DNA from: an uncultured Gemmatimonadales bacterium
GTDB taxonomy: Bacteria; Gemmatimonadota; Gemmatimonadetes; Longimicrobiales; RSA9
NCBI GenBank assembly: GCA_963708135.1
Contig: OY970192.1
Coordinates: 448,001-512,000, forward strand
Direction: 5' to 3'
DNA: 64,000 nt
A program made the position numbers and the translations under genes. Shown here one piece after another: positions 1 to 64,000 of this stretch (positions within the stretch are counted from its first letter, which is position 1; each line of letters begins with the position of its first letter). Under the pieces are notes generated by a model. That model did no database searches and had not been told where the DNA came from. It worked only from the letters and a program-made list of their open reading frames with translations.

Positions 1-906
1 GAAGTCGCGGTACGGCAGCACGGCCGGCGCAAGCTCGACCGGCGTGCCGCCGGCCGCGGGGACGGCGTAGAGCGGGGCGCCGTCCGCGAGCAGCGAGGAC
101 GAGCGCAGGTCGCCCGCGGGGCGCAGGTAGAGGATGCGCGCGCCGTCGCCCGTCCAGCCGCGCACGATCGGCTCGCCGCCCACGGCGGAGGCGCCCGCGA
201 CCGGCACCGGCCGGCCGCCCGCCGACGGCACCTTCCAGAGCCCCGCGCCGCTCGGATCGGCGGCACCGGCGGCACCGGCGGCGCCGCCGGACGCGCCGTC
301 GCCCGGCGGCGGGGCGGTGGGTCGGGGCGCCACCGGGGCGGTGGGTCGGGGCGCTCGGGGCCGGCGGGGAGCGCCGTCCGGGGCGGCGGAGGTGGCCGGG
401 CCCACGGCGGCGGAGTCGGGCGCGCGGACCGTGCGCAGCGCGAAGGCCAGCCAGCGGTCGTCCGGGCTCCAGGCGACGCCGTCCACGCCCCCGCCGGGCG
501 TGCCGCCGACGAGCCGGCGGTCCGCGCCGTCCGGCGCCACCACGTGCAGCGCGCCGCTGCTCACGTAGGCCAGCCGGTCCGAGGCGTGCGCCCAGGAGAA
601 CGCGTCTACACCGACGGCCGCCACCGGCCGGGTACGCCCGCCGTCCAGCTCCACGATCTCCAGGCCGTCCCCCTTCCGCACGGCGATCTTCCGCCCCGAC
701 GGCGCCCAGCGCGGCTCGACGAGGTCGGCGCCCGCGGCCACCCGCCGCGCCTCGCCGCCCCCGAGCGCCCGTACCCAGAGCCCGCCCGGGCCGAGGTACG
801 CCACCGCTCCCGGCGCGCCGCTCCCGGCGCCCACCCGCCCGCGTTCGACCCGGCATGCGCCGAGGGCCAGGAGCGGGACGAGCAGCAGTGCGGCGGGGCA
901 TCTCAC
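1..906 (-). CDS. TolB-like beta-propeller (PD40-repeat) lipoprotein, 3' end runs off the window
   Basis: Manual minus-strand translation from GTG at 906: VRCPAALLLVPLLALGA-C lipobox, then PRWAPSGRKIA, FSWAHASDRLAYVS and AWSPDDRWLAF repeats typical of PD40/TolB. Confidence 0.7.
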   Translation of the reverse strand, partial: MRCPAALLLVPLLALGACRVERGRVGAGSGAPGAVAYLGPGGLWVRALGGGEARRVAAGADLVEPRWAPSGRKIAVRKGDGLEIVELDGGRTRPVAAVGVDAFSWAHASDRLAYVSSGALHVVAPDGADRRLVGGTPGGGVDGVAWSPDDRWLAFALRTVRAPDSAAVGPATSAAPDGAPRRPRAPRPTAPVAPRPTAPPPGDGASGGAAGAAGAADPSGAGLWKVPSAGGRPVPVAGASAVGGEPIVRGWTGDGARILYLRPAGDLRSSSLLADGAPLYAVPAAGGTPVELAPAVLPYRDF

Positions 907-960
907 GGCGGTCTCCGGTCGGGGGAACGATCCGGCGCGCCGGGGTGCAAGGGGCAGGCC

Positions 961-1075
961 GGGGGGGGGCACGGGCATGGGCACGGGCATGGGAACGGGA
1001 ACGGGAACACACGTACACGCGCACACGCACACGCACACGCAAATGCACGTTGCACGCGCACACGCACACGCACAT
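961..1075. repeat. Intergenic hexamer simple repeats (GGGCAY/GGGAAC then GCACAC)
   Basis: gggcacgggcatgggcacgggcatgggaacgggaac followed by gcacacgcacacgcacac. Confidence 0.85.
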
Positions 1076-1177
1076 GGGAGAGGGACCGAACCGGGGATTC
1101 GGTTCGGCTGTTTCGTGGTGGGCGAGGCGGCGGGGCCGGGGGGCCGGAAGAGCTTGGCGGCAGGCGCGCCGCGTCGC

Positions 1178-1207
1178 TTGACACCCCTTCGGCGGCCGAC
1201 GTAGGTT
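1178..1207 (+). promoter_or_regulatory. Candidate sigma70 promoter of the EF-G paralogue
   Basis: TTGACA-N18-TAGGTT upstream of RBS AGGAGGAGGT and ATG 1254. Confidence 0.5.
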
Positions 1208-1253
1208 GCCGATCCCTCTGATCCACACAAGGTTCCGCAGGAGGAGGTGTTCA

Positions 1254-3359
1254 ATGGCGGCCGCCAAGGAATTCAGAACGGGGCAGATCCGAAACGTGGC
1301 CGTACTCGGCCATGGCGGCTCCGGAAAGACGACCCTGGTCGATTCGTTGTGCTTCGTGGCCGGCTCGGCGCGCCGGCACGGAAGCGTGAAGGACGGCAGC
1401 GCGATCACGATGAACACGGAGGAGGAGATCGCGCACGGCATCTCGATGCAGACGTCGGCAGCGTTCGCGGAATGGATGGAGACGAAGGTCAACCTGCTGG
1501 ACACCCCGGGCTACCTCGATTTCACCGGGGAAGCGCTGGCCGCCACGAGGGTCGCCGATGGGGCTGTAATGGTCCTCGGCGCGACAACGGGCGTCGAGGT
1601 CGGGACGGAGAAAGTCTGGGAATACTGCGAGACGCGCGGGATTCCCAGACTTTTTTTCGTGTCGATGATGGACAAGGAGCACGCGGACTTCGAGCGCGTC
1701 TACGCGGACGTGAAGGCGACGCTGTCGGAGAAGGTGATCCCGGTGGAGATCCCGATCGGCGCGGGGGATGACTTCCGGGGGATCATCAACCTGTTCAGCG
1801 GCAAGGCGCACCTGTACCGGGCGGGCACGATCTCCGGGGAGTACGACGAGGTGGAGGTACCGGAGGAGCTGCGGGGCGGCTTCGAGCGCTGGCGGACGGA
1901 GCTGTTCGAGTCGATCGCCACGACCGACGATGCGCTGCTCGAGCACTACCTGGCCGACGGCGGGATCAGCCGCGAGGAGGCGATCGAGGCGATGCGGGTG
2001 GCCATGCGGCGGGGCGAGATGTTCCCGCTGTTCTGCGGCGCACCGGAGAAGACGTGGGGCACGCGGGCGCTGCTGACGAAGCTGGTCGAGCTGGTGCCGA
2101 GCCCGGCGGAGGCGGGCGCCGAGCTGGCGCAGCGGGCGGGGCTGGACCAGGTGGTCGAGCTCACGGCCGACGATGATGCGGCCTTCGCGGCCCTCGTCTT
2201 CAAGACCACGAGCGAGCCGCACGTGGGCGAGCTGTCGATGTTCCGCATCTTCAGCGGCAGCCTGGCCAACGGGCAGGAGGTGGTGAACCCGACGCGGGAC
2301 GCGCACGAGAAGCTGACCCACCTGTCGGTGCCGCTCGGCAAGGACCGGCTGGAGGTGAACCGGCTGCACGCGGGCGACATCGGCGTCGTCGCGAAGCTGA
2401 AGAGCACGCACACGAACGACACGCTGTGCGCGCCGGAGCGGCCGGTGGTGCTCCAGGCGATCAACTTCCCGAAGCCGGACATCGCGATCGCGGTGCAGGC
2501 GGCGAGCAGGAGCGACGAGGACAAGATCAGCACGGCGCTGCACAAGCTGCACGAGGAAGATCCGACGTTCATGAGCGAGTACGACCCGGAGCTGCGGCAG
2601 ACGATCGTGCGCGGGCTGGGCGAGCTGCACCTGGACGTGCAGCTCGAGCGGCTGAAGCGGAAATACGGGGTGGAGGTGACGACGGAGGAGCCGAAGATCC
2701 GCTACCGCGAGACCATCCGCAAGCAGGCCCAGGGGCAGGGCAAGTACAAGAAGCAGACGGGCGGGCACGGCCAGTTCGGCGACTGCCACGTGCGCCTGAA
2801 GCCGCTGCCGCGCGGTTCCGGCTACGTGTTCACGGACGCGATCACGGGCGGCGTCATCCCGAACAAGTTCATCCCGTCCGTGGACAAGGGGATCCAGCAG
2901 GCGGCGGAGAAGGGTGTGCTCGCGGGCTATCCGCTGGTGGACTTCGAGGCCGAGTGCTATTTCGGGTCCTACCACACCGTGGACTCGAGCGACATCGCCT
3001 TCCAGATCGCCGGCTCGATGGCGTTCCACAAGGTGGCCGCCGAGGCGGCACCGGTCCTGCTCGAGCCGATCCTGGAGGTCGAGATCGTCACGCCCGACGA
3101 GTACATGGGCGATGTCATCGGGGACCTGAACCACCGGCGCGGCAAGATCCTGGGCATGGAGCCGCAGGGCAGCAGGACCGTGATCCGGGCGCTCGTCCCC
3201 GAGGCGGAGATGTACAAGTACGCGACGTCGCTGCGCTCGATGACGCAGGGGCGCGCCGCTCACATGCGCAAGCTGCACGGCTACGAGGAGGTGCCCGCGC
3301 AGGTCGCGCAGAAGGTGATCGAGGCGGCGCAGCAGGAGAGCGAAGAGGTGCACGCCTAG
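1254..3359 (+). CDS. fusA: Elongation factor G paralogue (EF-G2 type)
   Basis: IRNVAVLGHGGSGKTT, LLDTPGYLDF, GLGELHL, KKQTGGHGQFG, GSYHTVDSSD, LRSMTQG motifs; not in an str operon; strong RBS. Confidence 0.93.
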   Translation: MAAAKEFRTGQIRNVAVLGHGGSGKTTLVDSLCFVAGSARRHGSVKDGSAITMNTEEEIAHGISMQTSAAFAEWMETKVNLLDTPGYLDFTGEALAATRVADGAVMVLGATTGVEVGTEKVWEYCETRGIPRLFFVSMMDKEHADFERVYADVKATLSEKVIPVEIPIGAGDDFRGIINLFSGKAHLYRAGTISGEYDEVEVPEELRGGFERWRTELFESIATTDDALLEHYLADGGISREEAIEAMRVAMRRGEMFPLFCGAPEKTWGTRALLTKLVELVPSPAEAGAELAQRAGLDQVVELTADDDAAFAALVFKTTSEPHVGELSMFRIFSGSLANGQEVVNPTRDAHEKLTHLSVPLGKDRLEVNRLHAGDIGVVAKLKSTHTNDTLCAPERPVVLQAINFPKPDIAIAVQAASRSDEDKISTALHKLHEEDPTFMSEYDPELRQTIVRGLGELHLDVQLERLKRKYGVEVTTEEPKIRYRETIRKQAQGQGKYKKQTGGHGQFGDCHVRLKPLPRGSGYVFTDAITGGVIPNKFIPSVDKGIQQAAEKGVLAGYPLVDFEAECYFGSYHTVDSSDIAFQIAGSMAFHKVAAEAAPVLLEPILEVEIVTPDEYMGDVIGDLNHRRGKILGMEPQGSRTVIRALVPEAEMYKYATSLRSMTQGRAAHMRKLHGYEEVPAQVAQKVIEAAQQESEEVHA

Positions 3360-3386
3360 CGACCGCGGCGCAGTGCGGGAGGTCCG

Positions 3387-3836
3387 ATGGACGGCCGGGA
3401 TGGCCGCGACTTCGAGGTGTACGCGCTCACGGTGCTGCGGGTCGGCACGGGGCTGTTGTTCATGGAGCACGGCGCGCAGAAGCTGTTCGGCGCGCTCGGC
3501 GGGCTCGGTGGGCCGGGGATCGCCGCGCCGCTCGGCTCGCTGTTCGGCGTCGCGGGGATCCTGGAGCTGTTCGGCGGAGCCCTGATCGCGCTGGGATTGC
3601 TCACGCGGCCGGTCGCGCTGCTGCTCCTCGTCGAGATGCTGGTCGCGTACTTCTGGCGCCACATGCCGCGCGACTTCTGGCCGCTGGTCAACCGTGGCGA
3701 GCTCGCGCTGCTGTACGCGCTGGTCTACCTCTACCTGAGCGTGCGCGGCCCCGGGCCGTACAGCGTCGATGCGGCGTTCACGAAACGAGGGCTGCGGCTG
3801 CGCGCCGCGGAGGTCGAGGACGAACCCGAGCCCTGA
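3387..3836 (+). CDS. DoxX family membrane protein
   Basis: LRVGTGLLFMEHGAQKLFG, ELFGGALIALGLLTRPVA, GPGPYSVD motifs. Confidence 0.9.
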   Translation: MDGRDGRDFEVYALTVLRVGTGLLFMEHGAQKLFGALGGLGGPGIAAPLGSLFGVAGILELFGGALIALGLLTRPVALLLLVEMLVAYFWRHMPRDFWPLVNRGELALLYALVYLYLSVRGPGPYSVDAAFTKRGLRLRAAEVEDEPEP

Positions 3837-4039
3837 GATGACCGGGCGCCGCATCCAGCGGCGTCCGGGCCAGGCGGCACCCCGCCGCGCCCCGCTCGGC
3901 GCGCGGGAGTCTGCTCGTTCGCGAAGGTCCAACCCGTTCCATGGCCACAGGAGGAAGGTTCGATGACCAGAGCCGGCTGTCGTGCGCCGGGCCACGCGGC
4001 GCTCGCGTGGGCGGCGCACCTCGTTGAAGGAGTGATGTC

Positions 4040-6472
<2,433 letters not shown>

Positions 6473-6560
6473 CCGGCGATGCCGGCGGTTGTGCGGCCCC
6501 TGTCCGGTTGGCGCCGGGCAGGGGCCGGTTGTTTCTGGCAGGTTGGTGCCGGGCGGGAGG

Positions 6561-6850
6561 GAGTGGGGGAGTGGGAGAGTGGGAGCGTGGGCGACGATTC
6601 CGGACGCCGACGGTCGCCGGGCTGACGGCGGCTACGCCGGCGCTCCTCCGGATTCCGGCCGTGCGGCGCCCTCCGGCTCGCTCCCTGGGGGCGCCGTTCC
6701 GATATCCTGGCCCTGCCGGCGCGCGGGCAGCGGAGGTCGGCGGCGCTCCCGGGGCGGGTGTAGGTGCGGCGGGTCGGAAGGGCGAATGGCCGGGCGACGA
6801 TCGGTTGTGGCGATCGTCGCCCGGTCTCCCACTCTCCCACTCTCCCACTC
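6561..6850. mobile_element. MITE-like element with GAGTGGGA-octamer terminal inverted repeats (intergenic copy)
   Basis: Left end gagtgggggagtgggagagtgggagcgtgggcgacgat; right end atcgtcgcccggtctcccactctcccactctcccactc is its near reverse complement; related ends at ~7752, 8292, 9049, 9659, 10277, 31666, 56711. Confidence 0.6.
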
Positions 6851-6853
6851 CAC

Positions 6854-6893
6854 ACTCCGCACTCCGCACTCCGCACTCCGCACTCCGCACTCC
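6854..6893. repeat. Heptamer tandem repeat (ACTCCGC)n
   Basis: Five consecutive actccgc units plus a partial. Confidence 0.9.
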
Positions 6894-6903
6894 GGTCCGG
6901 CTC

Positions 6904-6932
6904 TTGCTTTCGGGTTATCTTCGGGATACCTT
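6904..6932 (+). promoter_or_regulatory. Candidate sigma70 promoter of imuA operon with overlapping direct repeat (putative SOS-type operator)
   Basis: TTGCTT-N17-TACCTT; TTCGGG at 6909 and 6920 (11-bp period). Confidence 0.55.
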
Positions 6933-7022
6933 GGGAGTCCCCCGACGGGCCCAACGGCCGGCGGCGCGAGGCGGCGCGGTCGGCCGGGGACCGCCTCGCG
7001 ACGCCACCCTGGCCAGGTTCGT

Positions 7023-7715
7023 ATGTCCGCGCAGGTTATCGCGTTACGCAAGGAACTGGAGGAACGCTTCCCGGATGCGCTGCCGCTGCGTCCGGGGACG
7101 GTGGGGGGCGTGCCCACGGGGTTGGCGGCGCTGGACGCGGTGCTGCCGGGGGCGGGGCTGCCGCGCGGGCGGCTTTCGGTGTGGGCGCCGGGGGGCGGGG
7201 CCACGGCGGTGCTGGGTGCGGCGTGCGCGGCGGCGGTGGCGCGGGGGGAGCGGGCGGCGTGGGTGGACGGGGCGGGGACGGTGCTGGGGGAGACCTGGCC
7301 GCGCGGGCCGCTGCTGTTGCGGCCGAAGGGGGCGCTGGAGGCGATGGTGTGCGCGGAGGAGCTGCTGCGCTCGGGCGGTTTCGCGCTTGTGGTGGGGACG
7401 GGGCTGGGGGAAGCTCTGGCAGGGGAGGCGGTGCGGCTGGGGCGGGCGGCGCGGGAGGGGGGCGGGGCGTTCGTGGCGCTGGCGGATGTGGTGCCGGTGG
7501 CGGCGCTCCGGATGGAATCGCGGATCCTGCCGGACGGCTACCGCTGGCGGCTGGACCCGTTCGGCGAGCCCGTGGAGGTGGAGTCGGTCACGATGGAGGT
7601 GCGCGCCCGCGCCATGGGAGCGGCGGTGCGCGCGAGGTTCACGCTACCGGTGGTGCAGCATGAGTCACGTCTGTGTTCGGATCCCCGGCTGGTCGATCGG
7701 CGGGGAGCGGTCTGA
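7023..7715 (+). CDS. imuA: ImuA-like RecA-fold protein
   Basis: VPTGLAALDAVLPGAGLPRGRL, AAWVD, AEELLRSGGFALVV; directly upstream of imuB/dnaE2. Confidence 0.8.
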   Translation: MSAQVIALRKELEERFPDALPLRPGTVGGVPTGLAALDAVLPGAGLPRGRLSVWAPGGGATAVLGAACAAAVARGERAAWVDGAGTVLGETWPRGPLLLRPKGALEAMVCAEELLRSGGFALVVGTGLGEALAGEAVRLGRAAREGGGAFVALADVVPVAALRMESRILPDGYRWRLDPFGEPVEVESVTMEVRARAMGAAVRARFTLPVVQHESRLCSDPRLVDRRGAV

Positions 7716-9636
7716 GGGGGACCGGTACCCGCCCACCCCCTCCCGCCCCGAGAGTGGGAGAGTGGGAGACCGGGCGAGGATTCCGGCGGCCGACAGTCGC
7801 CGGGCCGATCCAGCCTCGCCGCGGCCGCCGACGGCCGCGGATGCCGCGGGTGCCGGGAACCTCCCGGGCTCCGGGAACCCCGCGGCCGCCGGAAATTCCG
7901 CGGGCGCCGGAAGCCCCGCGGCCGCCCGGCGTGCCCACGCGGCGCCGGGAAGGGCGTCGCGCCCGGAAACGGGACGGGGCCGCCGGCGCTCGCCGCGGCC
8001 GCCACTCCCCCACTCCCCCACTCCCGCGGCGGTGGCCGGGGCGGCGGAAGCCCTCGGCGCCGCCCTCGCGGCGGTGCTGCCGCGGGTACGGGTGGAGCCG
8101 GGGCTCGCCTGGGCGGATGGGCGGGGGCTGTCGTCCTCGCGCTGGGCGCCGGAGCTGATCGAGCGGCTCGAGGCGGCCGGCTTCGGCGAGGCGAGGATCG
8201 GCGTGGCGACGACGGCGGTGGCGGCGTTCGCGGCGACGGTACGGCGGAATCCGCCCGGAAAGCGGACGGGCCCGTTGGCGCCCGCCGCATCCCCCACTCC
8301 CCCACTCTCCCATTCTGGAATGGGGCGGGGCGGGTTGGTCGTGATCCCCCCGGGCCAGGATCGCGAGTTTCTCGCGCCGCTGCCGCTCTCGCTGCTGAGC
8401 GACGACCTCTTCCTCCGCGGCCTCCTCGAGGGCGTGGGCATCGGGACGTGCGGCGCGCTGGCGGCGCTGCCGCGCGAGGCGGTGGAGGTGCGCTTGGGCG
8501 CGGAGGGCGCGGCGCTCTGGCGGCTCGCGCGCGCGGACGATCCTCGCCGGCTGTTCGGAGGGGCGCCGGCGACGCGGCCGGAGGCGTCGCTCGAGTTCGT
8601 CGACTACGTGATCACGGATCCGGAGCGGTTGATCTTCACGGCCAACGCGCTGCTCGGGCAGGTGTGCGATGCGCTGCGGGCGCGGGGCGAGCACGCGCGG
8701 CGGCTGGTGCTCACGCTGTCGCTGGCCAACGGCGAGGCGTGGGCGAGGACGCTCCGGCCGGCGCGGCCGACGGCCTCGCGGGCCACGTGGCTGCGGCTCG
8801 CGCGCGGCGTGCTCGAGCGGCTGACGGTGCCGGACGCGGTGGCGGGGATCCGGCTGGATGTCCAGGCGACGGAGTCGGCCGCCGTGCGCCAGGGCGACCT
8901 CTTCGACACCGGCTTCGCCACTCTCGAGGCGGTGGAGGCGGCGCTCGGCCGGCTGCTCGAGAGCCAGGACGAGGTGCTGGTGGCGCCGGAGGTGGGCGGC
9001 CATCCGCTGGCGGAGCGGCGAAACGGGTTCCGGGCGCTCGGATTGTCGGAGTGGGAGAGTGGGAGAGTGGTGGAGTGGGCGACGATCCCGGGGGGCGACG
9101 CTCACCGGGCCGATCCGCCCGCGCCGTGGGTGCCGACGGCGGCCGCCGCGAAGGCGGCGGCCGCCGGGCGGACACGCGCGGCGCCGGCAACGTCGCCGCG
9201 CCCGGAAAGCGGACGGACACGCGTGGCGCCGGCAACGTCGCCGCGCCCGGAAAGCGGACGGGCCCGCTGGCGCTCGCCGCATCCCCCACTCTCCCACTCT
9301 CCCACTCCGGGGCGGGGTGTGGGAGGGAAGGATCCGTCGGGCGGTGTGGGGCGGGGCGTGGGGAAAGGCCTGACCCTCCAGCTCCTGCCGGAGCCTGTGC
9401 GGGTGGCGGCGGAGACCGAGGCGAGGCGCGATCACGTGGTGCCGGTGCGGTTCCGGGACCGGACGGGGTGGCAGGCGCTGGTGACGGTGGCGGGGCCGGA
9501 TCGCGTATCGGGCGGGCAGTGGGAGGACGGCTACGCGCGCGAGTACTACCGCGGCGTCACCGCCGACGGCGTGCTGGTCTGGCTCTACCACGACGCGCGG
9601 GAGGACGCGTGGTACCTGCACGGCTGGTGGGACTGA
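7660..9636 (+). CDS. imuB: ImuB-like Y-family polymerase accessory protein with three in-frame repeat-derived insertions
   Basis: FLAPLPLSLL, VGIGTCGALAALPREAVEVRLG, QGDLF clamp-binding motif, GPDRVSGGQW, REYYR, WYLHGWWD end; ATG 7660 overlaps the imuA 3' end. Confidence 0.85.
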   Translation: MSHVCVRIPGWSIGGERSEGDRYPPTPSRPESGRVGDRARIPAADSRRADPASPRPPTAADAAGAGNLPGSGNPAAAGNSAGAGSPAAARRAHAAPGRASRPETGRGRRRSPRPPLPHSPTPAAVAGAAEALGAALAAVLPRVRVEPGLAWADGRGLSSSRWAPELIERLEAAGFGEARIGVATTAVAAFAATVRRNPPGKRTGPLAPAASPTPPLSHSGMGRGGLVVIPPGQDREFLAPLPLSLLSDDLFLRGLLEGVGIGTCGALAALPREAVEVRLGAEGAALWRLARADDPRRLFGGAPATRPEASLEFVDYVITDPERLIFTANALLGQVCDALRARGEHARRLVLTLSLANGEAWARTLRPARPTASRATWLRLARGVLERLTVPDAVAGIRLDVQATESAAVRQGDLFDTGFATLEAVEAALGRLLESQDEVLVAPEVGGHPLAERRNGFRALGLSEWESGRVVEWATIPGGDAHRADPPAPWVPTAAAAKAAAAGRTRAAPATSPRPESGRTRVAPATSPRPESGRARWRSPHPPLSHSPTPGRGVGGKDPSGGVGRGVGKGLTLQLLPEPVRVAAETEARRDHVVPVRFRDRTGWQALVTVAGPDRVSGGQWEDGYAREYYRGVTADGVLVWLYHDAREDAWYLHGWWD

Positions 9637-9658
9637 GGCCCCGCCCCACCCAACGCCC

Positions 9659-9920
9659 GAGTGGGCGAGGGGGAGAGTGGGAGACGGGGCCGCTTGCCGG
9701 TGCCCCTCCGGTGCCAGCCCCGAGAGCGGATCCCGGCGCGCGCCCGCCGCTCGCCGCCTCGCGCCGGCGCCGCGGGTGAGCCGCGCCGCGGGTGAAGTCG
9801 GCGCCGCGGGTGAAGTCGGCGGCCGCGGGTGAAGTCGGCGGCCGCGGGTGAGCTTCTCTGGCCCGGTAACCTTCGGCCACGGGAATCATCACACTCCCCC
9901 ACTCCCCCACTCCCCCACTC
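9659..9920. repeat. Intergenic GAGTGGG-ended element containing ~18-19 bp tandem repeat CCGCGGGTGAAGTCGGCG
   Basis: gagtgggcgagggggagagtgggag at left, cactcccccactcccccactcccccactc at right; 4-5 ccgcgggtga units at 9773-9851. Confidence 0.75.
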
Positions 9921-9944
9921 TGACGTAGAAACGGGACGCACCAG

Positions 9945-12900
9945 ATGACGCCATACATAGAGCTTCGCGCCCACAGCGCCTTCTCCTTCGGCGACGGCAC
10001 CGCCTCGCCCGAGGCGTTGGTCGCGCGTGCCGCGGCGCTGGGCTACCCGGCGCTGGGGCTCACGGATCACGCCGACCTGGGCGGCATCATCCGCTTCACG
10101 CTCGAGGCGGAGCGGCAGGGCATCCGCCCCGTGATCGGCGCCGAGCTGCCCGTGGACGGCTATCCGACCGCCTTCCTGGCCGCCACCGCCGAGGGCTACC
10201 GCAACCTCGCCGCGCTGGTGACGCGGGCCAGGATCGGAGGGCTGCCGGTGGTGGAGGCGGGCGCCGCGGGCGCCGGGAGTGGGGGAGTGGGAGAATGGGG
10301 GACCCAACGACAGAGTGGGAGAGCGGGGGAGTGGGGGACTCCGGGCGGGCCTCACTTCGCCCGGCGGGGTGCCGGGCCTCGCGCCCCGGCCGGCGCCGCG
10401 AGCGCTCAGGTGCGCCGCGAGCGTTCGGATGCGCCGCCGCAGTCGGCGCAGTCGGCGCAGTTGGCGGCCGCCGGGCAGCGGACTGGCCCGGCAACTGGAA
10501 GCCCCCGCAATCGTCGCCCGGTCCCCCACTCCCCCACTCCCCCACTCGGGAGGGGCGACAGGGCCGGGCCGGGCCGGGCCGGGTGGGGCGACGTGGAAGG
10601 CCCGGGCCGGCCACGGGGCCGCCCCGCCCTGACGTTCGACGACGTCGCCGCCCGGGCGGCGGGGCTCTGGGCGCTCACCGGCCCGCCCGGCGGGGGCGAG
10701 ATCCCGTCGCTGCTGCGCGCGCGGCGGCCGGACGAGGCGGTCTTCGCGCTGGAGCGGTGGCGGGCGGCGTTTGGCGGACGGCTGGCGGTGGAGGTGCAGC
10801 TGCACCACGTCTCGGGCGAGGAGGCGGCGCTGGCGGCGTCGCTCGTCGAGCTGGCGGAGCGGAGCGGCGCCACGTGGCTGGCCACCAACGACCCGCGCTA
10901 CCTGGATGGCGGCGGCCGGCTGGTGCACGATCTGCTCGTGGCCAACCGGGCGGGCGTGGACGTGAACACGGCGGCGTCGTGGGGGCTGCTGCTGCCGAAC
11001 GGCGAGTGGCGGCTGAAGGAGCCGGGCGAGATGCGGCGGCTGTGGCGCGGGCGGGAGGCCGGGCTCGAGGCGACGCACCGCGTCGCATTGGATTGCGGCT
11101 TCGACCTTCGCTGGGTGCGTCCGCCGCTGCCGCGCTACCCGGTACCGCGCGGCGAGACGGACGATTCCTGGCTGCGCGAGCTCACCTTCCGCGGCGCGCG
11201 CGAGCGCTGGGGCGAGCTGGACGAGCGGCAGACGGCGCAGCTCGACCACGAGCTGGGCGTCATCGCGCGGCTCGGCTTTGCCGGCTTCTTCCTGGTCATG
11301 TGGGACGCGGTCCGTTATGCGCGCGAGCAGGGGATCCTGTGCCAGGGGCGGGGCAGCGCCGCCAACTCCGCCGTCGCGTACTGCCTGGCCATCACGGCCG
11401 TGGACCCCGTGAAGCACGGGCTGCTCTTCGAGCGCTTCCTCAGCGAGGTGAGGACCGACGGGCGCACGGAGGCGCCCGACATCGACGTGGACTTCGAGAT
11501 GCACCGGCGCGAGGAGGTGCTCGACTACATGTACGAGCGCTACGGCCGCCGCCACGCGGCCATCACCTGCGTGGCGCAGGCGTACCACGCGCCCAGCGCC
11601 ATCCAGGACGTGATGCGCGCGCTCGGCTGGCCGGCGGAGGAGGCGCTCGCGCTCTCCAAGCGGGTGCACGGCCAGGCGCCGAGCGTGGGCGCCGCGCGCA
11701 TCGAGGCCGAGCTGGCCGCGTCGGTCGGCCTGGACCTGGCCGAGCCGCGCGTCCGCGCGCTGCTCTCCGCCCTGCGCGCGCTGGACGACGTGCCGCGGCT
11801 CCGCTCCACGCACCCCGGCGGCTTCGTGCTGTCCGCCGAGCCGCTCGGCGACTACATGCCGATCGAGCACACGACCATGGGCCGCACCATCGTGCAGTTC
11901 GACAAGGACGACCTGGACGCCGCGGGCGTGCCCAAGTTCGACTTCCTCGGGCTCGGCGGGCTGAGCGCCGTGCACCTGGCGTTCGAGGCCATCGAGGGGC
12001 GCACGGGCGAGAAGATGGAGCTCTACTCGCTGCCCACGGACGATGCCGCCACCTACGACATGATCGCCGCCGGCGACACGGTGGGCACCTTCCAGATCGA
12101 GAGCCGCGCGCAGATCCAGTCCATCCTGCAGACCCGCCCCGAGCGCCTCTACGACCTGGTCGTGCAGGTGGCGCTCATCCGGCCGGGCCCGATCCAGGCC
12201 AGGTTCGTACGCCCCTATACCATGCGACGCCGCGGCCTCGAGGACGTCGCGTACGCGCACCCCCGGCTCGAGCCGATCCTGCGCCGCACCTACGGCATCC
12301 CGATCTTCCAGGAGCAGGCCATGGCCATCTCCATGGCGCTGGGCGGCTTCAGCGCCGCCGAGGCCGACGAGCTGCGCCGCGCCATGGGCCACCACAGGAA
12401 GCTGCCGAAGCTGCAGGCCGTGCTCGCCCGGCTGCGCCAGCGCATCGTGGCCAACACGGGGCTCGCCGCCGAGGCCGCCGGCGGCATCGTGGACGACCTG
12501 CTCTCCTTCGCCAACTACGGCTTCCCCGAGAGCCACGCCTGGAGCTTCGCCCTCATCGCCTACGCGACGGCGTACCTGAAGGCGCACTACCCCGCCGAGT
12601 TCGCCCTCGGTCTGCTCAACGCCTGGCCGATGGGGTTCTACCCGCCGGCGACGCTGGTCCACGACGCGCGGCGGCACGGCGTGACCGTGCTGGCGCCGTG
12701 TCTGAGGGATGGCGAGTGGGACTGCACGCTGGAGGCGCAAGCGCAAGCGCAAGGGCAAGCGCAAGCGTCAACTGCGTCTACGCCTGCGTCTGCCGCTGCC
12801 CTCGCGGCGCCTGCGCCTGCGCTTGCGCTTGCTCTTGCGGCGCCGGCGCAGCCGGCGCTCCGCATTGGCTGGCGCCACATTCGCGGGCTGGGCGAGCGCG

Positions 12901-13544
12901 CCCGCGAAGCCCTCGTGGCGGCGCGGGAAGACGGCCCGTTCACCTCGATCCAGGACGTCATGCGGCGTGCCCGTCTGGGCCGCGCGGAGGCGTTGCACCT
13001 GGCGCGGGCGGGGGCGTTCGAGGCGTTCGAGCCGGGGCGGCGGCGGGCGGCGTGGGAGGCGCTGCGCGCGGCGGGCGATGCGCTGCCGCTCGCGCCGGCG
13101 CGGCGCCTGCCGTTCGACCCGCGGGAGCTGGAGGGCGAGGAGCTGATCTTCCTCGACTACCTGGCCACGGGGATCAGCGTGCGCGGGCACCCGATGGAGC
13201 ACCTGCGGCCGCGGCTGGAGGCGGCGGGGGTGACGTCCAGCCGGGGGCTTCCGGGGCTGGCGGATGGAGCGCGCACGGTGGTGGCGGGGCTCGTCGTCGC
13301 CAGGCAGCATCCGGAGACGGCGAAGGGCACGGTGTTCGTGCTGCTCGAGGACGAGTTCGGCTTCCTCAACATCATCGTCCCCGCGCGCACGTTCGAGCAG
13401 AACCGCGAGACGGTGAAGTTCTCGCCGTTCCTCGTGGTCGAGGGGCGGCTGGAGCGCGACGGCCGCGCGCTGAACGTGGTGGGCCGCCGCTTCCGCGAGC
13501 TCACGACCCGCGAGCTGACGTTCCGCTCGCGCAACTTCCGGTGA
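9945..13544 (+). CDS. dnaE2: Error-prone DNA polymerase III alpha subunit DnaE2 (ImuC)
   Basis: ELRAHSAFSF PHP start, CQGRGSAANS, LLFERFLS, PDIDVDF, YGFPESHA, QHPETAKG OB fold, SRNFR C-terminus. Confidence 0.96.
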   Translation: MTPYIELRAHSAFSFGDGTASPEALVARAAALGYPALGLTDHADLGGIIRFTLEAERQGIRPVIGAELPVDGYPTAFLAATAEGYRNLAALVTRARIGGLPVVEAGAAGAGSGGVGEWGTQRQSGRAGEWGTPGGPHFARRGAGPRAPAGAASAQVRRERSDAPPQSAQSAQLAAAGQRTGPATGSPRNRRPVPHSPTPPLGRGDRAGPGRAGWGDVEGPGRPRGRPALTFDDVAARAAGLWALTGPPGGGEIPSLLRARRPDEAVFALERWRAAFGGRLAVEVQLHHVSGEEAALAASLVELAERSGATWLATNDPRYLDGGGRLVHDLLVANRAGVDVNTAASWGLLLPNGEWRLKEPGEMRRLWRGREAGLEATHRVALDCGFDLRWVRPPLPRYPVPRGETDDSWLRELTFRGARERWGELDERQTAQLDHELGVIARLGFAGFFLVMWDAVRYAREQGILCQGRGSAANSAVAYCLAITAVDPVKHGLLFERFLSEVRTDGRTEAPDIDVDFEMHRREEVLDYMYERYGRRHAAITCVAQAYHAPSAIQDVMRALGWPAEEALALSKRVHGQAPSVGAARIEAELAASVGLDLAEPRVRALLSALRALDDVPRLRSTHPGGFVLSAEPLGDYMPIEHTTMGRTIVQFDKDDLDAAGVPKFDFLGLGGLSAVHLAFEAIEGRTGEKMELYSLPTDDAATYDMIAAGDTVGTFQIESRAQIQSILQTRPERLYDLVVQVALIRPGPIQARFVRPYTMRRRGLEDVAYAHPRLEPILRRTYGIPIFQEQAMAISMALGGFSAAEADELRRAMGHHRKLPKLQAVLARLRQRIVANTGLAAEAAGGIVDDLLSFANYGFPESHAWSFALIAYATAYLKAHYPAEFALGLLNAWPMGFYPPATLVHDARRHGVTVLAPCLRDGEWDCTLEAQAQAQGQAQASTASTPASAAALAAPAPALALALAAPAQPALRIGWRHIRGLGERAREALVAAREDGPFTSIQDVMRRARLGRAEALHLARAGAFEAFEPGRRRAAWEALRAAGDALPLAPARRLPFDPRELEGEELIFLDYLATGISVRGHPMEHLRPRLEAAGVTSSRGLPGLADGARTVVAGLVVARQHPETAKGTVFVLLEDEFGFLNIIVPARTFEQNRETVKFSPFLVVEGRLERDGRALNVVGRRFRELTTRELTFRSRNFR

Positions 13545-13567
13545 ACCATCCAACGGCGGAGGGGAGC

Positions 13568-14011
13568 ATGGACGGCCAGTCGAATGGCGGGAACGCGGCG
13601 AGCGGCGGCAATGGCGCGGACGGGCCGGACCGGGTGAGCGGGATCGGCTTCCTGGGCCTGCGCACGGTCATCTACCACGTGGAGGACCTGGACGCGGCCA
13701 AGGCGTGGTACGCGGAGGTGCTCGGCTTCGAGCCGTACTTCGACGAGCCGTTCTACGTCGGCTTCGAGGTGGGCGGCTACGAGCTGGGGCTGAACCCGAA
13801 CCTCGACGAGGCGACGCCGGGCGCCGGCGGCGTGCTCGCGTACTGGGGCGTCGCGGACGCGGATGCCGCTTTCGCCCGGCTGCTCGAGCTCGGCGCCGAG
13901 AAACACGTGCCGGTCTCCGATGTCGGCGGCGGGATCCGCGTGGCCAGCGTGCGCGACCCGTTCGGCAACCTGCTCGGCGTCATCGAGAACCCGCACTTCG
14001 CGGCGAAGTGA
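13568..14011 (+). CDS. VOC/glyoxalase family protein
   Basis: [60 protein letters not shown]. Confidence 0.88.
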   Translation: MDGQSNGGNAASGGNGADGPDRVSGIGFLGLRTVIYHVEDLDAAKAWYAEVLGFEPYFDEPFYVGFEVGGYELGLNPNLDEATPGAGGVLAYWGVADADAAFARLLELGAEKHVPVSDVGGGIRVASVRDPFGNLLGVIENPHFAAK

Positions 14012-14022
14012 AGGCGAAGGGA

Positions 14023-14838
14023 ATGGAACGGCGGCAGCTCGGGCGCGCGGGGTTCGACGTGCCCGTCGTCGGCATGGGCACGTGGCGCACCTTCGACGCG
14101 CGGAACCACGAGGGCGAGAAGGCGGCGCGCGCGGTGGTGGACGCGGCCCTCGAGGCCGGCACCGATTTCTTCGACACCTCGCCCATGTACGGGCAGGCGG
14201 AGCGCGTGCTCGCGGGCACGCTCTCCGGCCGCCGGCATTCGGTGCTGGTGGCGGACAAGATCCGGGCGGACACGGCGGAGGAGGGCCGGGCGCAGGCGGA
14301 GCGCGCGCTCGGCTGGTACGACTGGATCGACCTCTACCAGATCCACAACCTGGCCGCGTGGGAGGCGCAGCTCGATCCGCTCGAGCGGCTGCAGGCGGAG
14401 GACCGGGTGCGCGCCATCGGCGCCACGCACTACCGCCCCGAGGCGTTCGGCGAGCTCGAGCGCGTCATGCGCAGCGGCCGGATCCAGGTGATCCAGGTGC
14501 CCTACAGCCCGCTCGAGCGCGAGGTCGAGGAGCGGATCCTGCCGCTGGCGGAGGAGCTCGGGCTGGGCGTCGTCGTCATGCGGCCGTTCGCGCAGGGGGC
14601 GCTCCTGCGACGCACCCCGCGGGCGAAGGCGCTCGCGTCGCTGCGCGAGCTGGGCATCCAGAGCTGGCCGCAGGCGCTGCTCCGGTGGATCCTGAGCGAC
14701 CGCCGCTGCCACGTGGCCATTCCGGCGACGTCGCGGCCCGCGCACATGACCGCGAACGCCGCCGCCGGCGCGCCGCCATGGCTCGACGCGGACGCGTGCG
14801 GATACGTGGCGCGGCTGGCCGTGGAGCTCGCCGGATGA
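14023..14838 (+). CDS. Aldo/keto reductase
   Basis: VVGMGTW, FFDTSPMYG, IDLYQIHN, QVPYSPLERE, VMRPF, IPATS. Confidence 0.92.
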   Translation: MERRQLGRAGFDVPVVGMGTWRTFDARNHEGEKAARAVVDAALEAGTDFFDTSPMYGQAERVLAGTLSGRRHSVLVADKIRADTAEEGRAQAERALGWYDWIDLYQIHNLAAWEAQLDPLERLQAEDRVRAIGATHYRPEAFGELERVMRSGRIQVIQVPYSPLEREVEERILPLAEELGLGVVVMRPFAQGALLRRTPRAKALASLRELGIQSWPQALLRWILSDRRCHVAIPATSRPAHMTANAAAGAPPWLDADACGYVARLAVELAG

Positions 14839-15953
14839 GCGGCGGCGGGAAGGCGCCCGAGCGCGGAGGCGGCGCCGCCCCTCCGGGAGGAGCGCGTCCC
14901 CCGGGCTACCGCGGTCGCGGCTCGGCGTCGAACCCGAAGAACCGGTTCGAGGCGCTCGAGGTGCTGCCCGACCCCGCGGCGCGCGAGGAGGACGATCCCG
15001 GGCCGCTCACCCGGATCCTGCGCGACACCACGCGCACGATCATCGCCACGAACGACAGCCCCGACGTGGGCTTCGACGCAAGTGTAAATCCCTACAGGGG
15101 GTGCGAGCATGGGTGCGTCTACTGCTACGCCCGGCCCTTCCACGAGTACCTCGGCTTCTCGGCCGGGCTCGACTTCGAGACCAGGATCCTGGCCAAGCCG
15201 GACGCGGCGGCGCTGCTGCGGAAGGCGCTCTCCCGGCCGTCGTGGGAGCCGCGCGTCATCGCGCTGTCGGGCGTGACCGACGCCTACCAGCCGGCCGAGC
15301 GGCGGCTGCGCATCACGCGTGGCTGCCTCGAGGTGCTGGCGGAGTTCAGGAACCCCGTCGCCATCATCACGAAGAACCACCTCGTTACCCGCGACGCCGA
15401 CCTGCTCGCCGACCTCGCCGCCGTGGACGCCGCGGCCGTCAACCTCTCGATCACCTCGCTCCGCCCCGAGCTCCAGCGCGTCATGGAGCCGCGCGCCTCC
15501 ACCCCCGCCCGCCGCCTCGCCGCCGTGGAGGCGCTCGCCAAGGCCGGCGTGCCCGTCGGCGTCATGGTCGCCCCCGTCATCCCCGGCCTCACCGACACCG
15601 AGATGCCCGCCATCCTCCAGGCCGCCGCCAGTGCCGGCGCGCAGTGGGCCGGCACCATCGCGCTGCGGCTGCCGCACGGCGTGAAGGACCTCTTCGAGGA
15701 CTGGCTCGAGCGCAACTTCCCGGACCGGAAGGAGCGGGTGCTGAACCGCATCCGCGAGATCCGCGGCGGCCAGCTCAACGAGTCCGCGTTCGGCAAGCGC
15801 ATGCGCGGCGAGGGGGAGTACGCGGACCAGATGCGGGCGCTGTTCGAGGCGGCCAGGAAGAAGGCGGGCCTGGATGGGCCGCGGCCCGTGCTGTCCACCG
15901 CCGCGTTCCACGTGCCGGCGAAGGGCGGGCAGCTCGGGCTGTTCGATGGGTGA
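14835..15953 (+). CDS. PA0069/Rv2578c-family radical SAM protein (spore-photoproduct-lyase-like)
   Basis: SVNPYRGCEHGCVYCYARP (CxxxCxxC), SGVTDAYQPAE, C-terminal QLGLF clamp-like motif. Confidence 0.92.
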   Translation: MSGGGKAPERGGGAAPPGGARPPGYRGRGSASNPKNRFEALEVLPDPAAREEDDPGPLTRILRDTTRTIIATNDSPDVGFDASVNPYRGCEHGCVYCYARPFHEYLGFSAGLDFETRILAKPDAAALLRKALSRPSWEPRVIALSGVTDAYQPAERRLRITRGCLEVLAEFRNPVAIITKNHLVTRDADLLADLAAVDAAAVNLSITSLRPELQRVMEPRASTPARRLAAVEALAKAGVPVGVMVAPVIPGLTDTEMPAILQAAASAGAQWAGTIALRLPHGVKDLFEDWLERNFPDRKERVLNRIREIRGGQLNESAFGKRMRGEGEYADQMRALFEAARKKAGLDGPRPVLSTAAFHVPAKGGQLGLFDG

Positions 15954-15954
15954 T

Positions 15955-16140
15955 CGGCAGCGCTCCGGCGGGGGCGGCTCCCTGCGGCGCCGGGCTCGGC
16001 AGCGCTCCGGCGGGGGCGGCTCCCTGCGGCGCCGGGCTCGGCAGCGCTCCGGCGGGGGCGGCTCCCTGCGCGACCGCCTCCGCTCGCTGCGCTCGCTTCG
16101 CAAAGGCAGGGTCGCTCCGGGAGCCGCCCCCGCCTCCGCC
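15955..16140. repeat. REP-like palindromic repeat cluster, same family as the 20.7-21.5 kb array; lies between convergent genes
   Basis: Three ggcagcgctccggcgggggcggctccctgcg units then gggggcggctccc...gggagccgccccc hairpin. Confidence 0.85.
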
Positions 16141-16210
16141 GTCGGGCCGCTTCGGCGGCGCAGTGCGCAACCCCCACAGCCGCCCGCCTCGCGCCCACGC
16201 GCTCTGCGGT

Positions 16211-17254
16211 TCAGTCGCCGGCTTCGGATGCCTGCCTGCTTCGCGGTCCCGCCAGCATGCGCGTGCGCAGCTCCTCGCCCCAGCCCGTGGCGTTCAGCGA
16301 GCCGAAGATGGCGGTCGCCTCGGCGCGGAGCGCATCCGCCCGGTCATCATCGCCCCGGGCGAGAGCGACGACGGCGAGTCCCTCGAGCGTTTCGGCCTCG
16401 AGCAGTCGGAGGCTCGTCTGCCGGGCGGTGGCCAGCGCGTGCGCGAGTTGCCGCTCGGCCTCCGCGGTGTCCGACTGCCACAGCGCGATGACGCCGAGGA
16501 CCCGGACGGCCTCGGCGGCGGCGCCGGGCTCGCCAAGCTCGCGGAAGCGGGCCAGGGCGCGCGCCGCGGTAGCGCGTGCCAGGGGGAAGTCGCCGCCGAA
16601 GGCCATGAGCAGCGCCCACTCCTGCTCCACGCGGGCCACCTCGTCCTTGCTGCCGTCCGCGCGCGCGTAGGCGGCGGCGCGGCGGAAGGCCTGCTCGGCC
16701 TCGCGCGGGAAATCCATCTCGCGGTATGTGATGGCCAGGTTGTGGTGGGCCTGGGCCAGGCCGCGCAGGTAGCCGAGGCGGCGGTAGGAGACGATGGCCC
16801 GCTGGTACGTGGCCACGGCGGAGTCGCGGCGGCCGGTGAGCGTGAAGATGATGCCGAGGTTCTGGTTCGCGCGGGCGACGAACTCCTCGTCGCGTGCGCG
16901 GCTCGCCGCGTCCAGCAGCCAGCGCCACGACGCCTCCGCGCGCGCGACGTTGCCCTGCTCGAAGAAGAGGATCCCCTGGAGGTTCAGCAGATTCCGCAGG
17001 AGGGTATCGTTGCCGCGGCGGCGGCACACGGGCGCGAGCGCCTCGACCAGCCGCAGCGCCTGCGGGCGCTCGCCCGCCCGGCGGAGCGACTCCGCGCGCA
17101 GAACACCCAGCTCCGGCTCCGCGAGCAACGCATCGAGCGACAGCCGGGCCAGCAGCTCCGCCACCCGCCCGTACTCACGCGTCGCGACGAGGGCGCGCGC
17201 GCGCTCGAGCAGGGCGGCGAGCTCCGAGGGCGCGGGGAAGCCGGCGGGGGACAC
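16211..17254 (-). CDS. Tetratricopeptide-repeat protein
   Basis: LLNLQGILFFEQG, ANQNLGIIF, AHHNLAITY, AVRVLGVIA helical TPR motifs. Confidence 0.85.
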   Translation of the reverse strand: MSPAGFPAPSELAALLERARALVATREYGRVAELLARLSLDALLAEPELGVLRAESLRRAGERPQALRLVEALAPVCRRRGNDTLLRNLLNLQGILFFEQGNVARAEASWRWLLDAASRARDEEFVARANQNLGIIFTLTGRRDSAVATYQRAIVSYRRLGYLRGLAQAHHNLAITYREMDFPREAEQAFRRAAAYARADGSKDEVARVEQEWALLMAFGGDFPLARATAARALARFRELGEPGAAAEAVRVLGVIALWQSDTAEAERQLAHALATARQTSLRLLEAETLEGLAVVALARGDDDRADALRAEATAIFGSLNATGWGEELRTRMLAGPRSRQASEAGD

Positions 17255-17267
17255 GTCGCCTTCCGGG

Positions 17268-17894
17268 TCAGCTCGCCACGGCGAAGCCCGTGAAGCCGGA
17301 GATGCTGCCCTCCAGCTTCTGGGCGTCCGCTGCCCGGATCGTGCCGATCGGGAACCAGCGCTCCCCCGGCTGCTCCTGCCGCCACAGCTTCAGCCCGTCG
17401 AGCACACGCTGGTCCCGCGCGTCCACCTTGCCGTCGCCGTTCAGGTCCTGCTTGATGTGCCGGTAGCTCACGCTCAGCTGCGCCGGGTGGTCCGTCGAGA
17501 AGACCAGCCCCGTAGGCTCGAACCGGAACACCAGCCGGTCCGTCGGATCCACCGACACCGTGATCTGGATCGAGTCGCCCGGCGCAAGGGAACTCCCGTC
17601 CGGCCGGTGTAGAAGCGCGCCGGCGGGAATATCCAGCGTCAGGATCGGCTCGCCCAGCCCGCCGCCCTGCCCCTGCCCCGGCTTGTAACGCAGCTCCAGC
17701 GTGCGGTCCTGCCCCGCCACCGCCCACACGCTGTCCGAGACCGGCAGCAGCGAGTCCACATCCGCCGAGAAGCTCGCGAACGTCAGCTCCGACTCGGGAA
17801 CCCCGTCCTTCGCCGGGTCCGTCGAGCCGTGGTCACAAGCCGCCGCCGTCGCGAGCGGCAGCGCGAGCAGCAGCAGTCCTCTCCAGCGTCGCAT
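17268..17894 (-). CDS. Hypothetical lipoprotein
   Basis: MRRWRGLLLLALPLATAAA-C lipobox; beta-rich body with DLNGDGKVD Ca-binding-like motif. Confidence 0.75.
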   Translation of the reverse strand: MRRWRGLLLLALPLATAAACDHGSTDPAKDGVPESELTFASFSADVDSLLPVSDSVWAVAGQDRTLELRYKPGQGQGGGLGEPILTLDIPAGALLHRPDGSSLAPGDSIQITVSVDPTDRLVFRFEPTGLVFSTDHPAQLSVSYRHIKQDLNGDGKVDARDQRVLDGLKLWRQEQPGERWFPIGTIRAADAQKLEGSISGFTGFAVAS

Positions 17895-17940
17895 CGGGTC
17901 CTTCTTTCGTCTGGGGCCGGCAAGCTCCACCGCGTCTTGA

Positions 17941-17954
17941 GCAGCCGGTGTGCC
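17941..17954 (-). promoter_or_regulatory. sigma54 -24/-12 promoter of the 17894 lipoprotein gene
   Basis: Minus strand GGCACACCGGCTGC (GG-N10-GC). Confidence 0.65.
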
Positions 17955-18016
17955 CGCCGTAACTCGTTGTCGCATCGCCATCTGTGCGGCCGCCGACCGT
18001 CCACGAGCGCGACGGC

Positions 18017-18033
18017 CGTAGCGTTTCGCTACG
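18017..18033. promoter_or_regulatory. Palindromic enhancer-like site, copy 1
   Basis: CGTAGCG-TTT-CGCTACG; on the minus strand identical to 19564-19580. Confidence 0.7.
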
Positions 18034-18093
18034 CGGGCGCCTCTCCGCCCGCCGTCGGCAAGCCGGCCCTGCGCCCCCGCGCCCCGCGTCCCG

Positions 18094-19416
18094 TCATCCC
18101 CCGCCCTCCAGCAGCCGATACAGCCTCGTCCGGCTGATGCCGAGGGCGTCGGCGGCGGCGGTCTTGTTGCCGCCGCAGCGCTCGAGCATGGCGCGGGCTG
18201 CGGCCTCCTCGATGACATCCATGCTCGCGGGGAAGGGCAGGGTGCCGTTGCCGGCGGCCTCGATGGTCCCGGGGAAGAGGTCCTCGCGCCGGACCTGCCC
18301 CTCGCCCAGGACGACGGCGCGCTCGATGGCGTTGCGCAGCTCGCGGATGTTGCCGCGCCAGGGGTGCGCCATGAGGGCGGCGCGCAGCCCGGGGCCGAGG
18401 ATGGGGGCCGGGAGGTCGTAGTCGCCGGCGAAGCGGGCCACGAAATGGTCGGCCAGGCGCAGCACGTCGTCGCCGCGCTCGCGCAGTGGCGGCAGGTGGA
18501 TCGGGATCACGTTCAGACGGTAGTAGAGGTCCTCGCGGAAGCTACCCTCGCGGACGGCCTCGGGCAGGTCGATGTGCGTGGCGGCGATGATGCGGACATC
18601 CACGGCCGTGCTGCGCAGGCTGCCCAGCCGGCGCACCTGCCGGTCCTCGAGCACCTTCAGCAGCTTGACCTGGAGCTCGAGCGGGACGTCTCCGATCTCG
18701 TCCAGGAGGAGCGTTCCGCCGTGCGCCGCCTCGAAGAGGCCCGGCTTGGCCGCGCGCGCATCCGTGAAGGCGCCGCGCTCGTAGCCGAACAGCTCGGCCT
18801 CGAGCAGCGTGGCCGGCAGCGCCGTGCAGTTCACCTCCACGAACGGCTGCTCCGCCCGCGGCCCGTTGTAGTGAATGGCCTGCGCCAGCAGCTCCTTGCC
18901 CGTGCCGGTCTCGCCCGTGATCAGCACTGTGGCCGCCGTGCGCGGGATCACCCGCGCCGCCCGCTCGAGCGCCACCCGCAGCGCCTCGCTCTCGCCCACC
19001 ATCCGCGAGAAGTCGTACTCCTGCCGCTCCCGTGCCGCGAGCGCTTGCGCCCGGTCACGCTCGCGCAGTCGCGCGACCCGCTCCGCCACCCACGCGCGCA
19101 GCGCCTCCAGGTCCCCGGGCAGCGCGAAGAAGTTCGACGCTCCCGCCTGGAGCACCGCCACCGCCAGCCGGTGATCCGGTTCGGCACCTACCGCGGCAAC
19201 GTCGCCCGCGCCCGCCGCCCGCGCATCCTCCACCGCCTCCGGCGCCGCTTCCTCCTCGCCCGCGACCGCGACCAGCACCGCCGCCGCCTCCGACAGCGGC
19301 GCCACGTCCGCCGCGGCGGCGCCCACCCGCAGCACGGCGCCCGCCGAGGCGGCAAGCTCCTCCCACACGCGCGCGAACCCTTCCGTCCGCGCCACGACGG
19401 CGATCACTGCATCCAT
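18094..19416 (-). CDS. sigma54-dependent Fis-family transcriptional activator with degenerate receiver-like N-terminus
   Basis: [51 protein letters not shown]-terminal [22 protein letters not shown]. Confidence 0.95.
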
Positions 19417-19563
19417 CTCCGGACCACGCTCCGGCTGATTGACCCGCACCCGTGTCGAGCGGTTCCCCCTCGGATGTGACGATCCGCGGGGCTCGCCCGT
19501 CACAAAGAGTAGCCGTGCGACGTCGCGGCCGGAAGCCGCAGGGGGTCGCGAGGCGAGCCGGCC

Positions 19564-19580
19564 CGTAGCGAAACGCTACG
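19564..19580. promoter_or_regulatory. Palindromic enhancer-like site, copy 2
   Basis: CGTAGCGAAACGCTACG about 90 bp upstream of a sigma54 promoter. Confidence 0.7.
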
Positions 19581-19669
19581 CTATGCCAGCCGGGGTGCTG
19601 GACGGGGCAGGCCCCGTAAGATCGTCAGTTGCAACGAGTTCCGCGTGGGTGTCCGGAAACCTCGGGCGC

Positions 19670-19683
19670 GGAACGCCGGTTGC
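19670..19683 (+). promoter_or_regulatory. sigma54 -24/-12 promoter of the 19738 lipoprotein gene
   Basis: GGAACGCCGGTTGC (GG-N10-GC, TTGC at -12). Confidence 0.7.
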
Positions 19684-19737
19684 CCTTGCTTCGGGCGAGC
19701 CCCGGAACTCATGGACAGGGGAAATGGAGGAACGCGG

Positions 19738-20538
19738 ATGATGAAGCAGGCATGGTGGGGCCGGACCGCCGCGGTGGCGGTGCTCGGCGCGGCGGTCGCG
19801 CTCGCGGGCTGCGATCAGGGCGCGACGGGGCCGCAGGGACCGGCGCAGGCGTCGCTGTCGTTCACGACTGGCACCGGCGGCGTGGCCGCGACGTCCGGCA
19901 TGGCCACGGCGGCCGACAGCGTGACCGTCGGTGACCACACACTCGTCATCGACTCCGTCCAGGTGGTGCTGGCGAAGATCGAGCTGGGCCGCGTCGAGGG
20001 CAGCGCCGCGTGCGACACGCTGGAGAGCGAGGATGCCTGCGAGGAGTTCCGCGCGGGTCCCGTGCTGGTCAACCTGCCGCTGGACAGCGGCGTGATCACG
20101 CCGTTCGAGACGGTGATCCCGGCCGGCACGTACGACCGCGTGAACATGAAGATCCACCGCCCCGAGGGCGACTCGGCGAGCTCGCAGTTCTCGTCCCTGA
20201 ACCCGGACTGGCCGCTGGACAAGAGCGTGCACATCATGGGCGAGTGGGATGGACAGCCGTTCGACCTCTACCTGGCCATGGAGGCCAACACCCAGGAGCG
20301 GCTGAGCCCGCCGCTCGAGGTGAGCGACACGACGTCGAGCGTCAACATCACGGTCTCCGTGGACGTGCACAGCTGGTTCATCGCCCGCGACGGCTCGCTC
20401 ATCGATCCGACCATGCTCACGCACGAGGGGAGCCTGATGGAGCAGGTCGAGCACAGCATCCGCTCCTCGTTCCGCGGCTTCGAGGACCACGACCGCAACG
20501 GCAAGGACGATCACGACGAGGGTCACGCACCCGACTGA
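19738..20538 (+). CDS. Lipoprotein, DUF4382-like beta-rich domain
   Basis: MMKQAWW...AVALAG-C lipobox; IPAGTYDRVNMKI motif; GGAGGA RBS. Confidence 0.75.
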   Translation: MMKQAWWGRTAAVAVLGAAVALAGCDQGATGPQGPAQASLSFTTGTGGVAATSGMATAADSVTVGDHTLVIDSVQVVLAKIELGRVEGSAACDTLESEDACEEFRAGPVLVNLPLDSGVITPFETVIPAGTYDRVNMKIHRPEGDSASSQFSSLNPDWPLDKSVHIMGEWDGQPFDLYLAMEANTQERLSPPLEVSDTTSSVNITVSVDVHSWFIARDGSLIDPTMLTHEGSLMEQVEHSIRSSFRGFEDHDRNGKDDHDEGHAPD

Positions 20539-20688
20539 GCCCGGCTGATACGATTCCCGCCCCTCGCCTGCCTCCGGAGGTCGGGAGGAGAGGGCGAGGG
20601 AGGCGCGGGACGCAAGCGGGGGAACGGCCGGCGGTCGCCGAGGTTCTGGCGGCCGCCGGTTGTTTTCCCATCCGGCCCGGTGGCGCGC

Positions 20689-21552
20689 CGGCAGCGCTCC
20701 GGCGGGGGCGGCTCCCTGCGCGACCGCCTCCGCTCGCTACGCTCGCTTCGCAAAAGCAGGGTCGCTCCGGGAGCCGTCCCCGCCTGCGCTATCGGCCTGG
20801 CACGGCAGGGATTCGGCAGCGCTTCGGCAGCGCTTCGGCGGGGGCGGCTCCCTGCGCGACCGCCTCCGCTCGCTACGCTCGCGCTTCGGCAGCGCTTCGG
20901 CGGGGGCGGCTCCCTGCGCGACCGCCTCCGCTCGCTGCGCTCGCTTCGCAAAAGCAGGGTCGCTCCGGGAGCCGCCCCCGCCTGCGCTATCGGCACGGCA
21001 CGGCAGGGATTCGGCAGCGCTCCGGCGGCGCTCTGGCAGCGCTCCGGTGGCGCTTCGGCAGCGCTTCGGCGGGGGCGGCTCCCTGCGCGACCGCCTCCGC
21101 TCGCTGCGCTCGCTTCGCAAAAGCAGGGTCGCTCCGGGAGCCGTCCCCGCCTGCGCTATCGGCACGGCACGGCAGGGATTCGGCAGCGCTCCGGCGGCGC
21201 TCTGGCAGCGCTCCGGCAGCGCTTCGGCAGCGCTTCGGCGGGGGCGGCTCCCTGCGCGACCGCCTCCGCTCGCTGCGCTCGCTTCGCAAGAGCAGGGTCG
21301 CTCCGGGAGCCGTCCCCGCCTGCGCTATCGGCACGGCACGGCAGGGATTCGGCAGCGCTCCGGCGGCGCTCTGGCAGCGCTCCGGCAGCGCTTCGGCAGC
21401 GCTTCGGCGGGGGCGGCTCCCTGCGCGACCGCCTCCGCTCGCTGCGCTCGCTTCGCAAGAGCAGGGTCGCTCCGGGAGCCGCCCCCGCCTGCGCTATCGG
21501 CACGGCACGGCACGGCAGCGCTCCGGCAGCAGCTCCGGCGGGGGCGGCTCCC
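20689..21552. repeat. Tandem array of ~169-bp REP/BIME-like palindromic units
   Basis: gggggcggctccctgcgcgaccgcctccgctcgct recurs at about 20704, 20840, 20902, 21071, 21240 and 21409 (169-bp period for the last four). Confidence 0.92.
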
Positions 21553-21654
21553 TTGGTTGGTTCTGGACAGGCGGGGCTTCTCGGCCGATCTTGCTGGCCG
21601 GGATCGATCCCGGTCTCGGAACCCGAGCCGATCACGCCGGAGAAAGGGTCGCCG

Positions 21655-22473
21655 ATGCGCCGCGCGCTTGCGCCGTCGCCGTCCATGCTCGTGCCGCGGG
21701 CCCTGGCCTCCTTCCTCGGCCTGGGCCTGCTCCTGCTCGCGCCGGGCGCCGGCCGGGCGCAGGACGACACGGAGATCCAGGTCTACGGCGCCGCGCTGGT
21801 GCCGCCGCACACCACCATGTTCGAGCTGCACAGCAACTTCACGGTGGCGGGGCGGCGCGAGATCGTGGACGGGCTGTGGCCGAGCAACCACGCGGTGCAC
21901 GAGACGCTCGAGATCACGCACGGCTTCACGCCCTGGCTCGAGGTCGGCTTCTACACCTTCACCAGCGCGCGCGCAGGCGACGGAGTCCGCTGGGTCGGCA
22001 ACCACATCCGCCCCCGCGTCGCCATCCCGGAATCCTGGCACTGGCCCGTGGGCCTCAGCCTCTCGCAGGAGATCGGCTACGAGGTCCGCTCCTTCTCCGA
22101 GGACACCTGGACCTGGGAGATCCGCCCCATCATCGACAAGCGCTTCGGCCCGCTCTACGTCTCGCTCAACCCCGTGCTCGAGCGCGCCTTCAAGGGGCCG
22201 GGCACCGCCGACGGGCTGGCATACTCCCCCAACGCGGCCGTCAAGCTGGACGTGACGCCGAAGGTCACCGCCGGCGTCGAGTACTACGGCGGCCTCGGCT
22301 CCACCGCCGAGGGCTTCCTCCCCTACGCCGAGCAGGACCACCAGCTCTTCCCGACCATCGACCTCAACCTGTCCCCCGACTGGGAGTTCAACTTCGGCGT
22401 CGGCTGGTCGCTCACGGACACGACGGACCATACAGTCGTGAAGATGATCGTGGGGAGGCGGGCGGGATTCTGA
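21655..22473 (+). CDS. Putative outer-membrane beta-barrel protein
   Basis: Signal peptide ending AGRA-QD; EIQVY, ELHSNF, EITHGFTPWLEVGFY; amphipathic strands; C-terminal Phe. Confidence 0.75.
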   Translation: MRRALAPSPSMLVPRALASFLGLGLLLLAPGAGRAQDDTEIQVYGAALVPPHTTMFELHSNFTVAGRREIVDGLWPSNHAVHETLEITHGFTPWLEVGFYTFTSARAGDGVRWVGNHIRPRVAIPESWHWPVGLSLSQEIGYEVRSFSEDTWTWEIRPIIDKRFGPLYVSLNPVLERAFKGPGTADGLAYSPNAAVKLDVTPKVTAGVEYYGGLGSTAEGFLPYAEQDHQLFPTIDLNLSPDWEFNFGVGWSLTDTTDHTVVKMIVGRRAGF

Positions 22474-22560
22474 GGGGCGTCGGGGCGTCGGGGCGCCGGG
22501 GCGTCGGGGCGCCGGGGCGTCGGACCCGGGTATCGGACCCGGACCCGGGCCCGGACCCGG
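22474..22560. repeat. Octamer (GGGGCGYC) and hexamer (GGACCC) simple repeats between convergent genes
   Basis: ggggcgtcggggcgtcggggcgcc...; ggacccggacccgggcccggaccc. Confidence 0.8.
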
Positions 22561-22581
22561 GTTGTTAGGGGGGCCCGCCCG

Positions 22582-23688
22582 TTACCCGAAATACGTAAGG
22601 CCATGCAGGAGCAGCAAGCGACACATGGCGTGCGTGATCCATCCGGGATAGAGCAGAGGCAAGGCCGCACCGAAGCGATTCCCGACGTACCAATCGAATC
22701 CCACCGGATTCTGGTGGCCCGGCACCGGCGTATTGCGGTAGACCACCATCCTCCTGGCACGCCAGTGCGCGGCCGGTCGCGCGGCCTGGCCGTCCATATC
22801 GAAGGCCATCTGCGTCATGGCCGGGACGTGGGCCCCACCCGTGTGGAAGCTCCGTTGCGCCCAGATGCCGTTGCTGAAGCTCGAGGTGAAGATCTTGTCG
22901 AATTCGAACCTGGTGCGCAGGGCGAGAGGATCGATCGAGTCGATCACCTGCGTGATCACCTCGGAGACCACCTCTCTCCAGTTCATCAGAAAGCTGCCCA
23001 GATTCGACTGTTGCGAGTTCTTGTAGAAAGGGATCACGAGGATCTGCTGCGCTCCCGAGTGGATGAGCTGCGTCCCCATGATCGACGTATAGTCATCCCA
23101 CAGCATGTGCCACTGCGTGAAGTCATCGTACGTCGCGTCCTGATACCCGCCCTGGTACGGTGAAGGCGTGAAGAAGATGTGGGGCGAGCCGCTCCCGCCG
23201 GCGGCGAGCCTCGGCGGCACGACCACCCCGAACCATTTGATGGAGCTCCCCGTGACCTTCACTAGCTTGCGGGTCAGCGCCGCCACGTGGATTCCCAGGG
23301 GCTGAAGCGCGTCCTTGCCGGGCACGCTCGCCGGTTCCACCACCGTCCACCCCTGCGCCTGCGAATCCCCGCTCTCCACCGTGGCGGTGATGCCGGACGT
23401 CGCACCCCCTCCGGAGGTCGCACCCCCTCCTCCCTGACCACACAGCGTAGCCAACGTCTTGCCCTTGGGATCCACGCGGTTGTCAGGCCATTGAAATCCA
23501 CAGGCAACCTTCTGGAACCTGCCGATGGCTCCGATCGTCTTGGACCATGCGAAGCCATCGACGGCGAGCTGGACGAGCGGACCGCCGCTCTCGGGAGGGA
23601 CGCCATTGAGGAGCTTCTGTACGAGCCTCACGTCCTCGCGGATGTTGACTCCGCCCTTGCCTACCGACGCACTGATCGAGCAGTCCAT
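22582..23688 (-). CDS. Hypothetical protein: peptidoglycan-binding-like N-terminus plus possible alpha/beta-hydrolase domain
   Basis: SISASVGKGGVN...DVRLVQKLLN...AIGRFQ...RVDPKGKTL; Gly linker; SFSNG motif; visibly lower GC than flanks. Confidence 0.65.
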   Translation of the reverse strand: MDCSISASVGKGGVNIREDVRLVQKLLNGVPPESGGPLVQLAVDGFAWSKTIGAIGRFQKVACGFQWPDNRVDPKGKTLATLCGQGGGGATSGGGATSGITATVESGDSQAQGWTVVEPASVPGKDALQPLGIHVAALTRKLVKVTGSSIKWFGVVVPPRLAAGGSGSPHIFFTPSPYQGGYQDATYDDFTQWHMLWDDYTSIMGTQLIHSGAQQILVIPFYKNSQQSNLGSFLMNWREVVSEVITQVIDSIDPLALRTRFEFDKIFTSSFSNGIWAQRSFHTGGAHVPAMTQMAFDMDGQAARPAAHWRARRMVVYRNTPVPGHQNPVGFDWYVGNRFGAALPLLYPGWITHAMCRLLLLHGLTYFG

Positions 23689-23890
23689 GGGATGCTCCCT
23701 CCATCAGCTCGGAGATCCATCGACATCCTCCTCCCGGCCAGCCGGGGGACGATCATACGGCGTAACCACAGGACAGCGCAGGGTTCCGCCGGGCGCGAGA
23801 AATATGGGTGCCAGGTGCGGCAGGACCGGCGCTTTGCATCGGATACCGAGCGTGATCAGGATCCGGACGTCGCGGGACCCTCCCTCTTTC

Positions 23891-24813
23891 GGAGGACGTG
23901 GTGAGCGTCGTCGCCTACGACGACCAGGTGCAGACCGTGGCGGCGCGCGTGTCGGGCGCCGGGCGTGAGGCGCTGCTCGAGCGCATCGCCGGGCTCGGTA
24001 CCGGCGGCACGACGAACCTGTCGGGTGGGTGGCTGCGCGGGCGGGAGCTGGTGGCCGAGGAGCTCGCGCAGGGCGGTGTGAACCGCGTGCTGCTCCTCAC
24101 CGCCGGCCTCGCCAACGTCGGGATCACGGATCCCGGCCAGCTGCGGGACCTCGTGGCCTGGGCTCATGGCGCTCGCGGCGCAGAACGTCGCCGTCACCGT
24201 CGGGCCCGCGGCCGCCGTCCAGCTCGCGGCCGTCCACCACCGCTACCCACGCCGCCCGCTGCCGGGCGGCGCCCTCCGCCTCGAGCTCGGCGACCTCTAC
24301 GCCCAGGGGCCCCGCTCCCTCCTCGTGGAGTTCCTCCTGTCAGGCGACGCCGGCGGCGCCGAGACCGACGTCGCGACCCTCACCCTCGAGGGCCACGTCC
24401 TGCTCCCCGGCGGCGGCGTGGAGAAGCGCACGGTCGCGCTTCCCATCCGCGTCGCCCCGGGCGAGGGGCCGGTGGCGCAGCCGGGGGTGCGGCGCGAGCT
24501 GCTGCTGCTCGAGGCGTCGCATGCGCGCGAGGCCGCCCTCGAGGAGCGGGGCCAGGGCCAGGTCGAGGACGCCGCCCGCACCCTCCGCCGCGCCGCCGAG
24601 CGCCTGGCGCCGTACGCCCCCGACGACGCCGAGATCCAGGACCAGGTCGACGACCTGCGCGACATGGCCGAGCGGCTGGAGGAGGAGCGCCTCACCGTCC
24701 AGGACGCCAAGTGGATGCACCAGCGGGCTACGGCCGCGCGCAGAGCAAGCTGGCCTCGTACGAGGCGGCTCGCGGCCGAGCGCCGGCGGAAGCGCGGGGC
24801 GGGGGGGGAGTGA
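23891..24813 (+). pseudogene. VWA-domain gene relic: 5'-truncated, internal deletion/frameshift, C-terminal part retained
   Basis: Homologous to 32099-32360 (EDVVSVVAYDD, GGTTNLSGGW, VNRVLLLT) then jumps to the equivalent of 32522 (LMALAAQNVAVTV). Confidence 0.8.
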
Positions 24814-24835
24814 GCCGGTGAATCCGGACCGGCGT

Positions 24836-25180
24836 TCAGTCCCAGCGCAGGAGCGTCCCGAGCTTCTGGAGGACCTCCGTCACCGCTTCCGCCGGCGCTC
24901 GCCCGGCCCGCTCCGCCTGGCGGGCGCGCCAGTCAAGGCTTTTCACCTGATCCGCGAGCACGACCCCCGTGACCCTGCCGCGGGGGAGCTCCACCTCGAA
25001 AGGGTAGCCCTTCACCTGGGTGGTGATCGGACAGAGCAGCGCGAGGCCGACTGGACCGTTGTAGGCCGCGGGGGACAGCACAAGCGCGGGCCGGCGCCCG
25101 CCCTGCTCGTGTCCCGCCTGAGGCGTGAATTGCATCCAGACCAGGTCTCCCCGGTCCGGGACGTAGCTGCCGCGCTTCAC
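24836..25180 (-). CDS. mazF: MazF/PemK endoribonuclease toxin
   Basis: YVPDRGDLVW, PQAGHEQGGRRPALVLSP, CPITTQVKGYPFEV, LADQVKSLDWRAR. Confidence 0.95.
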   Translation of the reverse strand: MKRGSYVPDRGDLVWMQFTPQAGHEQGGRRPALVLSPAAYNGPVGLALLCPITTQVKGYPFEVELPRGRVTGVVLADQVKSLDWRARQAERAGRAPAEAVTEVLQKLGTLLRWD

Positions 25181-25419
25181 CAGGTCTCCGCGCCAACACC
25201 CGGACCGGTGTCGGTTTCCCCGTGCAGGTTCTCGGGCGTGATACCCGCCAGTAGCTCGTCCAGCGAGAAGGGAGACTCCGCCAGCGGCGTGATCACGAGA
25301 CGCCCCTCCTCGAGCGTGAGCTCCACCTCGGAGCCGTTGTCGAGAGCGGTCTCGCTGGCGAAGGATTTGGGGATCCGGAGCGCAAGGCTGTTGCCCCACC
25401 GCTGGACGCGCGTACGCAT
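25177..25419 (-). CDS. mazE: MazE (AbrB-type) antitoxin
   Basis: MRTRVQRWGNSLALRIP, LDELLAGITPENLHGETDTG; overlaps the mazF start. Confidence 0.95.
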   Translation of the reverse strand: MRTRVQRWGNSLALRIPKSFASETALDNGSEVELTLEEGRLVITPLAESPFSLDELLAGITPENLHGETDTGPGVGAETW

Positions 25420-25432
25420 GAAACGCCTCCTG

Positions 25433-25475
25433 ATGTATCTACATTGAAGATACCACGAATCGGGCCGAGCGCAAG
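25433..25475 (-). promoter_or_regulatory. mazEF promoter/operator
   Basis: Minus strand TTGCGC-N16-TATCTT overlapping palindrome GTATCTTCAATGTAGATAC, then AGGAGG RBS. Confidence 0.65.
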
Positions 25476-25694
25476 CATGCCCGAGGATACCGTCGCCGCG
25501 CAGGCGGCTGCCATAGCGGGATGCGGCAGCCCAATGCGCAGGCGCGCAGGTCCCGGGAGGCGCCGCGGACGCCGAACCCCTGTGCATGTGCATGTGCCTG
25601 TGCGGCGCTCGTTCCCGGTTCCCGTGATCCCGGGTGCGCCTCGCCCGCGCGACGTCCGCGACGAAGCCGCCGGGCCGCCCCCTCAAACATATCG

Positions 25695-25723
25695 TTGCGC
25701 GCGGCCCCACTATGTCCCATAAT
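25695..25723 (+). promoter_or_regulatory. sigma70 promoter of pafB-like relic (duplicate of 33777-33805)
   Basis: TTGCGC-N17-CATAAT. Confidence 0.6.
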
Positions 25724-25804
25724 CCCATGCGTTGCACGCCACCCCCTCGCCGCGCACGTCGGTCCACAGTCGGATAGTCCTTTCCAGCGTTCCCAGACGG
25801 CGAC

Positions 25805-25935
25805 GTGGCCATCACGAAGACCCAGCGCTGGCTCGACCTCATCGCGTTCCTCGTGCAACGGCATTTCCCCGTGCCCGTGGACGACCTCATGGACGGCGTC
25901 CCCGCCTACCGCCAGAAATGGCGCGCGGGCGACGA
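25805..25935 (+). pseudogene. 5' fragment of pafB-like WYL regulator
   Basis: VAITKTQRWLDLIAFLVQRHFPVPVDDLMDGVPAYRQKWRAGD nearly identical to 33888-34015, then homology ends. Confidence 0.88.
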
Positions 25936-25975
25936 GCGGGCGCAACGTGACAATGGACGGGCGCCGCCGCTGGAT

Positions 25976-26115
25976 TGGTCGATTCTGTACGGTATGCGTA
26001 TACGATGCAGCAGCGGCCGGCCAATGCAGGGGGCGCGTGTCACCTTGTGTTCGCATGGCGTATAGAATGCGGCAATGGGGCTCGCCGGGGCACCGGCTGG
26101 TCGATTGTGTTCGCC
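25976..26115. repeat. 60-bp-period imperfect palindromic array, family A copy 1
   Basis: CTGTACGGTATGCGTATACGAT (25985), TTGTGTTCGCATGGCGTATAG (26045), TTGTGTTCGCC (26105). Confidence 0.65.
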
Positions 26116-26248
26116 GGCCCGGCCGCGACGCCGGCGCCGGGCCCCGCCCCCGGCGCCCGGCCGCGACCGCGGGGCACGCCCGGCGGCAGCGGCGGCCTCG
26201 TCGCCTGACTGACATCCACCCTCCAACCATCGCTGGGATCGTGACCCC

Positions 26249-28324
26249 ATGAAGATCGGACGCAACGCGCCCTGCCCGTGCGGCTCGGGGCGAAAGTACA
26301 AGCACTGCTGCGAGGCAAAGGATCGGGCGGCCGAGCGCGAGGAGGCCGCGAGCGCCGGCGGCGGCCTCGGCGACGCGGCCTTCTCCCCCGCCATGCGGGA
26401 AGCCGCGCGGGCGGCCCCCGTCTGGGAAGCCGATGCCGTTCCGCTGCAGGCCGGGTTCGAGTCGGAGCCGACCGCCCGCCTCGTCGGCCTGCTGGTGCTG
26501 GCCGGCGGCCTGGTCGTTCACCACGACATGAACACCAGGCTGGGCGGTGAGCCGGACGACGTGGCGGAGGCGCTCGAGCGCGTGCTGGCCGGCGCGGCCA
26601 GGCGGGTGGGGCAGTGGCCGGCCGAGGTGCGGGTGCGCCACGGCGACGTCGCCGTCTCGCTGGGCACGCGCCTCGCGGACCGGCAGATCCAGGTCAACGT
26701 GGCCGAGGACCTGCCGGATCTTCGCGAGGCCGCGCTCTCCCTCATGGAGCACATCGCGGGCGCGGCCGCCTGGCCGCCGGTGTGCATGCCGGACTCGTGG
26801 GCCGGGTGGCGCCTGCCCAGGTCGCTGCTGGTGGAGCTCCTCGCCGCGGCGGAGCAGTTCTGGCGCGCCGCCCCCTGGCACGGCGCCGACAACCTCCAGG
26901 CCCCGCGCGTGCAGGCGCCGTCGGGGCGGGAGTGGACCGCGGCCGTGCTCGGGGCCGCCGAGGAGCAGTACGGGCTGGCCCTCTACTCGGACGAGAAGGA
27001 CCTCTTCCACGACGTCGCGGCCATGGATCCCGAGCAGCCGTTCGCCCACGTCCGCGGCCGCGTGCTGTCCCTCGCCTTCGAGCCGCCACGGGAGGCGCCT
27101 CCCGGGCTCGGTCGGGAGGTGCGCGCCCTCGGCTGGAGCGCACCGGGCGTGGTGCCGTGGCTGCTCACCATCAACACGCCGGGCGGCGGCATCTCGCGCC
27201 TGGACGCGCAGGACCTGACGGCCCTCCTGCGCTCCGTGCCCGCGTTCGTCGCCGCCCACGCGCGCGAGCTGGAGCGGGAGCGGCAGACGGCGAGGGCCGC
27301 CCGCATCGAATGGCATCACGCGGCCACGGCGACCAGCTTCCGCTATGACGGGCAGGCGGTCATGGAGCTCGGCCCCGAGTCCCGGGCCGGCCTCGGTCCC
27401 GACTCCCCGCGCGCCGTTTTCGAGGAGGTCCTCGCCGAAGTCGAGGCCGAGCTCGGCGCCGGCGCCGATGATGACCAGGTCCTCACCGCCCTGAACCAAC
27501 GGCTCGCGCGCAGGACCGGAGCGTACAACCAGCGCCCTCAGTCCGATCTCGGCGGCCTCTCTCCCGTCCAGGTCGGGCGCCTGCTCTACACCGAATGGGA
27601 CGCGGGCGATGGCGCGATCGCGCTGAACCGGGCGCTTCCTCCAGGCGACGTCTCCGACGCGAGCCTCGTCGCCCCCGTCCGCGCGCTGCTCGAGCTCGCC
27701 GCCCGCGAGGGCTCACTCCCGCTGACCGAAGCGGGCAACCTGCGTCTCGCCGTCGTGCGCGAGCTGCTCGAGCGCCTCGCCGGCCGCGGGGCGTTCGCGA
27801 TGCACCTCAAATTCGAGGGCACCCGCCTCCGCGAGGAGGACGTCTGGCCGCTGCACGTCGCGCGCGTCACGGCCGGCGTCGCAGGGCTCCTCCACAAGCG
27901 GAAGGGCGCCCTGAAGACGACCCGCCTGGGCGTGTCGCTGCTCCGCGATCACCGCGCCGGCGAGCTGTTCGCCCGCCTGTTCCGGGTGCGCTTCACGGAG
28001 CTGAACCTCGCCTTCGCCGATCGCCTCGGCGAGGAGTGGCCGGAGCTCCAGAGCCAGGCCGCGTTCACGATCTTCCGTTTCGGCGAGACTGCCGACACGT
28101 GGCGGTCGGCCGACTGGCTGCTCGAGCACGCCGTGCTGCCCTACGCCCTGGACGTGGCCCCGCGCTCCGACACACCGGGCGGCAGGCCAGCGAGCCTCCT
28201 CGCCCGCCGGATCCTCGACTCGCTCGTCGGCTTCGGCATGGCCGAGGCCGACGGTACGCGCCGGCCGGACGCCCGCTACAGGAAGACGGCGTTGTTCGAC
28301 CGCTTCCTGCGCTTCGACATCTGA
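26249..28324 (+). CDS. SEC-C zinc-motif multidomain hypothetical protein
   Basis: MKIGRNAPCPCGSGRKYKHCC; YNQRPQSDLGGLSP motif; long open frame with genome-like codon usage. Confidence 0.85.
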   Translation: MKIGRNAPCPCGSGRKYKHCCEAKDRAAEREEAASAGGGLGDAAFSPAMREAARAAPVWEADAVPLQAGFESEPTARLVGLLVLAGGLVVHHDMNTRLGGEPDDVAEALERVLAGAARRVGQWPAEVRVRHGDVAVSLGTRLADRQIQVNVAEDLPDLREAALSLMEHIAGAAAWPPVCMPDSWAGWRLPRSLLVELLAAAEQFWRAAPWHGADNLQAPRVQAPSGREWTAAVLGAAEEQYGLALYSDEKDLFHDVAAMDPEQPFAHVRGRVLSLAFEPPREAPPGLGREVRALGWSAPGVVPWLLTINTPGGGISRLDAQDLTALLRSVPAFVAAHARELERERQTARAARIEWHHAATATSFRYDGQAVMELGPESRAGLGPDSPRAVFEEVLAEVEAELGAGADDDQVLTALNQRLARRTGAYNQRPQSDLGGLSPVQVGRLLYTEWDAGDGAIALNRALPPGDVSDASLVAPVRALLELAAREGSLPLTEAGNLRLAVVRELLERLAGRGAFAMHLKFEGTRLREEDVWPLHVARVTAGVAGLLHKRKGALKTTRLGVSLLRDHRAGELFARLFRVRFTELNLAFADRLGEEWPELQSQAAFTIFRFGETADTWRSADWLLEHAVLPYALDVAPRSDTPGGRPASLLARRILDSLVGFGMAEADGTRRPDARYRKTALFDRFLRFDI

Positions 28325-28633
28325 GCCCCCGGACGACTCGCGCGACGCGCGAGTCGCCCCCCGGTACCGGAGCTGCCGCACATGCACACGCACACGGGTG
28401 AGCGGCAGGAGCGGCAACGAAAACCTTGCGCGCGCGCGCACGCGCGCGTAGATTGGCTTCAGCGTCGGACGATCCGGCGCGCGGGCGAGCAGTTAGGCCA
28501 CTTACTTGGCCCGGCCCGGCTCCCATGGGAGCGAACAGGGGACTAAAGGGTGGGAAGGGCCCGCGCGCCTTCCCAGGCCGCGGGCTTTCGTGCGCCCGGA
28601 GCCTTCGCTCGCCCGCCGTCGCCTGCCGCCCCC

Positions 28634-28656
28634 TGTCGGCCGATCCGCCCGATCTT
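28634..28656 (+). promoter_or_regulatory. Candidate PafBC-type (RecA-NDp-like) promoter of SNF2 helicase
   Basis: TGTCGG-N11-GATCTT (spacing one base longer than consensus) before RBS GAGGAGG. Confidence 0.4.
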
Positions 28657-28683
28657 CGACACGAGCCGTACGAGGAGGATCGG

Positions 28684-30543
28684 ATGAGCGCGAGCACCGC
28701 GGCACCCGCCGCATCCACCCGCCCCGAGGACATCGCGAAGGGGCTCTTCCCGCACCAGGTCGAGGGCGTGGCGTTCCTGCTGCGCCGGCGGCGGGCGATC
28801 CTGGCCGACGACATGGGGCTGGGCAAGACCCGTCAGGCCATCACGGCCCTCAAGGTCGAGGAGCCGGCCGGGCCCTACCTCGTCGTCTGCCCGGCCAGCG
28901 TCAAGCGCAACTGGGAGCGCGAGATCCGCACGGTGCTGCCCGGCGCCGCGGTCCGCATTCTCGGCAGCGGCGCCGACGGCGGAGGCGGGCTGCCGGGCGC
29001 GGAATGGGTCGTCGTCAACTACGACATCCTGAAGCGGCACGAGGCCGCCCTCGCCGCCGCGCCGTGGGCCGGCGTGATCGTGGACGAGGCGCACTACCTC
29101 CGCAACCAGAAGAGCCAGCGCAGCGCGAGCGCGCGCCGGATCGTTGGCGCGCTAAGCGACCCGGTCGTCTACATGCTTACCGGCACGCCGCTGGCCAACC
29201 GCCCGCGCGACCTCTTCGCGCTGCTGCAGCTGGCCGGCCACCCGCTCGGGCGCAGCTTCCTGAGCTACGCCAGGCGCTACTGCGCCGCGTACCGCAACGA
29301 GTGGGGCTGGGTCACCGACGGCGCCTCGAACCTGGAGGAGCTCGCCGTCGAGCTGCAGGGCCTCATGCTGCGGCGCACCAAGGACGAGGTGCTCGAGCTG
29401 CCGCCCAAGCTGCGCACGTGGCTGCCGGTCGAGGTGCCCGACGGCACCGGACGCGACCAGGCCGCCGCCGTCGTCCGCCACCTCCTCGCCGCGCGCGGCA
29501 TCGGCCGGCTCACCGCGCGCGACCGCGACGCCGGCGGCCCCGGCGGCCGCACCCGCCTGCTCGCGACGCTGTCGACGCTCCGCCGCACGCTCGCCGTGGC
29601 CAAGGTCCCGGCCACGCTCGAGCTGGTCGAGGGCGCCGTCGACCAGGGCGAGAAGGTCATCGTCTTCAGCGGCTTCGACGAGCCCGTCCAGCGCATCGCC
29701 GGCCACTTCGGCGATGCCGCCGTCCGCCTCACCGGCGCCACGCCCGCCGGGAAGCGGCAGGAGCTCGTGGACCGGTTCCAATGCGACGATGGCGCGCGCG
29801 TCTTCGTCGCCAACCTCATTGCCGGCGGCGTCGGGCTCAACCTCACCGCCGCCCGGCAGGTCGTCTTCAACGACCTCGACTGGGTCCCCTCCAACCACTG
29901 GCAGGCCGAGGACCGCGCCTACCGCATCGGCCAGACGAACACCGTGCACGTGACCTACGTGGTCGCGGCGGCCACCGCCGACGACTTCGTGCGGAGCGTC
30001 CTCCAGACCAAGTCCCGCCTCATCGACGCCGTCGTGGACGGCGGCGCCGCGGACGAGGGTGCCGCCTCCGGCGACGTCCTATCCGAGCTCGAGCGCCTCC
30101 TCTCCGCGCTGTCCCCCGGGCTTGCGGATACCCGCCCCGACGACCTGTCGGCGGAGGATGTCGCGGCGCTGCTCCGGGATGCCGCCGCCCTTGCCGAAGT
30201 TGGTCGTGCCGAAGTTGGTCGTGCCGGTGTAGGTCGTGCCGGTTCTGGTCGTGCCGGTGTAAGTATTGCCCCCGTTAGCGGTTCAAATCCCCCCACCCCC
30301 GCCATGCTCCACGCCCTCGCCCTCCTCCGCGATGCGCTCCGCGGCCCCGCGCCGACCCGCTACACCTGTGACAGCAGCTCCGGCCGCGGGACGTACGACC
30401 TCGTCGTGGATGCCTCCGGCGACGTCGCCTGCTCCTGCCCCGGCTTCTCCTACCGCGGCGCGTGCAGCCACGCCCGCGCGCTGAAGCAGGCGCTGGTGAG
30501 GGGCGGGGAGCTGCCGGCGGCGTACAGGGCCGTCGAGAGCTGA
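28684..30543 (+). CDS. SNF2-family helicase with C-terminal SWIM zinc finger
   Basis: LADDMGLGKT, VDEAH, LTGTP, LRRTKDEV, GGVGLNLT, QAEDRAYRIGQ; terminal CSCPGFSYRGACSH. Confidence 0.92.
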   Translation: MSASTAAPAASTRPEDIAKGLFPHQVEGVAFLLRRRRAILADDMGLGKTRQAITALKVEEPAGPYLVVCPASVKRNWEREIRTVLPGAAVRILGSGADGGGGLPGAEWVVVNYDILKRHEAALAAAPWAGVIVDEAHYLRNQKSQRSASARRIVGALSDPVVYMLTGTPLANRPRDLFALLQLAGHPLGRSFLSYARRYCAAYRNEWGWVTDGASNLEELAVELQGLMLRRTKDEVLELPPKLRTWLPVEVPDGTGRDQAAAVVRHLLAARGIGRLTARDRDAGGPGGRTRLLATLSTLRRTLAVAKVPATLELVEGAVDQGEKVIVFSGFDEPVQRIAGHFGDAAVRLTGATPAGKRQELVDRFQCDDGARVFVANLIAGGVGLNLTAARQVVFNDLDWVPSNHWQAEDRAYRIGQTNTVHVTYVVAAATADDFVRSVLQTKSRLIDAVVDGGAADEGAASGDVLSELERLLSALSPGLADTRPDDLSAEDVAALLRDAAALAEVGRAEVGRAGVGRAGSGRAGVSIAPVSGSNPPTPAMLHALALLRDALRGPAPTRYTCDSSSGRGTYDLVVDASGDVACSCPGFSYRGACSHARALKQALVRGGELPAAYRAVES

Positions 30544-30554
30544 GCCGGTCGCCG

Positions 30555-30770
30555 GCGTGGGCGGTGGTGTGTGGCGCCATCGCCGCCCACCCGGCGCCGA
30601 GGGGCGTCCGGGCCGCCGATCGAGGGCGTCCCGGGGTCTGCGCCGCGCCCGGGCGCGCGGTGGGCGGTGCGTGGCGTCATCGCCGCCCACCCGGCGCCGA
30701 CGGGCGTCCGGGCCGCCCGCTTGAGGGTGTCCCGGGGTCTGCGCCGCGCCCGGGCGCGTGCGGTGGGCGG
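30555..30770. repeat. ~100-bp direct repeat, two copies
   Basis: catcgccgcccacccggcgccga...cccggggtctgcgccgcgcccgggcgcg occurs twice in tandem. Confidence 0.8.
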
Positions 30771-31019
30771 GGAGCCCGCCGCGCCCGGGTCGCCCGGAGC
30801 CGGCGTCGCCTGGCCGATCATGTTGTTGGATCGTTCACCCACGGCCGCCGCGGCAGGGCGACGGATCCACCGGCCCGAGCGGCTGAACCTGGGTGTGCAA
30901 GGTGGCCGAGCCCGTGATGGACTACGACGACGAGCAGTAGCCACGCCTCGCGCCGCCCCGCCCTGCCGGCCGGGCTCGGCGGACACAAAATGCCAATCGT
31001 CGCGGCTCCAGGCGTCGAT

Positions 31020-31160
31020 TGCGTTTCCTGTACGCTATCCGCACACAATCGACCATGCGTCCGCCCGCGCGCCGGACGCGTGCCGCATCTCGTCCGCATG
31101 GCGTACACGATCCGCCAGGCGCGCATGGGAACGCGGCGGTTGGTCAATTGTGTCCGCCCG
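31020..31160. repeat. 60-bp-period imperfect palindromic array, family A copy 2
   Basis: CTGTACGCTATCCGCACACAAT (31028), TCCGCATGGCGTACACGAT (~31093), TTGTGTCCGCC (31148). Confidence 0.65.
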
Positions 31161-31220
31161 CGCGCGCCGGGGAGCCGACATGTTGTCCGCGTCCACCGAG
31201 GCAGAAGCCGAGTGGGTGTT

Positions 31221-31810
31221 CGGGATCCGGGATGTGGGATGCGGGATCCGTGATGCGGGATGCGGGATCCGGATCCGGGATCCGGGATCCGTGATGCGGG
31301 ATGCGGGATACGGGATGCGGGAGATCGAGCTCGCCGGGCCGGCGGGAGGCGAGCACGATCGCGCAGCCGAGACAGCCCGGACCATCCCGACCGCGATTCG
31401 TCTCGGAAACCGAGCAGAAGTGGGATCCGGCGACGTCGCCGCCGCGCCCGTTGCGCGTTTGTTCTCGGATACCGAGCAAAATCGGGATCCCGGCGGCCGC
31501 CGACGCTTCCATCGGCCGATTTCACTCGGCCCGCCGCGCGGCCCCCCCGGCAGCCTGCAGGCCCCGCCCGGGCCCCGCCCCACGCGCCGCCCCCGCCCCG
31601 CCCGCCCCGCCCCCCGCGCCGCCCCCGCCCCGCCCGCCCCGCCCCCCGCCCGCACCCCGCCCCCCGAGTGGGCGAGTGGGAGACCGGGCGACGCTCCCGG
31701 CGCCCGCGCGTGCGGCGGCCACCACCCCGCGCTCCCCGCACCCCGCATCCCGCCCCGAGCCCCGAGCCCCAAGCCCCGAGCCCCGAGCCCGAGCCCCGAG
31801 CCCCGAGCCT
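31221..31810. repeat. Composite repeat tract: (GGGATSC)n heptamers, 62-bp-period TCGGAWACCGAG palindromes, C-rich run, one GAGTGGG element end, (CCCGAGC)n
   Basis: Directly visible at 31221-31322, 31403/31465, 31560-31660, 31666-31693, 31753-31809. Confidence 0.8.
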
Positions 31811-31819
31811 CGATCCCAC

Positions 31820-31841
31820 TGTCACCCCCCCTCCCCATCTT
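31820..31841 (+). promoter_or_regulatory. Candidate PafBC-type promoter of VWA gene
   Basis: TGTCAC-N10-CATCTT about 40 bp before ATG 31883. Confidence 0.5.
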
Positions 31842-31882
31842 CCCACCTGCACGCCGGCACCGACCCCGAACCCGAGGGCACC

Positions 31883-32668
31883 ATGAACACGCAGCTCCTG
31901 CTCGACCACGAGCCCCGCGCCGACGGCGCCACGCTCGTGCGCGCGCTGCTCCGCGTCACGGGCAGCGCGCCCGCCGACGCGGATCGCGCCCGCCTCAACC
32001 TCGCCCTGGTCCTCGACCGCTCCGGCTCCATGGCGGCGCTGTCCAAGCTGGCGCGGGCGAAGGAGGCGGCGGCGCTCCTGGTGCGGCGATCGGGCGCGGA
32101 GGACGTGGTGAGCGTCGTCGCCTACGACGACGAGGTGCGGACCGTGGCCGCGCGCGTGACGGGCGCCGGGCGCGAGGAGCTGCTCACGCGCATCGGAGAG
32201 CTCGACGCGGGCGGCACCACCAACCTCTCCGGCGGCTGGCTGCGGGGGCGCGAGCTGGTGGCGGAGGGTATCGCGGACGGCGGCGTGAACCGCGTGCTGC
32301 TGCTCACCGACGGCCTCGCCAACGCGGGCATCACCGACCCCGGCCAGCTCCGCGACCTGGTGGCCTCCGCGGCCGCGGCCGGCGTCTCGACCACCACCAT
32401 CGGCTTCGGCGCCGACTACGACGAGGCGCTGCTCCGGCTGCTGGCCGAGGCCGGCGGCGGCAGCACCTACTACATCGAGGAAGGCGACCAGGCGCCGGCC
32501 GTCTTCGCCGCCGAGATCGAGGGGCTCATGGCGCTCGCCGCGCAGAACGTCGCCGTGACCGTGGCGCCCGCGTCGGGCGCCTGGGCCCGCGCGGCGAGCA
32601 ACCTCGCCTCCTTCGAGCCCGTCATGCGCGCCCGGGCCGCGAAGCGGCGGCGCGGGCCGGAGCAGTAG
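31883..32668 (+). pseudogene. VWA-domain protein, C-terminally truncated
   Basis: LNLALVLDRSGSM MIDAS, LLTDGLAN, TTIGFGADYDE; homology to the 24166-24813 C-terminal part is lost after AQNVAVTV. Confidence 0.75.
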
Positions 32669-32711
32669 GCCGGCAGCACCCACGTGGCACGGCGAGGAGC
32701 CAGATTACTGC

Positions 32712-33002
32712 TCAGCGTCGGGACGTTGCGGAGCGCGCCGCGCGCGCATCCTGGATGGTCACGACCTCGACCCGATCGGCCTTTTCGTCGTAGGCAAAGA
32801 CGATCAGCATCCAGCGCCATGGCCCGAGTATGTACCTGAACCCCTCCCAGCGGCCGGTCAGCGCCTCACCGCTTTCGGGGAATTCGGTGAGCTGCCGGAG
32901 TCGTGCCCGAACCCGTGGGTGCGTGTCGCGGGGGAGCTCGAGTCCGCGAATGAGCAGGTCGAGGTCCTCCACGGCCGTGGGGGCGACGACCACCACGGCC
33001 AC
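32712..33002 (-). CDS. RelE/ParE-family toxin
   Basis: VVVAPTAVEDL, LTEFPESG, VEVVTIQDAR; 96 aa, downstream of antitoxin-like gene. Confidence 0.8.
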   Translation of the reverse strand: MAVVVVAPTAVEDLDLLIRGLELPRDTHPRVRARLRQLTEFPESGEALTGRWEGFRYILGPWRWMLIVFAYDEKADRVEVVTIQDARAARSATSRR

Positions 33003-33005
33003 GAC

Positions 33006-33263
33006 TCAGAGCTCGTCCAGAGGAATTCCTTGCCCGGCCCGTGTTTCCCGGAGCCCTCGCCGCGCCCGCTCGTAGGCGCCAGGGATCGCGTCGAGTAGCT
33101 CCACGATCGAGCCCGGATCCGGTGCGGCCTCTTCGATCGCCGTGGACAGCAGGGAACGGGCGAGGGTCCCCGGATTCACGTGCGTCCTCTCGGCCAGCTC
33201 ATGCAGCTTCATGGCGTGTCGCTCGTCGAGCTGGACATTGAATCGGGTCGTCCGTTTGGCCAT
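33006..33263 (-). CDS. Putative antitoxin (ribbon-helix-helix-like)
   Basis: RFNVQLDERHAMKLHELAER; ends RAGQGIPLDEL; 3 bp from the toxin start. Confidence 0.75.
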   Translation of the reverse strand: MAKRTTRFNVQLDERHAMKLHELAERTHVNPGTLARSLLSTAIEEAAPDPGSIVELLDAIPGAYERARRGLRETRAGQGIPLDEL

Positions 33264-33406
33264 GGGTCCGCTCCATGCACGTTTCGTGTTGATCCGTAAC
33301 ATGATGGCACGCGCCGCTCCACGCCAGGTGAGGCGCCCAACGGGCCAACGCCCGACCATGGCACCAGTGCGGCCGAGGAGTTCAGGTCGCGTCCGACGCG
33401 GCGCCT

Positions 33407-33708
33407 TCAGTCCCAGCGCAGGAGAGTCCCGAGCTTCTGGAGGACCTCCGTCACCGCCTCGGCCGGTGCGCGCCCGGCCCGCTCGGCCTGGCGGCCAGCG
33501 CGGGACGGCGCCCGCTCTGCTCGTCAACCATCTGCAGGTTGAATTCCATCCAGACCAGGTCCCCCCGGTCCGCGAACGGCCTGCCACGCCTCACCATGCC
33601 TCCGCGCCAACACCCGGACCCGTGTCGGTCTCCCCGTGCAGGTTCTCGGGCGTGAGGCCGGCCAGTAGCTGGTCGAGCGAGAAAGGAGATTGCGCCAGTG
33701 GCGTGATC
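33407..33708 (-). pseudogene. Decayed mazE-mazF duplicate
   Basis: Matches 24836-25295 (tcagtcccagcgcaggag..., ccgcgccaacacccggacc...) with mazF middle and mazE 5' end deleted. Confidence 0.88.
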
Positions 33709-33776
33709 GCGTGGAGAACGCAAGTGCCTGACGCCGCGGGCGCATGGGCCAGGAGGATGCTCCCTCAAACATATGG

Positions 33777-33805
33777 TTGCGATTCTCCCGACTATGTCCC
33801 ATAAT
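33777..33805 (+). promoter_or_regulatory. sigma70 promoter of pafB-like gene
   Basis: TTGCGA-N17-CATAAT, conserved in the duplicate at 25695. Confidence 0.65.
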
Positions 33806-33887
33806 CCCATGGTCGCGCGGCACCCCCTCGCCGCGCACGCTGTTCCGCACATTCCGACAGCTCTTTTCAGCGTTCCCTGGCGGCGAC

Positions 33888-35015
33888 GTGGCCATCACGA
33901 AGACCCAGCGCTGGCTCGACCTCATCACGTTCCTCGTCCAGCGGCACTTCCCGGTGCCCGTGGACGAGCTCATGGACGGCGTCCCCGCCTACCGCGCCAG
34001 GTGGCGCGCCGGCGATGGGACGGCGCGCGCCACCGTGCACCGCATGTTCGAGCGCGACAAGGACGAGCTGCGCGCCGCGGGCATCCCGATCGAGACGGTG
34101 GAGTACACGATCGAGCACGGCACCGAGCAGGCGACGGGCTACCGCCTGCGCCGCGCCGACTTCTACCTGCCGTACCTGCGGATCGTCCAGAGGAAGACCG
34201 ACGAGGCGGTCCCCGCGTCGGGCGGTCGTGGGAAGCGGAGTGTCCCCGCGTCGGGTGCGGAAGGGCAGGGCGGCACCGGCAGTCTCGATCTGGAGCCCGA
34301 CCAGGCCGTGCTCGCCGTCGACGCGCTCCACCGGGTGGCGGCGCTGCCCGCCTCGCCATTCGCGCGCGACGCCCGCAGCGCCCTCTCCAAGCTCACCTTC
34401 GACCTGGATGGCGACGTCGTCGCCGAAGCGCCCGTGCTCTACGCCGACCCGCCCGGCCCGGCCGGCACGCGCGAGGCGCTCGAGCTCCTCGCCCACGCCC
34501 TCGCCCGGCGCGCGCGCGTGCGCTTCCGCTACCACGGCATCGCGCGCGGGGAGGCCACGGACCGCGACGTCGCCGCGTACGGGCTCCTCTACCAGCATGG
34601 CCAGTGGTACCTGATCGGCCACGACGCGCTGCGGGGCGCCATCCGCGTCTTCCGCGTGGGCCGCATGGAGCGTCCGGAGGCAGGCGACGCGGCGGGCTAC
34701 GAGATCCCCGCGGATTTCGACGTCGCCTCCTACGCCAGGCGCGAGGCGTGGGAGCTGGGCGAGGAGGAGCCGGTGGCGTGCGACGTCCGCTTCGAGTTCC
34801 CGCTCGCCCTCTGGGCCGAGCGGAACGGCAAGGGCGAGCGGGTCGAGGAGCTGCCCGGCGGCGCGGCGGTGCGTCGCTTCCCGGTGCGCCAGCCCGAGGC
34901 GTTCCTGCGCTGGCTGCAGACCTTCCTCGGCGACGCCGTCGTCCTCGCGCCGCCCGCGCTCCGCGCCGCCCAGGCCGACCTCGCCCGCCGCACGGTGGAG
35001 GCGTATGGCGGATAG
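33888..35015 (+). CDS. pafB: PafB-like HTH-WYL-WCX regulator
   Basis: RMFERDKDELRAAGIPIE (PafB signature), ALSKL, WYLIGHDALRGAIRVFRVGRM. Confidence 0.88.
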   Translation: MAITKTQRWLDLITFLVQRHFPVPVDELMDGVPAYRARWRAGDGTARATVHRMFERDKDELRAAGIPIETVEYTIEHGTEQATGYRLRRADFYLPYLRIVQRKTDEAVPASGGRGKRSVPASGAEGQGGTGSLDLEPDQAVLAVDALHRVAALPASPFARDARSALSKLTFDLDGDVVAEAPVLYADPPGPAGTREALELLAHALARRARVRFRYHGIARGEATDRDVAAYGLLYQHGQWYLIGHDALRGAIRVFRVGRMERPEAGDAAGYEIPADFDVASYARREAWELGEEEPVACDVRFEFPLALWAERNGKGERVEELPGGAAVRRFPVRQPEAFLRWLQTFLGDAVVLAPPALRAAQADLARRTVEAYGG

Positions 35016-35027
35016 GGCGCCGTTCTC

Positions 35028-35300
35028 TTATGGCTTGTTCGGCTTCGGTGCCGGCCGGCCGCGCAGCATCCCCTGCACGCTGATATCCTCGTCGACGTCC
35101 GGCCAGTGTGCGCCCTTGCCGTTGCCGATCAGCCGGACATTGGCGCGCTGCTCCGGCGTCGCGCGCGAGAGGCGCCACGACCAGGAAAGTGGGACGCTGA
35201 TGGTGCGGCCATCGGTCAGGACCGCGGTGATCGCGTCGTCGGATACCGAGACGGATGTCATGAGGGGTTCAGGCGTCGCCGCAGTGCTCGGTCCATGCAT
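35028..35300 (-). CDS. DUF2442 family protein (putative TA component)
   Basis: LTDGRTISVPLSWSWRL, ATPEQR, GAHWPDVDEDISV. Confidence 0.88.
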   Translation of the reverse strand: MHGPSTAATPEPLMTSVSVSDDAITAVLTDGRTISVPLSWSWRLSRATPEQRANVRLIGNGKGAHWPDVDEDISVQGMLRGRPAPKPNKP

Positions 35301-35511
35301 GCTGTATCGCCTCCCTATGCCGGGATACGCGCTTCCGGATCCGATTCAGCTCGTGCGCCGAGAAGCCCGCGTTGAACGCGAGGGAAACGGGGTTCAGCCA
35401 GAACTTGCAGGTGGCCCCATCCCGCTCCGCGTGGACATGCATCGCCTCGGCGCAATCGAAGCTGTAGAAAAAGAACCGGTGCGGGCCGAAAATTCCAGGG
35501 ATCGTCGGCAT
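35269..35511 (-). CDS. DUF4160 family protein (putative TA component)
   Basis: MPTI...RFFFYSFD...MHVH...KFWLNPV...GFSAHEL. Confidence 0.88.
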   Translation of the reverse strand: MPTIPGIFGPHRFFFYSFDCAEAMHVHAERDGATCKFWLNPVSLAFNAGFSAHELNRIRKRVSRHREAIQHAWTEHCGDA

Positions 35512-35581
35512 GGTCCGCCACATTGCAGCCGCCGGATGGGCATGTCCATAGCACTGCGGGACGTGGCCCGGGAGCCCCGCC

Positions 35582-36523
35582 ATGCCCGCTGACACCGCGG
35601 GCCAGCGCATCGAGCGCATCCTTCAGATCCTCCCCCTCGCGGCGCGCGAGGGCGGCATCGCGTGGGACGAGCTGGCCGCGCGCCTCGGCGTGGAGCGTCG
35701 CGCCCTCGAGCGCGACCTGGCCGAGGTCACCGACCGCGAGTTCTACCACCCGCCCGCCTCCGCCGACGACATCCAGGTGGGCATCGAGGCCGACCGCATC
35801 CGCGTCTGGACCACCGGCCCGCTGCGCCGCCCGCCCCGCCTCACCGCGGGCGAGGCCGCCGCGCTGGACCTCGGCCTGCGGATCCTGGCCGCCGAGCGCG
35901 AGGACCCCGCCGCCCGCGAGGCCGTGCGCGCCCTGCTCGAGCGCGTCGCCCGGAGCGTCCCCGACGACCTGCTCGACCATGTGGCCGCCGACGGCGACCC
36001 CAATGCAGGAGACGCCATCCGCGCCCTCGCGATCGACGCCGCCCGCCGTCGCCGGCGCTGCCGGATCCGCTACCTCAAGCCCGACGCCGACGCCCCCGAG
36101 GACCGGGAACTCGAGCCGTACGCGATTGTCAGTGCCGGGGGTTACTGGTACGCCCTGGGCCGCTCCCCCGAGCGGGACGCCGTGCGCGCGTTCCGGCTGG
36201 ACCGCATCCTCGAGGTCTCCGTCGGCCCGGAGCGCTTCGACGTCCCGGCCGACTTCGACCCCGCTGACTATCTCGACGGCGGCCGCGTCTACCGCGCCGA
36301 CGAGGAGGTCGAGGTGGTCGTCCGCTACAGCCCCCGCGTCGCCCCCTGGCTCCGCGAGCGCGGCGAGGGCGAGGCGCAGGAGGACGGCAGCGTGTTGGTG
36401 CGGTACCGCGTCGCGGACCCGGGCTGGGTGGTGCGGCATGTGGCGGGGTATGGCGGGGAGGCGGAGGTGGTGGGGGAGCGGCCAATGATCGCCGCAGCTT
36501 CCCTGAAGGGTGATCCGCGTTGA
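35582..36523 (+). CDS. pafC: PafC-like HTH-WYL-WCX regulator; extreme C-terminus appears replaced
   Basis: RIERILQILP, ELAARLGV..ERDL, RPPRLTAGEA, YWYALG, VRAFRLDRI; composition changes after EAEVVG (~36478). Confidence 0.85.
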   Translation: MPADTAGQRIERILQILPLAAREGGIAWDELAARLGVERRALERDLAEVTDREFYHPPASADDIQVGIEADRIRVWTTGPLRRPPRLTAGEAAALDLGLRILAAEREDPAAREAVRALLERVARSVPDDLLDHVAADGDPNAGDAIRALAIDAARRRRRCRIRYLKPDADAPEDRELEPYAIVSAGGYWYALGRSPERDAVRAFRLDRILEVSVGPERFDVPADFDPADYLDGGRVYRADEEVEVVVRYSPRVAPWLRERGEGEAQEDGSVLVRYRVADPGWVVRHVAGYGGEAEVVGERPMIAAASLKGDPR

Positions 36524-36761
36524 GCGAGGGAGAAGTGGCCGCCGCGGTTTGGTTCGCCAGCGAGGCACTGAAGGAGCAGCACTTCTCGTTTATCACCCGG
36601 TCCGGCGTGGTCGAGCGGGCGTACCGTCTCCGTATCTACAACGCGCCTACTGCGGCGGCAGGGGCAGATGCGGACCAGCGCGCCGACCGCTCTCCCAGCG
36701 CGCCGGAACCAAGCCCTCGCCCCGGCGGGAAGGCATTGTCGCCCTTGCTGTGGGAATAGGA

Positions 36762-39700
36762 ATGCCGAATAGCACCGACGACAGGGAACAGCCGCAGGGC
36801 GGCGACTTCTTCAAAGGCGACATTCGTAGCGGCCTAGAGACAATCCGTCGCCGTCTGCTCGATCCATCGAACCGTAACCGGCTGCTGAACTTCCGGCACC
36901 GAGACCGCTCGAAATCCATGCTCCGCGTGGTGGACGAGGTGCCGGATCACGTCTTCTCCGTTCTTCTCGATGGTAAGTCGATGCGGTTTCGGCCGGTACC
37001 TCAGCCCAGACGCCAAGACTGGGTGCTCGATGGGCCGGAGGGGTCAGGAGACAACGGGCACACACCGCGCGCGTACCAAGCTCCGCGGTTGAAACCCCCA
37101 ACGGCCAGGGAATTCGCTGAGAAGAATGGAATTCCCACATCCTTTGACCTGTCTACGAAGGCGTACACGAAGGGAGACCGGCTTCCAGCTCGGCACGCCG
37201 ACAGAGAGATGCAGACGCTGCACTTCCCGGAGGATCTCGAGGGCGTGCTGCGCTCCATAGCTGGCGCGGCTCGCCTCGCGATTGAAGAAACTGGCACGAA
37301 CATGTTGTACGTCGCCATGGGCTTTCTCGAGTGGTACGACAGCGACGCATCCGATCAGGCGCGGTTCGCACCGGTTGTGCTTTTTCCCGCCAGGTTAGAG
37401 CGGGGGGCTCCCGACCCGCAGACTCATGTCTATCGATACTCGGTCCAACATTCGGGCGAGGATATCCTCGCCAACATATCGCTTCAGGAGAAAATGAGGC
37501 GTGATTTCGCGCTTGAGTTCCCAGATTTCGACCAGGAGGAGGACACACCCGAGCACTACTTCCAGGTCCTCGATCTGATAATCAAGCGGCACGGTCGCTG
37601 GCGCGTGCGGCGGCAGATGACGCTGGCGTTGCTCGCCTTCGGCAAGTTGCTGATGTACCGGGACCTCGACCCGGACACATGGCCGCAGGGAAAGCGGCCA
37701 GAAAACCATCCGCGGCTTCGGGAGTTCTTCGAGGGAATTCAACAGGAGGAAATCGGAATCGCTCCCGACTACCCTCTTGACGGCCTCCAACCGCGAGGGC
37801 GGATTCCGATCATCATCGATGATGCAGATGCTTCCCAGCACAGCGCGCTGATCGATGCCGTCGAAGGCAAGAACCTAGTCATCCAGGGGCCGCCCGGTAC
37901 TGGGAAATCTCAAACGATCACAAACCTCATCGCAGTCACGATTGCGGCTGGAAAGTCGGTCCTGTTCGTAGCGGAAAAGCTCGCCGCACTCGAAGTGGTT
38001 CGGGATCGCCTCAACCGAGCAGGCCTGGGAATCTTCTGTCTAGAGCTCCACAGCCACAGGACCCGGAAACGCGCTCTCATCGAGGACATTAAGGCGCGGA
38101 TTGAGGCTCACGGCCAGTTTCGCGAGCCGGACCGGCTGAGAGGGTTGCGGGAATTTTGGGAGAGGACGAAGCGGCAGTTGATCGAGTACGCGGAGCTGGT
38201 CAACTCGCCGTGGGGTCAGCTCGGCAACACCATTCACGAATTGCTTTGGTGGTGCCGCCGTCGCAAGACCGAACTAGCCAAGACCGACGCTCTAGAACGC
38301 CTCACGCTCAGGAACGCAACCTCCATCACGGCGGCGGAGGCTGAGGAGCGCCGACAATTGCTCCGCGCCCTTGGCCGACATCTGACGCGGGTCTCGTCCA
38401 CGGGTGCAGTTTCACAACACCCCTGGTTTGGCGTGACCAATGCAGGCCTGGATTTTCTTTCGGCAGATGCACTGATCGCTGCGGTCGAGGAAGTTTACCG
38501 AGCCGCTGGTTCACTACTGGAATGGCGCGCCGGCGTGGAATCCGAGATAGGCGCCGAGGTCGCGGCCACTCCCAGGGCCGCCGTGGACCTCGCGCAATCA
38601 GCGGCCGCGCTCCCCGGCCCGCCAGACGGCATCCTTCCCGACATTCTCCCAGCGCTGAATGAGCCGTCGGTTGCTCGACACCTTGAAGAGTTCGACACAC
38701 GGCTTCGCGAGTACCGGGATCTTCGCGCCACGATCGTGGGAGAGCTCGGTGGTCTTCCGTCGTGGGACCCCACGATGCGTGGGCGCCTATCCGAAGCGGT
38801 TTCAACGCTCCTGAACGTGTTGAAGAGGGACTGGCAGTTCAAGGACGAACGCGGCGTTGTGGATCAGCTCACTGGTGCGAGCGGGGCTATACGGACAGCC
38901 TGGGTTGCAGCGGAGAAGCTATCGCGCTGCGTTGGCGAGGTTGTCCCTTTCACCACGGGATCTATCCGACTGTTGGCAGAGGCATTTGAAGGCCTGAGTC
39001 ACGCGCCCGTTTCATTGCTTCACCTGCGTCACGAGGGCTTGGAGTCTGTCTCTGCTCCAGGCGCACTTGAGGCGGCACTGCGTGAGGCAGCACCGCTTCT
39101 TAACATGCGCGATCGGCTTTCTCAGCGGTTTGCCCTGGAACTGGCGCCTGAACCCGCCGCTATGCGGCGGCACGCGGCCGCTGTGGCAACGTCGCATTGG
39201 TGGAGCTTCATCGACCCGGCATTTCGCTCGGCGCGAAGCGCTTACCTCACGATGTACCGCGATCGGGGGAAGCCGAAGAGAGCGGAGATCAAATCCGATC
39301 TCCAGGAATTCGCTGCATTTCAAGCAAGGGTGCAGGGATTTGCGGCCAATCGTTCCTACCAGGAGGTTGGCGGTAAGCATTTCCGGGGCATCGATACGCC
39401 GTTCGCCGATCTCGAAGCTGTCACCCGGTGGCGTGGGGAAATGGCTAGGCGGCTGCCGCCGGGCTCAGGGGACGTCGATCTTGGATACGCGCTGTGGCGC
39501 ACGGGGTCTGACCGGCTCGGACCGCTTGCAGCGGAAGCTGGCGATCTCGCAGCCCTCGTAGCGCGAGCTCGCAACGGAATCGGCGCCGCCTCCGAGCTGC
39601 TAAAACAGAGCTACGCGCCGGCTTCGGACAAGGATCTACGGGAGTTCAGCAGCGATTTGGCCTCGACCTGCGCCCGCCTTACTCTGGCCATCGAAGTGCT

Positions 39701-42197
39701 AGATGCGGCCGCCATTCCACCGACATTGCGTGTGGGGCGCATTCCGCCTTTGGTGGAAAGTGTGCGCGAACTCCACCGTCTTTGGAAAGCCCTCAACGAA
39801 GACCAGACCGCTGCGCGTGTTCTCGACGGACGGCTGCGTGAGGCGATTGACGACTTCGGACCCGTCGTCGCCACGCTCGCATTCCACGCTGATCTCGTCG
39901 CGTCAAATTTGTTGCCGCCGCTGAAACAGTGGCTCCTCGAGGCGGATGTGCTATCACGCTTGGCCACGTTGCGAGAGGTGGCGAGCGACGCGGGCCGCCT
40001 GGCCGTGGACTTCCAAGGAGCCTGGACGCGTCTCGAGAACCTGGCCGCGCTGGACCGTGCGGCGTGGTATCCTGATCTGGAAGTGGAACGCCAGGACGAC
40101 TTGAACAGCGTCAAGAGTAGAGCGGCGCGAGCGCTGGACGGACGCGATCGCCTCTTAGAGTGGTTGGACTATTTGCAGGCCAGGACTGCTGCGCGTGCTG
40201 CCCACCTGAACGCGATCGTCGAGGTGGGCGAGGCCGGAACCGTGACAGCGGACCAGCTCGTGCTCGCCTTCGATTTCATCCTGAGTAATTCCCTCGTGAA
40301 GGCCGCGTTTCGGCAGAAACCGGCTCTCGCTCAATTCAGCGGCCTCACGCATGAGCAACTTCGCGTGCGGTTCGGCGAGGTCGACCGCGAGATCATCAAG
40401 CTCGAGAGAGAGCGAGTAGGCGCACTTCTCGATCAGCGTCGCGTACCCATGGGAGTCGGAACTGGGCCGGTCAGGCAGTACAGCGAATACTCCCTCCTTG
40501 AACGAGAGATGGGGAAGCAGAAGCGACATATCCCCATACGACAGCTCATCTTGCGATCCGGCAAGGCACTCCAAGCTCTCAAACCGTGTTTCATGATGGG
40601 CCCGCTATCCGTCGCGCAGTACTTGCCGGCGGGCCAGCTCGAGTTCGACCTGCTGGTGATGGACGAAGCGTCGCAGCTCAAGCCCGAGGACGCCCTCGGT
40701 GCAATTTGCCGGGCCAAGCAAGTCGTCGTGGTCGGCGATCCGATGCAGTTGCCGCCGACGAGCTTCTTCGAACGAGTAGCTGACGACGACGAAGTGGAAG
40801 ATGAGAATGAGGCGCAGGCGCTGACGGATGCCGAGAGCATTCTCGATGTTGCCAGCCACCTCTATAGGCCGGCGCGGATGCTCCGGTGGCATTACCGGTC
40901 GCGGCACGGCAGCTTGATCGCTTTCTCGAATAGAGAATTTTATAACGGGAATCTCATTGTCTTTCCCTCCCCTTTGGGGCGTGGTCCGGAACTTGGCGTC
41001 AAGTTCGTTCATGTGCCGCACGCGGTTTACGAGAACCGCCGAAATGTCGTGGAGGCACGGACGGTCGTGGACCGAGTGTTCAGACACATGCGGAAGTACC
41101 CGGGGGACTCCCTGGGCATCGCGACCATGAACACGACTCAGCGAGACGTAATCGCGAATGAGATCGAGGAGCGGCTGAAGGCAGATCCTGCAGCAAAGGC
41201 ATACGTCGAGCGGCACGAAGGGGGGCTAGAGCCGCTCTTCGTCAAGAACCTCGAAAACGTTCAGGGCGATGAACGGGCAGTAATCTACGTCTCTGTCACC
41301 TACGGCCCGAATGAGAGGGGCAGCGTCTACCAGCGCTTCGGTCCAATCAATGGAGCCACTGGGCATCGTCGCTTGAACGTGCTCTTCACGCGCGCGCGTA
41401 AGCGCTTAGTCGTCTTTTCTTCCCTGCTTTCGGACCAGATCCGCGTCGAGTCAAACAGTAGGTGGGGAGTCCGGGCGCTGAAGGGCTATCTTGCCTTTGC
41501 ACAGACCGGTGTGCTTGAGCAGGCCAGCTTTACCGGCCGCGAGCCTGATTCTGACTTCGAGGTAGAGGTTGCCTCCGCGTTGCGTGAGCGGGGATTCGAG
41601 GTTGTTGCCCAGCTCGGGGTGGCCGGCTTCTTCCTTGATTTAGCCGTCAAACACCCCTACCGGCTGGACTCGTTCATTCTCGGCATCGAATGCGACGGAG
41701 CGAGCTACCATAGCACGCGTTCGGCTCGTGATCGCGACCGTCTTCGTCAACAGATCCTCGAGGATCTTGGGTGGAAGATCCGCCGGATCTGGTCCCCGGA
41801 TTGGTTCAAGAATTCCGGAGCGGAAGTCGAGCGGATTGTTCGTGAAATCGAGGAGCTTGCGGGGGAGCCGCCGACAGAAGGGACGGATGAAGGGCTGAGC
41901 GTCGGCGGTGAGGAGATCCAGGAGCCCGGAAGCGAAGCGCTCCTTCCGGCTCTATCGGTCGAAGAGGCGAGGGCTGAGCTGATCGCGCTACGGGAAAAGG
42001 TGATCAAGCCGGCCAATGCGCGAGAATCCGAATGTATCCTTCGAGATGAGATGATCACGGCGTTTCTTGCACAGCGGCCGCGTGATCGGAGTGAATGGAT
42101 CGACAGGATACCCATTGATCTCCGTATGGAGACTGACTTCTCTCAAACAGAATACCTAGACGCTATACTCTCTATAACCGGTAGGATTCGCAGTTGA
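36762..42197 (+). CDS. DUF4011-SF1 helicase-Vsr/MTES_1575-like nuclease (Hhe-type defence protein)
   Basis: LLDPSNRNRLLNF, IEETGTNMLY, DADASQ, QGPPGTGKSQTI, MDEASQ, HYRSRH, NLENVQGDER, RRLNVLFTRAR, GIECDGASYH, RDRDRLRQ; lower GC. Confidence 0.92.
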   Translation: MPNSTDDREQPQGGDFFKGDIRSGLETIRRRLLDPSNRNRLLNFRHRDRSKSMLRVVDEVPDHVFSVLLDGKSMRFRPVPQPRRQDWVLDGPEGSGDNGHTPRAYQAPRLKPPTAREFAEKNGIPTSFDLSTKAYTKGDRLPARHADREMQTLHFPEDLEGVLRSIAGAARLAIEETGTNMLYVAMGFLEWYDSDASDQARFAPVVLFPARLERGAPDPQTHVYRYSVQHSGEDILANISLQEKMRRDFALEFPDFDQEEDTPEHYFQVLDLIIKRHGRWRVRRQMTLALLAFGKLLMYRDLDPDTWPQGKRPENHPRLREFFEGIQQEEIGIAPDYPLDGLQPRGRIPIIIDDADASQHSALIDAVEGKNLVIQGPPGTGKSQTITNLIAVTIAAGKSVLFVAEKLAALEVVRDRLNRAGLGIFCLELHSHRTRKRALIEDIKARIEAHGQFREPDRLRGLREFWERTKRQLIEYAELVNSPWGQLGNTIHELLWWCRRRKTELAKTDALERLTLRNATSITAAEAEERRQLLRALGRHLTRVSSTGAVSQHPWFGVTNAGLDFLSADALIAAVEEVYRAAGSLLEWRAGVESEIGAEVAATPRAAVDLAQSAAALPGPPDGILPDILPALNEPSVARHLEEFDTRLREYRDLRATIVGELGGLPSWDPTMRGRLSEAVSTLLNVLKRDWQFKDERGVVDQLTGASGAIRTAWVAAEKLSRCVGEVVPFTTGSIRLLAEAFEGLSHAPVSLLHLRHEGLESVSAPGALEAALREAAPLLNMRDRLSQRFALELAPEPAAMRRHAAAVATSHWWSFIDPAFRSARSAYLTMYRDRGKPKRAEIKSDLQEFAAFQARVQGFAANRSYQEVGGKHFRGIDTPFADLEAVTRWRGEMARRLPPGSGDVDLGYALWRTGSDRLGPLAAEAGDLAALVARARNGIGAASELLKQSYAPASDKDLREFSSDLASTCARLTLAIEVLDAAAIPPTLRVGRIPPLVESVRELHRLWKALNEDQTAARVLDGRLREAIDDFGPVVATLAFHADLVASNLLPPLKQWLLEADVLSRLATLREVASDAGRLAVDFQGAWTRLENLAALDRAAWYPDLEVERQDDLNSVKSRAARALDGRDRLLEWLDYLQARTAARAAHLNAIVEVGEAGTVTADQLVLAFDFILSNSLVKAAFRQKPALAQFSGLTHEQLRVRFGEVDREIIKLERERVGALLDQRRVPMGVGTGPVRQYSEYSLLEREMGKQKRHIPIRQLILRSGKALQALKPCFMMGPLSVAQYLPAGQLEFDLLVMDEASQLKPEDALGAICRAKQVVVVGDPMQLPPTSFFERVADDDEVEDENEAQALTDAESILDVASHLYRPARMLRWHYRSRHGSLIAFSNREFYNGNLIVFPSPLGRGPELGVKFVHVPHAVYENRRNVVEARTVVDRVFRHMRKYPGDSLGIATMNTTQRDVIANEIEERLKADPAAKAYVERHEGGLEPLFVKNLENVQGDERAVIYVSVTYGPNERGSVYQRFGPINGATGHRRLNVLFTRARKRLVVFSSLLSDQIRVESNSRWGVRALKGYLAFAQTGVLEQASFTGREPDSDFEVEVASALRERGFEVVAQLGVAGFFLDLAVKHPYRLDSFILGIECDGASYHSTRSARDRDRLRQQILEDLGWKIRRIWSPDWFKNSGAEVERIVREIEELAGEPPTEGTDEGLSVGGEEIQEPGSEALLPALSVEEARAELIALREKVIKPANARESECILRDEMITAFLAQRPRDRSEWIDRIPIDLRMETDFSQTEYLDAILSITGRIRS

Positions 42198-42380
42198 AGG
42201 GCGCCGCTCGCGTGACCCGGAACCGCTTTATAATATGACGCACCGCCCTCTTGTGGGCGAAGGTGGGAGGCGTCCTCTGGCCAGGCAGCTTATCTCTTGC
42301 GTGATTCGCCGTTGGACGGTTAAGTGATCGGGGTGTTATCGTCGGTCGTATTCTATTCCTCAAATAGCTGGAGGCTACCG

Positions 42381-42935
42381 ATGAAGGTCTGCCCTTACTG
42401 CGCAGAAGAAGTGCAGGACGCGGCCGTCGTGTGCCGCCATTGCGGGCGTGCCCTGAAGGCCGGAAAGAGCAGAACGCTGCGTGGCATCGTGGGCAGTGGC
42501 GTCCTCATCGTGCTGCTTGGGATCGGGGGGCTGACCCTCCTCCGGGGCACGATTCAGCGTTCGCCTCTCGGCCATCTCGTCGTTACGCTGACGCCGGGCG
42601 AATCCGAAATTGCTCCACGGAACTACATGGAGTGGGCTTGGAGCGTTGACCCCCGCCGCCCCGACTGCCACGTCCATGCCGGCTTTCATGGGGTGGCAGG
42701 CGGGAACCGTGATTTCGAAGTCTATCTCTTCGACGGCAATGGCATGACCAACTGGAAGAACGGAACCCATCCGACCACATACTATAGCTCCGGCCGGGTT
42801 TCGGCTGCCACCGTGGATGCTGACATCCAGGGCAACGGACCAAAGTACCACCTCGTTGTGTCCAACGCCTTCTCTGTCGTCAGTTCAAAGACCGTCGAAC
42901 TCACGAGCGGACAGGTTACCTGCAGCGCTTTCTAA
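42381..42935 (+). CDS. Zinc-ribbon + single TM + extracytoplasmic beta-sandwich protein
   Basis: MKVCPYCAEE...CRHCG, hydrophobic segment, YHLVVSNAFS; GGAGG RBS. Confidence 0.8.
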   Translation: MKVCPYCAEEVQDAAVVCRHCGRALKAGKSRTLRGIVGSGVLIVLLGIGGLTLLRGTIQRSPLGHLVVTLTPGESEIAPRNYMEWAWSVDPRRPDCHVHAGFHGVAGGNRDFEVYLFDGNGMTNWKNGTHPTTYYSSGRVSAATVDADIQGNGPKYHLVVSNAFSVVSSKTVELTSGQVTCSAF

Positions 42936-43017
42936 AACCACTGGCGGTCTTGCTGCGGCACGCGCTTGCCGACGGCTTCTTCTCCGCCGCGACGAACCTT
43001 GCAGGGGGGTGAGGCAG

Positions 43018-43935
43018 ATGGCCGAGCCGTTGGACTTTGACCTCCGCCTCCGCCTCGCGGTCTTTGCCCACGTGGACAACCTCCGTCGGAAGGGCGGCGG
43101 CGTGGTCACCTCGGCCGCCCTTAACGAAGGCTTCACCTTCGAGGGCGAGCGGGTCCCGATCTGGAACTACCAGAAGGGCATTTTCCGCCCGGCGGCCCTC
43201 CGCGACAGCGGCGTCGCCCTCACCGTCCAGACCTCCTTCAAGAGCCCATATGCGGACCGCAGCGACGCCGGCGACGACCGGTTCGTCTACAAGTACCGGG
43301 GCAAGAACCCGGACCACCCGGACAACGTCGCCTTGCGACGTGCGATGGAGACGCGGCGGCCGATCCTCTACCTCGTCGCCGTCCAGCCGGGCGTGTACCA
43401 GCCGATCTTCCCGACGTACGTGGTGGGCGACGTGCCGGAGCAGCTCTCCTTCCTGCTGATCGCGGACACGATCGGCGCGGTCGCGGCCGGGGCGCTGGAC
43501 CCCGCCGATGACTGGCCGCTGAAGGCGTACGTGACGCGCGAGGTGAAGGCGCGGCTGCACCAGCATCGCTTCCGCTACCTGGTGCTGCGGGCGTACCGGG
43601 AGCGGTGTGCGATGTGTCGCCTGCGGCACCCGGAGCTGCTCGATGCGGCGCACATCCGGCCGGACCGGGACGTGAGCGGGCTGCCGGAGGTGCCGAACGG
43701 GCTCGCGCTGTGCCGGATCCACCACGGCGCGTTCGACGTGGGGATCGTGGGCGTGGACGCGGACTACCGGGTGCACGTGCGAGGGGACGTGCTGGAGGAG
43801 ATCGACGGGCCGATGCTACGCCACGGGCTGCAGGAGCTCGACCGCGCGCGCCTCGCCGTGCCGCGCTCCGGGCGGCTCCAGCCCAACCGCGAGTACCTGG
43901 CGGAGCGGTTCGAGCGGTTCCGGAAGGCGGGGTGA
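43018..43935 (+). CDS. HNH endonuclease with SRA-like N-terminal domain (putative modification-dependent restriction)
   Basis: YKYRGKNPDHPDNVALRRAM, RLHQHRFR, CAMC, LDAAHI, NGLALCRIHHGAFD. Confidence 0.88.
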   Translation: MAEPLDFDLRLRLAVFAHVDNLRRKGGGVVTSAALNEGFTFEGERVPIWNYQKGIFRPAALRDSGVALTVQTSFKSPYADRSDAGDDRFVYKYRGKNPDHPDNVALRRAMETRRPILYLVAVQPGVYQPIFPTYVVGDVPEQLSFLLIADTIGAVAAGALDPADDWPLKAYVTREVKARLHQHRFRYLVLRAYRERCAMCRLRHPELLDAAHIRPDRDVSGLPEVPNGLALCRIHHGAFDVGIVGVDADYRVHVRGDVLEEIDGPMLRHGLQELDRARLAVPRSGRLQPNREYLAERFERFRKAG

Positions 43936-44063
43936 GGGCGAAGTCTGCCCGGCGGTTCCTCGCGTCCAGCTGAGCCTCCCGCCTTGATAGAGTCGGGCCC
44001 CGGCGTGCATGTTGTGGCCCGTCGGTGACTCGCGCCGGACAACGAAAGGACCCGAGAGCCCTG

Positions 44064-44363
44064 ATGCGCAGCCTTCCAATCGAGATCCCGCTCGGCCGAC
44101 TGGCCGATATCTGCCGGAGGTATCGGATCGCCCGGCTGGCGGTGTTCGGCTCGGTGCTGCGGGAGAGCTTCGGCCCGGAAAGCGATGTTGACGTGCTCGT
44201 CGAGTTCGAGCCGGGCCATACTCCCGGATTTGAGTTCTTCGCCATCCAGGAGCAGTTGGCGGGGCTGCTCGGACGGCCGGTGGATCTCCACACGCCTGCG
44301 TTCCTCAGCCCGTACTTCCGCGACGAGGTGCAGAGAGACGCTGAAGTCCTCTATGCCGCCTGA
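44064..44363 (+). CDS. Minimal nucleotidyltransferase (MNT) antitoxin
   Basis: LAVFGSVLR...ESDVDVLVEF, GRPVDL. Confidence 0.92.
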   Translation: MRSLPIEIPLGRLADICRRYRIARLAVFGSVLRESFGPESDVDVLVEFEPGHTPGFEFFAIQEQLAGLLGRPVDLHTPAFLSPYFRDEVQRDAEVLYAA

Positions 44364-44691
44364 CGAAGTCCGCCTCCGGCACATGCTCGACGCGGCCCGA
44401 AAGGCGGTCTCGTTCGCCCACGGGCGTACGCGCGCCGATCTCGACAGCGACGAGCAGCTCGCGCTCGCCCTCGTGCGTCTCCTCGAGATCCTCGGAGAGG
44501 CGGCGAAACAGGTCGGGAGCGCAACCCGCGACGCGCACGCGGATATTCCCTGGAAAGAGATCGCCGGCACCCGCGATCGACTGATCCACGGTTACTTCAA
44601 CGTTGACCTCGATGTGGTGTGGACGATCGTCGATTCGGACTTGCCACCGCTCGTGCGACGACTCGAGGACCTCATCGGGCCCGAGGCCTGA
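44353..44691 (+). CDS. HEPN (DUF86) RNase toxin
   Basis: LEILGEAA, IPWKEIAGTRDRLIHGYF (RX4HXY); overlaps MNT gene. Confidence 0.92.
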   Translation: MPPDEVRLRHMLDAARKAVSFAHGRTRADLDSDEQLALALVRLLEILGEAAKQVGSATRDAHADIPWKEIAGTRDRLIHGYFNVDLDVVWTIVDSDLPPLVRRLEDLIGPEA

Positions 44692-44717
44692 TGTCCGGGA
44701 GCGCGCGGCAGACTAGC

Positions 44718-45131
44718 ATGGCATCAGAGCGAAGGGACCGATCCGGTGCCTGCGCGTTCTGCCACCCCTCCACCCCCATCCTCCGCGCCCAAGACACGGC
44801 CCTCGCCTTCGCGGACGCCTTCCCCGTCTCCCCCGGCCACACCCTCGTCGTCCCCACCCGCCACGTGGCGAGCCTCTTCGAGCTGGCGCCGGACGAGTGG
44901 GACGCGGTCTGGCGGCTCGTCGCCGAAGTTCGGCGGGACCTCGCCGCGGCGGGCGGCATCGACGGCTTCAACATCGGCGTCAACGATGGCGCTGCGGCGG
45001 GGCAGACGGTCGGTCACGCGCACGTCCACATCATCCCGCGCCGCATGGGGGACGTCCCGGATCCGCGCGGAGGCATCCGGGCCGTGATCCCCGAACGAAC
45101 GGCGTGGTGGGCGGATGACGCCCCTGCGTAG
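44718..45131 (+). CDS. HIT family nucleotide hydrolase
   Basis: CAFC, FPVSPGHTLVVP, AAGQTVGHAHVHIIPR. Confidence 0.92.
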   Translation: MASERRDRSGACAFCHPSTPILRAQDTALAFADAFPVSPGHTLVVPTRHVASLFELAPDEWDAVWRLVAEVRRDLAAAGGIDGFNIGVNDGAAAGQTVGHAHVHIIPRRMGDVPDPRGGIRAVIPERTAWWADDAPA

Positions 45132-46305
45132 CCGCCACGCGGACGAGCGCGGGCCGATCGCGCTCGCCGAGAAGATCCTCGCCCTGCTCGACGAGGGCCG
45201 CTTCACGGCCACGTACAAGTACGCCGTGCTGCTCGCGCTCATGGACGTCTGTCTCGAGAACACCTCCGCGACGGGCGCGGCGCCGGAGATGATCACCACA
45301 CGACAGCTCGCCGAGGCCGTCGTCAACATCTACTGGCCGCATACCGCTCCCTTCCGGATCGCGCCCTCGCCGAAGGTGCTCCTCCAGAACGCGGGGCGAC
45401 GCGAGAGTCAGGCGGAGATCATCCGCGCCATTGCGGTCTTCCGGCACAGGAGCGCGCCCGATCCGTCCACGCCCCTGCTGCGGGCCCGGACGGGAGCGCG
45501 TGCGGCCTTCGAGCGGCTCCTCCGCACGGTCGAATGGAAGCTGATCGAGATGCCGCTGCCGAGGCTCCAGCGGTTCGGTCGACGCGAGGACCGGTTCCTC
45601 TACTCGATCGGCTGGGATCAGCACATTCGCGTTGGCGAGGTCCGCGAGTACCAGAAGGGAAGCCGGAGCTCGTTCGACAACCGGATCCACCTCGCCCCCG
45701 GCGTCGGCGATGGCCTCGTCGTGCTGAACGGGCTCCTGCGGCCGTTGATCCACCGGCAGTGGGCGGGGCTCGTCGCCCGGCTGAACGGACTCGAGGAGTC
45801 GCGGCTCGAGGAGTTCCTCTTCGGCCCCCGCCGAATTCCACTCGACCCGGTGCGATTGCCGCTCCAGGAGCTGCAGGCCGACCGGTGCTTCTATTGTGGG
45901 GAGCGACTTCGCGACGCAGATGGTTATCGGCCGCACGTCAACCATTTCGTGCCATGGGCGAGGTACCCGAACAACGCGATCGAAAACCTGGTCGTGGCGC
46001 ACGAGCGGTGCAACACCAACAAGCGCGATCACCTCGCGGCGGCGGATCACGTCGAGCGCTGGCGGTCGCGTTTCGGGGATTCGAGCGGCGGGGCGGGTGC
46101 CGTCGCCGACATCGCCTCGAGGGCCGGATGGGAAACCGACCCCGAGCGGAGTCTCGGGGTGGCACGCGGCGTGTACCTGCCGCTGCCGGAGGCGTTTCCG
46201 CTGTGGCTGCGGACCGAGATGTTCGTGCCCTGTGACCGCGAGCAGGTGGCCTCCGCGCTCGCGGATAGCCACCCTTCTCCAGACATCGAGCGCCCATACG
46301 GCTGA
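45115..46305 (+). CDS. HNH endonuclease coupled to HIT gene
   Basis: ATYKYAVLLAL, CFYCG, HVNHFVPW, NLVVAHERCN; overlaps HIT 3' end. Confidence 0.85.
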   Translation: MTPLRSRHADERGPIALAEKILALLDEGRFTATYKYAVLLALMDVCLENTSATGAAPEMITTRQLAEAVVNIYWPHTAPFRIAPSPKVLLQNAGRRESQAEIIRAIAVFRHRSAPDPSTPLLRARTGARAAFERLLRTVEWKLIEMPLPRLQRFGRREDRFLYSIGWDQHIRVGEVREYQKGSRSSFDNRIHLAPGVGDGLVVLNGLLRPLIHRQWAGLVARLNGLEESRLEEFLFGPRRIPLDPVRLPLQELQADRCFYCGERLRDADGYRPHVNHFVPWARYPNNAIENLVVAHERCNTNKRDHLAAADHVERWRSRFGDSSGGAGAVADIASRAGWETDPERSLGVARGVYLPLPEAFPLWLRTEMFVPCDREQVASALADSHPSPDIERPYG

Positions 46306-46306
46306 A

Positions 46307-46612
46307 ATGGACTACGACCTCCGCCTCCGCCTCGCCGTCTTCGCTCACGTCGACCGCCTCCGGACCCAGGAGGGCGGCGTCGTCACCGCCGCGGCCCTCA
46401 ACGAGGGCCTGCTCTTCGAGGGCGAACGCATCCCGATCTGGAACCAGCAGAAGGGGATCTTCCGGCCGGCGGCCCTCCGCGACAGCGGCATCGCGCTCAC
46501 CGTCCAGACGTCGTTCAGGAGTCCGTACGCGGATCGCGCCGAGGCGGGCGACGATCGGTTCGTCTACAAGTACCGTGGGCGGGATCCGGAGCATCCGGAC
46601 AACGTCGCCTTG
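46307..46612 (+). pseudogene. 5' fragment of a second SRA-HNH copy
   Basis: MDYDLRLRLAVFAHVD...PDNVAL, closely matching 43033-43335. Confidence 0.9.
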
Positions 46613-46691
46613 GGAGAGATTGAGCCTGGCCGCGCGGATTCCCGCCATTCGGGGTGCGGGTTTACGGCGAGAGCGGCGTGGTACGGGACAT

Positions 46692-46713
46692 TGTCGTTGC
46701 ACGGTTGTATAGT
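46692..46713 (+). promoter_or_regulatory. Candidate PafBC-type (RecA-NDp-like) promoter
   Basis: TGTCGT-N10-TATAGT, 17 bp before ATG 46731. Confidence 0.55.
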
Positions 46714-46730
46714 AGGCGCTCACCTGTCCC

Positions 46731-47678
46731 ATGCTGGACGGCAATGGAGGGGTCCTGACCAGGCACGAGATTCGACTGGAAGGTCCACGGACCCGGGGTA
46801 CGGCCATCTCGGCGGAGCTGCTCCGGGGCGTCCTGGACGTGGTTCTCGAGGGGAGCAGGCGCGCCGTTCGGATGCGCACGCAGGGGCGTAGCTCCGCTCC
46901 GGGAGCTTCGCCTCGCTGGATCGACGCCGCAGCGGACTACACCGTCGAGCTGAGACCCGGATCGACGGTGTTGGAGTTCGAGATTCCGTCGCTGCTCGAA
47001 GCGGCGCCGGAAACGTTCGGTCAGGCCGATTTCCTCTCGGATCTCGATCCGCATCAGTCGAGCTTCCACTACTTCGCGGAGAGCCTTGCCGCCGCCGTCG
47101 AGGGGAAGCGGGACTCGACGCTCTATGACCGCGGCCTGCTGGACGTGTTCCGCCGACTCGACGATGTGCTCGACCAGGGCGCGACGCGGATTACGGTGGA
47201 GGATGATCGCAGGATCGTGATCACGAAATCCGATCTTCAGGCATTGGCCAACCTGGAGGCGGAGATTCCGGAACCGCAGTACGTCAAGGTGACGGGTAGG
47301 CTCGACCAGATCCGTGCCAGTGACAGGACGTTCACCCTTCTCTCGACGAGCCGGAATCAGACCCTCAAAGGCATTGCCGAGCCGCGCCACCGGCAGCAGC
47401 TACAGGCGCTCTGGGGAAAGACCGTTATGGTTGGCGGCATGGCCCATTTCACTCCGGCCGGTGGCCTGCTGCGCCTCGATGCGGACCGGCTCCGCGAAGC
47501 TTCGCCACGGGAAGAGTCGCTCTGGGATGTAGCGCCCCGAAGCCTGGGTACGACCATTCGCAGTGCGCAGCTCAGGGTCCCGCAGGGGGCGCGTTCCGGA
47601 CTCAACGCCATTTTCGGCAAATGGCCCGGAGCCGAGCCGGACGAGCAGATCCTGGAGGCGCTGGAGCAGCTTTCGTGA
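46731..47678 (+). CDS. Hypothetical protein coupled to PIN toxin (large putative antitoxin/sensor)
   Basis: 315-aa ORF; beta-rich VKVTGRLDQI...TVMVGG region; acidic tail GKWPGAEPDEQILEALEQLS; GTGA overlap with PIN gene. Confidence 0.75.
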   Translation: MLDGNGGVLTRHEIRLEGPRTRGTAISAELLRGVLDVVLEGSRRAVRMRTQGRSSAPGASPRWIDAAADYTVELRPGSTVLEFEIPSLLEAAPETFGQADFLSDLDPHQSSFHYFAESLAAAVEGKRDSTLYDRGLLDVFRRLDDVLDQGATRITVEDDRRIVITKSDLQALANLEAEIPEPQYVKVTGRLDQIRASDRTFTLLSTSRNQTLKGIAEPRHRQQLQALWGKTVMVGGMAHFTPAGGLLRLDADRLREASPREESLWDVAPRSLGTTIRSAQLRVPQGARSGLNAIFGKWPGAEPDEQILEALEQLS

Positions 47679-48136
47679 TCCCGGAGGGGCTGGTGCTCCT
47701 GGACACGGCCGTTCTGATCCAGCTCGTGCGCGGAAATGCGGCTGGGCGGAAGATCGACCAGCAGCTGGAGCTGTCGGCGCGCAGTGACCGTCCCCTGATC
47801 TCGGTGGTGACCGTCGGAGAAGTTCGCGCTTTTGCGCTCAAGCTGGGTTGGGGTGAAGCGAAGCAGCGGCAGCTCACCGAGCTCGTTCGCCAACTCGTTA
47901 TCCTCGACATCAGGGACGATGCAGTTCTCGCGCGCTACGCGGAGATCGATTACTACTCCGAGCGTGAGGTGAAGCCGGCGCGGCCGATCGGACAGAACGA
48001 CACCTGGATTGCCGCCTCGGCGTCCGTCTACGAGGCTCACCTCATTACCTCCGACAACGATTTCGACCATCTCGTACCGCGCTTCATCTCGCGGACGAAG
48101 GTGGACGCCGGTACGGGCGAGGTCGTCGATTCATGA
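47675..48136 (+). CDS. PIN-domain (VapC-like) ribonuclease
   Basis: LLDTAVLI, ISVVTVGE, IGQNDTWIAASA, LITSDNDFDHL. Confidence 0.9.
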   Translation: MIPEGLVLLDTAVLIQLVRGNAAGRKIDQQLELSARSDRPLISVVTVGEVRAFALKLGWGEAKQRQLTELVRQLVILDIRDDAVLARYAEIDYYSEREVKPARPIGQNDTWIAASASVYEAHLITSDNDFDHLVPRFISRTKVDAGTGEVVDS

Positions 48137-48182
48137 AGGCGGAGTGGTTCGCGGGCCCGCTTCACGACCGCCATGATCCGGG

Positions 48183-48218
48183 CCGCACGTCCATGTCATT
48201 CCGCGCCGGACGGGGGAT
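48183..48218 (+). pseudogene. Tiny HIT relic
   Basis: Translates PHVHVIPRRTGD, versus AHVHIIPRRMGD in the intact HIT gene. Confidence 0.55.
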
Positions 48219-48385
48219 GGGGGGATCTACCTGCCGCTACCCACCGAATTCCCCCTGTGGGTGAGCAGCCGGAAGTTCGTGGGCTCCGAGCCGGAGCTGC
48301 TCGGGCAGTTGCTGGCCTAGGACTCTGCGATGGCTCGTCGTGCACAGGAGGTCCGCATGCCGCGTAGCGGTGGCGTGGTCGAATC

Positions 48386-49315
48386 ATGAACGCCTTCGTC
48401 GCCATCACGGACCGCGACTGGTTCGACTTCCTGGCCGCCTTGCCGGAGGTCGATGAGGTCAACTTCTGGCAGCCGAGTGCGGGCGGCGGACGCTTCCGGG
48501 CGCTGCGGCGAGGCGAGCCGCTGCTCTTCAAGCTCCGCGCACCCATCAACAAGATCGTCGGCGGTGGGTTCTTCGAGCACTACACAACGTTGCCGTTCAG
48601 CCTTGCCTGGCGTGCGTTCGGTCCGAAGAACGGGACAGCCACGCAGCAGGACTTCTGGAATCGAATCGCGCGGCTTCGGCGCGAGCCGATGGCGTCGTGG
48701 GAGGATCCGGACGTGGGCTGCATTCTGCTTGTCGAGCCGTTCTTCTGGCCCCCGGAGCTCTGGATCGACCAACCCGCTGACTGGCACCCGAACATCCAGC
48801 GCGGCCGGACCTACGACCTGCAGGTGCAGCCCGGCCGGTCCCTGTGGCGAGAGGTCGTGGACCGGCTTCAGGCATCGACAGCCCGGCCCGGTGTTGAGAG
48901 CACCGACCTCGGCGGCGGCTGGAGCGAGCCGGTCCCGCAGCGTCGCCGCCTGGGTCAGGGGACGTTCCAGGCGGTCGTGCTGGACGCATACGGACGGCGA
49001 TGCGCCATCACCGGCGAGAAGGCCGTGCCGGCACTCGATGCCGCCCACATCCGACCGTTCGCCGAGAAGCCGATGCACGAGCTCACCAATGGACTCCTTC
49101 TCCGCAGCGATGTCCATCGGCTTTTCGATGCCGGCTACATCACCGTCACCCCGGAATACCGCGTCGAGGCGAGTCATCGAATGCGTGAAGACTTTAACGA
49201 CGGCCAGAACTACTTGCGGTTGCACGGGAAGCGCGTAAGCGTGCCGAGCGCGGAGGACGAGCGTCCCAGCAGAGAGGCGCTCGCCTGGCACAACGAGAAC
49301 CGGTTCAGGGGGTGA
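48386..49315 (+). CDS. HNH endonuclease with EVE/PUA-like N-terminus (putative restriction endonuclease)
   Basis: AITDRDWFDFL, EVNFWQP, RLGQGTF, CAITGE, LDAAHIRPF, NGLLLRSDVHRLFD. Confidence 0.88.
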   Translation: MNAFVAITDRDWFDFLAALPEVDEVNFWQPSAGGGRFRALRRGEPLLFKLRAPINKIVGGGFFEHYTTLPFSLAWRAFGPKNGTATQQDFWNRIARLRREPMASWEDPDVGCILLVEPFFWPPELWIDQPADWHPNIQRGRTYDLQVQPGRSLWREVVDRLQASTARPGVESTDLGGGWSEPVPQRRRLGQGTFQAVVLDAYGRRCAITGEKAVPALDAAHIRPFAEKPMHELTNGLLLRSDVHRLFDAGYITVTPEYRVEASHRMREDFNDGQNYLRLHGKRVSVPSAEDERPSREALAWHNENRFRG

Positions 49316-49324
49316 ACAGCGTCC

Positions 49325-49429
49325 CAGGAGCTCGACCGCGCGCGGCTGGTGGTGCCGCGCTCCGCGCGGCTGCGGCCGAATCGGGAGTCCCTGGCGGAGC
49401 GGTTCGAGGGGTTCCGGAAGGCGGGGTGA
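49325..49429 (+). pseudogene. 3' fragment of the second SRA-HNH copy
   Basis: 105 bp matching 43831-43935, including the ...ttccggaaggcggggtga end. Confidence 0.88.
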
Positions 49430-49565
49430 TGGCCGCCTCACCCTGCTCGGTGCCGCCAGTACCCCGGTCGGCGCCGGTGGTGGGCGACGGCGAAGATGGT
49501 CGCCTGGCCACCCGCCTCGATCCTAGGCCGCGCTCGCGAGCGGGCGGATGGGCACGCGCGAGATC

Positions 49566-50156
49566 CGGCTGAACGATAGCAAGGGCTGCGGCGGCGTCAT
49601 GCGCGCGGCGCCGGCCGGGCTCGTCGGCGCGCCCGACCCGTTCACCCTCGGATGCGACGCCGCCGCAATCACGCACTCGCACCCGACCGGCTACGTCGCC
49701 GCCGGCTTCCTGGCGCTCGTCATCGACCGGCTGGTCGCGGATGAGCCGCTGGAGTACGCCGTGGCCGAGGGGATCAAGCGGCTCGAGCGGCTCGAGCATC
49801 TCGAGCGCGAGCCCGACGCGGAGGCGGAGGTGGAGGAGACGCGCCGGGCCGTTACCCGCGCCGTCGAGCTGGCCGGGCGAGGCGCGCCGTCGGCGGAGGC
49901 GCTGGCGACGCTGGGTGGCGGCTGGACCGCCGAAGAGGCCCTCGCCATCGCGCTGTGCGCCAGCCTCGCGCATCCGCGCGACCTCGAGGCCGGCATCGCG
50001 CTGGCCGTGAACCACTCCGGCGACTCCGACAGCACCGGCGCCATCGCCGGCAACCTGCTCGGCGCCGCGCTGGGCCGCACGGCCATCCCCGCCCGCTGGC
50101 TCGAGCTCCTCGAGCTGCGGGAGGTGATCGAGCAGGTGGCGTCGGACCTGGCCTGA
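49566..50156 (+). pseudogene. ADP-ribosylglycohydrolase, N-terminally truncated
   Basis: NDSKGCGGVMRAAP, THSHP, GWTAEEAL, AVNHSGDSDSTGAIAGNLLG; N-terminal GDALG/TDDT part absent. Confidence 0.85.
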
Positions 50157-50209
50157 TTACGGCCGCGGGCAAGCCGGCCACGGACCTCCCGGACGGAAAT
50201 CCCGAACCG

Positions 50210-50705
50210 CATCGGCGCGGGGGGGCCGAAGCCGCGGACCTTCGACGATCCGGGGCTCGAGGTGCTGCGGCGCCGGGGCCACGAGCACGAGCAGGCGTAC
50301 CTGACCGGGCTTGAGGCCAACGGCTTGACGGTGGCGGAGTCCGTGGGCGCAGATCGGGCCGCCCCCGCGGAGCAGCGGTGGCGGCGCGGCGCGGAGGGGG
50401 CGGCGGACGCGATGCGCGCGGGCGCCGGCGTCGTCTACCAGGGGGTGCCGTTCGACGGCACGTGGCTGGGGAAGCCCGACTTCCTCGTGCGGGTCGAGCG
50501 GCCGAGGACGCGCCGAGCACGCGCCGCGCGGCATGGATTTCCTCTACGGCCCGAACCGGCTGAGCGTGGCGACGTCGCGCGCGCAATGCCTGGCGATCAT
50601 CGTCGCCAGCCCGGCCATCTTCACGCCCGACTGCCGGACGCCCGCCCAGATGCGGCTGGCCAACGCGTTCTGCCGGTTCGCGGAGCTGACGAGGGCGGGT
50701 GGGGG
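50210..50705 (+). pseudogene. TM0106-type RecB-like nuclease/helicase with most of the gene deleted
   Basis: N-part RRGHEHEQAYL...VVYQG...WLGKPDFLVRV joined out of frame to C-part RGMDFLYGPNRLSVATSRAQCLAIIVASP...MRLANAFC. Confidence 0.78.
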
Positions 50706-50764
50706 TGAGCGGGCGGGCGGCGGCGAACCTTTCTGCACGCGCGTGTCGCCTCCGCGGCTCCTCG

Positions 50765-50905
50765 CGCACTTTGGGCGGCCATGCAGACCAAAGTCCCGTC
50801 GGCCTCCGCCCCGTCGTGCGCGCGGAACGGACTTTGGTCTGCATGCGCGTCGTTTCTGCGAGAGGGGTCCGCGCGGCGCGACGATCGGGGGGTTTGGTTC
50901 GCGCA
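50765..50905. repeat. ~62-bp-period palindromic array, family C
   Basis: TTTGG cores near 50770, 50833, 50893; perfect 17-bp inverted repeat CATGCAGACCAAAGTCC / GGACTTTGGTCTGCATG. Confidence 0.65.
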
Positions 50906-51048
50906 GGCGACGCCGCCGCGGCCCCGCGGAGGTCGAGGTCGTGCGGCGGCCCGCGCTCGAGTCGCCGCCCGCCCTTGACTCCGCGCCCGCCCGCGCGGCA
51001 ACCTTGAGCCCCTGACCTGCCGTCGCCCCGTTCTGGAGGAGCGGTCCC

Positions 51049-52773
51049 GTGCGCCCTCGGAGAGCTCGAGCGCCTTGCCGCGCCGTGGAATCCCGTGCGT
51101 TGGTCGGCGCGGCCCTGGTGGCCGCCTTTGCGGCCGTCCTCGCCGGCGCGGCCCGCCCGGAGGCCGCTCAGGTGCCCGCGAGCGCCGCGGCCCGCCCGGC
51201 GGCCGCGGCCGCTCGGACGCCCGCGAGCGCCGCGGCCCCCCGGCGGCCGGCCGCCCCCCCCCGCGCCCGGCATCCCGCATCCCGAACCCAGCGCCCCGAG
51301 CCCCGCGCCGCCCCGCTCCAGCCCGGCGACCTCGTCCTCCTCGGCGGCCACGTCTTCCTCGGCGCGAAGACCGGCATGGCGCCCAACACCGGCATCGTCA
51401 TCCGCGACGGCACGCTCCTCGAGGTCGGCGCCGACCTCTCCAGCGCCGACCTCGGCGGCGCCCGCGTCATCCGCCTCCGCGACGACGAGTACATCCTCCC
51501 CGGGCTGTTCGACCTGCACGCGCATTACGCCGTCGACCTGTTCGGCGCGGGGCGCGTGGACGAGTGGCACGTGAACCCGATCCTGTTCCTGGCCAACGGC
51601 GTGACCTCGACGTGGCCGGCGGGCGAGATGGACCCGGACTCGATGCGCGCGGCGCGCGAGCGCATCGACAGCGGCGAGCAGATCGGGCCGCGCATCTACA
51701 ACTCGGGGCCCTACTTCGGCACGGCGAGGCCGGGCTGGGACCACGCGGCCATGACGCCCGACAGCATCCGGAAGGAAGTCGACTACTGGGCGGCCAGGGG
51801 CGTGCGGAGCTTCAAGGCGAAGGGGATCCGCGCGGACGAGCTGCGCGCGCTGATCGCCGAGGCGCACCTGCACGGGCTCACGGTCACGGGGCACCTGGGC
51901 TCGGGCTACCGCGGCACGGTGAACCCGCGCGACGCGATCCTCATGGGGATCGACCGGGTCGAGCACTTCATGGGAGGCGACGTCATGCCCGCCACCCGCT
52001 CCGCGTACGCGTCGCTCCAGGCGCTCGACCTGTCCGACCCGGCGACCGCCGCGCAGGTCGACGTGGAGGTGCGGCTGTTCGAGCGGCAGCACGTCGTCTT
52101 CGACCCCACGCTCAGCGCGTACGGTTACTTCGGCGCGCGCGACCCGCGCGTGTACGACGACTGGGGGCGCGAGATGCGCTTCCTCACGCCGTACGCCCGC
52201 TCGGTGGTCGAGAGCCGGCTGCCGCGGCCGGTGAACGAGCAGTTCGAGAAGATCTACCGCGTGAAGATGAAGACCGTGAAGCGCTTCTTCGACCTGGGCG
52301 GGCTGCCGCTGCTCACGCTCGGCACCGACCACCCGAGCTGGGGGCAGAACTTCTCCGGCTTCGGGTCGCACCGGGAGCTGCTCGCGCTGGTGCTGGCCGG
52401 CATCCCGCCCGCCGACGCGCTGGAGATCGGCACCATCAACGGCGCCCGCGCGCTCGGTGTGGGCAACCGCCTGGGCAGCATCGAGGCGGGCAAGTGGGCC
52501 GACCTGTTCGTCGTCCAGGGCGACCCGCTGCAGGACATCCGCCACACCCGCGACGTGCGCCTGGTCGTGAAGGCCGGCGTGCCGTACGACCCGGCGGAGC
52601 TGCTCGCATCGATGGTCCGCAAGATGGGGCCGGCCAGCGCGGCCGAGGCCGACCGGTGGAAGGGGAGCGTGCGGTACGCGAAGCACCGGGCCGCGGCGGT
52701 CCCGCGGGAGGCGGTGAGGCCCGACGCCCGGGCGGGAGCCGGCGAGGCCCGAGATCCGGGCGGGAGCCGGTGA
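51049..52773 (+). CDS. Secreted amidohydrolase family protein (start uncertain)
   Basis: ILPGLFDLHAH, LANGVTS, VTGH, DRVEH, LGTDH, GSIEAGKWADLFVVQGDPL; signal-like N-terminus. Confidence 0.88.
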   Translation: MRPRRARAPCRAVESRALVGAALVAAFAAVLAGAARPEAAQVPASAAARPAAAAARTPASAAAPRRPAAPPRARHPASRTQRPEPRAAPLQPGDLVLLGGHVFLGAKTGMAPNTGIVIRDGTLLEVGADLSSADLGGARVIRLRDDEYILPGLFDLHAHYAVDLFGAGRVDEWHVNPILFLANGVTSTWPAGEMDPDSMRAARERIDSGEQIGPRIYNSGPYFGTARPGWDHAAMTPDSIRKEVDYWAARGVRSFKAKGIRADELRALIAEAHLHGLTVTGHLGSGYRGTVNPRDAILMGIDRVEHFMGGDVMPATRSAYASLQALDLSDPATAAQVDVEVRLFERQHVVFDPTLSAYGYFGARDPRVYDDWGREMRFLTPYARSVVESRLPRPVNEQFEKIYRVKMKTVKRFFDLGGLPLLTLGTDHPSWGQNFSGFGSHRELLALVLAGIPPADALEIGTINGARALGVGNRLGSIEAGKWADLFVVQGDPLQDIRHTRDVRLVVKAGVPYDPAELLASMVRKMGPASAAEADRWKGSVRYAKHRAAAVPREAVRPDARAGAGEARDPGGSR

Positions 52774-53120
52774 AACCGGAGGTCCGAGCGCGAGCCGGTG
52801 AGGCCGGAGGTCCGAGCGGGAGGCGGCGAATCCCGAGATCCGGGCGGGAGCCGGCGAGGGCGGACGACCGAGCGGGAGCCGGTGAGGGCCGAGATCCGGG
52901 CGGGAGCCGGCGAGGCCCGAGATCCGGGCGGGAGCCGGCGAGGGCGGACGACCGGGTGGGAGCTGGCGAGGCCCGACGACCGGGCGGGAGCCGGCGAGGC
53001 CCGAGATCCGGGCGGGAGCCGGCGAGGGCCGAGATCCGGGCGGGAGCCGGTGAGGGCCGAGATCCGGGCGGGAGCCGGTGAGGCCGGAGATCCGGGCGGG
53101 AGCCGGTGAGGCCGGAGGTC
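52700..53120. repeat. Degenerate tandem array of ~29-30 bp units
   Basis: gggcgggagccggYgagg(g)cc(c)gagatcc repeated about a dozen times, overlapping the amidohydrolase stop. Confidence 0.88.
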
Positions 53121-53140
53121 CTTCGCGATGGTGGAGCCGC

Positions 53141-53312
53141 GGTCAACTCCCCACGCGTACCCCGGCGCGGAGACGGTTGGGGAGTTGACCGCGCTATTCG
53201 TTGTCAACTCCCCAGGGGTCGGAGGTTGACTCGAACGGTTGGGGACTTTACCGCGCTATTCGCAGTCAAGTCCCCAACCCTCGATTCCATGGCCGACGCG
53301 TGGGGACTTTCC
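53141..53312. repeat. 61-bp-period hairpin array, family D
   Basis: GGTTGGGGAGTTGACCGCGCTATTCGTTGTCAACTCCCCA (53176) and GGTTGGGGACTTTACCGCGCTATTCGCAGTCAAGTCCCCAACC (53237), with half copies on both sides. Confidence 0.85.
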
Positions 53313-53324
53313 TGCCCTCACGGG

Positions 53325-53625
53325 CCCCCGCCCCGCCCCCGCCCCCGCCCCCGCACGCCCGGACGCCCGCGGGCCCGCACCCCCGCACCCCCGCACGGCC
53401 GCGCCCGCGGATCCCCGCACCCCGCCCCCACCCCCGCCCCATCACGGCCGCACCCGCCCCCCGCCCCCACCCCCCCGCACCCGCCCGCACGGCCGCGCCC
53501 CCGCTCCCCGCCCCCGATCCCCGCTCCCCGCCCCCACCCCCCCGCCCCCACCCGCCCCCACCCCCCCGCCCCCGCACCCCCACCCCCGCCCACCCGCACA
53601 CCCACCCCCACCCCCGCCCCCGCGC
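53325..53625. repeat. Extremely C-rich low-complexity tract (G-rich minus strand)
   Basis: (ccccg/cccca/cccgca)n over ~300 bp. Confidence 0.85.
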
Positions 53626-53653
53626 CGCAGGCCGGCGACCCGCCCGTCGCCCT

Positions 53654-55168
53654 TCACCCGGCTCCTCTCGCCGGTGTCCACCCTCCGAACGCGTCCTCGA
53701 GGAGCATGGCGCCGGCGATGGTGAGGTGGTCCGCGCCGCGCGCGGCGGTGATCTGCACGGCGCGGGGGAGTCCGCGGGGGTCGAGCCCGACGGGCGCCAC
53801 CGTCGCCGGGAACCCGAGCACGTTGAGCACGGCGGTGTAGGCGAAGTCGAAGGGGCGGAGCAGCGGCGTGTTGTGCGGCGGCGCGACGCGCGGGTGCGCG
53901 GGGAGGACGAGGATGCCCTCGGGGCCGAGCTCCTTCTCCAGCGCGGCCTGGAGCCTCGTCCCCTCCTCGACCAGCTCGCGCACGCGGCGGTCGGAGATCA
54001 GCACGTGGCCCGCGGCCTCGCCCAGGCAGAAGAGGAGGGCGGGGAGGCTGTACTCGCCCCGGCCGAACAGCGTCTTCGCGATCTCGACGGGGAGCGTGAT
54101 CGGCCGGCCGGCGCCCAGGATCTCGCGCAGCGAGAAGCCGCCCATGTCGCGGAGCGCGGCGAACCAGAGGTGGGCGGCGCGGCGGAACGGCTCGGGGTCG
54201 AGCGTCTCGACGTGGACGCCGGCCGCCTCGAGCGCGGCGACGGCGGCGGCCACGGCGGCGCGGATCGGCGGGTCAGGCGAGGCGGCGAGGAGGATGCGGG
54301 GGTCCTCGATCGCGTACGCGCGCGTGCGAGACCACTGCACTGCGGCGGGGTCGCCGAGCTCCATCGCGCGGGCGTTCGGGTCCACGCCGTCCGGGCCGGC
54401 CAGGATGCGGAGCAGCGGCGCGAGGTCGCGGGCGGAGCGGGCGAGCGGGCCGAGGACGACGTACGGGTTCCGCTTGTCGAGACGGGCCTCGGGGCCGCCG
54501 GCGTAGACGGGCCAGTGGCCGGTGAGCGGGACGAGGCCGGTGGTCGGCTTGTGGCCGAAGATGCCGCAGAATGCGGCCGGCATGCGGATCGAGCCGCCGA
54601 TGTCGGCGCCGATCCCGAAGGGCGACGCCCCCGCGGCCACGAGCGCCGCCTCGCCGCCGGAGCTGCCGCCGGGGGTGCGGCGGAGGTCGTAGGGGTTGCG
54701 GGTGCGGCCGTAGACGAGGTTCGCCGTCTCGAACCAGAAGCCCCACTCGGGGACGTTGGTCACGCCGAGCGGGATGGCGCCGGCGGCGCGCAGGCGGGAG
54801 ACGACGACGGCGTCGCCTTCCGCGACCCTCCCCAGGCGACGCCGGGAGCCGAACGTGACCGGCATCCCCTCCAGGTTCACCATCTCCTTCACCGTGAACG
54901 GCACGCCCGCGAGCGGGCCGGCCTCGCCGCGGCGCACGGCCTCGTCCGCCAGCTCCGCCTCGGCGCGGGCCGCCTCGAAGCGTTCGGCCACGAGCGCGTT
55001 CAGCATGGGATCGACGGCGCGGATGCGGGCGATGTGCGCCTCGACCGCCTCGGCGGCCGAGAGCTCCCCGGCGCGGATGCGGCGGGCGAGCTCCGTGGCC
55101 GGGACGGTCAGCACGTCCGGCAGGGTGCCTGGATCGGCTCGGGATCCTGTGTGCGGGCTCGGCGACAT
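53654..55168 (-). CDS. Amidase signature family protein
   Basis: [46 protein letters not shown]. Confidence 0.94.
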
Positions 55169-55333
55169 GGCGGCTCGGGCTCGGGAGGCCGAGGCGGCGC
55201 GGAGGGCGCGCCGGCGTTCCGCGGCGCCCGCAAGCAAGACCGGGACCGTTGGGCGCCGGGCGGGCGAGCGGAGGGTCCGATCCTCGGCCCGGTGGTTTGC
55301 CGTTCCTCGTCCGGGGCCGTTAGTTTCGCGGCT

Positions 55334-56410
55334 ATGACACCACTCGACTGGACCTTCTACGGAACCCCCGTCCGGGGCTGGCTCTACGCGGCGCTGATCG
55401 CGCTTCTCTCCTTTGCGGTGCTGCACGCGGTCAAGTCCATCGTCGTGCGGCGGCTGGCGACGATCGCGGAACGCACGCGGAACGACTACGACGACCTCGC
55501 GGTGGACCTGCTGCGCCGCCTCGCCTCGCCGGTCCTCTTCATCGTGGCGTTGGCGATCGGGGCGCAGGACCTGGCGCTGCCGCACATCGCGGGGCGCGGG
55601 CTCGAGGTCGCCCTGGTGATCGCGACGGTGCTCCAGGCTGCCGTCTGGGGCAACCTCGTCATCGCCTTCTTCATCACGCGCCACCTGAAGCAGCGGCTGG
55701 CGGAGGACCCGGCGAGCGCGACGACCTTGAACGCGCTCGGCTTCATTGCGCGGCTGCTGCTGTGGACGGTGCTGTTCCTGCTCGGCCTCGACAACCTGGG
55801 CATCGACATCACGGCGCTGGTCGCGGGGCTCGGCGTGGGCGGCATCGCCGTGGCGCTGGCGGTGCAGAACATCCTGGGCGACCTGTTCGCGTCGCTCTCC
55901 ATCGTGCTCGACAAGCCGTTCGTGCTCGGCGACTTCATCATCGTGGACGAGCTCATGGGCACGGTCGAGTACATCGGGCTCAAGACGACCCGGCTCCGCA
56001 GCATCTCCGGCGAGCAGATCGTGTGCTCGAACACGGACCTGCTGAAGACGCGGATCCGCAACTACAAGCGGATGTTCGAGCGACGCGTCGTGTTCACGGT
56101 CGGACTCGTCTACGGCACGCCGAAGGAGAAGCTCGCGCGCGTGCCCGGGATCGTACGCTCGCTCGTCGAGGCGCAGGACGGGACGCGCTTCGATCGCTGC
56201 CACTTCAAGAGCTACGGCGCCTTCTCGCTCGACTTCGAGACCGTGTACTTCGTCCTCGACCCCGACTACAACCGCTACATGGACATCCACCAGACGCTGA
56301 ACCTCGGGATCTACGAGGAGTTCGAGAAGGAAGGCCTCGAGTTCGCCTTCCCCACGCAGACCATCCAGCTCGAGGGCGCCACCGCCGCCGCCGGCGGAGC
56401 GGCCGGGTAG
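55334..56410 (+). CDS. mscS: Small-conductance mechanosensitive channel family protein
   Basis: ALVAGLGVGGIAVALAVQNILGDLFASLSIVLDKPF, GTVEYIGLKTT, EFAFPTQT. Confidence 0.93.
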   Translation: MTPLDWTFYGTPVRGWLYAALIALLSFAVLHAVKSIVVRRLATIAERTRNDYDDLAVDLLRRLASPVLFIVALAIGAQDLALPHIAGRGLEVALVIATVLQAAVWGNLVIAFFITRHLKQRLAEDPASATTLNALGFIARLLLWTVLFLLGLDNLGIDITALVAGLGVGGIAVALAVQNILGDLFASLSIVLDKPFVLGDFIIVDELMGTVEYIGLKTTRLRSISGEQIVCSNTDLLKTRIRNYKRMFERRVVFTVGLVYGTPKEKLARVPGIVRSLVEAQDGTRFDRCHFKSYGAFSLDFETVYFVLDPDYNRYMDIHQTLNLGIYEEFEKEGLEFAFPTQTIQLEGATAAAGGAAG

Positions 56411-56416
56411 TCCGCC

Positions 56417-56665
56417 ATGGGCTTCTTCGTCCTGATCATCCTGATGATGGTGCTGGTCCCGATCGCCCGCGCCATCGCCGACCGCATCGGCTCCGGCGGC
56501 CCCTCGCCCGTCGAGCTGGAGCGTGTCCGCCGCGCCCTGGAGGCCGCCGAGCAGCGCGCCGCCGACGGCGACCAGCGCATCGGCCAGCTCGAGGAGCGCG
56601 TCGATTTCCTCGAGAAGCTACTCCAGGCCCCACGCGCCGGGGAGCGGCTGCCGCCCGGGAGCTGA
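56417..56665 (+). CDS. Small membrane-anchored coiled-coil protein
   Basis: N-terminal hydrophobic helix, LEERVDFLEKLL; 6 bp after mscS. Confidence 0.7.
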   Translation: MGFFVLIILMMVLVPIARAIADRIGSGGPSPVELERVRRALEAAEQRAADGDQRIGQLEERVDFLEKLLQAPRAGERLPPGS

Positions 56666-56704
56666 GGCCCGTTCCCTCGCCCTCCTCACCCCCGCCCCGC
56701 CCTC

Positions 56705-56890
56705 CCCCCAGAGTGGGAGAGTGGGAGAGTGGGGGACCGGGCGACGATCGCGGGGCGCGCGGGACGCCGGGCCTCTCGGACCGCCGGGTCCCTCACCCTC
56801 ACCCTCGCCCTCGCCCTCCCATACCCCAATCCGAATCCGTACCCTCCCCCTCGCCCCCACCCTTCTCACCCCCGTCCTCGCCCTCGGGCG
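56705..56890. repeat. GAGTGGGA element end plus (CCCTCR)n hexamers
   Basis: gagtgggagagtgggagagtgggggaccgggcgacgatcg; ccctcaccctcaccctcgccctcg. Confidence 0.7.
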
Positions 56891-57085
56891 CCTTCTTGCG
56901 TGCAGCGCCGCGAAGGTCGTATCTGTCGCGGCGGCCCGAGCCCAAAGAAAAGGCAGTCTTCGCGGCGCGGGTCGCCGAAAACCGGACGTGGATGACAGGG
57001 CAGGAGGAAGTCTTCGCCGCCGCCGCGCCGGCCCGCTGTGTGGGTGGCCGGGCGGCCGGGCGGAAGGAGGGAGAGGGGGATCGCG

Positions 57086-58846
57086 ATGAACTGGCGGGCG
57101 GAGCGGAACGAGAATCGGGCGTGGCTGTCGAGGCGGGCGGGGCCGCGGTGGGTGGGGCTCGCGGCGGCGGTGGTGGCGGCGGCGCTCGTGGGGCCGGCGG
57201 CGGCGGCGTCGCAGCAGAAGACGCCGCCGGCGCCCCCGGGTGCGGATAGCGTGCCGAGGCCGGTGGCGGATACGGCGGGAGTCCGTCCGCTGTCGCTCGA
57301 GGCGGCGATGCGGCTGGCGGAGGACAACAGCCAGCAGGTGCTGCTCGCGCGGGCGGCGCTGCTGCGGGCGCGGGGCGGCGAGTGGCAGGCGCGGAGCGCG
57401 CTGCTGCCGCAGCTGAACGCCACGGCGGGATACACCCGCACGCTGGCCACCGAGTTCTCCTCGGTGACGAGCGGCGCGAGCGTGGACACGACCACGGGCC
57501 CCCAGAACTGCAACGGGTTCACGCCGAACCCGACCCTGCCGCTTGCGCAGCGGGTGGACTCGCTCGAGCACGCGGTCAACTGCTCGACGAACGGCAACCC
57601 GTTCTCGGCGTTCCGGAACCTGCCGTTCGGGCGCACGAACCAGTACAACCTGGGGCTGTCGTTCTCGCAATCGCTGTTCGCGGGCGGGCGCAACTGGGCG
57701 CAGACGCGCGCCGCCGCGGCCACGCGGCGGATCGCGGAGATCGGGCTCGGCACGGCCCGCGCGCAGGTGCTCCTTGATGTGACGCAGGCGTACTACGACG
57801 CGGCGCTGTCGGACCGGCTGCTGGCGATCGCCGAGGCGACGCTCGCGCAGGCGCAGACGACGCTCGCGCAGACGCGGCTCGCCAGGCAGGTCGGCGAGCA
57901 GCCGGAGTTCGAGCTGCTGCGGGCGCAGGTCCAGTACCAGAACGAGCGGCCGGTGGTGATCCAGCGACGCTCGGACCGGGACCTGGCCTACATGCACCTG
58001 AAGCAGGTGCTGAATCTGCCGCAGGACACGACGCTCTCGCTGACGACGGGGCTCGAGGACTCCACCCTCGCGCCGGTCGTACAGCTGGTGTCGGCCGAGA
58101 TGCCGGCGGTCGGCGACACGGCCACGGCGATGCGCGCGCCGGTGCGGCAGGCGGAGCAGTCGCTCGCGGCCAGCCAGGCGCAGCAGCACGTGGCGGGGGC
58201 GGAGCGGCTGCCGTCCATCAGCCTGGTCTCGCAGTTCGGCAAGGTGGCCTACCCGGAGAGCGGCCTGCCCTCCTCGTTGGGGCAGTTCCGCACCAACTGG
58301 ACGGTGGGGATCTCCGTGCAGCTGCCGATCTTCGATGGCGGCCGCATCCTTGGCGACCAGCTGGTGGCGCGGGCCGGCGTGCTGCAGGCGCGGGCGAGCC
58401 TGACGCAGACGCGCCAGCTCGCGGCCGTGGACACGCGCAGCGCGCTCGAGCGGCTGCGCGCCGCCGAGGCGTCCTACCAGGCGAGCGCGGGCACCGTCGA
58501 GCAGGCCACGAAGGCGTACTCGATCGCCGAGCTGCGCTACAAGGAGGGGATCTCGACCCAGCTCGAGCTCTCCGACTCGCGCATCCTGCTCCAGCAGGCG
58601 GAGGCCAACCGGGCGCAGGCGGCCCGCGATCTCCAGGTGGCCCGGGTGCGCGCGGCGCTGCTGCCGTACCTGCCACTCGGCGCGGGCAGCGCCGGCACGC
58701 CGGCGGCGGCCACGCAGGGCGGCGTCCAGGCGGCCGGACAGGCACAGCAGCAGCAGCCGACGCAGTCGCCGGCGCAGGGCCAGCAGGCGCAGCAGACCTC
58801 CGCCGGCGGCGCCGCGCAGGCGGGGCGGCCGACGGGCGGGAGCTGA
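57086..58846 (+). CDS. TolC-family outer-membrane efflux protein
   Basis: Signal peptide, LSLEAAMRLA, SALLPQL, DVTQAYY, LPIFDGG, LRYKEGISTQLEL. Confidence 0.92.
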   Translation: MNWRAERNENRAWLSRRAGPRWVGLAAAVVAAALVGPAAAASQQKTPPAPPGADSVPRPVADTAGVRPLSLEAAMRLAEDNSQQVLLARAALLRARGGEWQARSALLPQLNATAGYTRTLATEFSSVTSGASVDTTTGPQNCNGFTPNPTLPLAQRVDSLEHAVNCSTNGNPFSAFRNLPFGRTNQYNLGLSFSQSLFAGGRNWAQTRAAAATRRIAEIGLGTARAQVLLDVTQAYYDAALSDRLLAIAEATLAQAQTTLAQTRLARQVGEQPEFELLRAQVQYQNERPVVIQRRSDRDLAYMHLKQVLNLPQDTTLSLTTGLEDSTLAPVVQLVSAEMPAVGDTATAMRAPVRQAEQSLAASQAQQHVAGAERLPSISLVSQFGKVAYPESGLPSSLGQFRTNWTVGISVQLPIFDGGRILGDQLVARAGVLQARASLTQTRQLAAVDTRSALERLRAAEASYQASAGTVEQATKAYSIAELRYKEGISTQLELSDSRILLQQAEANRAQAARDLQVARVRAALLPYLPLGAGSAGTPAAATQGGVQAAGQAQQQQPTQSPAQGQQAQQTSAGGAAQAGRPTGGS

Positions 58847-58935
58847 GACGCGCGTGCCGGCGGAGGGCGCGCGTCGAGCGGGCGGCGCCCCTTCGCGGGA
58901 CACGACCTGAACCGAGGGTGGGAGGGGATCGATCG

Positions 58936-60075
58936 ATGCGACGGGGATGCTGGCGGTGGAGGTGGACGGCGCTCGCGGCCGCCGTGGCGCTGGCGGCGTG
59001 CGGCCGCGGCGGCGGACCGCCGGCGGCCGAGCAGGCGCCGGCGACCGTGACGGTCGGGCCTGAGAACATCGTGGTCGCGCGCGAGGGCACGGTGCAGACC
59101 GGCCCCGCCATCTCGGGCTCGCTCGAGGCGGAGCGGCAGGCGACGGTGCGGGCGCAGGTCTCCGGCCCGATCCTGCAGACGTACGCCGAGCAGGGCCAGG
59201 CGGTGAAGAAGGGCGAGCTGCTCATGCGGATCGACGACACGGCGCTGCGCGATGGCTACCTCTCGGCGCAGGCGGCGGTGCGGACGGCGGAGCAGGCGTC
59301 GGAGCTCGCGCAGCGGAACCTGGAGCGCGCCAGGACGCTGCACTCCGCGGGCGCGATCTCGGACCGCGACCTCGAGACGGCGCAGGCGAACGCGACCAGC
59401 GCGGCGGCCGGGGCCGCGGATGCGCGCGCTCGCCTGGCGCTCGCCCGCAAGCAGCTCGAGGACACGCGCGTCCGCTCGCCCATGACGGGCGTCGTCGCCA
59501 GCCGCGCGGTTTCCGCCGGCGACGTGGTGCAGCCGGGCGGCGCGCTCATCACCGTGGTGGACCCCACGAGCATGCGGCTCCAGGCGTCGGTGCCGTCGGA
59601 CCAGGTCGGCGCCGTGCACATCGGCGCGCCCGTGGAGTTCCGCGTGAACGGGTATCCGGGGCGGACGTTCGAGGGCAAGGTGACCCGGATCGCGCCGGCC
59701 GCGAACCCGACCACCCGGCAGGTGCCGATCTACGTATCGATCCCGAACCGCGGCGGTCAGCTCGTGGGCGGGCTCTACGCCGAGGGGCGCGTGGCGAGCC
59801 AGACCAGGCAGGGGGTCGTGGTGCCCGGCTCGGCTGTCGAGCGCAGCGAGGGCAACGCGGACGTGCTGCGGGTTCAGAAGGGCGTCGTGCAGAAGGTGCC
59901 GGTCCAGCTCGGCATCGAGGACCCGCAGGCGGAGACGGTGCAGGTCCTCTCCGGCGTCTCGCCGGGCGACACCCTGCTGGCCGGCGCCGCCCTCGGCCTC
60001 ACCCCCGGCACCCCCGTGCGGGTCGAGAGGCTGCAGGAGGGGCCGGGCGCGGCAAGCTCCACCGGCCCACCGTAG
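58936..60075 (+). CDS. Efflux RND-type periplasmic adaptor (membrane fusion) lipoprotein
   Basis: LAA-C lipobox, VRAQVSG, GQAVKKGELL, VRSPMTGVV, GDVVQPG, PTTRQV. Confidence 0.92.
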   Translation: MRRGCWRWRWTALAAAVALAACGRGGGPPAAEQAPATVTVGPENIVVAREGTVQTGPAISGSLEAERQATVRAQVSGPILQTYAEQGQAVKKGELLMRIDDTALRDGYLSAQAAVRTAEQASELAQRNLERARTLHSAGAISDRDLETAQANATSAAAGAADARARLALARKQLEDTRVRSPMTGVVASRAVSAGDVVQPGGALITVVDPTSMRLQASVPSDQVGAVHIGAPVEFRVNGYPGRTFEGKVTRIAPAANPTTRQVPIYVSIPNRGGQLVGGLYAEGRVASQTRQGVVVPGSAVERSEGNADVLRVQKGVVQKVPVQLGIEDPQAETVQVLSGVSPGDTLLAGAALGLTPGTPVRVERLQEGPGAASSTGPP

Positions 60076-60119
60076 GTCCGGCGCCCCGAGGGCGCAGTGT
60101 CCCGCGTCCGCTTCCCGCG

Positions 60120-62260
60120 CTAACCCGGCGCGTCCAGCACTTCCCGCACCTTGCGGGCGAGGGCGGCGGGCGTGAACGGCTTCTCGATGAACTGCAGCAC
60201 TTCGCCGGGCTCCGCCTCGCCCCCCACGACGTCGGCGGTGTAGCCCGACATGAGCAGCACGCGCGCGCCCGAAAGGCGGCGGGCCAGCTCGCGCCCGCCC
60301 ATCCCGGGCATCACCATGTCGGTCAGCAGCAGGTCGAAGCGCGTGCCCTCCCCGACGAGCGAGAGCGCGGCCGCGGGGTCCTCGGCCTCGACCACGCGGT
60401 AGCGGCTGCGCTCCAGGGCGCGGCGGGCCAGGCGCCGCACGGCGGGATCATCCTCCACCAGCAGCACCACCTCCTCCCCGCGCGCCTCCGGCACCGGGCC
60501 CGCCGCGCCGGCCGGCAGCAGGCCCGCCGCACCGGGGGGCGCCGGGGCCGTCGCGCCGGGGGGCGCCGGGGCCGTCGCGCCGGGGGGCGCCGGGGCCGCC
60601 CCGCCAGCCGGCGCCGCGGCTTCCGGATCGAGGCGTGTGGCGGCCGCGGGAGCGACGGGAGTCGTGGCCGCAGGCGCCGCCCGTGATGATCCACGCGACC
60701 CGGCCGCCGCCACGCCGGCGCGCTCGACAGCCTCGCGGTGGGCGGCGGGGAAGTAGAGCTTGAACGTGGTCCCGGCGCCCGGCTCGCTGTAGACCCAGAT
60801 GGCGCCGCCGCTCTGCTTCACGATGCCGTAGACCGTGGAGAGGCCGAGCCCGGTTCCGCGCGCGGGTCCCTTGGTGGTGAAGAAGGGCTCGAAGACGCGT
60901 CGCCGCGTCGCCTCGTCCATGCCGGTGCCGGTATCCGCGACGGAGAGCATGGCATACAGGCCGGCGTGGACCTCGAGGTGGGTGTCGGCGTACTCCTCGC
61001 CGAGCTCGGCGCGCTCGGTACGGATGGTGAGGCGGCCGCCGCGCGGCATGGCGTCGCGGGCGTTGACGGCCAGGTTCATGACCACCTGCTCGACCTGGCC
61101 GGGATCGAGCAGAGCGGGGGGCAGCGCAGCATCGAGGCGTGTGACGACCTCCACGTCCTCGCCGATCAGGCGCCGGAGCATCCGTCGCGAGTCGGCGATC
61201 AGCGCGTTGAGGTCGAGGACCTCGGGCTCGAGCACCTGCCGGCGACTGAACGCCAGCAGCTGGCGCGTGAGCGTCGCGGCGCGCCCGGCGCTCCTGCCGA
61301 TCTCCTCGATCTCCGGGCGCGCGGGGTGGCCGGCCGCGAGCGCATCGAGCGCGAAGAGCGTGCAGCCGTTGATCACGGTGAGCAGGTTGTTGAAGTCGTG
61401 GGCCACCCCGCCCGCCAGCAGGCCGATCGACTCGAGGCGCTGCGCCTCGCGCATCTGGGCGGCGGTCTCGCGGCGGGTGGTGACATCGTCGAACAGGGCC
61501 GCCACGCCGGCCGGCTCTCCGCCGGCGCCCTGGACGGGGAAGATGCTGAAGCTCCAGTGCCGTTCCTCCGCGCCGGAGGCCGAGGGGCCGCTGACCTCGA
61601 GCTCTCGCAGCGGCTCGCCTGTCTCGAGCACCCGCACGAGCTTCGGGACGAGGTCGCTCGCGTAGCCGGCTCCGAGACCGCCCGCCGAGCGGCCGAGCTC
61701 GCGCGCCGGCACGACGCCCATGAGCGCGCCGGCGCTGCGGTTGATACGGCGGCAGCGGAGCTCCTCGTCCCAGAGGATGAAGCCCGCCGGCAGCGTCTCG
61801 AGCAGCGCGTCCAGCAGCCCCAGGGTGCGCTCGTGCTCGCGCGCCGCCCTCTGCCGCGAGGCCTCCGCGCTGCGCACTTCCTCCGCCACGCGCGCGAGCC
61901 GCTCCTCCCGCTGCTCCGCGTCGTGCGCCATCCGGAGCCGGTTCTGGAGGTGCCCGAGCAGCGTGTCCCGGCGCGCTTCCAGCCGCTCCGTCAGCAGGCG
62001 CTGCCGCAGCTCCTCCGACACCCGGGCGTCCTCGCCGTGCCGCCGCCACGCCACGGCATGCGCGCGCCGGAACGCGGCCACCATCCACAGCGTCGCGCCC
62101 AGGACGGCGATGAGCCCGGCCAGCTCGCCCACGATGCGGGCGGGAAGCCGCACGGCCCACAGTCCGAAAGCCGCCATCTCCAGCGCCCCCGTCAGCGCCA
62201 GCAGCGCCGCCGCGGCAAGGCGTCGGCGCGGGAAGGCCGGATCCCCGGGCCGGTCCCGAC

Positions 62261-62264
<4 letters not shown>
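60120..62264 (-). CDS. Membrane hybrid sensor histidine kinase (TM-PAS-HisKA-HATPase-REC)
   Basis: [55 protein letters not shown] start overlaps upstream stop. Confidence 0.93.

Positions 62265-64000
<1,736 letters not shown>

Follow-up and report, generated by a model that had tools for sequence, protein, structure and literature searches.

Background

The closest described system is the PafBC activator of Actinobacteria, for which reprogramming of RNA polymerase by sigma adaptation at -26/-10 (RecA-NDp) promoters has been described, with M. smegmatis as the reference organism (PMC8635444, PMC11804915, PMC6789036). In the M. smegmatis structures, R46 and R50 of PafB HTH-B are reported to read the GTC triplet of the promoter (PMC8635444), and ssDNA is described as bound by WYL-domain residues R181, Y196, R204, R208, R211, and R214 of PafB together with R201 and R204 of PafC (PMC11804915).

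Two other kinds of WYL regulator invite comparison. SiwR, a local WYL activator of M. smegmatis, is likewise a WYL factor controlling adjacent genes under stress, but it is described as a single protein and not as a B/C pair (PMC10693628). The CapW/BrxR-type repressors share the WYL-WCX architecture, a position beside defence genes, and ssDNA sensing; they are reported to be homodimeric repressors (PMC11662680), whereas the locus described here encodes a PafB/PafC-like pair associated with a nonpalindromic element phased to the -10 box, and its adjoining defence island is a secondary insertion that damaged pafC. A full-text literature search found no paper combining PafBC with Gemmatimonad*.

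The PafB/PafC-like pair

We analyzed a 64,000-nucleotide stretch of a Gemmatimonadota genome (the window), the relevant features of which are collected in Table 1.

Table 1. Features of the window discussed in the text, in order of position
Feature	Position	Strand	Remarks
Diverged duplication (~2 kb), copy 1	23839-25943	+	Repeat families D2, D3, D5, D11, D14, D16, D19
Second, broken vWA copy	23892-24813	+	Repeat families D2, D14; tblastn
SNF2 site, TGTCGG-N11-GATCTT	28634-28656	+	Before SNF2-SWIM gene (28684-30543); <8 bits on weight matrix
Diverged duplication, copy 2	31465-34026
Candidate PafBC-type promoter	31820-31841	+	TGTCAC, 10-nt spacer, CATCTT; 41 nt before ATG at 31883
Truncated ArnB/Sec23-24-like vWA gene	31883-32668	+	Pfam VWA, 7.4e-16; MIDAS motif intact
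Sigma-70-type pafB promoter	33777-33805	+	TTGCGA-17-CATAAT; retained in both duplicate copies
pafB-like gene	33888-35015	+	375 aa, wHTH-WYL-WCX; Pfam WYL and WCX
DUF2442/DUF4160 pair	35028-35261/35269-35523	-	Pfam; between pafB and pafC
pafC-like gene	35582-36523	+	313 aa; Pfam HTH_PafC, WYL, and WCX (positions 2-59 of 76)
Lower-GC defence island	36475-49547	+	~13 kb; 60-70% GC versus 72-76% in flanks; Pfam, NCBIfam, PADLOC
Hhe-like helicase-nuclease (island)	36510-42197
Two HNH_2/PT-DNA restriction-like genes (island)	43018-43935, 48386-49315
MNT/HepT (island)	44064-44691
HNH (island)	45115-46305
PIN-operon site, TGTCGT-N10-TATAGT	46692-46713	+	Before unknown-protein/PIN operon; also reads GGGACA-17-TATAGT
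Unknown 315-aa gene and PIN gene (island)	46731-48136

The earlier note on this DNA had recognized PafB and PafC in the two WYL genes, and both names are borne out by Pfam and by the best matches in the PDB. The best solved relative of the first product is M. smegmatis PafB (7p5x_AY, E value of 2.6e-20), and those of the second are PafC and the PafC half of a fused PafBC (6sj9, 6.8e-21; 7p5x_AX, 4.6e-13). The relatives are thus specific, one gene matching PafB and the other PafC, and in this comparison neither protein has a nearer solved WYL relative than PafB or PafC. The named relatives of the pair are Gemmatimonadota, and in nearly all of their loci a PafC match lies close behind the PafB match. 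As in the actinobacterial system, there are two paralogous wHTH-WYL-WCX genes that are usually adjacent. The same genome also encodes a second, fused PafB-PafC form of 816 amino acids, a fusion like that of Arthrobacter.

The likeness extends to functional residues. By HMMER alignment, R52 and R56 of the window PafB correspond to R46 and R50 of the M. smegmatis protein, and R226, Y241, R249, R253, R256, and R259 to the six WYL residues of PafB listed above (R181 through R214, in that order); the PafC residues R201 and R204 (M. smegmatis numbering) are present in the window PafC as well. Three of these residues (R56, R226, and R259) do not vary among 25 PafB-like sequences, and conservation reaches at least 90% at R52 and Y241. 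The pair differs from its actinobacterial counterpart in overall protein identity, which is only about 30 to 33%, and perhaps also at PafC D62, the acidic HTH-C residue (the Asp/Glu that contacts sigma region 4 in Actinobacteria), opposite which the window PafC has Gln in a gapped stretch of the alignment.

A further difference concerns genomic context. The absence of pafA from the window, stated in the earlier note, extends to the whole 5.45-Mb genome (97.65% complete), in which Pup ligase (PF03136) gave no match anywhere and a control genome did; by this search, the linkage of the pair to a pafA/Pup-proteasome locus is absent from this genome. Judged by sequence, this is a genuine PafB/PafC-type pair outside Actinobacteria and without pafA. 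It is presumably the Gemmatimonadota version of the heterodimeric PafB/PafC WYL transcription activator, unlinked to the Pup-proteasome.

A promoter class across the Gemmatimonadota

A candidate link between the pair and a set of promoters comes from comparison across the phylum. We found a class of sites with the consensus rC-TGTCA(C/G)ACCCC-N5-tAnnnT, that is, a -26-type element followed after 10 nt by a -10 hexamer. The logo of 49 nonredundant sites contains no -35 element and a near-invariant ACCCC extension; logo and weight matrix counts are partly circular, because 10 of the sites, all orthologous and upstream of vWA genes, served to build the matrix. The geometry, TGTC followed by N12 and tAnnnT without a -35 element, is that of actinobacterial PafBC promoters, for which the mycobacterial form is given as tGTCgg-N10-tAnnnT; the element itself differs, reading TGTCA(C/G)ACCCC in Gemmatimonadota and tGTCgg in mycobacteria.

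The pattern counts below were set against a reversed-pattern control, with the pattern derived from the same sites and the genomes being related and not independent. TGTCASACCC-N7-ANNNT matched 31 times in the 900 kb of 70 Gemmatimonadota pafB loci, versus 0 for the control, and not at all in 10 loci from other phyla. Among 151 Gemmatimonadota genomes, the class pattern matched 100 times versus 23 for the control (a count that includes G057, a genome marked unpublished, with 3 matches and 1 control match). The pafB-positive genomes account for 69 of these matches versus 5 in the control, with at least one match in 30 of 38 genomes and none in the other 8, and the genomes in which no pafB was detected account for 31 versus 18.

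That 25 of the 112 genomes without detected pafB nonetheless carry a match would suit a motif that is read by a different factor (an alternative sigma, for example, or a regulator of another kind) and is tied to pafBC only through shared ancestry or neighbourhood. Several observations speak against such a factor: matches average 1.8 per genome where pafB is present and 0.28 where it is not, 23 of the 69 matches in pafB-positive genomes lie within 5 kb of pafB, and in several loci a site directly precedes pafB. Moreover, the invariant GTC fits the conserved GTC-reading arginines, and the 10-nt spacing is unlike that of -35/-10 sigma promoters. We consider this explanation highly improbable.

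Class sites precede the gene for a 416- to 433-aa ArnB-like vWA protein, ARPP-1 genes, and pafB itself, as well as a small number of envelope or nuclease genes. Where a vWA homologue is present (13 loci), the motif is found no more than 130 nt from the expected start in 10. In 8 of 53 sites the start codon follows the hexamer by 6 to 7 nt, which indicates leaderless transcripts at such sites. With 0 to 7 sites per genome, this differs from the actinobacterial regulon of about 150 genes, and the targets are the vWA protein, ARPP-1, and pafB rather than recA. In the genome under study, no TGTC-N11-14-NANNNT string precedes recA or either lexA gene, and because recA lacks such a site, no DNA-repair regulon is seen.

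A small, local regulon that often includes the regulator's own gene is also the pattern typical of autoregulated repressors, and WYL repressors that sense ssDNA have been described (PMC11662680). On such a reading TGTCAC would be an operator, and the pair would repress and then release upon binding ssDNA, as CapW/BrxR-type proteins do. The element is nonpalindromic, however, and its fixed distance of 10 nt from the -10 box in promoters without a -35 element marks hybrid promoters that depend on an activator, as set out for mycobacteria (PMC8635444). The kinship of the proteins, which among solved WYL regulators is closest to PafB and PafC, likewise argues against repression, which we regard as improbable.

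We favor activation by sigma adaptation. By analogy with M. smegmatis, ssDNA would bind the WYL groove of PafB, the PafB/PafC heterodimer would insert between sigma-70 region 4 and the -26 element, the PafB HTH would read the GTC triplet, and transcription would begin some 7 nt beyond the -10 box. It is by this analogy that we take the pair to bind these sites, to activate rather than repress, and to be triggered by ssDNA. Across the phylum the pair would control a small, mostly local regulon (the ArnB/Sec23-24-like vWA gene, ARPP-1, pafB, and some envelope or nuclease genes) that includes neither recA nor a broad set of repair genes. On balance, we lean toward the view that sigma adaptation by PafB/PafC reaches beyond Actinobacteria, with orthologous pairs in Gemmatimonadota that are not linked to a Pup-proteasome, a lineage-specific -26 element (TGTCACACCCC) at mycobacterial spacing, and a compact vWA/ARPP-1 regulon switched by ssDNA that is not an SOS or repair regulon. 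If so, a second phylum would have the same pair and geometry with another element and a small regulon, and the mechanism would be older or more mobile than thought. The Gemmatimonadota pair would also offer a natural specificity variant for structural work and a pointer to an uncharacterized vWA/ARPP-1 stress module.

An eroded copy of the module

In the genome under study, the site before the vWA gene is the only representative of this class. A PafBC-like promoter had been proposed there, and comparison upholds it: the site is the only genome match to the weight matrix, at 21.7 bits (the next, at 12.5 bits, is in coding DNA), and the only genome match to the relaxed pattern and to the extended element of the lineage. 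Ten of the 13 loci with a vWA homologue carry the site at the homologous position. It departs from the consensus twice: position +6 of the window site is C, where 47 of 49 sites have A, and the hexamer is CATCTT and not TAnnnT. We consider it a conserved PafBC-style promoter with mycobacterial spacing and a candidate site for the pair. A PafBC-type element in the pafB promoter of the window was also considered and was rejected, as that promoter has no TGTC at PafBC spacing and instead reads as a sigma-70 type.

The vWA gene of the earlier note does encode a vWA domain, but it is not complete: tblastn with full-length orthologues and alignment show residues 1 to 232 of a 421-aa protein followed by about 29 unrelated codons. 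Damage extends to the regulators. The 566-nt gap between pafB and pafC holds two antisense genes, a DUF2442/DUF4160 pair that in the closest relative (L033; 79 to 85% identity) is found after pafC. The window PafC is 71% identical to the PafC of that relative up to residue 297, its last 16 residues are unlike the C termini of 15 orthologues, and the terminal WCX helix is lost at a junction near 36475. By these comparisons the module is eroded here, with its vWA target truncated, pafB and pafC split by the antisense pair, and the last helix of pafC missing. With both PafC and the target truncated, nothing may be regulated here any more.

The defence island and the two other proposed sites

The junction in pafC is also the left edge of a lower-GC defence island, which was inserted into the 3' end of pafC. 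Besides the genes of Table 1, the island codes for a zinc-ribbon protein and a HIT protein. The product of its first large gene matches NF042953 with 1674.8 bits over positions 2 to 1796 of 1797, below the cut-off of 2000, and the PADLOC models Hhe and PDC-S37 with 1149 and 1304 bits; by these scores it is closely related to the Hhe anti-phage protein without qualifying as a member of the family. The SNF2 and VWA genes, which had been placed on the island, both lie in high-GC DNA upstream of pafB.

The earlier note had proposed that the pair activates the SNF2-SWIM gene, the vWA gene, and the unknown-protein/PIN operon as a defence regulon inducible by DNA damage or phage. All three strings are present as written, upstream of genes and in sense orientation, and WYL regulators of defence systems are known. 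The loose motif that unites the strings, however, occurs at chance level. TGTCR-N12/13-ANNNT is found 11 times in the window versus 8.38±3.00 in shuffles (23 of 100 reach 11). Genome-wide, TGTCRN-N10/11-NANNNT lies upstream of called genes 26 times in sense and 33 times in antisense orientation, and TGTC-N12-TANNNT 3 and 4 times, respectively, not above permuted tetramers. Enrichment was thus seen neither against window shuffles nor in genome upstream regions.

A SNF2-SWIM gene lies near pafBC in M. tuberculosis. We considered conserved synteny between the two and rejected it, since neither the SNF2 nor the SEC-C gene has a match in any of 110 pafB loci; the same absence counts against their being part of a pafBC regulon. 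The SNF2 site has an 11-nt spacer and a GATCTT box, and no TGTC motif is found upstream of the closest SNF2 orthologue (L123; 62% identity). The site also lacks the extended ACCCC element that is near-invariant among the 49 class sites, and we judge it a chance match.

The site before the PIN operon has weak comparative support, as TGTC-N12/13-[TC]ANNNT occurs in 4 of 11 orthologous upstream regions versus 0.27 expected. It is likely a real promoter; it too is without the ACCCC extension and is probably an ordinary promoter, although it may depend on PafBC. To ask whether it might be an actinobacterial PafBC promoter acquired from elsewhere, we searched for the 315-aa protein of this operon, which had no match in five genomes of other phyla (via L100, L103, L104, L106, and L109) or in 401 genomes of the phylum of the actinobacterium among them. 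The insertion of the island into pafC argues against co-evolved control of island genes, and together with the unconserved SNF2 site and the chance-level motif it leaves a damage-inducible regulon of helicase, VWA, and PIN genes with very little probability in our estimation. We think it probable, instead, that a Gemmatimonadota PafB/PafC activator with its cognate promoter class and small regulon is seen here in eroded form with a single site, the SNF2 site being fortuitous and the PIN promoter ordinary. On this reading the locus is an eroded copy that borders the island and does not control it.

Beyond the island, a truncated ADP-ribosylglycohydrolase gene (49548-50156) finds no match in the 110 pafB loci; that it was an ancestral partner of ARPP-1, an idea we considered, is speculative.

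The local duplication and the fold of the vWA protein

The window also contains a diverged duplication, the repeat families of which are mostly 84 to 92% identical, with the outermost at 72%; a blastn match between the copies has 223 of 260 positions identical. Copy 1 contains a vWA fragment, mazF/mazE (24836-25419, minus strand), and the pafB promoter with the first ~43 pafB codons (25677-25943), and its PafB fragment is 73% identical over residues 2 to 57. The broken vWA gene in this copy spans residues 72 to 162 (23892-24164) and then residues 213 to 419 in another frame (24160-24792); the open reading frame at 24166-24813 is its C-terminal half. For an AlphaFold model of a 421-aa orthologue (pLDDT of 82.5), the best folds are ArnB (8s05) and the Catenulispora vWA protein 4fx5, and the predicted likeness spans the whole model, comprising the vWA domain, a beta-sandwich, and a helical domain (Foldseek E values of 3e-22 and 1.5e-19), at a sequence identity of only 18 to 20%.

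A PafB/PafC-type pair in Gemmatimonadota

Judged by sequence, the two WYL genes in the window encode a true activator of the PafB/PafC type, here in a second phylum. In a search of all solved structures, the best match to the PafB-like protein is M. smegmatis PafB (7p5x_AY, E 2.6e-20), and the best matches to the PafC-like protein are the PafC half of the fused PafBC 6sj9 (6.8e-21) and PafC 7p5x_AX (4.6e-13). As described in PMC8635444, the in vivo PafBC motif is tGTCgg(N10)tA(N3)T, the GTC triplet is read by the PafB HTH via R46 and R50, and sigma region 4 is contacted by the PafC HTH; the ssDNA-binding residues named in PMC11804915 are R181, Y196, R204, R208, R211, and R214 of PafB and R201 and R204 of PafC. 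Based on HMMER alignments, all of these GTC-reading and ssDNA-binding residues are present in the window's pair, and among 25 PafB-like sequences R56 (equivalent to R50), R226, and R259 are invariant, with R52 and Y241 conserved in at least 90%. PafC D62 aligns with Gln, in a gapped stretch of the alignment. We infer binding, activation, and an ssDNA signal for the pair from homology.

The source genome is a single contig of 5.45 Mb and 72% GC, of which the window is bases 448001-512000. Named relatives of the PafB-like protein are nearly all Gemmatimonadota metagenome-assembled genomes, the nearest others being Vulgatibacter (32% identity) and Actinomycetota (~30 to 33%). HTH-WYL-WCX architectures are described as widespread among phyla (PMC6789036), and a literature search for PafBC with Gemmatimonadetes or Gemmatimonad* found no paper. 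The claim that the pair lies outside Actinobacteria and lacks pafA stands, because its relatives are mostly Gemmatimonadota and the Pup ligase family PF03136 has no match in the whole genome (it was detected in the positive control, a Corynebacterium genome).

The genome also encodes a second, naturally fused PafB-PafC, the PafB part of which is 38 to 42% identical to the window PafB. It adjoins Cas_GSU0053 and RAMP genes and PIN/Phd toxin-antitoxin pairs, and its 18-kb locus holds no TGTCACACCCC-type site of at least 13 bits.

A promoter class associated with pafB

An earlier note had proposed that the pair drives a damage-inducible defence regulon through TGTC strings at 28634 (before the SNF2-SWIM gene), 31820 (before a vWA gene), and 46692 (before an operon of a 315-aa protein and PIN). 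All three strings are present at these positions, and one of these putative promoters, 31820, is of the pair's cognate type. When window proteins were compared by tblastn with 110 loci holding pafB, only the vWA gene and ORF 24166-24813 recurred as pafBC neighbours; the two form a single gene of 416 to 433 aa in relatives. Upstream of this gene, TGTC-N12-NANNNT lies within 130 nt of the expected start in 10 of 13 loci, and these sites share a conspicuous ACCCC extension. A weight matrix trained on the 10 sites has exactly one strong match in the 5.45-Mb genome, 31820 (21.7 bits); the next best (12.5 bits) falls within coding DNA.

The extended pattern TGTCASACCC-N7-ANNNT was compared with its reversed form as a control. 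It occurs 31 times (control, 0) in the 900 kb of 70 pafB loci from Gemmatimonadota, at least once in 23 of these loci; 10 loci of other phyla contain no match. The window's own genome has no strict match and one relaxed match (31820), and the whole genomes of five relatives have 10 (control, 0). Across 151 sampled genomes of the phylum, one of them (G057) marked unpublished, there are 100 matches (control, 23), counts in which related genomes are not independent and the pattern derives from sites of the same phylum. A pafB search of this sample (E ≤ 1e-20) was positive in 39, including the window's own genome. Reading both tables together, we count 69 matches (control, 5) in the 38 other pafB-positive genomes, 30 of which have at least one, and 31 (control, 18) in the 112 pafB-negative genomes, of which 25 have at least one. 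For 23 of the 69, pafB is on the same contig and no more than 5 kb away.

The logo of 49 nonredundant sites reads rC-TGTCA(C/G)ACCCC-N5-tA-N3-T, partly circular at positions within the weight matrix but not outside it, and has no conservation at the -35 position. By a naive first-ORF rule, a start codon lies 6 to 7 nt past the hexamer at 8 of 53 sites, which looks like what is expected of leaderless transcripts from a -10 element.

The other two sites and the loose motif

Neither remaining site reaches 8 bits on the matrix. At the SNF2 site the spacer is 11 nt and the box reads GATCTT, and no TGTC string lies upstream of the closest SNF2 orthologue (62% identity, same family); we read this site as a chance match. 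The 46692 site, a possible PafBC promoter without the extension, has a good TATAGT box. Read as GGGACA-17-TATAGT, it is also one of just two promoters of sigma-70-like form that a search of 28300-47000 returned. Of 11 orthologous upstream regions, 4 contain TGTC-N12/13-[TC]ANNNT (0.27 expected from shuffles). The 315-aa protein has no family match.

The loose motif is at chance. The window has 11 matches versus 8.38 ± 3.00 in shuffles, 23 of 100 of which reach 11. Upstream of the 4,393 genes that our own codon-usage method called across the genome, the sense and antisense counts are 26 and 33 for TGTCRN-N10/11-NANNNT and 3 and 4 for TGTC-N12-TANNNT, the latter showing no excess over permuted tetramers. 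The genome has recA and two lexA genes, and no such string lies upstream of any of them.

Genes behind the promoter class

Class sites precede the vWA gene in 11 loci, ARPP-1 (PF20208) in L002, L034, and L037, and pafB itself in L017, L062, L094, and L117 (Pfam confirmed) and in L068, L078, and L083 (by position). Beside pafBC, they also precede genes for PEGA-domain and OMP beta-barrel proteins, Smr, an RNase_T exonuclease, DUF4236, TY-Chap3, and several proteins without a known family. An AlphaFold model of a full-length vWA orthologue (pLDDT 82.5, 13-row alignment) best matches the folds of Sulfolobus ArnB (8s05; 5a8j) and a 426-aa Catenulispora vWA protein (4fx5), followed by Sec23/24; its Atlas look-alikes are mainly Actinomycetota.

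In the relatives nearest to the window PafB clade, pafB is immediately preceded by the ARPP-1 gene, which has a TGTCACACCC promoter of its own; L034 and L037 have a second TGTCACACCC promoter between ARPP-1 and pafB. In L039, a TGTCACACCC-N-TATGAT site sits directly 3' of pafC, and the exonuclease gene starts 6 nt past its hexamer. This arrangement suggests that the transcript is leaderless and that some relatives have a nuclease in their regulon.

An eroded module next to an island

Both vWA fragments of the window sit in a ~2-kb diverged direct duplication, whose repeat families are mostly 84 to 92% identical (outermost, 72%) and which also takes in mazEF, the pafB promoter (an ordinary TTGCGA-17-CATAAT), and the first ~43 pafB codons. 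An antisense DUF2442/DUF4160 pair splits pafB from pafC; the same pair follows pafC in the closest relative, L033. The window PafC is 71% identical to that of L033 up to residue 297, and its terminal helix, kept in 15 of 15 orthologues examined, is swapped for 16 unrelated residues.

The replacement point is the exact place of the GC drop and island start, and we infer that the island damaged pafC because these coincide. The island, which does not look like a client of pafC, encodes an Hhe-like protein (its 1674.8 bits fall short of the cutoff of 2000), two HNH_2 restriction-like proteins, MNT/HepT, HIT, HNH, and the unknown/PIN pair, and it ends at an ADP-ribosylglycohydrolase gene. With the loose motif at chance, recA and lexA without the string, and pafC damaged by the island, the proposed damage-inducible defence regulon is unsupported.

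Features of the window and of related pafB loci (window positions unless a locus or genome is named)
Feature	Position	Remarks
ORF	20539-22473	weak C-terminal Phenol_MetA_deg match
169-nt tandem repeats	20673-21677	within ORF 20539-22473; inner copies 97-98% identical
Duplication, copy 1	23839-25943	intact mazEF, pafB 5' stub
Second, broken vWA copy	23892-24792	residues 72-162 in one frame, 213-419 in another
mazEF	24836-25419	intact, copy 1
SEC-C gene	26249-28324	between copies
SNF2-SWIM gene	28684-30543	between copies
Five tandem 15-nt repeats	30177-30270	3' part of SNF2-SWIM gene; 71-91% identical to reference copy
Short G- or C-rich tandem repeats	31207-31336, 31562-31666, 31754-31817	GGGATNC-like 7-mers, CCCCGCC-like, GAGCCCC 7-mers; directly upstream of vWA promoter, in DNA absent from other copy
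Duplication, copy 2	31465-34026	mazEF remnants, ParE-like pair, full pafB
vWA gene behind 31820	31883-32668	residues 1-232 only, then unrelated codons
ParE-like pair	32712-33263	minus strand, copy 2
mazEF remnants	33403-33711	copy 2
pafB-like gene	33888-35015	375 aa, GTG start; Pfam WYL, WCX
pafC-like gene	35582-36523	313 aa; Pfam HTH_PafC, WYL, WCX
ADP-ribosylglycohydrolase ORF	49548-50156	profile positions 118-287 of 287 only; looks 5'-truncated at right island edge
Fused PafB-PafC, own genome (G000)	G000:C1:5101214-5103664 (= L031:7215-9665)	minus strand; 816 aa; two WYL, two WCX, HTH_PafC
ARPP-1 genes	L002:136-1242, L034:1073-2161, L037:6697-7854	
RNase_T-family exonuclease gene	L039:12134-12900	identical sequence in L005
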